Part shown: positions 1-64,000 of the stretch, one piece after another
Numbering within the stretch: position 1 is the stretch's first letter
How the letters are laid out: each line of letters starts with the position of its first letter
From: Octopus vulgaris
Taxonomy: Eukaryota
Length of the DNA: 64,000 nt
NCBI GenBank assembly: GCA_951406725.2
Contig: OX597814.1
Coordinates: 97,278,001-97,342,000 of the forward strand
Direction of reading: 5' to 3'
The notes under the pieces: model-generated
The model's input: the letters and a program-made list of their open reading frames with translations, nothing else
What the model was told of the DNA's origin: nothing
Database searches by the model: none
Program-made: the position numbers and the translations under genes

Positions 1-526
1 CGAATGTTCTGGGAGACCAACAGCCAGCAGAACTGAGAAAACATTGCAAATGTGCGTGCAGCTGTGAGGGGAAATCATCAAGTCACCATCCATGAGTTAT
101 CAGAGGATGTGCAGATTAGTTACAGTTCAGTTCTGTCTATTGTCTCAGAAGATTTGGGTATGAGATGTGTCTGCCAAGTTTGTATCAAAACTGCTTTCAG
201 CTGACCAAAAAGACACTTGGGTTTCAGTTGCACAAAATCTTGATTGTGTCAAGAATGATGAAAACTGTGTGTAGACCTCTGAGCAGGTAATGCCAAGCTT
301 TTGGGAAAATTTGATGCAGATTCTCTGCTCAGTTTTCTTTGTCATGGTCAATGCTACGAATACATGCTATACACGTTACTTCCAGGCACTGGAAGTGAAT
401 TAGAATGTTAAAACTTAGTGCACATGCAAAGCAGAGTTCAAGGTCAATCAGTGCCAAGTGGCTTTACTCTGCATGATTTAGCTTTGTTACCACGGCAACA
501 GTTCAGATACTTATTGATCAGACCAT
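1..526. mobile_element. Rearranged mariner (Tc1/mariner) transposon remnant
   Basis: The plus strand 1-265 gives a frameshifted mariner HTH region (SGRPTASRT..VRGNHQVTIHELSEDVQISYSSVLSIVSEDLGMR..AKFVSKLLSADQK). The minus strand from 351 gives the mariner N-terminus (MTKKTEQRICIKFSQKLG). A TIR-like end (minus TACATGGTCTGATCAATAAGTATCTG) lies near 526, next to TA repeats. Confidence 0.8.
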
Positions 527-1642
527 GTATATATATATATGTATTTATAAACAAACTTTGGAGAGCAAGTGTATGCACACACACACACAAACACGTACAT
601 ATGTATGTAATTAATAATGTAATAGCATGTATGATACATTATTAGTGAGTTTAGAGCTCAGTGATTGGTTCCACATTAAACTCCTCTATTTTATGCATAA
701 TGAATTCAATCAACACATTGGAAAGTAAACACAAGTGCAATGTCTGAGTGACATAAAATTAAAAGAAGTCAGGTTACTGATGTTCTTATGTTTTAATATA
801 CACGTGTTTCAATGAATCAGCAGCTCACTTCCTCAGTATTTCAGCAAAATATCAAGAAAATAAATGATTAAAGAAATAAAAAGCCTAAATGTTTACTGAT
901 AGCATTTATGCTGTTTGGCACAACAGAAGGCAGCAATACTGCAAGATGCCAAAATCATTGTAATCTTCAGATGTCAACAAATGAAGTGAATGTCACACAG
1001 ATCAAATTGTGTGTAGGGTGCATGCACACACACACGCACACAGCTATGTGGTTAAGAAGTTTGCTTTGCAACTACCTAGTTTAATTCTTCAGTGTTTTAA
1101 CTAGTCATATCCGACCAAAATATTCTACCTGTTTGATGTTCAAACCAGCCAGACCTGACCTCTCACACTTATCTTACTTTACAATGTCATTCTAAAAGAA
1201 TCAATCACATCATTGAAATCATGAAGCTATGAGACAACGTATGATTAAATCAAGTCAATGTGAATAAATAATCAACACATTTGACAATAATCTGAAAGCT
1301 AAAGGGTTAGGTTTCATTCCTACTGTCTGGCTCTGTGGTCAAGTGTCTTCTATCGTAGCCTTGGGTTGACTAATGCCTTGTGGGTAGAACTGGAAATAGA
1401 TACTATACTGAATCATGTGATGTGTGAGTGAGTGTTCATGACAATCTATGTATATGTACATGTTCTCTTACATACATATAAGATGAAAGAGAAAAAGAGA
1501 AAAAGGAATAATACTTGGATTTTATAGTGAAGTGTCAAGGGATTTCACTATTGTTGACTTTGTAAGAACAAAATAAGTTCAGTTGTAATTTTCTAATTTG
1601 GTTCAATTAACAAGAGATAATCAAAACTAAGCCTGAACTTAC

Positions 1643-1844
1643 TAAAAATACTCCTCACTGGGAGTCTTGAAAGTGACATTGGCTTCCAAGCTTCCTGATG
1701 AGGAACCTTCAGCAAACAACGAGAAAGATGCATTCCACATACAATTAGTTGAGACGGAAATATTAGTCAAGTTCAATTCTTGTTCTTTGGTGTTGTTCAT
1801 GATGTCGGAACAATTTGGCAGGTGATATTTTTCCGTTTTGCAAT
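1643..1844 (-). CDS. SLC6 transporter exon encoding extracellular loop 2 (202 nt, phase 1 to phase 2)
   Basis: Acceptor tttttatccttatatttcag| and donor TA|gtaagt. Translates (Y)CKTEKYHLPNCSDIMNNTKEQELNLTNISVSTNCMWNASFSLFAEGSSSGSLEANVTFKTPSEEYF, which ends in the SLC6 (S/T)PxEE(Y/F)(F/W) motif. Phase matches the exon at 6159-6302. Confidence 0.93.
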
Positions 1845-2428
1845 CTGAAATATAAGGATAAAAACAAGCTAAGTCATTCAGAAAATATTGCATACGGTGT
1901 GATAAAAAAACATAATAATAAAAATGAATAAATAAATAAATAATAATAATAACAACAACAATAACAATAATAGAGATTGACTGTTTATTAAAATGAAAAT
2001 TAAACAAATGAACAATATTTCGACTCTGTGTGTCTTTTATAAGTTCAAAATTTTAAATAAAATTAAATTCAAAGATAGGAAATGCTGAAATATTCAAAAT
2101 TAAATGAGAATAGCTAAGTAAAACGATGTCATCAGTCTTCAGTCTTTCACAAAAGGTAACAGAAGGAAGGAAAGAAAGAAAAAGACAAAAAGAATGAATA
2201 ATTTTTTCTCCAATTCTTTCCTTTCTTTTTGTTTTTTTCTTTCTTTCCTTCCTTCTGCTACTTTTTTGTGAAAGACCGAAGACTGATGATGTCATTTTAC
2301 TGGGAAAGAAATGCTGTTATTCCGGTTTAATTTTGAATGTTTCAGTGTTTCCTATCTTTGAACTTAATTTCACTTTATATTTTGAACTTGAAGACACATG
2401 GAGTTTCAAAATATTGTTCATTTGTTTC

Positions 2429-2461
<33 letters not shown>

Positions 2462-2469
2462 TCAATAAC

Positions 2470-4209
<1,740 letters not shown>

Positions 4210-4211
<2 letters not shown>

Positions 4212-5480
4212 GGAAAAGGAATAATTGGAAAGCAGCTGGACCTGATGATGTTTAGGGGTACTGAATAGTTGGGAGTGGCATAAAAATAGCAGAACAACTT
4301 CATGAAATGATCAATGGGATTGAAAAGATTCCTAAGAGGATAACTTTTGGATGAAGAGTACTGTATTTGAAGGATACCTTAAAAGGTAATGCTGTGGATA
4401 AATACGGACCTATATCATGCCTTCCATTAATGTGAAAGCTGCTCACTAGAATATTCACTGATGAAATGTATATGTTTCTTGATGATAGAACTCTCTCTTT
4501 TGAACAGAAGGGATGTAAATGGAATTTCAGGGGAACTAAAGACCAGCTACTCATAGATGAAATGGTTATAGAATATTGTAAGCAAGAAAATGACAAATTT
4601 GGCAATGGTCTGGATAGATTACTGTAAAGGCTACAATATATTCCATATTCATATATCATTGAATATTTGAATATGTTTGGAGTTTCAATGAATGTCAAGA
4701 GCTTTTTGAGAAAAAAACATTGAAGTATGGAAAACTGAGCTCACATCATGTGGACCGGAATGTTAAGAATCAAGAGAGATTTTTCAAGGAGACAGTGTAT
4801 CTTTTTTACTATTTGTCTTATGCTTGATCCCTTTAACATTGCTACTGGGAAAGTAACATCAGGGATATGAATTTAAAGGAAATCAGCAAAAGATCATCCA
4901 TGAATTATTTATTAATGATCTCAAGCTGTATGGTAGTGACAAAACTCCAGTCAGCTCTTTAGTGAACAGAGTTCATTGTTTTAGCAACTACATCAAAATG
5001 GAATTTGGTCTAAAAAATGTGATAAAATATTCCTGGCAAGAATGAATGATAGTAGACTTGAAAGTATAGAATTATCATCAAGGGAAATCATGAAAAAGAT
5101 TGACAGCACTGGGTTTTAATTCCTGGGCATATTGGAAGTGAATGAAGTAATGGGTGAAGAAATGGAGAAAAGCTTCATGCAAGAGTATCTCTGAAGACTT
5201 AGTCTGTTGTTACAGTTAAAACTGAATGAAAGGAATAAATTTCAAGCAATCAGCACATGCAGTTATTATCAAGTTGGGGAGAGAGAAGTAAAAGAGGCTA
5301 AACTAAAAATTGGGAAGTTTACTCACAATGCATGGAACATTCCACTTGAAGAGTGATATTGACAAGTTATATCAAACCAGGCACAAAGACAGGTGAGTGC
5401 TAATCAGCTGTGAAAGTTGTGTATGCTCAGAAGAAAATATGGGGTGGTACAACAAGAGTGCCATAGAACCCTTGCTGCAA
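4210..5480 (+). mobile_element. Degraded R4/Dong-like LINE reverse-transcriptase fragment
   Basis: Broken frames give NWKAAGPDDV, YGPISCLPLM, EQKGCKWNFRGTKDQLLID, IFQGDSVS and LFINDLKLY (RT motifs). Many stops. Preceded by (TAA)n. Confidence 0.8.
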
Positions 5481-5529
5481 TAATATTAATAATGATGATG
5501 ACAAAGATACACAATACTAATAATTATAT

Positions 5530-6060
5530 AGTAATCTCTTTTATTTGCCACAGGGACATTTGGTGAGGGGTTATATTACAGGTGCAATTTACAGGGACAA
5601 TTTACCATTTATGTGGGTGTTTTACATAAAAAGATGAGGTGAATAAAAGGAGAAGAGGAGATAAGTAGTATATATAATACAAAATTTGTGAAAACAGAGA
5701 TAATGCAGTCCTCATGACAGAGGAGAGTATCCAACTGGAGCCAATCAAGGAACTGCACAGATCAAGGATTAGTCTGACCACCTAGACCACCTAACTGTTA
5801 TTCTCCAATATACTGACACATGCTTGGAGCAGTTCCATTCATTCTAACCATTTTTCCGCAGTCACACACACTTTTAGACAAATTCACTGTGTGAGAACAC
5901 ATCCCTCTTCACACTAACTTTCCTTTTCCAAGTTGAAAATTGAAAAAGTTTTTGAGGGCTTAACCGAAGAGGGATGTCAGTCCACAAACCTTTCAGCTTC
6001 ATCCGTCATACAACCTCATTTGCCATAACCAATAGCAAGAGAACACCATCTGCTTTGCCT
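5530..6060 (-). mobile_element. Probable L1/Tx1-like LINE 3' end remnant
   Basis: Degraded coding-like sequence on the minus strand ending in aaataaaagag; resemblance only. Confidence 0.35.
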
Positions 6061-6158
6061 AATTAATAACATCTTTTATTGTAAATGTAAAAAAAAAAGA
6101 AAGAAAAATGTAAGAAGAGAAACGATTTCTTAAAAAGGAAAAGTTTGAGAAGACATAC

Positions 6159-6302
6159 ATTTTGTATTCCAACTGTTAGAGCAACTTCTCCATGGAAGCA
6201 TTGTAGTCATTGAAGAGAAGAGAAAATGGAAAGCCCAAGCAGTCACCATTGTATAATAGATAGCTATCATTGCTGATACCAACACCATTCCATAACCAAT
6301 AC
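6159..6302 (-). CDS. SLC6 transporter exon encoding TM3 and the start of EL2 (144 nt, phase 1 to phase 1)
   Basis: Acceptor tttttatttaccacag| and donor T|gtatgt. Translates (G)IGYGMVLVSAMIAIYYTMVTAWAFHFLFSSMTTMLPWRSCSNSWNTK, with the SLC6 motifs GIGY, YY and LPWxxCxxxWNT. Not in the ORF track. Confidence 0.95.
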
Positions 6303-6524
6303 CTGTGGTAAATAAAAACTATGCTAATTATACTTTATAATAACAAAAAACAAACAACATTTATGAAACTGTGGTAGTTAAAAATGAGTTATTTCTTACA
6401 GGGGCACAAATAAATGAAATCTATATCTGAGGAATGGAGTGAAATGGTAGTCAGCAGTGTCAGTGATGGCAGCAGTGGTATCAGCTGTGACTCTTGTGTC
6501 TTTGATAATGGCAGCAGTATCAGC

Positions 6525-6760
6525 ACAGCATCAACAACATCACCAGCACCACCACTATGACCACCAGCAACATCACCAGCATCACTACTGCCACCACAAC
6601 CACTACCACCACACTGCTACCACCACCACTACCACCACACTGCTACCACCACCACTACCACCACCACCACCACCGCCACCACCACCACCGCTGACACTGT
6701 CACCACAACCACCACCAACACACTACACTACATCACCACCACCACTGCCACCACCATTAT
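6525..6760. repeat. (CCA/CAC)n degenerate trinucleotide tract
   Basis: Direct reading; it is intronic and explains the poly-His/Pro ORF 6457-6762. Confidence 0.9.
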
Positions 6761-7199
6761 AATACTAATAATCGTCTTTATCATTGGTATTTCTTGAGCA
6801 TTTGTAACTTTAGCTTGATCTGATACTCAGTAAGGATGCAAACTCTTTTAAGTTTGGTGCTGTTTTCCTTTCTTCTTTTTTGTTACTTGACTCGGAAGAA
6901 ATTACTTCCCTATAATGATATTCCAGATGAGATACTGAAATAATAACACGTTGAGAACCTTGGATTGATACTTTACTTATCATTTGAAAAGAAAAAAAGG
7001 CAAAGTTGACCTTGGTTGGATTTGAACTCAGAACACAGAGTCAGAATATCCACTCTAATGTTCCTTCCAGTTTGTTGCCATTTCGTATAAAGTTGTGATG
7101 TCATAAGCTTTCTACATATTGTTTAACTTCACACAACACAGATTATATTCTCAAACCTTGTCTGTTGTGTTGAAAAACTGAAAAAAAATTCTTATGTTA

Positions 7200-7607
7200 T
7201 CTTTCACTTGTTTCACTCATTGGATTATGCCCATGCTGGAGCACTGTCTTGAAGAATTTCAGTTGAACAAATTGACCACAGTATTAGTTTTCTTTTTTTT
7301 AAATAGCCTAGTACTTAGTCTGTTTTGTCTCATTTGCTAAACAACTAATTTATGGAAATGTAAACAAGCCAACACCATTGTTCAAGTGCAAGTGGCTCTG
7401 GTGATGGTGATGGGGGAAAACACGACAGCACACACACACACAGAGGATGGGCTTCCACACAGTTTCCATCTACCAATTTCACTCACAAGGCATTGGTTTG
7501 CCTGGGGCTATAGTAGAATACTCTTCCTCCAAGATGCCCCGCTGCTGGGTCGAACCTGAAACTATATGATTGCAAAGTGGGTTTCTTAACTACACAACCA
7601 TGCCTGT
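7200..7607 (-). mobile_element. SINE family (other copies at about 9450-10025, 30520-30720, 59845-60255 and 63465-63845)
   Basis: Shared blocks ttttacttgtttcagtcatt.gactg.agccatgctggagca and tttcagtttccatctaccaaat...aagacacttgcccaagg, a tRNA-like head on the minus strand and an internal microsatellite. Confidence 0.75.
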
Positions 7608-7826
7608 ACTTACTGAATATCATATGCAATCTCTCTTGTAACTTTTTATTTTAATCCAATATTAAGTATAATTTGGTTTCCAAGACTACAGCTTCCTATA
7701 TAGGACCTTTACTGAGCTTAAATGGAATTTTTTTAAAAAGAGCTAAATTGCATATTTATATCAATAGGGCAGTGCTTGCTTAAAAACATGACTCATATCT
7801 AATTTAGCTTTATAAAAGTTACAAAC

Positions 7827-7958
7827 CTTTGAAAAATGGTACTGCTTTCCAAACTGTTATTGGACCAAGACTTCCATACTGACCATAAGCAAGTTCCATA
7901 TAGGCCAATGGAATTCCACAAAATATCAACATGATAACATAAGGGATAAAAAAAGCTC
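7827..7958 (-). CDS. SLC6 transporter exon encoding TM2 and IL1 (132 nt, phase 1 to phase 1)
   Basis: Acceptor ttttcacattcag| and donor AAAG|gtttgt. Translates (G)AFFIPYVIMLIFCGIPLAYMELAYGQYGSLGPITVWKAVPFFK(G), the canonical SLC6 AFxIPY..GIPLxxME..GQY pattern. It is in a different frame from ORF 7799-8101. Confidence 0.96.
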
Positions 7959-8089
7959 CTGAATGTGAAAACAAAACAAAACAAAAATATCTTTAGGTAC
8001 AAATATAAGCTTTTAAAAGAAATGTATTTGGAATATTGTAAGATCATGAAACAATAACAACAACGACAACAACAACAATAATAATAATA

Positions 8090-8610
8090 GCCCTGATGCA
8101 ATACCAGGCAGTGGCTCTCATGGCTTCAGATCTTAACTGTTTGGAAGTGCTATCATGTAAATGTTTTGTCTTGGTATAAAAGATGAGCTACAGCAAATAT
8201 TCTGCTCAATACCACAGATTTGCTTGTCAGTTGTTGACCTTAACCAGTAGAGAATGACCCTTAATGGCTGACAATATGTGCATCACTGATCATGAGCAGA
8301 ATTAGTGAGGGAGTATCATAGTCAAGTCTTGAGAGGAATTCTTTCACCTCTGGAAACATGGGTGTTTTGTTCAACATCCTTAAACAACCCTTATTCAGGG
8401 ACCTTTTGAGTAGGATGAGCTACTTGAAGAGTCTAACTGGGCTCCACCTACAAGGTCATACAGTGTTTATCTTGATATGAAATCATCATGTCATGTACAC
8501 ATGGTTGTGATACATATGCTTGGTGTACTCTTATTAGATGGGTATATTGGGCTTTGTATACTTGTACCCCAGTGTCACTTTGATGGCATGTACTGTTCTC
8601 TCACTCAACA
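8090..8610. mobile_element. Uninterrupted copy of the (TAA)n-associated interspersed repeat
   Basis: Colinear with 3291-4155 once the SINE is removed. Confidence 0.8.
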
Positions 8611-8939
8611 ATAATGATAATAGTGATAGAATAAAGTAAGAATGCATATGTTTTTTTCATGTTTTATCTACTTTGGTTTTAAAAGTTTTTAATTGTTGTC
8701 TTCCAGGAAAAATATTAGTAATTATAAAAAGCTTTTAAGAATGGAGGCCCTTACATAACTTTTTCATGGTTGCCAAATGTTTATAGTTATATATACAAAA
8801 TGAAATTTCCATGTCTGGAATGATCATGTGTACATAGGTGTTATGCATAGCTTAACTTTCTGGTTAGGAATTTATTCAAAAGACACTCACATGTACACAT
8901 GCACATGCACACAAACATATGCATACACACACACACATA

Positions 8940-9000
<61 letters not shown>

Positions 9001-9727
9001 TTATACATACACACACAAACACACACATATATATGCATACATATATAGCTGTAGCTAATTAGAAAATTACAGATATAAGCCAGCAATAGAACTGTCAGAA
9101 TTCATAAAACTTTCCAAAAGTTTGATATTTAAGTATATATATGAAACTATAAGCTTGAGAATACATGAATAAAGCATACAAAACTGCGTATGTACTGACT
9201 CCAAATATTGCACATATACACACACTATGATTAGGGAATGAAAAAAAGGCACATGATTAATTTTGACAATTCAATCGATGGCTTGTATCTGTAATCTTGT
9301 TGATTTGTTTAAAATTCCAATAAAAGAGCGTTGGCTCTAGGTTAGAAACCTATTCTTTCTCTATTGGCAAGAAATCTAGAAGTAAAACTGAATAGCATAC
9401 ATATATATATATATACTTATAAACACAATACAAACATACATATATTCTTTTATTCTTTTACTTGTTTCAGTCATTGACTGTAGCCATGCTGGAGCACTGC
9501 CTTAAAGGGTTTTAATCAAACAAATCAACCACAGGACTTATACTTAAGCTTGGTACTTATTCTATCAGTCTCTTTTGCTGAACCACTAAGTTATGGGGAT
9601 GTAAACACACCAACACTGGTTGTCAAGTGGTGAGGGGGGTGGAGACAAACACAGACACAAAGACACACACATAGATATATACATATGTGTGTGTATGTAT
9701 ATATGTCTATATATATACATACATACA

Positions 9728-9787
<60 letters not shown>

Positions 9788-9825
9788 TATGTATGTATGT
9801 ATGTATATACATATACATACATACA

Positions 9826-9857
<32 letters not shown>

Positions 9858-10663
9858 CATATACATACACATGACAGGCTTCTTTCAGTTTCCATCTACC
9901 AAATCCAATCACAAAGCTTTGGAGGTTATAATAGAAGATATTTGCCCAAGGTGTCATACAGTGGGACTGAACCCAGAGACATGTGGTTGGGAAGCAAGCT
10001 TCTTATTACACAGACATGCCTGTGGCTTTTCCCTCTGTAACATAGATATATGCATATATCTATGAAGGGAGATTTTATCATGGACAAAATCCACAGTATC
10101 ATGCCTGTCAAGGGTGTATATATGTTATGATACATATCACTTACCATTTACTTGTTTTAATCATTAGACTATGGCCATACTGGGGCACCACCTTCAAGAA
10201 TTTTAGTGGATTAAGGCTACCATTGTTTTCATGTTAAGGAAACACTTAACAATTATCAAGCCTATCACAGGGAACATCAGTGATCATCCATGTGATAAGT
10301 TTGGTAATTGATAAGGGCTTCCTTAAAATCAATGGTAACCTTAATCTACAAGTAAATAATCTTTATCCACCAATGCAGTGTTGAGTACACATTCTCATTG
10401 TTCGATATTTACACACATATATACATATAATGGGCTTCTTTCAGTTTTCAGCTATCAAATCTACCCATACGACATTAATCAGATCAGGACTATAGAAGAA
10501 GGCATTTGCCCAAGATGCCATGCAATAGGACTGAATCCAAGATGACCACGTTTGGAAAACAAGCTTCTAAACCACACAGCCACACCTGTACATGCAGCAA
10601 ACTTATACTAGTCATTCCATTTCCAAAAAATTTCAATTTAAAAAATATAAATGAATTACAAAC

Positions 10664-10919
10664 CTCCACCATTCCTATGTACCAAATAAGGAAACCTCCA
10701 GATGTTTCCAAGACCAATCACATAGCCTAAGCATGAGAGCATGAAATCTAGTCGACGATTCCAGTATCCTCTCAGCTTATTTTCCTCTACTGTCATAGAC
10801 TCATTAGTGCTTTCATTGCTAGTGATGGAAATTGCATCTGCTAAATAACTACCACCTGACTGTGTTGCTCCAGCAATGGCAACAGCAGGTGATACACCAG
10901 CTGGTACATCGGACTGATC
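10664..10919 (-). CDS. SLC6 (Na+/Cl- dependent glycine/amino-acid-type) transporter exon encoding the N-terminal region and TM1 (256 nt, phase 0 to phase 1)
   Basis: Acceptor ttttttctttttcatttccag| and donor GGAG|gtttgt at the conserved NGG^G intron position. Translates [85 protein letters not shown](G). Gly rather than Asp before LGN argues against a monoamine transporter. Confidence 0.97.
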
Positions 10920-12373
10920 CTGGAAATGAAAAAGAAAAAAATTACTGTCATTATTCTTGTTATAACTAATGAGGTGACTGCAAAGGATAAAATCTATACA
11001 GAAAGATAGCAAAAGAGATGAGTGAAAATGAAAGGAATGAAATAAAGATGTAGATGGTTTGAACCGTAAATATCCAAGTGACATGTATTACAGTGTTTAG
11101 TTTTGTATTTCGTCTTTTAAAAGTTAATAAAATAAACAAGTAGAATTCTTGGGTATCTTGGTAAATGGTTCTCTGTAACAATTGGACTTGTTTCTAAATG
11201 AGACAATTGCATTTAGATGAGTTGGTAAGAGTATCATTCAAATGATTTAGGGCTCATGATTTGCATCCTATCAGTAGTACTGCACTGTGTCCATATTCAA
11301 AATACTGACTTTGTCCATTTAACTGTGAATAGACAATATAGTTAAGAAAATTTCAGATAGGTATGAGAGTTCTATAACCTCACATAACTGAGTTTAAAAG
11401 CTTCTGTACACATATCCTGAAAAGACATGTGATCTACTTTGCAAACCTTTTAATATACTATAGGATTAAATATTCAAGAGATGTTACTATCATCTAATAA
11501 GTGTTGTTCTTACAGTCTAAGACAAGGGCAGTACATTTGGTAAAAATATCTTATGATATTTTGATGTAATGCTGTTCTGAGTTCAAATTCTGTTAAGGTA
11601 GACAATGCATTCTATGGTTAATAAAGCAAGTACTTGATTTATTGAGCTTGATTCACTCAAATGCACTCTTCTGAGGTATCAAAAAAGAGTCACCAGTTTT
11701 AAGTCAGTACATTTAAAATTTATTCTTTATACAAAAATGAAAGTAAAATTGTGTCTGAATACCCTAGAAACCCTTCTATATCTTAAATTTTGAGAATATC
11801 TGTTTATATTTCTAAATCTTCTACCATACCATGACCAATTATGAAGTAATTTCTTATGGTAAACTTCGAAGGAAATTTGACTGTCATTTCTTGGAGGTGA
11901 AAGAATCATGCAGAAGCTTTTACAATTTCCCTATTAGCTTACAAATAGTGAATACAGTAGATAAATTAGTGATGAATATAATATGCTAAAAAAGAAGACA
12001 TCATGATCATGGTTTGAATGTTGATTGAATGATGGAACTTCAACACTTAGGTATGTTGAATGAAACTCTTATTATAATGCTATTCATGAGAAACCTTGTA
12101 AACATAACACAAATGAAGAAAGACTACAACAGTACTAATGACCTGAAAAAATGTTCATAGAAGCGGAAAAAAAAACTCCCCCAAAATAATAAAACAAACA
12201 AAACATATGTTAGCTTGTATGATGTTCCACATATTGCAACCCTCTCAAATTCCAAACTACAAATCAATAAGACTGGAGAGACCATTCACATAGGTGGTAT
12301 CATAACTATACATAATATATCTCAGCTACATCACCTTAAGACTCTCACAAATACCAATACAACACTGAAGATG

Positions 12374-12413
<40 letters not shown>

Positions 12414-12686
12414 AGATCCAAGGATTGAGGTGTAGAAAGAAAGCTTCAAGCAACCCGTAATAAATATAAAAACAACTTTCAGGGAAAATAGTTATTTATC
12501 GAAGCAGAAGGTTGAGGATTTTTCCATATCAAAGTATGATAAACCAAAAAAAGTTCTTTTTATATTTCACGGTAGGTGACCAGGGTTGCCAGGTATGCAA
12601 GTAAGAATACAAGAGTTGAGATAAGATTCCAGATCTTATTTACTCAATTCCTTAACTCTTGCATATATATATATATATATATATAC

Positions 12687-13135
12687 ATGCATTAAATACT
12701 ACAAAGCATTCATGTAGGACAGATACAGAAGGATCCTAATTCTTTATCAGCTATCGACCAAAATACTAATATTCAGTTTTGTGCCTTTAACGATAAGACT
12801 GAGAATTTCATATATTGGCAGCACCCACAAAATTTGAAGAGAATTAAGGCTTGAGCAAACAACAATACAGGGTGGATGTATGAAAGTAAACAAATGCAAT
12901 TTGAAATGGTAGACAAAGACAGAATAAATACAGCCTTTCGGCCAAATATGTGGGTGATGGATAACACGTAGAAGAAATCTTCAATGGATATAGAAAGAGA
13001 AATAGCAAGAGAGGATAAAACATTGACTGGCAAGCCAAGCATCTGGTGGCAAAAAAGCAGAGAGATGAGAAAATTAGTCACGGGTCACATGTGGGCAGTA
13101 GATAGAAGGGAAGAAGGATGAGAGAGAGAGGAAGA

Positions 13136-13166
<31 letters not shown>

Positions 13167-13790
13167 CAGAGAGAACTGAGAAGGAAGGAAGGAAGAAAGT
13201 CTACAGTTAAGAGTGAGAAGACAAGAGAGAGGGTGAGTGGAAGCTGGGATGCTAGAAAAGGATGAGAGAGAAAGAAAGAAGATAGAGTCGCAAAAAATAT
13301 ATAAAATCTTACTGTTAATGAAAGTCGGGATGTGTGGCATTCAGTTACTCAATAAATGAAAAATGCATTAAATACTACAAAGCATTCGTGTAGGACAGAC
13401 ACAGATGGACTCTAATTCTTCATCAGTTATTGACCAAAATACGAATACTCAGTTTTGTGCCTTTAATGATAGGCATTACCCATCACTCTTGTGTTTGGCC
13501 AAAAGGCTGTAGTAATTCCATCTTCATCTATCGTTTCAAATTACATTTGTTTACTTTTGTACATTCACCCTGTATTGTTTTGTTTGCTTGAGCCCTTATT
13601 CTCCTCAAATTTTGTGGGTGCTGCCGATATACAAAGTTCTCAGTTTTATTGTTAAAGGCACGAAACTGAGTATTAGTATTTTGGTTGATAACTGATGAAG
13701 AATTAGGGTCCCACTGTGTTTTGTCCTATGTGTATGTTTTGTAGTATTTAATGCACTTCTCATTTATTGAGTAATTGAATGCCATGCGGC
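12687..13790. repeat. Direct plus inverted repeat cluster, probable Penelope-like terminal-repeat remnant
   Basis: 12687-12962 is the imperfect reverse complement of 13479-13756. 13335-13470 is a partial direct copy. The cluster contains GAAAC...CTGATGA words. Confidence 0.6.
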
Positions 13791-13923
13791 CTCACACACA
13801 CACACACACACACATGTATGTATGTATGTATGTATGTATGTATGTATGTATATATATCTATATATAATATTATGTATAAATATATTATTATAATGTATAT
13901 TATGTAACTGTCTGTCGGTCTAC

Positions 13924-13975
<52 letters not shown>

Positions 13976-15067
13976 ATATATATATATATATGTATATGTA
14001 TATATAGTACCTATCGATAACAGTATCATTATCACCACTTTTTACTATAAGCAAATTTTCTTAGTAACCATTACAGTCTTCTGACCAAAATTTAGATGTC
14101 TAATAACTATACACCAATATTAATTTTGATATTATGAAAAGAAGCTAAAATTCCCTTTTAAATCAAACTGAATTCTTATTTCCTTAAAGGCAAAACAGAA
14201 TTGCATCACAACTCATTACTTATGTCATATCTCAGCCTCATTTAAGTTTTTAGATAAGAATGTGTATTAATCCACTCCTCCCTCATAAGCTCCTTACCTA
14301 ATTTACTGTCCTAAATTTATTTCTAACAATACTAACTGAAAGCTGTACATGAGATTAGACAAAACTGCTCTGAGGGGAAATACCGTATTAGTGAAAGATG
14401 CTTTTATGTTTGCACATGTTGTCTGTGTACATTTGTTTTAAAAGAAGACAATTCAAAAATTTAGAATTAAAATTCTTTATTTCTTTTTAAATAAAACAAT
14501 TTGAAAAAAAAATCTAGTTTGAAATTTTTTCCTTTATACCATCCTAAGGGTGTAGTTAATATTTAATAAGTCATCTCCATTAACCCATTCTAAAAATTAA
14601 CTCTTTGTAAACTGAAAAAGAATTAACACTTTCTCAACTGAAATCATAGTTATAGCTTGAAGGGTATTAATGCATTCTAAAATGGAGTCAAATATTTGAC
14701 TAAGTGGGTTATGTTTACATTACTTGTGGGTCATCTTAAAAATTAGGTTACTGATCAAGTACAATTCATAGTAATGCACTTTAGTTACTGCACTTTTATT
14801 TAGTTATGCATTTATTTATGCATTTGTGCATAAAACAAAGTAAAAACAAACACGATTCACTTTAAGATTGCTTATCTTGGAATCTAATACAAGGAGCAAG
14901 TTCAAAATGTCACCAGAAATGTTAATATTTGTTCGGAGTCATTATAATTCTGATTTCAAATCTCACTGTGATCAATTTTCTCTTTCATCCCTCTGGAGTC
15001 AATAAAATGAAGTTCTAGTCGAGTACTGGAGTTAATTTAATCAACTAGCACCCTCTCCCAGATTTGC

Positions 15068-15300
15068 AACGGTCAAAATCATCCCTTTTGTTATCGGTGC
15101 ACTCAGAACAGTCTCAAAGAATCTGAATGCAATACCTGAGATTTTGGGCATACCAGATATAGCAGGGAGCACACAGATGGCTGTGGTGCTTGAAATAGCT
15201 AATGTTCTGAGGAAGGTGTGTCTCTGAGCTGTGGGCAAGAGCTGAGGCATAATTATACACAACCTGATCATAAAAGATCTATGTGTTGGAGAACAATGAC
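15068..15300 (+). mobile_element. RLE-clade LINE extreme 3' fragment
   Basis: Reads VKIIPFVIGALRTVSKNL..LGIPDIAGSTQMAVVLEIANVLRKV, followed by an (ACA/ATA)n tail. Confidence 0.6.
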
Positions 15301-15614
15301 AACAATGATTAACAATAATGATGACAAAGACAACAACAACAACAACAACAATAATAATGACAACAATGACAATTCTTTCTTATTTTTGGTTTAAAGCCAG
15401 CAAATTTGAGGGCTTGGGAAGTCAGTTATATCGATCTCAAAAGGATCAAAAGGCAAAGTTGACCTCAACAGAATTTGAACTCAAAATGTTAAATCAGAAG
15501 AAATGCTACTAAGCGTATTGTATGACACAGTAATGATTTTACCAGCAATGATGATGATGATGATAACAATAATGATAATAACAACAACAAGAATAACAAC
15601 AATCTGGTTGAGAA

Positions 15615-16335
15615 ACACAAGTCTGAGCTCTGAAGATTCTTGAGTGCAGCACACAATCGAAGCCCCCTGCCAATAAGCCCATCAAATGAATATTATGAAG
15701 CAGAATATTAAGTAGCTGCAGAATATATGGAAACAAGAAAGAAACTATTAACCACATTGCTTCTGGCTGTCTAGTCAAAGCTAAGAAAGAATACATTCAT
15801 AGATGTGAAGAGTTAAAACTTATATACACTGGAAGTTATATCAGCATTATGAAACACCAGAAGATAAGAGGTGGTAGAGAGAAGTATGAGAAAGCAAACA
15901 TACTCTGGGATGTACCAATACACTCAGGTAGGAAGATCAAGTCTAATGGATCAGATATTGTTGTCAAAGATAACCACAAATAGAAATGCCCCCTAATCCC
16001 AACAAATATGTCTTGCAAGAAATGGGGAAATAATTCAAATATAAAGACCTGGAAATAAAAATAACTTAAATATGAAAGCTGAAAACAGAACAATAATTGG
16101 TGCTTTGGTAATAATAAAAGAAACATGCAAACAAATGCATAACCAAAATCCCAAAACTTACAAATATGCACAACATGTAGAAAAATAATACTACTAAGCA
16201 CTATGCATAATTATGTAGAGTACTTTCAATATGAAAGATGGATCAAAACCAACGCAAAATACTGCACCTACCTAAAGCACATAGAGCTGTGCTTGGTAGT
16301 GTAATGAAAGCATGCAATAAAAACAAGACTACTGA
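15615..16335 (+). mobile_element. Second degraded copy of the R4/Dong-like LINE 3' end
   Basis: Colinear with 2470-3173 (CRIYGNKKETINHIASGC; the 3' UTR gcacatagagctgtgcttggtagtgtaatgaaagc is shared). Ends in an (ACA)n tail. Confidence 0.8.
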
Positions 16336-16343
16336 ATGACAAT

Positions 16344-16379
<36 letters not shown>

Positions 16380-16807
16380 AATTCTTTCTACTATTAGCAG
16401 AAAGCATGAAATTTTGAAGGAGAGGAATAGTCAATTACATCGATCTCAGTGTTCAACAGATACTTATATCATTGACGCCAAAAGGATGAACGGCAAAGTC
16501 TACCTCAGCAGAATTCAAACTCAGAACTTAAAGACAGATGAAATGTGCTAATGATTCTGTCAGCTTGCTAACTTATCAATAAAAATGTTTTCTAATTTAT
16601 GCACAAGGCCAGCAATTTGGTGAGAAGGGAGTTAGTTGGTACCATCAACCTCAGTGCTTGACTGATATATTGCTATTTTATCAATATTAGAGATAGAATT
16701 TTATTTGAACCCAGTACGTGAATAACTGGAATGGATACCACAAGCTATTTTTTCCAACACTCTAATGATTCTCAAATATTAATATTTGCTGGTATTATTT
16801 AATATTA

Positions 16808-17020
16808 AAGGCAGTGAGCTGGAAGAATGGTTAGCATGCCAGACAGAATACTTCATAGCATTTCATCCATCTTTATGTTCTTGCTTCAAATTCTCTTGAG
16901 GCTGACTTTGCTTTTCATCCTTTACGGTTGATAAAATAGGTACATTTGAGCTCTGGGATTGATGTAATTGACTTACCCCATCCCTTGAAATTGCTGGCCT
17001 TGTGCCAAAATTTGAAATCA
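16808..17020 (+). mobile_element. Abundant short SINE family (copies at about 16380-16570, 42390-42590, 47345-47550, 47618-47820, 54825-55240 and 62368-63265)
   Basis: Shared head aaggcagtgagctggcagaat.gttagc and core gagttcaaattc.gccgaggt.gactttgcctttcatcctttc.gggt.gataaa...gtaccag. Confidence 0.8.
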
Positions 17021-17304
17021 GTATTTTTTATTATTTATCAAAAAGAGGTAGAGAAGAAAATTATAATTTTAAATATGATTTTTCCAAAATTATCAACATT
17101 TTACCATTCTAAGATAGGGAATTTTAAATTTTGAAGAAAGTATCAAAGTATATGTGAGTTTCACTATACCAAAAACTAAATTTCAACCGTCTAGAGAATG
17201 TAAGATGTAGGAATCCTTTCTACTGGAAGCACAAGGCCTCAAATTTGGGAGAAGAGATCAAGTTGATTACATCAACCCCAGTGAGTAACTGGTACTAATT
17301 TTAT

Positions 17305-17772
17305 TGACCAGGTCTTCTCAAGCACAGCATATCTCCAAAGGTCTTGGTCACTTGTGAAGCCCAACGTTCGAAGGTCGTGCTTTACCACCTCATCCCAGGT
17401 CTTCCTGGGTCTACCTCTTCCACAAGTTCCCTCTACTGCTAGGGTGTGACACTTTTTCACACAGCTGTCCTCATCCATATGCAACACATGACCATACCAG
17501 TGCAGTCATCTCTCTTGCACACCACATCTGATGCTTCTTATGTCCAACTATTTGCTCAGGGTACTTACACTCTATTGTGTATGCACACTGACATTACACA
17601 TCCAGCGGGTCATATTAGCTTCATTCTTTGCAAGCTTACACATATCCTCAGCAGTCATGGCCCATGTTTCACTGCCATGTAGCATTGCTGTTTGCACACA
17701 TGCATCATACAGTCTACCTTTTACTCTGAGTGAGAGGCCCTTTGTCACCAGCAGAAGTAGGAGCTCTCTGAA
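17305..17772 (-). mobile_element. RTE-like LINE 3' ORF fragment (same family as 56755-59706)
   Basis: ORFs read VKGRLYDACVQTAMLHGSETWAMT and MDEDSCVKKCHTLAVEGTCGRGRPRKTWDEVVKHDL. Confidence 0.9.
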
Positions 17773-18559
17773 CTTTTTTTTAAAATAATTAAAAAAAAAA
17801 TCATATATTATTATTTTAGGATGAAAGAAAAATGACATGCTGATGAATAACATCACCGAGTGTAAAACCACTGCAGCCAATAAAAATCTAGGAGTGTCTT
17901 AAAAAAATGAGAACATATTGGATAGTGGAGTTCAGGGTACATTACTCCTAGAAAAGAAAGGTTTGTCATCACTGGTATGCCATGATCAGCCTATCATATA
18001 ATCATATGTCTACTAAATAAAGGCTGACTTCAGTCAAAGCAATAACAAGCATATTGCAATTGAAGTTGAAAAAGAAATGGATTCAGAATGATACCAGAAA
18101 AATGAATGTTTCTATAGCAGTGAACCATCGGAAATTTATAAGAAAAGGATACTTGCTATGTGGAAACTATTGACAAGTTCTCAATCTAAGAACAATGATT
18201 AGTGGATCAAATATATTTAATTAAATGAAAAAAGTAATGATCTGGAGACTTCAGAAGGGAGTGTGATCAAATGCAAAAATTGCAGTTGGTAGTGAGGAGA
18301 AGGGAAATTATATTTATAATGTCTATAATGAGTTTGGTATTTGTTCCAGTCCAGTAAGGAAGACCCACAGTAGAGTATTTACTCAAGTCAAGTTGTAGGT
18401 ATGTGAAATTTTTTACGACTTTATTCAATGGAACAACCCAACTCCTGCATTGAACCACTTCTAACCATGTTAAATAGTTTTAGCCTTAAGATCATTGGAC
18501 ACAAGATTGTAAAAACATGCAGTGCTATAACAATATGAAAGTCGCAATGCCAACAACAA

Positions 18560-19690
18560 CAACAATAATAATAATGGGAAAATATACATTATGTAAGAAA
18601 GAAATACTACAATACCAAGGCAAGAGTGATAAAGGATAATGTGGAAGAAGAGAACACAACTAATGAAAAAAGATTAGAAATTTTAGAAGGCTTAATGATA
18701 TCAAAAGAAGAATATAAAGGGATTAGGAAACTTAAAGGAATAAGGAAGAATTACCAACCAAAATTAATTACCATCATTAAGAAGAAGAGAAAATGCAGAT
18801 AATCCTTGGAAGTAAGAAAATTTAATGACATCCTGAAAAAGACAAGTAAACATTACTAATACCAAAGTTCTGTTAAACAATGGATCTGCACTTGTCACAG
18901 ATATGTTTGGTGTTGAATTTAAGGAAGAAAAAACATAAGTAATAGAGCCAAGGTGGAAAAGGTAACTGAAGGACAAGTAAAAGATCTTAAAAAAAAAAGG
19001 ATCAGAGGCATCTTTCTCAATTTCTGAAAAGAGTATCAAAAAGGCTTATAGGAAATTACCTAGAGGGTAGATTAAAAGAATACAAAGAATGAAAACAAAA
19101 GAATATAAATAAATTAATTTCAACAATAGACAAAGCAGTGTAAATGAAACAGAATGAAGGCTTTGTTATCATAAATGCTTAACCAGTATTATTTTGATTT
19201 ATCCTTATCTGGCTCATTGTTTTTTTATTGTTTTTCTGTCCAGTTTAGATGCTGATAGAGTAACATGAAGGCAACATGAGTGGGGTCAAAAATGAACTGA
19301 AATCTGTAAGTAATGCACATTGAGGTGTATCCATGATACAGTGTTGATATACTGTTTATGCTGACAGAGGTGGGATACAGAAGGCTACTTCATACAGCAC
19401 TTTCCACTCATAAATTTAATAAAATACACAAGAAAAGGGAAGAGAACTTTATATGTGCAACTGATATAAAATATTTTGAAACAGAAAAGGGATTACAAAT
19501 AAAAGAAAAGGGAGAGGTTGACTCAATGAAAAGAAAATGTGTGGTATGTACAGTTTTACCTGACAAACTGGAGATCTAAAGAGAGAGTAACAGTAGGGTT
19601 GTCTAAAAGTCAAAAGATTAAAGAGGGGAAACTGATAGCCTGATCATGGTTGTACAAGAACAATGATTTGAATAAACTTGTTAAATCCTT
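18560..19690 (+). mobile_element. Highly degraded LINE fragments (probably R4/Dong-like)
   Basis: A-rich coding-like remnants after an (ACA/ATA)n tract, such as EPRWKR.LKDK and LKRGETDSLIMVVQEQ. Confidence 0.45.
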
Positions 19691-19699
19691 AGTTATATT

Positions 19700-21490
19700 G
19701 AGTAATAATATAGGAAAGTGTTAACTGAGACTATTCTTGTATTGCAGACATGCAACCAATACAAGAGGTATTTACAAGACCAAATTATTTGGATGAAGCA
19801 GGAACCTCTTGACATCAGGGAAAAAGATCATCAACACAAATGTGAAGTTTCATCTATTGGGTTGGCAACTAAGTTCCTGCCATTTTACAAAATTTTTGAA
19901 ATTATTGTGTTTTTAAATTTTGGAATCTATATTTTTTCAAGAATTCTATTTTTGAATCATTTTGGAATCTATTTTGTTTCTTTTCTAGTTAATTTTAGTT
20001 AGTTTTTGTTTATTTTCAGATCATTAAAATGGAATGTCAAGTTAGGAAAAACGAGTATTTCCGACTCCTCCTTCTTTTTGCTTTTAGTGAAGGTTCTAAG
20101 GCCGCAAGAATTGCTTGTGATTGGTATGCCAAGTTCAAAAAATGGAAATTTTGACCTCAAAGACGCACCTCATTCTGGCTGTCCAGTTGAGTTTGATGAA
20201 GAATGATTAAACCACCTTTTGCACAAAAATTCTCGTCAAACTGCTATAGAGAAGCATCTTCACTCAATGGGAAAGGTTCAGAAGTATGGAGCATGGGTTG
20301 TGCATGCTTTAAGTGACAACAACAAAAATCAACGAGATACAATCTCTGCTGGTTTGCTTGCTCGTCATTGCTCAACTCATGGACACAAGCAACGATTTCT
20401 TTACTGAATCATTACTGGTGATGAAAAATGGTGCCTGTACATCAATATGAAGCAGTGTAAGGAATGGCTTAGCCCCGGTAAACAAGTGACACTGCACATG
20501 AAACAAGTTCTTCATCCACGTAAAATGATGTGTGTATGGTGGAACTGGGAAGGGATTATCCATTACAAATTGCTTGAATGGAACCAAACGGTCAATGTGG
20601 AACTCATAAGATGGAACAACTCAACACGACTATTCAAGAGAAAATACCTAATCAGCAGCATGGAGTTCTTCTGCTGCATGAGAACGCCCGCCTTCATATC
20701 GCCAATATGACCAAGGAAGACATTCAAATGCATGGCTGGGAAGTGCTGCCACACCCACCATACTCTCCTGATTTGGTACCAATGGATTTCCACCTGTTTT
20801 GATCTCTTTCAAATGCTATGTGCGGAGTTTTGTTCAATACCAATACAGAATTGAGAGCTTGGTTGGATTAATTTTCCGAGTTAAAATCAGGTAATATCTA
20901 CCAACGAGGTATTGAAAATCTTGTTGAACATTGGGAAGAAGTTGTAAACAACAAGGGTGAAAATATTATTGATTAATTAGTTGTTAATTTTTATTAAACC
21001 TTTTAAAAAATTAAAATTTTAAAAAAATGGCAGGAACTCAGTTGCCAACACAATACATAACTCCATCATCTTGCCTACTGCAGTCTATGACCGTGAGATT
21101 TGAAAAAGCAGAGTAAAGATGGATAGAAAACTAAATATATTCCATCAAAGGTACCTCAGAAAGATCCTGAAGGTAAACTGGTGAGACCATGTCATAAATG
21201 AGGAGATTCTAGGAAGAACAAGGTCATGATCACTGCAAGAGATTGTAGCAGAGCAACAATTTAATCTAGCCAATCAATGGCACTCAGAAACAGCTATGAC
21301 TTAGATATCACCTGACAGCAGGCAAAAAGGGGTAGGCAGAAGGTCACTTGGATGCAGACATTTCGAGATGACCTGGAGACAGTCAACATTATGTAGAATG
21401 TGGGTGCAAGAGCAACAGCTGACTGAACCTAGTGAAGGAAGTTTGCCCCCCACCTCAATGCACTGAGCAATGCAGGAGGACCTAAAGCTA
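19700..21490 (+). mobile_element. RTE-like LINE 3' remnant split by a mariner insertion
   Basis: Joining the flanks restores TNVKFHL|HNSIILPTAVY, which continues into RKLNIFHQRYLRKILKVNW.DHVINEEILGR. Confidence 0.7.
19857..21053 (+). mobile_element. Near full-length, inactivated mariner transposon
   Basis: TIRs ttgggttggcaactaagttcctgccatttt / aaaatggcaggaactcagttgccaacacaa with TA on both sides. The broken transposase contains WVVHAL, TGDEKW, HENARLH and PPYSPDLVPMDFHLF. Confidence 0.95.
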
Positions 21491-21567
21491 AACTATCAGA
21501 AAGATCATAATCTGTACAAAGGGTGTGAAAAAAAGATACAAGAATCACTAACTATAGAAGATGTAGA

Positions 21568-21815
21568 GGTACATGGCTTAGTGATTAGGATGTTGGACTC
21601 ATGATCACAAGATTGTGGTTTCAATTCCTGGACTGGTTGATGTGTTGTGTTCTTGAACAAAATACTACATTTCACGTTGTTCCAGTTCACTCAGCTAGCA
21701 AAAATGAGTTATCCTGCAATGGACCAGTGTCCCATCCAGGTGGGGAGTATATATGCCATGAAACCGGGAAACCAGCCCTTATGAATCAGTCTGACTTGAG
21801 AAGGTAAATTTACTT
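21568..21815 (+). mobile_element. tRNA-derived SINE (related copies at about 32895-33160 plus, 60720-60930 minus and 62120-62345 minus)
   Basis: A box TGGCTTAGTG and B-box-like GGTTTCAATTCC. The body gtgttcttga.caa.a.act..atttcac.ttg.tccagt.cactcagct is shared with the SINE at 3502. Confidence 0.8.
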
Positions 21816-24800
21816 TCAATATAGAAGATGGATACACTGAAGTGCATAAGTGGAAGTACACACAGCTGAATGGGATTCCATGTTGGTTGTAGGTAATTCA
21901 AAACATGCTCACATTTCACTATCCTGAATTAAAGACAAACATTCTCTCTTCCACTATAAACATTCCTATGTTCTTCTTCATTTCATCTCTCTCATATAAG
22001 CCTTAATAGAAAAATATCACTCTATAGAAACTTAGCATATGACTTAGCTATTTAAAGCTTTTAGATTTATTAGAATTATATGAACTGTTAGAATTAAATA
22101 CATATATATATATTGTCTCAATAAGGTAATTAACAAATATGGTGAGATGTATTATATATATATATATATAAATGAATAATACTAAATGATGCAAAATAAA
22201 ACAAATAAAATAAACAAAAAACAGAACAAAACAACCCTCATTATCTTTCATATCAAAGCTACTATTAATATTTAATGAAAAATCTGATGACACACATTTT
22301 TCCTTTCATACATTGTTATACTCTGAATTATCAAAACCTAAATGTTATATTTCATTAATATTTCAAATGTTACTTTCTTTCTTTTTTCACTTATCTAAAA
22401 GTGAATAGAGAAAAAAATTATAGTTATTCAATAGGTAAATCTGTTAACACAGTAATGATAGTGTGAAGTAAAATCTATTAGTAAACAGAAAATAATTTTC
22501 AAATAGTGGAATATTAGATAAGAGATATTTGATATTTTAATATCTAAAATATTTCTCAAAGATAAATCTATCAACTACAATATGGAGGTGATGGTGTTGT
22601 TGATTGTATTAATTGTGATGGTAATTAATGATAATTGCGACAATAATAGTAATGTCATAGTGACTTATGATGATGAATAAAGAGTACATGTGATAAATGT
22701 CTGTTGATTCATTAGCTGCCTATAGTTACGTCCATTGACTTAACAGCCTCATGTTAAATGACTTGGTCATGGATATTGTGCCTGATCACTGGCTGTAATA
22801 TGAACCTGCGATCTGTTGGCTTGTTGACCTCTCTACTATCATAAGTGATAGGATATTAGGTTGTAGTTCTTCAGTCAATAGGTAAGCTGCCTGTCCATCC
22901 ATCATCATCACTGTTGCCATCACCATCGTCACCACCAAACCCCCCACCCCCGCCACCACCATAACCATCATCATCATTTAAAGTCTGTGTTCCATGCTGG
23001 CATGGGCTGAATGGCTCAACAGGATTTGACTAGCCTGAGGACTATGTTGGTCTTCAGTGTTAGCTTTGGTAAGGTTTCTATGATTGGATGCCCTTCTTAA
23101 TGCCAACCACTTTACAGAATGTACTGGGTGCTTTTTTTATGGCATGCAGCATTTCTACTGTATATATATACATATATTAATTGAAGCGTACAGTATTATA
23201 TATCCATTATGGCCAATCTTACCAATTGGTTGCACACTAGGGGTTCAACGGAGTGTTAGGTCTGATTATGTGTTAAGTCTGATTATGCAACCCTGTGCTC
23301 TTCAGAGATGGCAATAATGGAATGAAATATGGTGACTGTTTTCTATTATTGGAGGCAAACAGATACAGGCTGGTTTGTGGTGAAAAAGATGAAACAAGCT
23401 AAGCAAAGGTTAAGTACCAAAAACACCATCTTTGTGAGTGTTGCAAGTCAGCAAGAGTTTTCTGGAAAAGAATTTATGGGAAATGTGTGCATCTTGAAAG
23501 CTGGTGCTCTTGAAGGAATGGATTGTGTGTAGTGGCACTATACATATAGCATTTGTAGGGGGCTGTGTTCATTAGCGTGTTTTCTTTATTTTATGTTTTG
23601 GTTAGATTCTTGGGGTATTTATATATGCATGCAGTAGTGTAGGGGTACAATATAAGTGGTGGTTTATACTGGGGGTGGCGAAGGCCCTTTCAGAACCCAC
23701 TATAACAACCACAAGTCTTCCTGGAGAGATGTAATGCCACAATCCTAGCCAAGTATATATGGTTGTAGAAAGAAAATGCCACTGAGTACAGCATAAAGTG
23801 GAGGATTCTAGAGAAATGTAATGCATTCTTCAATAACAGCAGGAAGTGCAGATTATGCCTGGCTGAGAAAAGTGCAATATTAAAGAGCTCTCAGCTCCCA
23901 GGCTTCTACCTGAACAGCAGAAGCAAAATTTTTAATCCTTTCCCACATGAAAGCAAGTACATCCTATCATACCTGTGTTCCCCATCATTACTATAATCAC
24001 CAGTACTTCAGCTTTGGCTCTCCCACTACCAGTACCTGAGAATCTGGCAAAGAATTTGACCAGAACATACACAAACTCACTCACAAACATATACACCCTA
24101 ACACAGCAGACATCCACCCCATTGACCAGTTTCCACCATGTATTCATATATAATATGTATTCATACATAATACACATCACTATTTATAGACAATGAAATG
24201 CAGTAAAAATATACTTTGTGTATAATATACACTGACTTTTCTTTCAGGTGACCTTTGAGGAAATAATGTAATTAAAAGTGAAACCTGTAAGGAACCAGAA
24301 AAATTTAAACTAACAGCTCATCTTTCCTGAACGATTAAAATGAAGTAAATGCTTCAAAATAAGTGGATCATGCACAACCTTCTGATGTTTTTTTCTTCTT
24401 CACTTTTTGTTCAAAATTTAGAGTTTTGTTCAGATTTCAAAGCTTTAATCCTTGGAGATTGTGTCAGATGTTATTACATTTTTAAATATATTTTTGGCTG
24501 CTTTGATCTTGCTTAATTCTTATCACTGGACAAACATATATCCATTCATAGATTTCTCTTTTGAAAACCTTATATCATACTTCTATAAAAAAAATTTATA
24601 GATGCTAACCCTACAAGTGCACCTGTTGTATAAAATCAACACATGATTATGTTTTTCTAAAAGAAAACAAGAAAAAAATCAACTTTATTTCAATAAATGA
24701 CATTGTATATATTCAGTTTTACTATGAGTTGTTGTGCGTGAACAGATGTTTAAGTGAGTACTTTTTAAAACCTCTTAAAATTTCCATTATACATTTTTTA

Positions 24801-24964
24801 ACAAAATGATCTTTTGAATTTTATATTTTGAACATAAGACATTTATGATTTGGTGATTTTATTTTATAATTTAAATAAAGAAAGTAAACATTTACTTGTT
24901 GATTCGCTAGCTTCTGCACGCATTTTTTTTCTCTCCTTCTTTCTGTGTTTTTTTTCTCTGTGTA

Positions 24965-25002
24965 TCTTTCTGTTGAAGAGCGTAGGCTCGAAACGTTAAA
25001 GA
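24965..25002 (+). ncRNA. Degenerate minimal type I hammerhead ribozyme motif
   Basis: TCTTT CTGTTGA A GAGC GTAG GCTC GAAA CG TT AAAGA: stem I TCTTT/AAAGA, stem II GAGC/GCTC, palindromic AACGTT in place of stem III. Core A6 is replaced by U. Confidence 0.5.
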
Positions 25003-25130
25003 CTTGTTTCATTTATATTTCCTGAGCGCCATACCAATACAATTGTTTGTTTGTATTCCACCTGCCTTCGTCTTTTGTTTATTTCCGTAAACCTGCCTTC
25101 GTCTTTTGTCTATTTTCATAAAGCTTCCCG

Positions 25131-25207
<77 letters not shown>

Positions 25208-25256
25208 TACATATATATATATACATATGTATATATATATATATATACATATATAC

Positions 25257-25314
<58 letters not shown>

Positions 25315-25320
25315 ATGTAC

Positions 25321-25351
<31 letters not shown>

Positions 25352-25355
25352 TAGA

Positions 25356-26206
25356 CAGAGTACGGTGAATAAACTGTAGTCTAAATTACGGAAAAATAAA
25401 AGTAACACTGATATCTCATTTTAACAGATATAGTTACCAAATTTACATAAAAATATCTGGAAATATTAAGGAGTAAATTTATTCAATAAAATCGCCATTG
25501 GCTTCAACCGCAGCCCCCAGATGACTTCAGCATCTCCTGCAACTGTTCTGGATGGTCTCCTTGTTTAAGTTGGTGAATGCTGCCATAATCCTTGCCTTCA
25601 GTTAATCTTTGGTGTTACAAGGAGTTTTGCTAGTCTCTAGCTCAACTATGACCCACACATAATAATCAAGAGGGTTGCAGTCTGGAGAGTTAGGTGGCCA
25701 GATGTTAGGGATGATGTGGTCACAGAAATTGTCTGACAGCCATGACTGGGTTTTCCTGTTTGTGTGGTATGGTGCAGAGTCTTGTTGCTAGACATAGGGT
25801 GTTCCAGCAGCTACCCTCTTGACCCAGGGCAGCACTACCTCCTCCAGGCACTTGATGTAGGCCTCTGTGTTGAGTCTGAGGCTGTGTGGGAATATGATTG
25901 GAAGCATAACATTGCCATCACTAGTGATCACTCCAAACACCACAATCTCCTCAGATTGCAATGCCCTCAGATTGACACCTAAACACTCTGTAATGTTCAC
26001 ATTGGAGCTCCTGGTACAAATACTAAGCAGTACAGCATGTTGTTTCCAAATTTCTGGCAGAGTGAATTGTATCATGGTGCTGTTTTTCTCGTAGATTGTA
26101 CCCAACTGATGCTACTACACTGTGTAGTTGACAAAATCAAGATCAAACAATGCTCAAGTGCGAAATTAAAAATGTAAAATGGCAACAATTTACCTATCAA
26201 ATCCTG
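25356..26206 (-). mobile_element. Internally deleted Tc1/mariner-superfamily element (maT/DD37D-like)
   Basis: The minus strand reads VVFGVITSDGNVMLP..QQDSAPYHT..WPPNSPDCNPLDYYVW. Imperfect TIRs (cagagtacggtgaataaactg / caatttacctatcaaatcctg) lie in TA-repeat context. Confidence 0.88.
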
Positions 26207-26231
26207 TATATGTATATATATATATAGATAG

Positions 26232-26269
<38 letters not shown>

Positions 26270-26310
26270 GATAGATAATATATATATATATATATATATA
26301 GATAGATAAT

Positions 26311-26580
26311 ATATATAAATTAGAGAAAAAAACACTATTATGCAATTGATAGACATAAACGAAATCATAAATAAAAGATAAAATATATTTTAAAACATAT
26401 AACTAGATCACAAAAAGTACAAAAATGAATAAACAATATATAATTGTTTATTCATTTTTGTACTTTTTGTAATCTAGTTATATGTTTGTAAAAATATATA
26501 TTTTATTTTTTATTTATGATTTGGTTTATGTCTATCATTGTTTGAATTGCACAATAGTGGTTTTTCTCTAATTTATATAT
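26311..26580. repeat. Long imperfect AT-rich palindrome (arms of about 130 bp)
   Basis: aattagagaaaaa..aacatataactagatcacaaaaagtacaaaaatgaataaa pairs with tttattcatttttgtactttttgtaatctagttatatgttt..tttttctctaatt. Confidence 0.85.
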
Positions 26581-26648
26581 ATTTATATTGTGAAATTTGA
26601 TTGAATACTAAATTGAATTTTTCCCTGTAAGTTTGGAGTTATACTCCC

Positions 26649-26720
<72 letters not shown>

Positions 26721-29700
26721 GAGAGAGAGAGAGATAGATAGATAGATAGACAGACAGATAGATAGACAATGTTAAACTCATTTAATATTTTTATATAACG
26801 TGTGTAGATATTAAATGACTTTAGCATATTAAATTATCTCTCTCCATTAGTGTCCACTATCCACCTGGGTATGTATCAGACAGAATTTGTTGAGAGCATA
26901 TATTTCTATGGTTGGATGCCCTTCATGTTGCCAACCCTCACTTAAGTAAAATAATACTTCCTATTGAACAGGTATGTTTCCACTGAAGACTGGAAATGAA
27001 GAGCACTGCGAGCATAATGGTGACACTCATTTACAACTACTGTGCAATGTGTAAGCACAGAGACAGTAACACACACACACACACACTGTACCAGAATTTT
27101 AAACTTAAGTCAAATATAACAAACTACTCTAAATTGTTAGAGTACATTTTTGAAATACTTTAACTGAGGAAGGTTTACATAATGGATGCATTTCTTATAT
27201 ATTATGCAAACCTGAAACCTACATGTTAAATGATTTCATAATATCAATATTTGGTTTGATTTCATTATCATAACTACACACACACTCACACATGATGTGT
27301 TTCTTTCAGTTTCTGCCTACAAATCCACTCACAAGGTATTTGATCCCTTTTTATCTATAACAGAAGATACTCACCTATGGTACCATGTCTGGAACACTTT
27401 TGCGTTATTACCTATTATAGTTGTTTACAAAAGCAAATAAAAATTTAAAGGCTAATGTTCTTGTAGACCCATACAAACATAAACAGAAGCTAAATATATT
27501 TCATCACTGTGCTATTTCTGTTTTGGTTTTATATTTTACTCATGAACTCGAGTGATATGTTATTTTTGGTACTGAAACATAATGAACAGTTAATGAGCTA
27601 TCATTCTCATAGAAAATGTAATATTGTTAGAGTGACTTAAACTCTTCATTACACATCAGTTATCTTCAGTAATAGATGTAACCTATACCACCAAATTATA
27701 GCTATGCACCTACACCTGGCAAAACCATTTGGTTTTCATGTATAATATACACCTATAATTTTTAGGCTTAAAAATCCAGAAAAAGAAGAAGTGTATATTA
27801 TACACAAATAAATATATTATGCAATCTCCCTTGATTATTAATGATACATAGTTTCCCATTGGTAACGTAAATAGACAATTACATAAGAAAATGATTTATT
27901 GGTATATTATTGATGTAGCATCCATTTTCCAGGTTCTGTGTTACTAAAGCTTCCACATCAACCATTCTTCCATCCAACCTGGCCTAACATTTTTGTCACT
28001 GATGTTTAGCCTTGGATCAATCATGAATGAGTAAATTTGTGATCAAAAGCACTCAATCTGTGACAATCCTAATATTTTTAACATCTAAGACTACCTTGTC
28101 CAGTATATCTTTCCATATAACATATGTGATTTGAAAGATTTAGGCTACATTTTTCTAGTAGGTTTACCAATTACACAGAGGCTTCCTTATATGTTTGTGT
28201 TTTAAATTTTGCTAGAAATATAAATCTATCAAAGCTCGTACATAGTTAAAATATGTTTCTCCTGTTCAAATATCAAAAGTAACAACAGCTGTTATATATT
28301 AATGTTTTAACATTAACAAGGAAGCACTGAATCATATAAATAGAAAACTATAAAAATATTGTACATAGTTTTAAATAACTTTCTAAGCCTATTTCCAGTA
28401 ACATCCGATGTCAATTACACATCAATCACACAGAAAAGATTGCATGAAAAAGGTTTGAGTTCCATATCAGAGACATACAATACTTTAGTCTGTATTCTTA
28501 ACAAAGTGACAACATGCATGAGGCCAAAATATTTTTTCGTTAAGTAAGAGTAAACATCTACTATATGCAAATGACAAATCAAAATGAAGATAAATTATCC
28601 AGCTGTTAGGCAAGCTTTCTTTATCTGACATTTTATAACCACTGAGGTGTAGTGAATATCTGTCATCTTTATGGTTCTCTGCGATACATAGTAGTACACC
28701 CTGCCCTTCTGATATTTCTTTGTACAGTTGTCTTGCAAACTTATTTCATCTGTCGCTCATCTCTCATATTCACATTGTGCTAGCTTCCCTGTCTGATTCT
28801 TTTCCCCAGAACTGTAATCATCTAGAATTCATCTCTACAATGAAGGATGTTGTCTATTGTTTTGGTCTATTAATATGGAGACAAATTGTGAGAATGTTAT
28901 TTGACATTTTGGGAAGAATTTTGATATAGAGAATGTTTATTAAACTACCTAGACAAATATTTCATGCAGTGATATTGCTGTTTCCAATTATTATTATATA
29001 GCATAGAGTGTGTACAAGATTCTAAGCTGTGAAGTAAGTGTAACACAATATAATTAATATATTATAAATCTATAGAAGTTTTTGTAGTATCTTCTGATAT
29101 AATATACATAGTTTCTAGAATACTAATGGCCTTAAAAAGAACAATTAAGTCACAAGTAATTCTAGATTGATCCCTAATGTTAGTTACTAACCGATGCTTA
29201 GGAACTACTGACATACATTCAACAACAAATGTATGCTTAAAAATAATTAACATTTGAAAGATCCTTTATATTCAACAAATGAACAACTAAATCTAAAAGA
29301 GAAATAATAAAAACTGAATTAATGAGTGCAAACTTCTGAGAGACATAATACAATAAAGTCTATGTTTTTTCAAATGAAGTAAAAACAAAGAAAAAAAGAT
29401 AAGCATTTACTGTTATTAAACGAGATTTCAAAATAAGAAACATAATTTTGTAAAAGGAATTTGAAGTTACCTGAAGACTGAGTGAATGAAAATGAACCGA
29501 TTTCATGTTTTGTACATCTTAAGACTGAGAACATTAAACCCATATGACTAAGAAAGTAACTTAATAAACTATACTTGAGTGCAGACTGAGTGTACTGTGT
29601 AAAGTGTGTCAATAGTAAAGGTATGTTTACTTTCATCTAAAAAGTTAATACCGTGAGAAATATATAAAATAAATCACAATTAAATGATGACACACTGAAT

Positions 29701-30827
29701 GTATGTTGAGTATAGAATAAAATGTAACACTTGAGTTATTGTTTAATACGGTTAAGAAGCTTTACAATTTGATTTGGTGGTGGGTTGACAAAATTATTAA
29801 AGCTTTGGACAAGATACCTTGCAGTATTAGGTCCGACTGTTTATGTCATGAGTTCAAATCCCACTAAAGTTAACTCTGTCTTTCAAACTTTCGAGGGCAT
29901 TGAAATAAAATATCACCCCAGGTTAGAAGGATGGTGGAATTGTTAAAGGACTGGACAAAATGTCATGTGGTATTTGTTCTGTCTCTTTACTTTGTAAGTT
30001 TTTTAATAGCAATGGTACCAAACTGTATTGGTTCTTGCTTTCACTTAGTGAACATCAATAGCACAGAGAGAAGAGACTTGCTATATGGGTAAGAGTTATT
30101 CTTTAAAAAAAGCCTATCCTGCCCAAGCCTGTGCTCTGAAAGGGCAGTTCTCAAAAGCTAATACATGATCAAGCCTGATGAATGAATGCCTAAGACAATT
30201 TGTTTCATGCTCCTTTGATCTTAAATATATAGACATATTCTGTTAATTCCTATCCTGTCATAATGCCTATACAAAGTATACACTCTAATAAACACATTCT
30301 TGTGAATACTAACACATATTCATCTCTCTATTAAGGTCTCTGTTTATCTGTCTGCCTATCTCTCCCTCACTCTCCCCACTCACTTTTTCACACAAAAGTA
30401 TAAGTTAACATCTATACAATTATACTGCTAAGATATAATCTTGGTAGTGTCATCAAGATCAAACATAAAAACATATATTTAGCTACACATGCATTGCATC
30501 ACAATTGCACCTAAGCAAACAAATCTTTTCTTTTACTTGTTTTGATCATTGAACTGTAGCCTTGGACTTTTTAGTCAAACAATTTGCCTGCAGTGCTTAT
30601 GTTTTTTTTAAAGTCTTATTCTTATTCTATCATCCTCTCTTGCTGAATTACTAAGTCATGAGGATGTAAAGAAATGAACACAAGCTGTCAGGCATTGACT
30701 GAGGGAAATAAACACACACACACACATATAAATACATATGTACATACATACATACATAAATACATACATATATACATAAAAAATACATACATACATACAT
30801 ACATACATACATACATACATACATACA

Positions 30828-30861
<34 letters not shown>

Positions 30862-30867
30862 CATACA

Positions 30868-31043
30868 TATATTAAGAAAAAGAAGGTAGTCAGGATTTGG
30901 ATAAAAACTATTTATTTAGCACTTTTGTCCCTTTCAAGGATTTATCATGAATAAACCCATTCATGATGAATTCCTGATAGGGATGAAAAGGCTAAATAAA
31001 TAGCTTTTATTCAAATCCTGGCTATTCTCTTTTCCTTAATATA
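30868..31043. repeat. Imperfect palindrome with a hammerhead-like core
   Basis: Arms ttaagaaaaagaag..caggatttggataaaaactatttatttagc / gctaaataaatagcttttattcaaatcctg..cttttccttaa. The right arm contains TGATGA-ATTCCT-gat-AGGGAT-GAAA. Confidence 0.7.
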
Positions 31044-31114
31044 TAAAATCTGTACACCACTTCACACAATCTATACATATATACACATACATACATATAT
31101 ATATATACAGCACT

Positions 31115-31477
31115 GTTGGAACATTGGGCCTCACAGAGGCAAAGTGGCTGAGTTCCTTTCAAGTATTAGGCCTCACAGAGACAATGACTGAGACTTTTGG
31201 CATTATGTTGTGCTTGAGAAGAAGACCCATCAAGCCAAGCAAAATCACAGACATGACAGATACCAATGTCATGCAAATGGCACCAGTGCCGGTGACACAT
31301 AGAAGCACCCATTATACTTTCAGAGTGGTTGGTGTTAGGAAGGGCATCCAGCCATAGAAAACCATGTCAAATCAGACTGGAATCTGGTGCAACCTTCCAG
31401 CTAACTAGCCCTGGTCAAACCATACAACCCATACTAGAATGGACAATGGACGTTAAATGATGACGATGATGATGATA
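31115..31477 (+). mobile_element. 3' tail of the RTE-like LINE or its partner SINE, ending in (GAT)n (copies at about 37350-37680, 40345-40617, 42868-43308 and 22975-23130 minus)
   Basis: Shared cactacactctcggagtggttggc.ttaggaagggcatccagct...ggacgttaaatgatgatgat, matching the 3' UTR at 59225-59706. Confidence 0.85.
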
Positions 31478-31481
31478 TATA

Positions 31482-31957
31482 CAGGATGTGGTGAATAAAC
31501 TGCTGTTTAAATTATGCAAAAATGAAAATGACACTAGCATTTCATTTTAACAGATATATTAGCCAAAATTAGATAAAAAATCTGGAAATACTAAAGAGTA
31601 AATTTATTCAATAAAATCGCCATTGGCTTCAATCATGGCCTTCAGACAACTTCAGCATCTTCTGCAACTGTTCTGGATGGTCTCCTTGTTTAAGTTGGTG
31701 AATGGTGCCATAATTCTTGCCTTCAGTTCATCTTTGGTGTTACAAGGAGTTTTATTGGTCTCTAGCTCAACTGTGACCCATACATAATAATCAAAGGGGT
31801 TGCAGTCTGGAGAGTTAGGTGGCCAGATGTTAGGGGTGATATGGTCGCAGAAGTTGTCTGACAGCCATGACTGGGTTTTCCTGCTTGTGTGGCATGGTGC
31901 AGAGTCCTGTTGCTAGACATAGGGTGTTCCAGTAGCCACCCTCTTGACCCAGGGCAG
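31482..31957 (-). mobile_element. Truncated second copy of the maT-like element
   Basis: Colinear and highly similar to 25356-25832; starts with the TIR caggatgtggtgaataaactg after TA. Confidence 0.9.
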
Positions 31958-32509
31958 ATTTTGTAACTTCCATGATTTCCTTATAATTTTCAATAAACTA
32001 AGGACATTGGAATATCATTACAAATATTAATCATTGCACAAAGCTACATACCTGATAAGCAGTAAGATTTTTTAGCAATACTTTTATACTGATATAAAAC
32101 ATTTATCCACAATATAAAAGCATATTAAACATGATTTCATTTTTGATTTTCTCCTGAACACAAAGTAATAAAAAATTTTCTAAAGATCAATATGAAAGCC
32201 TATGCCTGTAATAAATAAAACTGGATTCATTTCATTCATGTTCATAGGTCACTAATTATTTAGTTCAAAGCTTTAATATCTTTGATTTGTAATATTTAGG
32301 TCAATGTAAAGTACAGTTCTATGAATCAAGATTTATTATTCAGTTTTCTATACATTCATACAAATCATTTCATAATTATATTATGCACTGTTAAAATAAA
32401 GTCTATATCTTACCTCCATAATAAAAATTAAAAATGTACCAATGTAAGAAATAATTGATATAGGTGCCATTTTAGTGTGCAGTCTATTTGATCATTTACA
32501 CTTGCCATC

Positions 32510-32695
32510 TAACCTAACCCTAACCCTAACCCTAAGGCTAACCCTAAACCCCAACCCTGATCCTAATCCTAAACTTAACTAATCTTAACCCCTAACCCTA
32601 ACTCAAAACTTAACTTTAACCTTAAACATAAAACCTAACCCCAAACTCAAAACCAAATCTTGACTCAAACCTAACCCTAACCTTAATCCTAACTT
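32510..32695. repeat. Degenerate (TAACCC)n telomere-like tract
   Basis: ctaacctaaccctaaccctaaccctaaggctaaccctaaacccc... read directly. A shorter decayed version lies at about 61730-61780. Confidence 0.8.
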
Positions 32696-34104
32696 AGATC
32701 AGGTAATTTCACAGTCTAGACTAGGGATACTGCAGTAGCCTACACACTAAAGTAGTACCCTGATCTTATACATCACAACATTATCATAATGTTGATCAGG
32801 ACCAATATACATTATATGACTGAAGACCTACTTTCTTTATATATAAAGAATTAAATGAAGCCATAAAAATTTCAGTTAGTAATAATATCAGTGGAAGTGC
32901 ATGGCTTAGTGGTAAATGTGTTGGACTTGTGATTGTAAGATTGTGGTTTTGATTCCTGGACAGAGCAATGCATTGTGTTCTTGAGCAAAACACTTCATTT
33001 CATGTTGCTCCTGTCCACTCAGTTGGCAAAAATGAGTAATACTGTTGCCATGGACTGCTGTCCCATCCACATGGGGAATATATATGCCAAGGAAATTGGG
33101 ATGCAGCCCTTATGATGCTGGTCCTTATGTATGATTCAGGAAGGATCTTTATGTTCTTTTTTAGAATAATACAGAAACTTATAAATGTACCAAAGCTAGA
33201 GATTAAACTTGGAGTCTTTTGCTTAATGCTCTCTCAGCTGAGCTGTTTTGATTCTTAGCAAAAGGCTTCATTATTTGTAGTAATAAATATTTGCTGTTAT
33301 TAAAATGGGAAAATTTTGTTAATGTATACCAAGTAAAACATGTTAAACAACAGATTAAGAAAAAATTTCATTCTAAATTAAAAATTAATTAAAAATTAAT
33401 ATAATTATATTAATTCAAAATATATGTGTCTTCATATGTTAAATATATTAACCAATTAAGAAAAAGAACTCATTCCTAATTAAAAATCATTTCAAATTAT
33501 AATTGATTTGTGTTTTTATACAATTTCACAATTTTATTTTATATCTTAGATTCTTTTAAAATATATAAAAAGTCTTTCAAATTTTCCCAAGGAAATGTTA
33601 TAGAAAATTGCACAAATCCCTTTTTGTGTATGTGTTGGCTAAATACATACATACATACATACATACATACATACATACATACATACATACATAATACATA
33701 CATACATACATACATACATACATACATACATACATACATTACATACATACATGCATGCACATGTACACACATACATACATACAAACATACATACATGCAT
33801 ACATGCATGCATGCATACAAGTTAACAGGTAAGGAATATTGATGTAAATGACCTGCCTATCTCCTCTTTCACTAGTGGTGAATGTTACAAATATCTTGGA
33901 ACTGACAAGAATATTACACATGTTCATGCAATGAGTAAAGCTAGAGTATCATAAATTATTTCAATAGACTTCAGAAGGTATGGAAGTCAGAGTTGTCTGC
34001 ATTTAATAATACTATATCCCACAATACTTTTGTTGTGTCAGTGCAAGTACTGACATTTAGGATAGTAGACTGGACACTTGAAGAGATCTGCAACATTGGC
34101 ATCA

Positions 34105-34561
34105 TTAATTATAAGACAAAAGAGATCATTACACTTGTGTAGAGAGGTATTAGGCAACAAGAGGTTATCACATTCAACCCCAGTGCTGAAGTCATCCAAT
34201 CAAAGAATTTTCTTCTTCTGTGATTATATACATGAAGGGTCAAATAACAGGGAACAAACACTCTTTGTTAGTTATGCAGCTGATTGTCATATGTACTGAT
34301 AATTACAGTAAGTCTATTCCAATATTAACGATCAACAAAACTGGATGATATTCTTTTCTCACTTATTTGAAATATTGCTCCATATAGTAGATTAGTACCA
34401 AAGATGCATTATGTTTCAGCCACTCTGCTTATCTTGAAAGAGTGTGGCTATTTTTTTTATTTTCTATTTTTATTTGTGTAATAGTTTATTTCTTTCTTTA
34501 TTTTTTTATTTCAATAGTATCTAGAAATCTTAAGTCTCTCAAGTCAGCTACACCAATACAG

Positions 34562-34603
<42 letters not shown>

Positions 34604-34674
34604 TACACACACACAGATGTATAGAGAGAGATGGAGTGAGTACGAACCTGCTATAAAGAGATAGAGAAGGTAGG
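34105..34674. repeat. About 570-bp direct repeat, copy 1
   Basis: Nearly identical to 36588-37144 (ttaattataagacaaaagagatcattacacttgtg...gagatagagaaggtagg). Confidence 0.95.
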
Positions 34675-34849
34675 AAGATATTAGCAATGACTGATAATTT
34701 CACATTAGTAGTGATATTGATAGGATCTGTGTTAAACAGAAGAACAGAGGTGGAGGAATAAAGTAATTCCAGACAACCTTTGAGAACTGCATTTTATCAC
34801 TTAGACAATATCTACTGAAGAGCAAAAAGGGAAATGAGTACATAACATG

Positions 34850-35830
34850 TATACTCAACAGTTAAGGCAATAACATGAGATTAAGCAGTGAACTTCTGAA
34901 CAAATATTCTGAGTTTATTGTTGCTCCATATGAACCCAGGGTGGCTGGACTGACCTATTTATAGAGAGGGTACATACACTACAAGATGAGAATACCAACA
35001 ACATTGACAGGACTAGCCTCTCCTGGACCTGTGATAAGTACATCATATTTCACCCAGAAGACTGTGATTTTGCTATCCAAGAACAGGAGATAGTTATTAA
35101 ATAACTGACTAACAAAAGAGATAAGGATGCCACTAAACTTCCATGCTGGGGTAGAAAGTGTAGATTGTGCCATACCAGTGTGAAAGATATTTAGATCATC
35201 AGTAGCTTTCCAAACATGTCTGCAAGGTATTGCCTTTCCATGAGGAAACATTGTCAATAAGTCAATCTTCAATACTAAATACAAGAAGGATTGTCAATAC
35301 CAAAGTCATACCAGAACCAGAAAGTATACACACCTTTCAAAATGAAGAATACTGGTGGAACATTCCAATAAAAACAGCTTCCTGGTGTGAACACAGCAGG
35401 CCAGACATAGTTGTATGGGGCAATGAGCACTTGTCTCAGCAATTGCCTAGATGTGAATGTCTCTTCAAAAATTGGGGGGACAATTGAATATTTATGGAAA
35501 AAACGATGAGAAACTTACAGTTCTTACATTCAGGCTATGCATTTTCATTTGTTCCTATCATCATAGGTGCATCAAGTTACATAACAACAGACCTGCACAG
35601 AAATCTAGAAATGTTGGGTTCTCAAAAGAACAGAGTAGACTGGTTCACATTCTCTGGATACAATCATTCAGAGGAACAGTGAAAACTTCTAAAACATTTC
35701 TGGGATTCTTCGTTAGAGGTATCTTATTTGTGGGTTTTTGGTCCAAAGCTATCTGTATGCTCTTTGTACATAATCAAGAGTTCCTTACTACCAACAAACC
35801 AGTATAGAAACTTCAAGTTGCAATGCATAA
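34850..35830 (+). mobile_element. Degraded RLE-clade LINE C-terminal fragment
   Basis: Reads QNEEYWWNIPIKTASWCEHSRPDIVVW (RPD endonuclease motif) and FSFVPIIIGA. Confidence 0.7.
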
Positions 35831-35905
35831 AATTGACCTTTGTTAATATTCAGTGCACTCTCAACTATATTTTGGATATGCACTTTATATTTTCTGGAAA
35901 TATTC

Positions 35906-35951
<46 letters not shown>

Positions 35952-36330
35952 TGGAAAAAACAATAACTCTGAGCATATTTTCAAACTCCATCTGTCTAAC
36001 ACCCGTGGACATGTTTACAAAGTCAGAAAACAGCACAGCTCCCATGACTTTCAGAAACATTTTTTCACACTAAGAGTTGCTGAAGCATGGAACAAACTGC
36101 CAGCATCAGTTGTTAGTTGTTGGAGCACTGCATCCTTCAAAACTTCTGTGCTTCCTGAGATTCACCAACACTACACCTGATTTTCTCCCCTCCATACAGA
36201 TGCAAGCATGTATCTGACTCATACACTGTTCACTTTCCAGACATTTCTACATTACTGTATATGCTTTATACGCACTTTTGACAAGTTGTGGTGCACCTGA
36301 GCACTGTATACAATAATTTCATCATTATTA
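35952..36330 (+). mobile_element. CR1/L2-like LINE 3' end
   Basis: Reads TRGHVYKVRKQHSSHDFQKHFFTLRVAEAWNKLPASVV..ASFK, typical of CR1-group C-termini. It has a (TTA)n-like tail and follows a (TA)n tract. Confidence 0.85.
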
Positions 36331-36587
36331 TTTTTTTTTTTTTTATTAAATCAGGATCTGCAAGTCTGTACTGATTGGTCTTTAGCTTCAACAGTATCAA
36401 ATAATCATGCAGTAATTTCCTTTGTTGCACACTAGCTCATTATTGTACTAGCAATAGTTATATAACTTGGTGTGAGAATGAATCATATCTCAGCAATTCC
36501 AGATTCATATTATGATATAGTCTTTTTTATAGCTGGATCTTATTTTTAGAAAGGCTTTATATTCTCCTAAGGTCATAGGTTAACTAC

Positions 36588-37144
36588 TTAATTATAAGAC
36601 AAAAGAGATCATTACACTTGTGCAGAGAAATATTAGGCAACAAGAGGTTATCACATTCAACCCCAGTGCTGAAGTCATCCAATCAAAGAATTTTCTTCTT
36701 CTGTGATTATATACATGAAGGGTCAAATAACAGGGAACAAACACTCTTTGTTAGTTATGCAGCTGATTGTCATATGTACTGATAATTACAGTAAGTCTAT
36801 TCCAATATTAACGATCAACAAAACTGGATGATATTCTTTTCTCACTTCTTTGAAATATTGCTCCATATAGTAGATTAGTACCAAAGATGCATTATGTTTC
36901 AGCCACTCTGCTTATCTTGAAAGAGTGTGGCTATTTTTTTAATTTTCTATTTTTATTTGTGTAATACTTTATTTATTTATTTATTTATTATTTCAATAGT
37001 ATCTAGAAACCTCAAGTCTCTCAAGTCAGCTACACCAATACAGAAGTCTCTCTCTCTCTCTCTCTCTTTCACACACACACACACAGATGTATAGAGAGAG
37101 ATGGAGTGAGTATGAACCTGCTATAAAGAGATAGAGAAGGTAGG
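36588..37144. repeat. About 560-bp direct repeat, copy 2
   Basis: Near-identical to 34105-34674, with scattered substitutions and microsatellite length differences. Confidence 0.95.
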
Positions 37145-38951
37145 GCGATGTAGTTATATAAAGCTAAAGATTAAAGCAGATAGAAGTATGTATGTATGTG
37201 TGTATGTATGTATGTATGTATGTATGTATAAATTTAATTATGCCAAGGACCTATAATCCTTTAAGGGATGTTTGCATCCTAGTTCTCTAGTTTTTACCGG
37301 TGTCCAGTGCAAAACTAAATACATTAGTCTTGCATTGATGGATATGACTAGCACCCATGTCTGTAGCACATAAAAAGCACCATTCGAGCGTAACCAATGC
37401 CAGTGTTACCTGATTGGCACCCATGCCAGTGGCATGTGAAAAGCACCATTGGAGTGTGGTTGATGCCAGTAACGTCTGGCTGGCACCTGTGCCGGTGGCT
37501 CGTAAAAAGCATCCACTACACTCTCAGAGTGATTGGCATTAGGAAGGGCATCCAGCTACAGAAAGCTTGCCAAATCAGACTGAAGCCTGGTGCAGCCTCC
37601 TGGCTTGCCAGTCCTCAGTCAAAATGTCCAACCCATACCAGCATGGTAAGTGGACGTTAAACAACTATGATGATGATAATGAATACCATTCTTACCATGA
37701 AGTAGGACTGGAGCCTATATTTTTGTGCAATTAAACAAACTGTAGGAAGCAGCCATTACTTCAAATTTGAACTAATGTCTCCCAGAGAGTGTATGTGTGC
37801 CTATTAACAGAGAAGGGAAATCATTTTGGAGGACCATGTTGGTCCTCTGAAATTCTTTGCTATTAGGATCACAGGGTCTCAGGTTCTGAAATCAGACTAA
37901 TGATTCATTCATAACTTTGTATTATGCAATAATATAAATTTGAAAATAAATTATTCCACACCACTTAAGTAATAAATAAACTCTTAAGTTAGTTAATTCT
38001 CTATTAGAATACAAATATTTTAATTCAGAATTGTTTAGTCATGTTCTATAACAAATATAAGATTAAAATTTCCAAGTGGATGCAAAAAGACCCAACAAAA
38101 GGCAACAATGCAGAGTTAAGTGGATTTCACCAGTTTTAAAGTAGTCCATGTTACATCCTCTCTTTTTAGGTTTTATACTAACTATAGCTGAAAAGCAAGT
38201 TATAAAAAAGAAAAAAATAGATATAGTAAAAGAAATATGAATTTTATTTTTATCTTTTAGTCAAGAATAAAGGCACTGCTCATGACCTTTCACGGGCAGG
38301 AAGAAGGGAAGAAGATATCCTCAAATCAGAAACCTGGTCTAAATGCTTGCCCAAGATACAAAGAGCCATAACAAATACTAGAAGGCATTTGGCTTGACAC
38401 TCTTACAGTCCTGCCAATCTATCACCTTAAATTGGTACTTTTTTATCAACCCCCAAAAGGATGAAAAGCAAAGTTAATTTTGACAGGATTTGAATTTAGA
38501 ACAGAGGGAGTTAGAACAAATACCATGAAGTGTCTGGGTCAATACTTCAATGATTTTGCGAATTTGCTGCCCAATATGGAATAAGTATAGAGATGAATAA
38601 AACAGAAAAAAAAATGAGAAAATGTGAAGGTGGGGAATAGGAAATTTGGAGGACATAATGAAATAGAAGAGGTATAATAAAACAGCTGTTTTTGAGCAAT
38701 ATTTTTTCAAACAATCTTGTAAAATATATAAATAGTCTATTGATTTAATAAAGTTATATTTTGTACATGGCTTAATCAAGTATTTGGGTATTTACTCTTT
38801 GGTCTCTTTATACCACTGTTTTCCTTTCTATTATATCTTATGGCATGTAACCTATTGTTCTGCACATAAACTTTTCATAAAAATATTACTTAATTCTTTT
38901 TAACCATTAAATTTTTTCTTAAAGATAAAAAGTACATTTTATTCCTCAGCT

Positions 38952-39164
38952 TTAACTGATATCAAAAACTGAACTTACCATAGTAACCATTCTTCCAATA
39001 TCAGGAAAGTATAGATTAGCTGTAAGAATTGCAAGAGCATTAGCAGGGCGCCTGTTATTTTCTTCTTGAATTACATATTCGGAGCATTGTTCGTTTTGGA
39101 GTTCTTCATCAGACAGAAGACCAGGGCCCCAATCAGGAGGTGTTTCTATAAGTTTTTTGAAGTG
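38952..39164 (-). CDS. SLC6-type C-terminal-tail exon; ends either at the TAA at 38952-38954 or at an internal phase-0 donor after 38979
   Basis: Acceptor tctatcttttatgcag|. Translates HFKKLIETPPDWGPGLLSDEELQNEQCSEYVIQEENNRRPANALAILTANLYFPDIGRMVTM|VSSVFDIS*. The PxDWGP motif about 10 residues after a phase-0 acceptor matches the post-TM12 tail of glycine-transporter-like SLC6 proteins. Internal donor ATG|GTAAGT. Confidence 0.8.
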   Translation of the reverse strand, partial: HFKKLIETPPDWGPGLLSDEELQNEQCSEYVIQEENNRRPANALAILTANLYFPDIGRMVTMVSSVFDIS

Positions 39165-39329
39165 CTGCATAAAAGATAGAAATAATTTTAATTGACGATG
39201 TGTGGCTATAACAAAAATGTAAAATTACAAGGGTAAAACAGAATAAACAAAATGTGACAATTTTAAAGAAAATTTCAGTATCATTTTTACACATAATTCT
39301 GCACAGTCAACTTGCTGTAGTCATAGTGC

Positions 39330-40758
<1,429 letters not shown>

Positions 40759-40880
40759 CAAGGAAGTTTGGAGTGAATAAAACTTATAGAAATAAATAAC
40801 TGAGAGTTTTGTGAATAAATGCAACAGCTCTGAAACATTTGTGCCACTGTTAGTTATACAGCTGTATAAATGTGTGTCTA

Positions 40881-40933
<53 letters not shown>

Positions 40934-41322
40934 GTATACACGTGAGTGTATATAACTATATATATCAAAAGAGATTAGAGCATTTTTTGCAGTATTTATT
41001 CATCATTACATGTGTTTCATTTGCTAACAGGAGTTAAAATATTGTAGAAAACATGTAAGATATCTCTTATTAGAAATTCCTCAGACTGAGAAAATATAAC
41101 CATAGTATCTCACCATTAATAGTTAAAAACTATTTTATTGAAAGAAGGAAAAACAGTGAATTGATGTGAACTTACTGGGTATGGTTCACTTGGGCCGCAT
41201 CTCAATGTAGCCCAAATGAGCACACACATCCTGATACTGAATAGCTATGGAAGAGTACTCTTTTCTCATTTATTTGACATGAAAGAATATACATATACAT
41301 ATGTGTGTGTGTCTATATACAA

Positions 41323-41358
<36 letters not shown>

Positions 41359-41364
<6 letters not shown>

Positions 41365-41489
41365 TATATAGAAGGAGCTTCTACAGGACTAGAACTGTTT
41401 CATTCAAGAGAAATCTTCAGGAAGCTCCTGAAGATTTCTCTTGAATGAAACAGTTCTAGTCCTGTAGAAGCTCCTTCTATATAATAAAT
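41359..41489. repeat. Perfect hairpin with 64-bp arms and a 3-nt loop
   Basis: 41359-41422 is the exact reverse complement of 41426-41489; the loop is AGC. Confidence 0.95.
41374..41428 (-). ncRNA. Type I hammerhead ribozyme motif
   Basis: Minus strand GGAGCTTC-CTGAAGA-TTTC TCTT GAAT-GAAA-CAG TTCTAGTC CTG-TA-GAAGCTCC: perfect 8-bp stem I, intact CUGANGA and GAAA core, stem III ACAG/CTGT, GUA cleavage triplet. Stem II is weak and has no G10.1-C11.1 pair. Confidence 0.7.
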
Positions 41490-41553
41490 TAATTTTACTC
41501 TGCTATGTATTGAGTACCTTATTTACTGTGGTTAACCCCGAATCAACCCGGGA

Positions 41554-41605
<52 letters not shown>

Positions 41606-43364
41606 GGCGGTGCTCCAGCATGATCACAGCTCGTGAGCTGAAACTAGATAAAATATAAAATATAAATATATATATATATGTACTGAGAGAATGGGAGAGA
41701 GAGATAGAGAAAGAAAAAGAGAGAGATACATGCATATATGTATGTATATGTATATATATATATTGAGCATTCCTTTCTTATTCCTTCAATATTAAGATGT
41801 GTATATGTGTGTGTGTGTATAAGCATGCATATACGTATATATTTGTACACACTCAACCACACATACACATACGAATATGTTTGTCTGTTATACACATACC
41901 TTGACTTTAGACCTATACCTGGGAAGAGCAATGAAAATATCTCTGCTATACATATTTCAAACGAAAATGATCCCTTTGTTGTAAGTTACTTGGAATTTCT
42001 GCTGTTTCTACTTCCACAATTAATTATTGAATAAACAACTAACAAACTTGTTAGATGATAACCGCTGATATAACAAACGCCTCCATAAAATAACAATCAG
42101 TGGCTATGAAAAATAATAGTAGATTTTAGCAAGAACAAAATTCATGTCATCATGATATTATGTAATTAATTTAACAACTAGCTTGTTGCATGCAATGACA
42201 AATAACATTCCACAAACATTTATATAATGATGACAGGATGTGTCATCATCTTTGGCAAATACATATTGAAGACTGGACTTCTGAGAAACTTACAGCAAAT
42301 GCAATAAATGTATTTTATTTTGTAACAGGAGTAAATAAATAGGTACAAATATTTAAATAGATTTAATTTGAAAGAAAATAATCTTTTCAAGTTTTAGCAC
42401 AAGGACAGCAGTTTTAAGGGAGGGGCAAGTCAGTTACATTGACCTCAGTACTTGACTTGTATTTTATTTTATTGATCTTGGAAGGATGAATAGTATAGTT
42501 GACTTTAGCGGAATTTGAACTCAGAATATAAGGAGTTAGAAGAAATGCTGCTAAGTATTTTTTCTGATGCACTAATGATTCTGCTAGCTATAATTCCTAA
42601 AGTTGTTGGGTAATATCATAAGAACATAGAAACTTCCAGGGACATGAAGTAATGTGCTTTTGATGGTGGAACTTGAAGTAGGTGGGGTTCTTTAACCCAA
42701 AATTTACATGCTATTATTTATAGTTTTATCAATTTTGAGTTTCACTGTTAAAAGCAAGTTATACCTTAAACCAAAATAGGGGTATATAACAGAAGGCATC
42801 ATAATAAGGTTTATAGAAAATAAAAAACAACAAAAACCTTAAATGATCATTGCTGGTAATATATATATGGTGGCACACAAGAAAATCATCCGAACGTGGC
42901 CGTAGCCAGTACCGCATAGACTGGCCTCCGTGCTTTGGGGACGTAACAAACACCATCCGATCGTGGCCGTCCGCCAGCCTCATCTGGCACCTGTGTCGGT
43001 GGCACATAAAAACACCATCCGAGCGTGGCCGTCTGCCAGCCTCGTCTGGCACCTGTGTCGGTGGCACATAAAAACACCATCCGAGCGTGGCCGTTCGCCA
43101 GCCTCGTCTGGCACCTGTGTCGGTGGCACATAAAATCACCCACTACACTCTCGGAGTGGTTGGCGTTAGGAAGGGCATCCAGCTGTAGAAACACTGCCAG
43201 ATCTGACTGGCCTGGTGCAGCCTTCGGGCTCCCCAGACCCCAGTTGAACCGTCCAACCCATGCTAGCATGGAAAACGGACGCTAAATGATGATGATGATG
43301 ATGATGATATATTACCAGCAATGATCATTTATATATATATATTTATATATATATATATATATAT

Positions 43365-43714
43365 CAGTGAAGGCTCATGGCTCAGTGGTTAGAGCATCGA
43401 GCTGACGATCGTGAGGTTGTGAGCTCGAATCCCGGACCGGGCTGCGTGTTGTGTTCTTGAGCAAGGCACTTTATTTCACGTTGCTCCAGTTCACTCAGCT
43501 GTAGAAATGAGTTGCAACGTCACTGGTGCCAAGCTGTATCGACCTTTGTCTTTCCCTTGGATAACACTGGTGGCGTGGAGAGGGGAGGCTGGTATGCATG
43601 GGCGACTGCTGGTCTTCCATAAACAACCTTGCCCGGACTTGTGTCTAGGAGGGTAACTTTCTAGGTGCAATCCCATGGTCATTCATGACCAAAGGGGGTC
43701 TTTACCCTTTTTTT
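43365..43714 (+). mobile_element. tRNA-derived SINE, near-identical to 3502-3837
   Basis: A box TGGCTCAGTGG and B-box-like GCTCGAATCC; T-rich tail. It accounts for the twin antisense ORFs 3625-3810 and 43491-43682. Confidence 0.9.
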
Positions 43715-43725
43715 ATATATATATC

Positions 43726-43929
43726 CAGGGTGGCTCAAAAGTAGGTTTACAGTTATTCAACTATCTCTTTTGCATTCATATATTAACAGTTTAGATCTTA
43801 ATTATAAAATAATATGAAACCATTACTCTATGCTAATTTAGTTAACTGTAAGATAGGAATTTAGATGTAATAAAATGTTTTAAAAGAAATTTAAAGTGAT
43901 AACTGTAAACTTACTTTTAGGCCACCTTG
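43726..43929. mobile_element. Tc1/mariner-type MITE (about 204 bp)
   Basis: TIRs of about 30 bp, cagggtggctcaaaagtaggtttacagttat / ataactgtaaacttacttttaggccaccttg, with TA after the right end and an AT-rich interior. Confidence 0.85.
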
Positions 43930-43972
<43 letters not shown>

Positions 43973-45259
43973 TCTTTTACTTGTTTCCATCATTTGACAG
44001 CAGCTACGCTGAGGGTTGTTTATCAACCTTCTCACAGGTTAAAAGTGATAAACAACCCTTAGTTAAACACCCATTTATGCTATATTGCCTGAAGAAATGA
44101 AACCATGAAATTGATCTACTCTATGCCCCGAATACTATGGACTACACTGTAACCATCTCAGGAATATGAACTGTGATCTTAAGAGACATGTGATTTGTGG
44201 GAAAATGCATAGTGAGGCATTAAAATATCTATAAATTTCATTCAAGGATTATTGTTATTATTACTATATAATATATATATATATAAATATATAAAATGAG
44301 ACAAGAATGCAAAACATCCAGACAGTTAGGTGATACAAAAAAGGGACAGCAAAACATCCAGATAGATGATATAAAGAAAACAAGGATGGGTCATCCGGAG
44401 TTTTCTTTCCTCAGTCGAGTTCCAGATTATCTTTGCAATTTTTGCTGGTTATACTTGAGGGGCATCTGGCCATAGAAAATGTACCTCAATGAATTATGCT
44501 TGCATCATGCAAACATGGAAAAGTTATATGTTAAACTGATGATGATGATAATAATGATGATAATGACGATGACGACTATGATAGTAATGATGATAATGAC
44601 AATGACGATGATGAATATGATGATGATAATGATGATGATGATTTTATGCATTGATGGTAGCAGTATGATAAAAGAGAAGAATGAGCTGATAAGCATAGCA
44701 TTTTTTTTATACACTTAATAAAGATATACTTTGTTTAGTCTGCTGATATGATTAATATCCAAACCTTTTATAGATATTCATAATTTGTTGGGTTTCCAGG
44801 TGCACTAAATCCTTATATAAGCACAAAGAACCCAGAACTGGTAGAAAATAAAACAAAACTGCAACAAAACTATTAATTTAGTCCTTTAATCTCTTATTAT
44901 AAAAGGCAGATTTTATCTGCCTCCCTTTGTCAGTTATAGAAATCTACAATATAGGATTTCTTCAATTACAATTTACTTAGCATTTTTAAGAGTAGAATGC
45001 ATCGGGTTTTGCCAGGTCCACTTTTTAAAATTTAAACTCCAATTAAGCAAAATTTACAGAAAACTCACATTCTGGTGTGTATGTCAAATGCTTTTCTTAA
45101 TGTGGTTTACACCACACGCACACGCACACACACAGTGTGCAACGAATAAAATGAAAGTAATTCACCTTTTGTAGTGAGTGACTCTTTCAGTCTGCCACTT
45201 CCTCTTTACACACATAGACACGCAAATATATAAATAAAATTGTAAGCTAACGTGCGTGT

Positions 45260-45290
<31 letters not shown>

Positions 45291-45311
45291 AGGGTGCGTG
45301 TGTGTGTGAGG

Positions 45312-45347
<36 letters not shown>

Positions 45348-45863
45348 GCGTGAGTGTGTGACAGGAAAGTTTTTTAGGACGAATATAAGACCTATATCGG
45401 CGATGTTTCGCTTGTCGTAGCACAGGTTTCCGTTGATTTCCGTAAAAAACTTTTATTTTTTTACATAAGTAATGAGAGCGAAAGAGACTAAGAGAAAGCG
45501 ATTGTATGACGAGGGAAGTTCTTTTGAAGTTACCGTGCATGGGACGCATTGATGTACATGTGTGTGTGTGTGTGTGTTTGATGGAATGTGGGAGACAGAC
45601 AGTATGTTGTGTAAGTGAAGTGCTTCTGTTAGTGTGTGTGAAGAGACAGAGAGAGTAATGTGTGAAAGAGAGAGATAACTGAAATTTTTTACTCGGTTTA
45701 TGTGTATATGTATGTATGCATGTATGTGTGTGTGTGTGTATGTGTGTGTGTATGTATGTATGTATGTATGTATGGCCGATTCAGTGTTTACATTTTTTAC
45801 GGAAATCGACGGAAACGTGTGCTACGACAAGCGAAACATCGCCCCTATATCCAAGTAGCAGAA

Positions 45864-46332
45864 AGATCGCCCAAAAGTGTATATAGATATTTAAATGTAT
45901 TTATATATTCATCTATACACAGATGTATGTATAATGTGTGTGTATATATTTCCATACACGTAACCATTCACTCCGCACAAAGTTTTTTAGGACGAAAATA
46001 AGATCTAAAGTTATCTCTAAGTATCACAGAGATCGCCCAAAAGTGTATATAGATATATAAATGTATTTATATATTCATCTATGCACACATGTATGTATAA
46101 CGTGTGTGTATATATTTCCATAGAGGTAACCATTCACTCCATACAAAGTTTTTTAGCACGAAAATAAGATCTAAAGTTATCTCTAAGAAACAGAAAGATC
46201 GCCCAAAAGTGTATATAGATATTTAAATGTATTTATATATTCATCTATACACACATGTATGTATAATGTGCGTGTATATATTTCCATAGAGGTAACCATT
46301 CAATCCATACAAAGTTTTTTAGGACGAAAATA
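45864..46332. repeat. 166-bp tandem repeat, about 2.8 units, inside the Helitron
   Basis: agatcgcccaaaagtgtatatagata starts at 45864, 46030 and 46196. Confidence 0.95.
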
Positions 46333-46549
46333 TTTATATATAAAAGAAAGGTTGTGTGTCTGTCTACTCCGATTTAGATTCCTAACTACTCCCACATTTT
46401 GCGATGCAGTTTAACCAAAACCGGGTATCTTATAGTCGTGATTCATATCGAGCCCTTCTGGGTATTAGCGCACGTCTACGATGAGTCTATGATTTTACAA
46501 ATAATTTACCATCATTTTTTTCCATTTTAATGCATATTTTTAAAAATAA

Positions 46550-47101
46550 ATGGAAGTAACTCTCAAACTTCACACCAATATGCGTGCTCATATGCGACGT
46601 AATATCACATCAGCAGCATTTCCTCACACCCTCCTTGCACTTGGTGAAGGCAAAATACCAGGGGATGAAAATGGTAATATTGCCATCGATTCCATTTGTA
46701 CCATTGTTAAGACGCCTTCTGATCTCAGAGATGCAGTGTTCCCAGATCTACAAGCTAATTATCAGAATATGGATTGGATTGGCAAAAAGGCTATACTGGC
46801 CCCGAGGAATAAAACTGTTCACCATATTAATGATGAAATGCTAAAACTCATTCCTGGGGAAGTCTATGTATATCAGTCTATCGATACAACTCCTGACCCA
46901 GAGGACGTCATCAACTATCCAATAGAGGTACTCAATTCCTTTGAGCACCCCGGACTACCACCACACTTTCTCAAACTTAAAGTTGGTGCCCCTATAATGC
47001 TCATCAGAAATTTGGTTCCCCCAAAACAATGCAATGGCACATGTTTGATCGTTAAGTCCTTATCTCCCACCGTAAGCTTATATCAATATTTGCCTGAATA
47101 A
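46550..47101 (+). pseudogene. Helitron PIF1-family helicase fragment (183-aa open frame)
   Basis: Reads LKLHTNMR..LLALGEGK..KAILAPRNKTV..IN..YQSID..YPIEVLNS..PGLPPHFLKLKVGAPIMLIRNL..CNGTCLIV. Truncated at both ends, lacking Walker A/B and motif VI. Confidence 0.92.
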
Positions 47102-47996
47102 TCATCATAATTCAGTGCAATCATTAACAGTACTTTCAAGCAATTCAGCCCCGAGCAACGCCGGGCAATTCTGCTAGTTATTTATAAAAAAGAATTTACC
47201 ATTCTGGTAGTGTTGGGTCAGAAGGAACTGTAAAGGGAATACTCCTTTTTGCCATGTTATTGTACTTTGAACAATCTAATCATGTCCAACATATGGATGA
47301 GGAAAAAAGAATTATAAGGATGCAAACTCTATTTTGTTGTCATATTGGTTTCAAATATTGGCACAAGGTTTGCAATTTTGGGGAGTGAGTAAGTCAATTA
47401 CAACAACTGTGTTCAACTGGTACTTATTTTATCAACTCTGAAAGGATGAAAGGCAAAGCGGACCTCAGCAGAACTTGAACTCAGAATGTAAAGATGGATA
47501 AAATGTCACTAAGTATTTTACCCAGCATGCTAACGATTTTGACAGCTTACTTTTTTTGTTGTCATATTGATAAAGAGAAGGAGGAAGTAAAATCTTGTTA
47601 ATATTTGGAGTGGATGAAGGCAGTGAGCTGGCAGAATCGTTTGTAAGCCAGGCAAAGTACTTAGCAGAATTTGAACTCAGAATGTGAAGATGGATGAAAT
47701 GCCACTGAGGTTGACTTTACTGCTCATCCTTTCAGGTTTAATAAAATGAGTACCAGTTAAGCACAGGAGTCAATGTAATCAACCCAGAAATTGTTGGCCT
47801 CATGCCAAATTTCAAAACTAATGTTTGGGGTGAAAGAACTTGTATTTGTCAGTTTGAGAACCATTGATATAGAGGATGGGTCAAATCATAAGTTTGAGTG
47901 AAATATGTAATGAGTTCCAGCTCAACATTTAAGCTTTCATAATTTGTATAATAAAAATCTATTTTCCAACCTCTCTCTCTAGAAAGAGAGAGGCAG

Positions 47997-48030
<34 letters not shown>

Positions 48031-49014
48031 TCTTTATAATGAACAAAAGCAGTAGTTTTCTCTACTTTTTTTTATTTGTTATACAGATAACGACTTTGCT
48101 TCTGTTGACCTTTTCACCAGTCACTGATTAATATCTTGTTTTGCGTTAACAGTGATGTAAATATTTCATTTTTACTTTTATTTTTAGTGGGATTGACATT
48201 AAATAGAACTAGTCAAAGTAATTATTAAGCTGTTTCTCTATCCACTTCTGTCAAAAGATAGACAGTTGTTCAAAATGGTGATCTAAAAATCATTAAAATT
48301 TTTAAATTGTAGTTTCCATTTTATATGTTAACAAAATCTACAACAAAATGAATTACTACATCACTGACTTTTTTGATAGCATCTCAGCTCTCTAACAACA
48401 ATATAATTTACATGCTTTATAACTCACCCTTTTGTCCCTCGTCCTTTACATCACACTTCCCTATCACTCATTTATACATTGCTCATACCATAGTCTTTCA
48501 TATCTTTTTTCCCAATCCTTTTACCTCTCTTGCTTTTCATGCCCCTATTGTTCATCTCTCAGTCGCTTTCTCTTCATCTCAATCTTTCTATACTACGAGG
48601 TAACCAAAGATGGTAGTGGATCTCTCTTCAGTTCATCATACCTATGCTTTTTGTCGCTCATCTTCTGTTCAACATACATAGCCTATTGCTCACCACTCCT
48701 TCTTCTCAATTTCACTGTATTTACTCTTGGTGTGACAAGGATGGTAGTGTATCTCTTGTGCTTATTACATGTTGCACTCTCTCACCCATCTCTTTATTGT
48801 TCATCTGTTATTCTCTATACACCATAGTCTTTCACCTAATAGTTAAGGAGCTTGAACTGCATTCATCAGACCACAGGGATTGCTCTGAAATGACTTGGCA
48901 TTTTATCACCTGTTGCCTAAAACAAGAATTTTCTCCATAACAAACCCCAGTGAAAATGGCCCTTTTACTAGTGAATATAACCTAATAATATTTGAACTGA
49001 TCTATAAGTTTGTG

Positions 49015-49068
<54 letters not shown>

Positions 49069-49120
49069 TATGTATGTATGTATGTATATATATGTATATT
49101 TATATGTATGTATATGTGTA

Positions 49121-49166
<46 letters not shown>

Positions 49167-49179
49167 AATATATTCATAA

Positions 49180-50180
49180 CTTATAAACAAGGGCAAAAGA
49201 AAAATTTATTTCTAAGCCAATAAACTGATAACAGACTTTAAATTGTCAATTTCCACATTTCAATATACATTCACTATAAATGCACGTTGTGCTGAAATTG
49301 AGGAAAGCTAGCCAACAGAATTTTTTTAAAAGTTTGTTATTTCTATATTGAATAAATTTCGGGATTAATCCTATGGATTCTTCCCTCTTCAGTAGAAAAT
49401 ACGATAGGAAATAAATGAAATACCTATATGCACCCATGGAAAAAGCACAAGCAAGAGTCCCTAAGTGAATGGTAATAGATCTACTACTAATATAGGATAA
49501 AAATTTTTTCAGAAAAAAATTTCATCAAAAGTGGCAGCATATTAAAATACCTTTAAGGGTTAAAATTATAAACAATTTATAAACAAGGGCAAAAGAAAAA
49601 TTTATTTCTATGCCAATATGCTGATAACAGACTTTAAATCGTCAATTTCCACATTTCATTATACATTCACCATAAATACACATGCTGAAATCGAGGAAAG
49701 CTAGCCAACAGAATTTTCACTTAGGGACTGGTAACCACTATAAGTTGTGATTCAGAATAGTTCACACGTGTACTGAGGCTGGCTAAAAGATTTTACATTT
49801 AGATATAACTGGGGTACTTATGTATACTCATGACTCTTGCTTGTGCTTTTTTCCATGGGTGCGTATAGGTATTTCATTTATTTCCTATCGTATTTTCTAC
49901 TGAAGAGGGAAGAATCCATAGGATTAATCCCGAAATTGATTCAATATAGAAATAACGAACTTTTAAAAAAATTGTGTTGGCTAGCTTTCCTCGATTTCAG
50001 TACAACATGTATTTATAATGAATGTATAATGAAATGTGGAAATTGACGATTTAAAGTCTGTTATCAGCATATTGGCATAGAAATAAAATTTTCTTTTGCC
50101 CTTGTTTATAAGTTGTTTATAATTTTAACCTTTAAAGGTATTTTAATATGCTGACACTTTTGATGAAATTTTTTTCTGAA
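49180..50180. repeat. Foldback complex: two partial direct copies and one inverted copy of a unit of about 350 bp
   Basis: 49184-49459 and 49510-49716 are both reverse-complementary to parts of 49832-50180. The ORFs 49246-49437 (minus) and 49837-50046 (plus) give near-identical peptides. Confidence 0.9.
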
Positions 50181-50183
50181 TAG

Positions 50184-50214
<31 letters not shown>

Positions 50215-51708
50215 GTGTGACAGTTTTCCATACAGATTACATCTATGAAATTCATTCACAAGGCATTGGTCAATGCTGAGGACTGTTGTAAAAGACACTT
50301 GCCCAAGATGTCTCACAGTGGGATTAAATCCCAAACCATTTGGTGCAAAGTAAATTTCTTAATGACACAGCCATGCTCATACCTAAAAAGATTCAACATT
50401 TATAATCTGCTCATTGTGCTTCTTATCCTAAGCATTTTGTGTTGTAAGTACAAATGAAAATAGACAATCCTACCACATGCAACCTGTACAGACATATGTT
50501 TAGATTTTTTTTATTGCCTTCATATCTGATTTACTATGTAAGGTCTTTAATATATTTTTGCATGTAAGTTATATGAATAGAAAGAATTAAAAGAAAAGTC
50601 ATTTTGTAAAATGCAGTTTTAGTTTCTCCTGATGGATGAAAACAAAGTTTCAGGATTTAAATACGCATACATATTCACACACAAACACTGGCAAGTATTT
50701 GTGCATGCATACATACATACATACATACATACATACATACATACATACATACATACATACATAAATGCATACATAAACACATACATATAAAAACATATGC
50801 ATGCATGCATACATACATACATACATACATACATAGAGAATGTCTAGATATGCAACTATATGCATGAAAATACATACATAAAACAAAGCATACAGATCTG
50901 CACATATACATACATACAAAAATACCCTGTTGTCGTTGAAATTTCAGTGAAGGAGCCTTGGATCTAGGTTAGAAACTGGCTCTTTCTCTATTGGCAAGAT
51001 ATCTTGAAATAAAACTGAATAATGAGTGAATGACATACGTACATACATGCATTCATACATACATACATACATACATACATACATACATACATACTTATGT
51101 ACATACATACATACATACATACATACTTATGTACATACATACATACATACATACATACTTATGTACATACATACATATATACATACATACATGCATACAT
51201 ACACAAATGCAAACACACACACATACATACATACATACATAAATACATACATACATACATACATACATCATTGCAATATCTGGAACAACAAAAATCTGCA
51301 AGATTTAAAGGATGATGAACAAAACAAGCTGCTTTCATTCAGACCCTTGCTGCCAACAAGAAGGATGATCAAAAGTTATTCTAAAAAAAAAAAAAATGAA
51401 GAGAAGAACATACCATACATATATAAAATAAAATGAATCTTTATCACAACTTCCAACAATGAATCTTCAGCTTTTTGATCAACTTGAACTACCAGGTTCC
51501 TTTAATTAGCATGCAAGTGGCTGAATATTCCAGAGCTATGTCTACTTTCAATATAATTCTCAAGTGGGATCAGCATGACAGTGTGACAAAGTAGAACTTT
51601 TGACTTAGAGGTACAATTCATCTGCCAGGATCCTAAAGATTTTTTAGGTACCTATATCAACTCACAAGTCTTATTATATAAGGCCTTCAAATTATTTTTA
51701 TACATACA

Positions 51709-52175
51709 CTAGCTATTTTGACCCATGCTTCGCTTGGGTTTTGGTGGTGGTGTTGTTTTGTGCATGTTGTCTCCTTTTCCCTTTCTTCTTTTGTTCGTCT
51801 TCTTTGCCTGGTTCTTTCTATTGCCGTCTTCTTTACCCCACTTTCCCAAATCCCCCAAATTTTTACACCCATAATTAAAGATAACTGCCTCTAGCCTCTG
51901 CAGCAGCACGAAAAGCCACCATTATTCAAACAGCGCAACCTGTCCATCCCATAAAACTCAATTTTTCCCACATTCCTCACCATAGCAATCAAACGGTAGC
52001 CCTGAGCGACTTGCAACCCTCCTCACACCATTGTCCACCCCATTTTACCCTCCAGTGTAAATTTTGGCACCAATCCGACCCCATCTAGCGGCCCTTAAAC
52101 CATTCCCATTCCAAAATGAGACAAATAATCAAGACATCAAACAACTTTTTTGCATTTCAGCTTTATAGATATTGA
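51709..52175 (-). mobile_element. Short non-autonomous Helitron
   Basis: The minus strand begins A|TCAATATCTATAAAGCTG and ends with the hairpin ACCCAAGCGAAGCATGGGT and CTAG|T. Confidence 0.75.
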
Positions 52176-52378
52176 TGAGGCTATAAGAAATGCCTTAGAT
52201 ACGGAAGCAAACTTCTTAGCCATTCAACCATATTGTTCCAACATATTAATATATACTAAAATGATATGTATGTAGGTATGTATGTCTTTCTCTCTCTCTC
52301 AATCTCTTTCCTGCTCTCTCTGTCTATCTATCGAAACACACACACACACATGCACACGCATGCACGTACACACACACA

Positions 52379-52437
<59 letters not shown>

Positions 52438-52725
52438 CTCAGTCTCACTTGTTGTAAGGGAGCTTGTCTTCTTTGTCAATCATTAGATAAGTGCCTCCCC
52501 ATGGCTAAGAGTTTTTTCTGATTCTTATTTCTAGCAATGCTGGTGCTGACTACCATCATTAGTCACCTGAGTGATGCCTGTACAGGTGCCTTTTGGTAGT
52601 AAATTGCAAATTAGCCACCTTAATAATTTTTATACACGCATGCACGCACATACACACACATTATATATATATGTATATATATGTATATATATGTGTGTGT
52701 GTGTGTGTGTGCGCGTGTGTATATG

Positions 52726-52781
<56 letters not shown>

Positions 52782-52995
52782 TTTTCCATACACATAATCA
52801 GACTAATAACCTGGTGTAGAACTCAATATACATATGACTGAAAACACATTTGATGAGTATAGAGTAGTAATAGGAACAGAGAGATGACATTGGAAAAAAA
52901 AACAAAGGTTATGTAATGAACTTCATTTGCTTATATATATATATGCATATATATTTAAATCTGTGTGTGTCTCACTCTCACTATATGTGTGTGGG

Positions 52996-53029
<34 letters not shown>

Positions 53030-53185
53030 GGCAGATATGTGTATATATGTGTGATGTGTGTGTGTTTGCGTGCATGCATGCATATGTGTGTGTGTATTAT
53101 GTATAACGTAAGTCAGATGGGTGACAAGTTATAGAAGCTTTGGTGTCAGTGACATACATGCATACCTACATACACACACACTCAG

Positions 53186-53216
<31 letters not shown>

Positions 53217-54034
53217 ACCCCCTTCCCTCAGAAATTATTGCATTGTAATTCTCCAATAGCTTCAACTTTGTATACTTTAAAACCTGTATGCATTCACACA
53301 TACACAATGACAACTGCTACAAACACTTAATTCATATACATTTACAAGAAAGAGCAATATCATTCATAATTACATAACAAATACAATATAAGACAGAAAA
53401 TTTAGCAAAAATGTCTTATATTCAAATTTAAGTTTTGCAATTAAAAAGTAATTCAAGTATTCAGTATTTTCAGTAACAGATAAGAGGTGGGGATAAAATA
53501 CTTGAATGGGTTATATTTTTTTTTTAATTAACTCTTAATAATATATTGTAATATTTTGATTAGATATTAAGTTTTCTATCAAATTGCTCATAAAGAAATA
53601 GAGAGAGAGAGAGAGAAATCACTTTTAAAAGTACTGTGAAGGTGTATACAAATTTCGACTTCTCTAAGAATGGTTAATTATATAAGAACTTACCTAAATC
53701 CACAGCTTAAATTTTGATAAAAATATATTTAAAAAACTTTAATAAAAGTATATATTCCTTTTGGGAGTGAGCGAACAAGAAGTAACTGTACTAACTAAGG
53801 AGTTGGAAAGATAAGTTCCTTCAACAGGTAAGATAAGAAGTGGCTATTGAACTGAATGTCTGACAGAAGGATGCCAGTAAGATTAAATTAAGAAAAAAAA
53901 AAAAAAAAAATCAGCTGTAGGCACTACTTAGAAGGTTCCCACACTTGACATACAGAACACCTCTGTATATTAATACCTATATACATATATTCATACATAT
54001 GTACATACACACGTACATACATATATACATACAT

Positions 54035-54245
<211 letters not shown>

Positions 54246-54314
54246 GTATGTGTATATAAATATATGTATGTATATAAATATAAGTATATATATATATATG
54301 TATTTATATATATG

Positions 54315-54352
<38 letters not shown>

Positions 54353-54417
54353 TTTAAAAATGTTTATATATATATATATATATATATGCATTTAAAAATG
54401 TATATATATATATATAT

Positions 54418-54472
<55 letters not shown>

Positions 54473-56276
54473 GACACACATGCATACTTACATACATATA
54501 TACATACATGATATATACAAATACATAGACATATACTAACTAATATGAAGATGGAAGAAAAGTAGTTACACAAAAGTTTCTGTTATTAAGTTTCTTCTTT
54601 TTTTTTCCTGTATTTTCTTTTTTTTTATGTGAACATTTTCTTTACATCCATCTGTCAACATTGGCCAGTAGCTAGAAGTTGAAGCCATTTAAACTTTCCA
54701 GCAGGACATAGTAAGTAATAAGCAAATTGGTATGCATGTGTATGAGAGTGTGGTGGCAGAACGAGATACAAAGATTTCTGAGTGAGTAAGAGTTTCTTAT
54801 AGATTTTTTTTTTCTTAAGGTGGCAAGCTAGCATAATCATTAGCATTTTCGGATAAAATGCTTAGCAGTATTTCTTTTGGCTCTTTACACTCTGAGTTCA
54901 AATACTGCCGAGGATGACTTTGCCTTTCATGCTCTCAGGGTCGATAAAATAAAGTACCAGTCAAGTACTGGCATCTCTGTAATTGATTTACCCTCCTTCT
55001 AAACCTGCTACCCTTGTGATAAAATTTGGAACAAGGGTACTAATCTGGCAGAATTGTTAACATGTCAGACAAAATGTTAAGTAGCATTTCTCTGGCTGTA
55101 TGTTCTGAGTTCAAATTCTGCCAATGTTGATTTTGCTTTTCATCTTTCAGGATTGATAAAATAAGTGCCAGTTGAGCACTGGGGTTAATATGATTGACTA
55201 GCGCACTCCCACAAAATTTTAGGTTTTTTACCTATAGCTGAAAAAAAAAAAGAAGATAGATTCAGGATTTTTACATAGTAAAACATGAGTCCAACATGAC
55301 TGTGTGGTCATAATGTTTGCTTTACAATCATGTTCTTCTGGGTTTGATCTTACTATGTAACACTTTAAACAAGTGTCATCTTGACACCATAACTTTGTGG
55401 AAGAATTTTCATGACAGAAATGATGCTGAAACCCATTGGATGGACTATATGATACTTGGTTGGAAGACTTAATCCATCACTTGGTTTAACACTACTACAT
55501 GGTGCTTTAATGAAGTTCTCCTTGCTGCAAGCTTTTGGATCAGGTCAGTAGACTGAAGATGAATCATAAATCATAGGCTTACCTTCCTTTTAGCTTCATC
55601 AGTCTTAGAGGAAATTCAATCTTAAGGCATGAGCTCACTGGACAATTGTCTTGGGATTTCATTGTTCAAGGGGCCCCAGCTATAATTTATGTACGATGTG
55701 GCTTGCTGTCAGTAAATAAATACTATAGGGCCCAATGCTCTGATTTTCCTAGGGGCCTATAATGTTACTAAGATGGCCCTGCTTGGAAGTCAAACAAAAA
55801 CATTGCTCTTCTTCCACTGACAAAACCAGTTGATCCTAACTAGGGATCAGTCAAAATTTAGGAGTCCACAAAGGTAATATTTAAAGTTGTGAGCAATGGT
55901 AATTGGATTCATCACCATCAATGTATTATCTCACCTATTTGATATCTTTTCTGCTTTTAATTTTACCTGAATGTTATGATGTAATCTATGAATGAATCAA
56001 TAAAATTCTACAAAAACAGCTGTTGTAAATTTTAAGCCATATTTGTGCTCTCTTTTTATTCCTATGCCACACCTAGAACCAACCACAGAGTTGGATCTAC
56101 AGTTTATATCAGATTTGGTACTTACATATCTACAGTAGCCTACCAAACTTGATAACTTCACTGTTTTTTTCCTTACTGAGAACCCTATGTTATTGGCTTC
56201 CTACATGTTGATGTGCCTAGATTCTATTGAATCCTACAACTAACTTAATTTCATTTAATTTACACACACACACACA

Positions 56277-56633
56277 ATGCTCAACCACATATTTTACTAA
56301 TGATGCTCCAGAAATTGAGGGAACTGGGCTACGAAGTTCTTCCCCAGCCAGCTAGCAGACATTTCTCCTACTGACTATCACTTTTTTAGGCACCTTGATG
56401 GTTTCCTATGTGAAAAAGAGTTCAAAAATCAAACAGATGCTGAAAGTATGTTCAAAGGGTCTTTGAGCTCCAGAACTCGAGATTTTTATTTTACTGGAAT
56501 AAACAAACTTGAAACTTGTTGGCAAAACTGTGTTGATTGTAATGGTACTTTGATGAATAAAATTTCCACATTATTGAAATATATTGATGAATTTCATGTT
56601 TCAAAATGTTGCTTACTATTTACTCAGCCTGAT
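56277..56633 (+). mobile_element. Mariner transposase 3' fragment with terminal sequence
   Basis: Reads LQKLRELGYEVLPQP..ISPTDYHFFRHLDGFLCEKEFKN..FYFTGINKLETCWQNCVDCNG and ends ..tttactcagcctgaTA. Confidence 0.88.
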
Positions 56634-56644
56634 ATATACATCTT

Positions 56645-56753
<109 letters not shown>

Positions 56754-56754
56754 T

Positions 56755-59706
56755 CACCTACTGATCTGGTGCACACACTAATCAAATTGATTACATCCTC
56801 ATCAGGAAACAGGAAAGATGGCTACATATAAATGTCAAAACCTTCCCAGGAGAAGAATGCATCCCACAACATAGATTAGTAGTTAGCAATATCAGGATCA
56901 GGGCTAAATGGGTGTTCAGAAGATGACCAACATGAAAAATAAGGGTTTGGAAGCTTAAAGATCCTGCAAATGGACAGAGATTTAGAGATGTATTACTTGA
57001 AGATTTTGACGAAATAGAGGAGAATATAGCATCACATGATTTGGAACACAACTAGAGGTTCCTACGGGACAACCTGTTGTGAGCTACTGACCAGATCTGT
57101 GGATGATGTAAAGCCCCCTCTTGACCCAAGGTAATGTCGTGGTGGAACAATGTAGTTGACAGGGTCATTAGGGAAAAGAAACAGGCATGGAAGGACTGGA
57201 AGAATGGTAGTAGCAGGGAGTTGTATCAGATTGACAGAAGGGAAGGGAAACAGATAAGAAAATATTTGCCAATGTTCTGCATTGTGAGGACCAAAGACTT
57301 GAAGTGTTTCATGTTACAAATCAGTGTATGAGAGAGAATCGTGGTGTCAAAGGAGAGAAATATGTCCGCATGAATGATGGCTCACTAGCATTTAATGAGT
57401 TTATAAAGAGAGAGACTTGGAGATGCAACTATGAAAGGTTGCTAAATGAAGAGAATGACTGGGAGAAAGAGATTCTGCCGAATATCAATCCAACAGAGGG
57501 ACCAGCTATCCAAACTGACAGTACCTTGGTAGATAAAGCAATTAAGAGTATGAAGACAGGGAAAGCCCCCCACCCCCCGGCCCATCAGGAATCACCGCAG
57601 AGATGCTTAAATATCTGGCAGAGTTGGCCATAGTTTAGTCACCCATATAGTCAATCAGGTGATACATGAAGGAGTCATACCCAGTGACTGGTGCAGCAGC
57701 ACCATAGTCAACTGCTACAAAGGTAAAGGTGATGCATTAGATATGAATAATATTCATCATAGTCCTTCAGGTAATAACAGAGGAATTCAAGGATACTCAT
57801 GGGAGCTCCTCTATGCTGATGACATTGCTCTAATAGCTGAATCAAGTTGTTGGGTCAGGTAATGAAAGTCATGGAGAGGTTCATAGCCCAACTAATTAGG
57901 AAGAGAGTCAGTTTAGATGAGATGCAGTTTGGGTTTGTGCCAGCACCACTGATGCTATATTTCTGGTAAGGCAACTACAGGAGAAATACATACCCAAAGA
58001 TAAACCTCTGTATCTGGCTTTTGTTGACATGGAGAAAGTCTTTGACAGGGTTCCCTGATCCCTTATATGGTGGTCAATGCAGAAACTAAGGATAGATGAG
58101 TGGTTAGTGAGAGCTGTACAAGCCATGTACAGGGATGCTGTCAGTAAGGTGAGGGTTGGCAACAAGTATAGTGAAGAATTCAGAGTAGAGATAGGGGTCC
58201 ACCAAGGATGCGTCCTCAGCCCCCTTTATTCATCATAGTCCTCCAGAGGAATTCAAGACAGGATACTCATGGGAGTTCCTCTATGCTGATGACCTTGCTC
58301 TAATAGCTGAATCACTCTCAGAACTAGAGGAGAAGTTTCAGGTGTGGATGCAAGGTCTAGAATCAAAGGGCCTTAGGGTTAACCTTATAAAAGCCAAAGT
58401 CTTAGTAAGTTGGAAGGCTGTCAAATCACAAACCCCTTCAGGTAGATGGCCCTGCTCAATCTGTAGAAAAGGCATGGGTAGAAACTCCATAAGATGTACC
58501 CAGTGTAAGCTATAGACACATAAGAGGTGCAGCAATATCAAAGGAAGATTAACTGGGAAAACAGTTTTTGTGTGTGGCAGACACACAGGGGCAATAAACA
58601 TGGCATATATACAGAAAACAGATTTCATCACATGCCGGTGGAGAAACTAGAAGTAGCTATTAGCTTCTGCTACCTAGGCAACCAAGTCTGTAGTGGGGGT
58701 GGTTGCTCTAAGAGTGTAGCAGCTAGAATAAGAATAGCATGGGCAAATATCGGGGAGTTCCTACGTCTGCTGGCAACTAAGGACCTCTCACTCATGAAAG
58801 GTAGACTGTATAATGCATGTGCGCAAACAGCTATGTTACACAGCAGTGAAACATGGGCTGTGATTACTGAGGACATGTGTAAGCTTGCAAGGAATGAAGC
58901 TAGTATGACCTGCTGGATGTGTAATGTCAGTCTGCATACACTACAGAGTGTAATCACCCTGAGAGAAAAGCTGGACATAAGAAGCATTAAATGTGGTGTG
59001 CAAGAGAGACGACTGCGCTGGTATGGTCATGTGTTGCGTATGGATGAGGACAGCTGTGTAAAAAAGTGTCACACACTAGCAGTATTGGGAACCTGTGGAA
59101 GTGGTAGGCCCAGGAAGACCTGGGATGAGGTGGTGAAGCACAATCTTCAAACAGTGGCCCTCTTGGAGTTGATGACAAGTGACCAAGATCTTTGGAGATA
59201 TACTGTGCTGGAGAAGACCCGGTGAGCCAAGTGAGACCGTAACAATGGCCTATGCCCATGCAATATAACTGGCCCATTTAAGAGTAGTCTTCAATTACTG
59301 GGCAATAAACTGCACTTGCAAAGATCTGTTGAGTCAAGTGAAGTCATTGTTGTAGCCGATGACAGTACTGCCTGACTGGTCCCATGCCATTGGCATGTAT
59401 AAAGCACCATTTGAGCATGGTCGTTACCAGTGCCACCTGACTGGCTTCCATGCCGGTGGCATATAAAAAGCACCATTCAAGCATGGTCACTGCCAGTACT
59501 GTCTCAGTGGCTCTTGTGCTGGTGGCACATAAAAAGCGACCACTACACTCTCGGAGTGGTTGGTGTTAAGAAAGACAGCCAGCTGTAGAGACTTTCTCAG
59601 ATCAGATTGGAGCCGGGTGCAGCCTTCTGGCTTGCCAGTCCTCAGTCAAACTGTCCAATTCATGCCAGCAAGGAAAGCAGATGTTAAATGATGATGACGA
59701 TGATGA
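56755..59706 (+). mobile_element. 5'-truncated, inactivated RTE-like LINE (end of the endonuclease domain, RT, C-terminus, 3' UTR, (GAT)n tail)
   Basis: Broken frames read QIDYIL (APE end), AIKSMKTGKAP, QFGFV..TTDAIFLVRQLQEK..LYLAFVDMEKVFDRVP, GVHQGCVLSP, LYADDL and RRLRWYGHVLRM..GRPRKTW. Numerous stops and frameshifts. Confidence 0.93.
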
Positions 59707-59802
59707 TGATATCTATCTATCTATCTGTATGTATACACACACACACACAAATATACATATATATAAACATATATATATATACATACATACATACATACAT
59801 AC

Positions 59803-59848
<46 letters not shown>

Positions 59849-60261
59849 TTTTATTTGCTTCAGTTATTTGACTGCAGCCATGCTGGAGCATCACCTTTAG
59901 TTGAACAAATCACCCCCAGGACTTATTCTTTGTAAGCCTAGTCTCTTCTAACAGTCTCTTGTGCCAAATGGTTAAGTCACGGGGACATAAACACACCAGT
60001 ATTGGTTGTCAAGCGTTAATGGGGGGGGGACAGACACAGACACACAAATACACAGACACAAACACACACACACGCACACACATACATACACACACACACA
60101 CACACAAACGATGGGTTTCTTTCAGTTTCCATCTACCAAGCTTTGGTTGGCCTGAGGCTATAGTAAAAGACACTTGCCCAAAATACCACGCAATGGAACT
60201 GAACCTGGAATCGTATGGTTGGTAAGCAAATTTACTTACCACATATCCACTCCTGCGACTA

Positions 60262-60307
<46 letters not shown>

Positions 60308-61295
60308 ATATATAATGTTCTAGTTGATGATAGTATAGAGATATGCATGTATACACACACACACATATTTAGTACAAGCACACGAAGGAACAACAATCAA
60401 TATAATGATGTGCATGCTTATTTTTTACATGGTCATGCACAATAGAATGTGACATGCTTTTGCTGTGGGATCTTGTCTCTGTGAAAAAGAAAATTTCTCT
60501 ATTTGTATTTTGTGTGAAAACACAGGAGACAGATGTCACTTGGAGCTTGTGTATTTTTACACTTATTCTATAGAGAAAAAACATTTTTCTGTGAGATAAA
60601 TTCAAAATCCAGCAATGAATGTATTTTCACACACACACACACACACACACATTTGTTTCGTGATGGAATCAATATTAGTTCAGAACATAGCATATGATCA
60701 TTGGTCCTTCCTGAGCCATAGGTTTATAGTCTGGTTTTCCAGATTCTGTGGTGTATATATTTCCTCTATCATAGATGTAATGCTAGTCCATCGCAAGATT
60801 ACTCATTTTTGCCAGCTGAGTGGGCTAGAGAAATATGAAATGAAATGTTTTGCTCAACAGTACAATGCACCTTGGTCCACGAATCAAAGCCATAATCTTA
60901 TGGTCATGCTCTAATCACTAAGACAAATGCCTCTATATTAGTTCAGAATAGCATTCTGTATAATTTAATTAACATGGATATACTGCAGAAAGCCACATTA
61001 AGTAAGATATACAGAATGATACATCCATCCATTATATATATACATATATATTATCTGCAAAGTATAATATTAAATATCCATCATGTATCACGCGACTGGG
61101 CTAGATTTTATTTTTGTTTTCTGTTATATGGTGGATGTGTCTTACCTCTCAAAGATTTGAGTTATATTATTATTATTATTAGACTTACATCTTAGACTTA
61201 TATTCTAGAACTTGTATTTTTATATTGTCTATTAGATCTACTGTTATTCAGTTTTTCTATTTTAATTGTATTTCTTAAATATATATTTACTCCTG

Positions 61296-61334
<39 letters not shown>

Positions 61335-61811
61335 TTACATACATACACACAAAAGCATATATACACACACACACAAATCTTTATGACATGTATGTCTCAA
61401 CATCACTATCATCAATAGTACTATATTTATTTCCTTCTCTTGTAGCACAGGCCACTTACTGATTTAACATAAAGCAACAAAATTTTCAACTTACCAACAG
61501 TTGTCTACTTTTAAGGTTTCTTATACAAGTATATACAAGTTAGTATATGCATACTCATACGCACACGCGCGTACACACATAAATATATTATATATTAATA
61601 GGCGATACTTGATGTTAGCTGATATACAAATGTAAATAAATACTAGTTACAAAACATGCACCACTTCAGATGTCTACTTCAAGAATTAAAGTACGGAACT
61701 CAAACATAAAATTAATTCCTTCTCCAACCTTCAGCCTAGCCCAAACCTTAACCCTCATCTCAACCTTAGCCCTCAAAATTACCATTAATAGATAGCAAAT
61801 TAACAGAAGAG

Positions 61812-61843
<32 letters not shown>

Positions 61844-62367
61844 TGGGGGTATTTCAACATTTTTTATCTTCAAATTTGACCTGGAATGTCAACTCTCTAC
61901 AACAAATATTGAAAAAATAAAACTGTCATACAATGCCTCCATTCAGCTGCTGCAAATGCCATCGATAGCTTAAATCCACTAAATTTATCAAAAACAGAGT
62001 GAATTCTAAACCAATTGCATTTCACACATGCACATGTTTACACTGCATTTCTCACATACAAATTCTCAATAAAAGTATGTCCCTATGCACATTACAGTCT
62101 TGAATATTAGGATTCTTAAGCCTGGTTATCCAGTTTCCATGGTGTATAAGTGACCAAAATCATATTTCCCCTAAATGGTACACCAGTCCATTGCTGGGTT
62201 ACTTATTTACAGCTAAGTGAACTGGAGTAATGTGAAATGAAGTGTTTTCCTCAAAAATACAATGCATCACCCAATCCAGGGATTGAAATCATGATCTTGC
62301 AATCATGAGTGCAAGATCTTAATCACTAAACCACATGCCTTCACTCTGGATGACAAGTAAATAGAAA

Positions 62368-63265
62368 TATTGGTTTCAAATTTTGACATAAGGCCAGTAA
62401 TTTTGGGGAAGAGCATAAATCAAATTATATCAACTCCAATGCTCAACTGGTACTTATTTTATTGACCCTGAAAGTATGACAGGCTAATTTGACTATGGCG
62501 GAAATTGAACTCAGAATGTAAAGATGGATGAAAACCCACTAAGCACTTTGCCTGGTCTGATTATGATTGTGCCAGCTAACTACCTCAGGTGAAATGAAAC
62601 ACTGGTTTCAAATTTTGGCACAAGGCCAGCAAGTTCAGGGGAGGATGTAAGTCAATTAGATCAACCCCAGTGCTCAACTGGTACTTACAATATTGACCCC
62701 AAAAGAATGAAAGGCAAAGTCGACCTCAGCTGCATTTGAACTCAGAACATAAAGCAAGATGAAATACTGCTAAGCATTTTGCCTGGTGTGCTAATGATTC
62801 TACCAGTTCTGCCTTATAGACAAATAAAAATATTTTTTTCTACTCTAGGCATAAGGCCCAAAATTTTTGGGGAGGGGGCCAGTTGATTAGATCGACCCCA
62901 GTATGCAACAGATACTTAATTTATCGATTCCGAAAGGATAAAAGGCAAGGTTAACCTCGGTGGAATTTGAGCTCAGAGCGTAAAGGCAGACGAAATACTG
63001 CTAAGCATTTTGCCTGGCATGCTAACGTTTTTTATTTCTTTATTGCCCACAAGGGTCTAAACATAGAGGGGACAAACAAGGACATACAAAGGGATTAAGT
63101 CGATTACATCGACTCCAGTATACAACTGGTACTTAATTTAACGACCCCGAAAGGATGAAAGACAAAATCGATCTTGGCAAAATTTGAACTCAGAGCATAG
63201 CGGCAGACGAAATACTGCTAAGCATTTTGCCCGGCCTGTTAACGTTTCTGCCAGCTTGCCACTTT
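62368..63265 (-). mobile_element. Head-to-tail cluster of four SINEs of one family
   Basis: The core aactggtactta..ga.ccc.aaag.atgaaaggcaa.gt.gacct.gg...aatttgaactcaga recurs four times, at about 62370-62586, 62600-62816, 62835-63030 and 63031-63265. Confidence 0.85.
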
Positions 63266-64000
63266 GGTAAAAGTTGTATATTACAAATTGTAACATAAAT
63301 CATTTAATTGTTTCCTTTTTGTGTTGTTTTTAATCAAGAATTTTAATTAAATAAATATTAGTTTCCTGTAACAATGGAAAAAGGTTAAGATTTTCCATTA
63401 TAAGCTTTAAATTAAAGTTGACACTTTATAAATCTAAAATAAAAAAATTATGTACATTTCTTTAGCTTTTACTTCTTTCAGTCATTGGACTGCAGCCATA
63501 CTGGGGGCACTGCTTGAAGGCTTTTAGTTCTTATTTTATGTCTGGTAGTTATTCTATTGGTCTCTTTTGCCACACTACTAAGTTACAGAGACATAAACAC
63601 ACCAACATTGACTGTCAAGTGGTGGGGGATGGGAAAAATATACACACAAAGAGACTACATATATACGTATTTATATACACAATGGGCTTCCACATAGTTT
63701 CTGTCCACCAAATTTACTCACAAAACATTGGTTGGTCCCAAGCTACAGTAGAAGACATTTGCTCAAGATATTGCGCAGTGAGATTGAACCTAAAACCGCA
63801 TGGTTGCAAAACAAGCTTTTTAATCATACAATGATGCCTACACCTATAAGCCATTCCTAATATTTTTCTATCTTAGATTTGTGCTTAACCCTGTAGCATT
63901 CAGGTTATTCAGTCAAATATAATGCTTATTTATTTACATTATATTGAATTAACTATGCATTGTCTTGTAGCTTCAAGATTTCAATGATGTGATTGTTTGT

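Follow-up and report, generated by a model that had tools for sequence, protein, structure and literature searches.

Does the minus strand of this stretch of Octopus vulgaris DNA (64,000 nt, referred to as the window) carry two neighbouring SLC6 (neurotransmitter-type) transporter genes, or one gene for a protein in which two SLC6 units are joined? According to PMC8247324, an SLC6 transporter consists of one chain with 12 TM, and there is no consensus on what its oligomers do. The first-pass annotation had noticed an exon resembling a C-terminal tail that fits in frame onto a TM1 exon and proposed a covalent double SLC6, with two tandem paralogues and a chance donor as the alternative.

Both exons proved to be as described. 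The exon at 39164-38979 (-) comprises 62 codons with the motif PPDWGP and ends in phase 0 with ATG followed by the donor GTAAGT. The exon at 10919-10664 (-) is preceded by a canonical acceptor, starts in phase 0 and encodes RGYW and TM1, with codon 42 as the earliest Met. Splicing of the first exon onto the second was detected in four of five runs, representing four study codes, and removes an intron of 28,059 nt with GT-AG borders (10920..38978, -), which contains a further first exon and transposon remnants. A lack of junction reads had been named beforehand as evidence against fusion; the junction 38979->10919 is present in contigs of X1, X11, X13 and X18, which are assembled sequences and not single molecules. 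In one contig of 6164 nt the upstream exon occupies positions 2403-2591 and the TM1 exon positions 2590-2847. In X11 and X1 both ends of the upstream exon are spliced, and in X2 its upstream end is. Read-through from it would meet a stop at 38954-38952, and transcripts of the upstream unit always polyadenylated after it had been another outcome named against fusion. Such read-through was seen in none of four runs, all of which show zero cover at 38516-38977. In X2 the contig of this exon ends at 39046, so that neither junction nor read-through is visible in this run. None of the runs is recorded as RNA, and transcript origin was judged from spliced joints and empty introns. The fused transcript and its ORF are virtually certain to be real, and two whole SLC6 units, termed U (upstream) and D (downstream), are spliced into one reading frame and constitute a single gene.

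The exon at 38979..39164 (-) encodes the tail of unit U that follows TM12 (PxDWGP) together with a conserved linker motif, corresponding to residues 637-698 of the two-unit protein P0126. It is a conserved linker exon and not a tail exon with a chance donor. Unit D exon 1 (10664..10919, -) completes the linker and adds RGYW and TM1 with an intact GLGN...R motif, and is followed on the same strand by exons for TM2 (7827..7958, joined to 10664 in 4/4 runs), TM3 (6159..6302) and extracellular loop 2 (1643..1844). Other exons of unit D are situated before the first position of the window. The exons for TM1-TM12 of the upstream unit, which had been expected outside the window, were located 5-41 kb above its end, with one first exon 125 kb above.

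The claim that the 28 kb between the two exons hold no other first coding exon did not stand. An alternative first exon at 29471..29602 (-) carries an ATG at 29506, has 12 codons and ends at a donor (CAG followed by GTAACT), and is spliced to 10919 in X2; its 5' boundary at 29602 is a contig end and not a mapped start site. The single-unit, D-only protein P0124 (1491 aa) aligns to this exon and starts from it. The 10919 exon therefore has an ATG exon of its own inside 11-38 kb, a finding that the first-pass annotation had counted against fusion; this exon gives rise to an additional isoform and leaves the fusion standing. A second exon at 41900..42090 (-), resting on one contig with a depth of 4.2 in X18, has an ATG at 41953 and 18 codons, is in phase 0 and is joined to the linker exon; it probably starts a linker+D isoform. 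The oyster-like Logan proteins P0040 and P0317 likewise show the linker+D layout. Internal first exons hence allow D to be made without U.

The fused product has about 2,120-2,180 aa in the order unit U, linker, unit D and a long C-terminal tail of about 800 aa. Of the first 1364 residues of P0126, 1362 map to the octopus genome across canonical splice sites. The protein carries two SNF stretches: unit D matches PF00209 (residues 748-1306 against profile positions 1-522 of 524), and the second stretch in the long ORF belongs to unit U. The long isoform thereby departs from a single 12-TM unit per chain, to which D-only P0124 conforms. Plain counting of hydropathy peaks yielded 20, with 10 in each unit; from homology and structure models we predict 24 TM in total, with 12 TM in unit U.

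The double-unit arrangement extends beyond octopus to chiton, snails and clams. Single ORFs with two SNF units and a conserved linker, which the first-pass annotation had thought worth looking for, were found in 23 mollusc proteins of four classes among 53 selected proteins, and intron-free two-unit contigs of 6.1-7.8 kb were recovered from cuttlefish-like and clam-like sources. The U units and the D units fall into parallel clades (support 1.0 and 0.995 in FastTree; UFBoot 100 and 100), and the U-linker-D layout is therefore ancestral in molluscs. Nine of ten intron positions of D are common to U, and a sister relationship of U and D received a UFBoot value of only 67%. Mean patristic distance is 2.11 for U and 1.11 for D, so U evolves about twice as fast. 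Among the best 150 matches of a U profile no full-length stand-alone U was found, the one U-type single being a partial Lottia model. A two-unit protein from Owenia has both units intact; FastTree placed them with U and D at weak support (0.64 and 0.58), whereas in IQ-TREE the first Owenia unit fell outside U, so that the trees do not date the fusion to before the molluscs. Sixteen further two-unit proteins (from frogs, insects, hamster, tick and others) lie outside the U and D clades, are largely intact in their units and are probable merged gene models.

We scored both units at SLC6 residues whose roles were taken from the available text of PMC13022235, using GlyT2 numbering and counting over 23 mollusc orthologues. 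In D, G210, G212, N213, R216, Y233, Q473, S513 and D633 are each present in 23/23, and the TM1 motif GxGN..R, the R216-D633 gate and the Cl- site (Y233/Q473/S477/S513) are kept in 22-23 of 23 per site. The best PDB sequence matches are GlyT2 (1e-173), then PROT and GlyT1. D shares with SLC6 amino-acid branch I (GlyT2 SLC6A5, PROT SLC6A7, GlyT1 SLC6A9, ATB0,+ SLC6A14) an unbroken TM1 motif, the two gate residues and the Cl- site, and is 47% identical to Xenopus GlyT2. It differs from GlyT2 by N509 to D in 23/23 and D577 to S in 19/23, and W482 is present in 6/23. The octopus unit has W482, S479 and T578 as in GlyT2, but S at 577; Trp at 482 is found in cephalopods. Compared with the single 12-TM chains of branch I, the octopus gene adds the front unit and the tail of about 800 aa besides the changes N509D and D577S in D. 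Trees gave no firm orthology of D to GlyT2. D probably functions as a Na+-coupled transporter of amino acids; since it departs from GlyT2 and is eroded too in the three pulmonate snails, its activity and substrate are what we infer from its residues.

Unit U presents a different picture, and the earlier idea of a covalent dimer has to be amended: the double unit holds, but the upstream half is degenerate at ion, substrate and gate sites. The gate residue R216 is present in 0/23 (Lys in 11) and the Na1 residue N213 in 5/23, one model being without TM1; G212, F476 and D633 are kept in 6/23, 4/23 and 9/23. At the Cl- site Y233 persists in 23/23, S477 in 17/23, N509 in 10/23, Q473 in 4/23 and S513 in 1/23. 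In octopus U the residues at 210, 212, 213 and 216 are N, S, S and H, and the unit retains D633 and most of the Cl- site (Y233, Q473, S477, N509, with T at 513). The fold appears to be kept: an AlphaFold2 model of U (pLDDT 70, pTM 0.75) gave a Foldseek TM-score of 0.80 to GlyT2 9hue, a value for a prediction and not for a solved structure, and 48 near-invariant positions are mostly structural. U also has its own conserved G-T-G in the unwound TM6 (T at 482 in 22/23). We consider it probable that U is not a canonical transporter.

We favour, with moderate confidence, the reading that D is a functional amino-acid transporter to which a pseudo-transporter is tethered in the long isoform, the role of the latter being one we infer. 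Along the mollusc stem, tandem duplication of a GlyT/PROT-like ancestor would have been followed by tail-to-head fusion of the copies; U would have retained the fold and given up ion-coupled gating. With a 1:1 tether, U may be a constant packing partner of D and tune surface delivery or turnover of D, and which first exon a tissue uses (long, linker+D or D-only) may decide whether this regulation operates there. On balance we also lean towards an action of U on D in cis. More tentatively, and rather short of an even chance, the gene may encode an asymmetric SLC6 heterodimer kept since before the split of the mollusc classes, with U as an allosteric or solute-sensing regulator switched by alternative first exons; if true, nature would here provide a model with fixed stoichiometry for the role of SLC6 dimerisation.

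Most of the Cl- site and D633 being kept in octopus U, together with Y233 and the G-T-G of U, could also indicate a re-purposed active site, so that both halves would transport, U handling another substrate in an uncoupled or differently coupled manner and the long form serving two substrates. The retained fold, the TM6 motif, Y233 and S/T477 and the octopus residues Q473, N509 and D633 fit such a carrier, but we consider it unlikely, as the substrate-site columns of U vary (8 residues each at 212, 287 and 476), unlike a selected active site, the gate Arg is lost throughout and U evolves at about twice the pace of D.

Two other readings draw on the linker. It comprises about 110 aa, and its length from the WGP motif to RGxW is conserved at 87-107 aa in the rows where it is measurable. 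Identity of the linker exon is 35-50% in most non-cephalopod molluscs in comparison to 24-33% for the U core, with near-invariant motifs across 26 mollusc rows. In an AlphaFold2 model of an oyster-like linker+D protein the linker has pLDDT < 50 and no docking is seen, which is weak evidence either way. This conservation above that of the U core, together with the distinct conservation of TM6, would suit a transceptor-like U, a ligand sensor to which an extracellular solute binds without being transported and which signals through the linker to D or to cytoplasmic partners; such a sensor is rather improbable, since the pocket residues of U are poorly conserved and the linker is unordered in the model. 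The same disorder with conserved short motifs would be compatible with a polyprotein cut in the linker, or with U as a chaperone for folding or ER export that is later released, and the existence of the D-only isoform implies that D can fold alone. We regard this as highly doubtful, as no cleavage signal was identified and the conserved linker length suits a tether equally well; the two-unit protein very probably stays uncleaved. That U and D are two separate tandem paralogues, linked by a chance donor or rare read-through and fused in models by annotation merges, is scarcely credible and largely refuted: the D-only transcript in X2, an AATAAA 9 nt past the 38952 stop, the O. bimaculoides model P0131, which ends U on a different exon, and the apparent frequency of merged tandem SLC6 models (the 16 besides Owenia) speak for it, but AATAAA has a density of 1.6 per kb in the 28-kb intron, the junction recurs in four study codes without cover past the donor, four classes share the fusion, U and D branch in parallel, intron-free contigs carry both units, and a full-length lone U is absent from the best 150 U-profile matches.

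A transporter with an optional tethered pseudo-transporter has partial parallels. Non-covalent SLC6 oligomers (SERT, DAT, GAT1) likewise bring two protomers together in the membrane; these are homo-oligomers of variable stoichiometry, whereas in the octopus fusion the gene itself sets a 1:1 ratio and the pair is asymmetric, U being degenerate and, depending on the first exon, optional. C. elegans SNF-10 and SNF-12 and Drosophila bedraggled are atypical, possibly non-transporting SLC6 proteins, known as stand-alone single units, and in JAK a dead pseudokinase copy lies N-terminal to the live kinase and regulates it. Like U, these keep the family fold with catalytic residues lost. A 1:1 tandem with a degenerate half that occurs naturally across the phylum, and natural isoforms with and without U, make the function of SLC6 oligomers testable.

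The fused ORF and the D-only form are already contained in automated annotation as LOC115211848 (O. sinensis), CAI9715611-13 (O. vulgaris) and mollusc orthologues, under names such as 'uncharacterized' or 'dopamine transporter-like' and, in O. bimaculoides, as two split genes. A dopamine or other monoamine transporter should carry an Asp in TM1 at the position of GlyT2 G210 and group with DAT/NET/SERT. D has Gly there in 23/23, U has no Asp there in any of 23, and both fall outside the TM1-Asp clade; the label was therefore rejected. The literature searched gave no published description of the two-unit layout or the degenerate half, and the supplements of PMC9712504 that could be searched do not contain LOC115211848. 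The annotation calls for correction, as mislabelled or split models could mislead cephalopod marker studies.

The minus-strand exons at 39164-38979 and 10919-10664, proposed in the first-pass annotation to be spliced to each other, were as described there: the former (the linker exon) has 62 codons and ends with ATG before the donor GTAAGT, and the latter starts in phase 0 and contains TM1 of the downstream SLC6 unit, D. The junction itself is real. The evidence consists of contigs assembled from sequencing runs, which we guess to be RNA-derived. Over 10450-11550 contigs of runs X11 and X13 cover the exon alone and then the end of the 39164 exon, the loose end having a unique match at 38980-39005, and over 38450-39420 contigs of X11, X1 and X18 run on into the start of the 10919 exon. 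The joint is therefore present in four of five runs from four study codes. With 6164 nt in X11 (linker exon at 2403-2591, TM1 exon at 2590-2847) and 6205 nt in X1, the junction contigs have by length space for the whole upstream unit, U, and the D core, their sequence having been read to 30 nt past the exons. In X11, X1 and X2 the exon spliced ahead of the linker exon is that of U TM12, which ends at 69013. Transcripts of U ending after the stop at 38952, which had been considered, were not found, as none of four runs covers the read-through stretch 38516-38977.

The TM-bearing exons of an upstream unit, predicted to lie beyond 64000, were located by tblastn in 264 kb around the window and constitute a second SLC6 unit. 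In window coordinates the U exons extend on the minus strand from 105019 to 69013 (tblastn and protein tiling) with a first exon at 189260, an intron of 28,059 nt separates the linker exon from D, and the D exons run from 10919 to about -20170, followed by a C-terminal tail of ~800 aa. Proteins under the name Octopus vulgaris match this region of the 2.8 Gb genome almost exactly: of the first 1364 residues of the fused protein P0126, which contains two stretches of the SLC6 domain SNF (PF00209), 1362 were placed, its last exons lying outside the DNA that was compared. U and D are 30% identical and have 9 of the 10 intron positions of D in common, consistent with a single duplicated gene, although part of the shared positions may be ancient in the SLC6 family.

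A scan for single ORFs with two SNF domains had been suggested for cephalopods and other molluscs. A homologue search with residues 1-720 of P0003 against proteins of 761-2422 aa gave 416 matches, of which the best 120 were listed; 52 of these, picked by eye for length and taxon, and P0126 made up a set of 53 proteins, divided into 93 units. U and D occur together in 23 mollusc proteins of this set, from octopus, a cuttlefish-like source, chiton, abalone, periwinkle, pulmonates, scallops, oysters, mussels and clams. All U form one clade and all D another (FastTree 1.0 and 0.995; UFBoot 100 and 100 with 32 units), and within each the branching broadly matches mollusc groups. These parallel clades indicate an origin common to the mollusc classes, and from the tree it follows that the tandem predates their split, more than 500 million years ago. 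Among the matches listed, the contigs that encode at least eight Logan proteins of 2029 aa measure 6.4-7.8 kb, and that of a clam-like tandem of 1555 aa measures 6.1 kb, too short to leave room for introns. When a U profile was run against 1.84 billion representatives, three mollusc tandems ranked far above the rest. Of 145 newly listed matches 108 were canonical single units, and among eight listed matches examined by eye (5 of the 37 non-canonical ones) the sole U-type single was a partial Lottia model. The Owenia tandem has both units intact and its branch position differs between trees. Two-unit models with both units intact recur (P0030, P0032; P0006; P0059, P0060, P0068) in two frogs, Owenia (three models) and several butterflies, and may reflect either the merging of gene models or fusions that arose independently; the two frogs' tandems are ATB0,+-like, first unit pairing with first and second with second.

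Residues were numbered as in human GlyT2 (Xenopus P0100 +8; verified). The available text of PMC13022235 gives R216-D633 as the gate, Y233, Q473, S477, N509 and S513 as the Cl- site, D577 and T578 as part of the Na2 site, N213 at Na1 and W482 in the pocket. D retains G210, G212, N213, R216, Y233, Q473, S513 and D633 in 23/23 proteins and Y287, F476 and S477 in 22/23, with the changes N509D (23/23) and D577S (19/23). In U, including one model without TM1, the gate has R216 in 0/23 (K in 11/23) and D633 in 9/23; N213 is found in 5/23, G212 in 6/23, Y287 in 10/23, F476 in 4/23, and of the Cl- site Q473 in 4/23 and S513 in 1/23. Near-invariant residues number 48 in U, mostly structural, versus 140 in D, and U evolves at about twice the rate of D. 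Judged by sequence, U is degenerate and D intact. In pulmonate snails (P0050, P0055, P0058) D is fast-evolving too and no longer has W215 or, at 577, the Na2 hydroxyl or acid. An invariant Y233, a conserved G-T-G of its own in TM6 and, in octopus, D633 with most of the Cl- site speak against a wholly dead U; that it is a re-purposed carrier is nevertheless unlikely, as the gate Arg is found in none of the 23 proteins. The predicted U model has a LeuT fold (pLDDT 70, pTM 0.75) with GlyT2 as best Foldseek match (TM-score 0.80). A role of U as a sensor appears improbable.

The fused transcript and its ORF are conserved, the halves are unequal and U-less isoforms exist. D, whose nearest solved relatives are GlyT2, PROT and GlyT1, would transport small neutral amino acids coupled to Na+, with U as a putative pseudo-transporter tethered 1:1 by a cytoplasmic linker of ~110 aa. 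We infer that U may pack on D and alter its surface delivery or turnover. The linker is disordered in a predicted linker+D model. It is also conserved: the linker exon is 82% identical to the cuttlefish-like protein versus 66% for the U core, with values elsewhere of mostly 35-50 versus 24-33%; that of chiton reaches 21% and one model lacks it. That U is a chaperone cleaved from D, to which such a disordered segment might lend itself, is decidedly improbable.

Regulation of D by a tethered U could be switched by the choice of first exon. No other first coding exon had been seen in the 28 kb, yet in X2 the exon spliced ahead of 10919 ends at 29471 and has an ATG in frame at 29506, where the D-only protein P0124 (1491 aa) starts. 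The 10919 exon thus does have an ATG exon of its own inside 11-38 kb, which had been named as a finding that would refute the fusion, but the fused junction still stands in four of five runs; two separate genes are accordingly a very remote prospect. The linker exon is also spliced, in one X18 contig (depth 4.2), to an exon that has an ATG in frame at 41953 and ends at 41900. This implies a linker+D form, a layout also found in the oyster-like Logan proteins P0040 and P0317. Together with the fused contigs, those of X2 and X18 indicate that D can be produced in several forms: with U or alone, and probably with the linker only. A cassette exon in the D tail (P0128 residues 1366-1422, about -25998 to -26168) is present in P0128 and P0124 and missing from P0126. 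A single A-to-G difference (+ strand) at 10779 in an X18 contig (depth 3.4) is probably allelic or an error.

The sequence itself is not new, since automated annotation already lists the gene models under the names 'uncharacterized' or 'dopamine transporter-like'; the monoamine transporter label is unsupported by the TM1 residues and by the tree. In the O. bimaculoides annotation (P0127, P0129, P0029, P0147) the gene is cut into two loci inside D, the first half being named 'dopamine transporter'. Octopus SLC6 phylogeny was reportedly treated in a 2018 study. We found no description of a natural tandem SLC6 in the open full-text literature, subscription journals being outside the scope, and no mention of this gene in the available text of PMC9815951. 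The double SLC6 gene is a real, conserved and new form of a known family, and apparently undescribed.

The 28-kb intron contains a broken mariner-type transposase remnant (20207-20800, + strand; PF01359, E 2.9e-10), and the intron above the linker exon a broken LINE-like reverse transcriptase remnant (57235-58700, + strand; RVT_1, E 7.5e-5, under the curated cut-off). A piece at 17275-17900 (- strand) looks similar to the latter, and a transposase-like frame at 25605-26111 (- strand) was noted by eye, with no Pfam matches. Below the window start, the tail of P0124 and P0126 carries a segment, AILNHAYSNPQC, that molluscs have in conserved form, followed by a TQT motif, which we take to be of the kind that binds dynein light chain LC8. 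The tail end is conserved and acidic-hydrophobic, and the octopus tail has extra SPEHN-type repeats.
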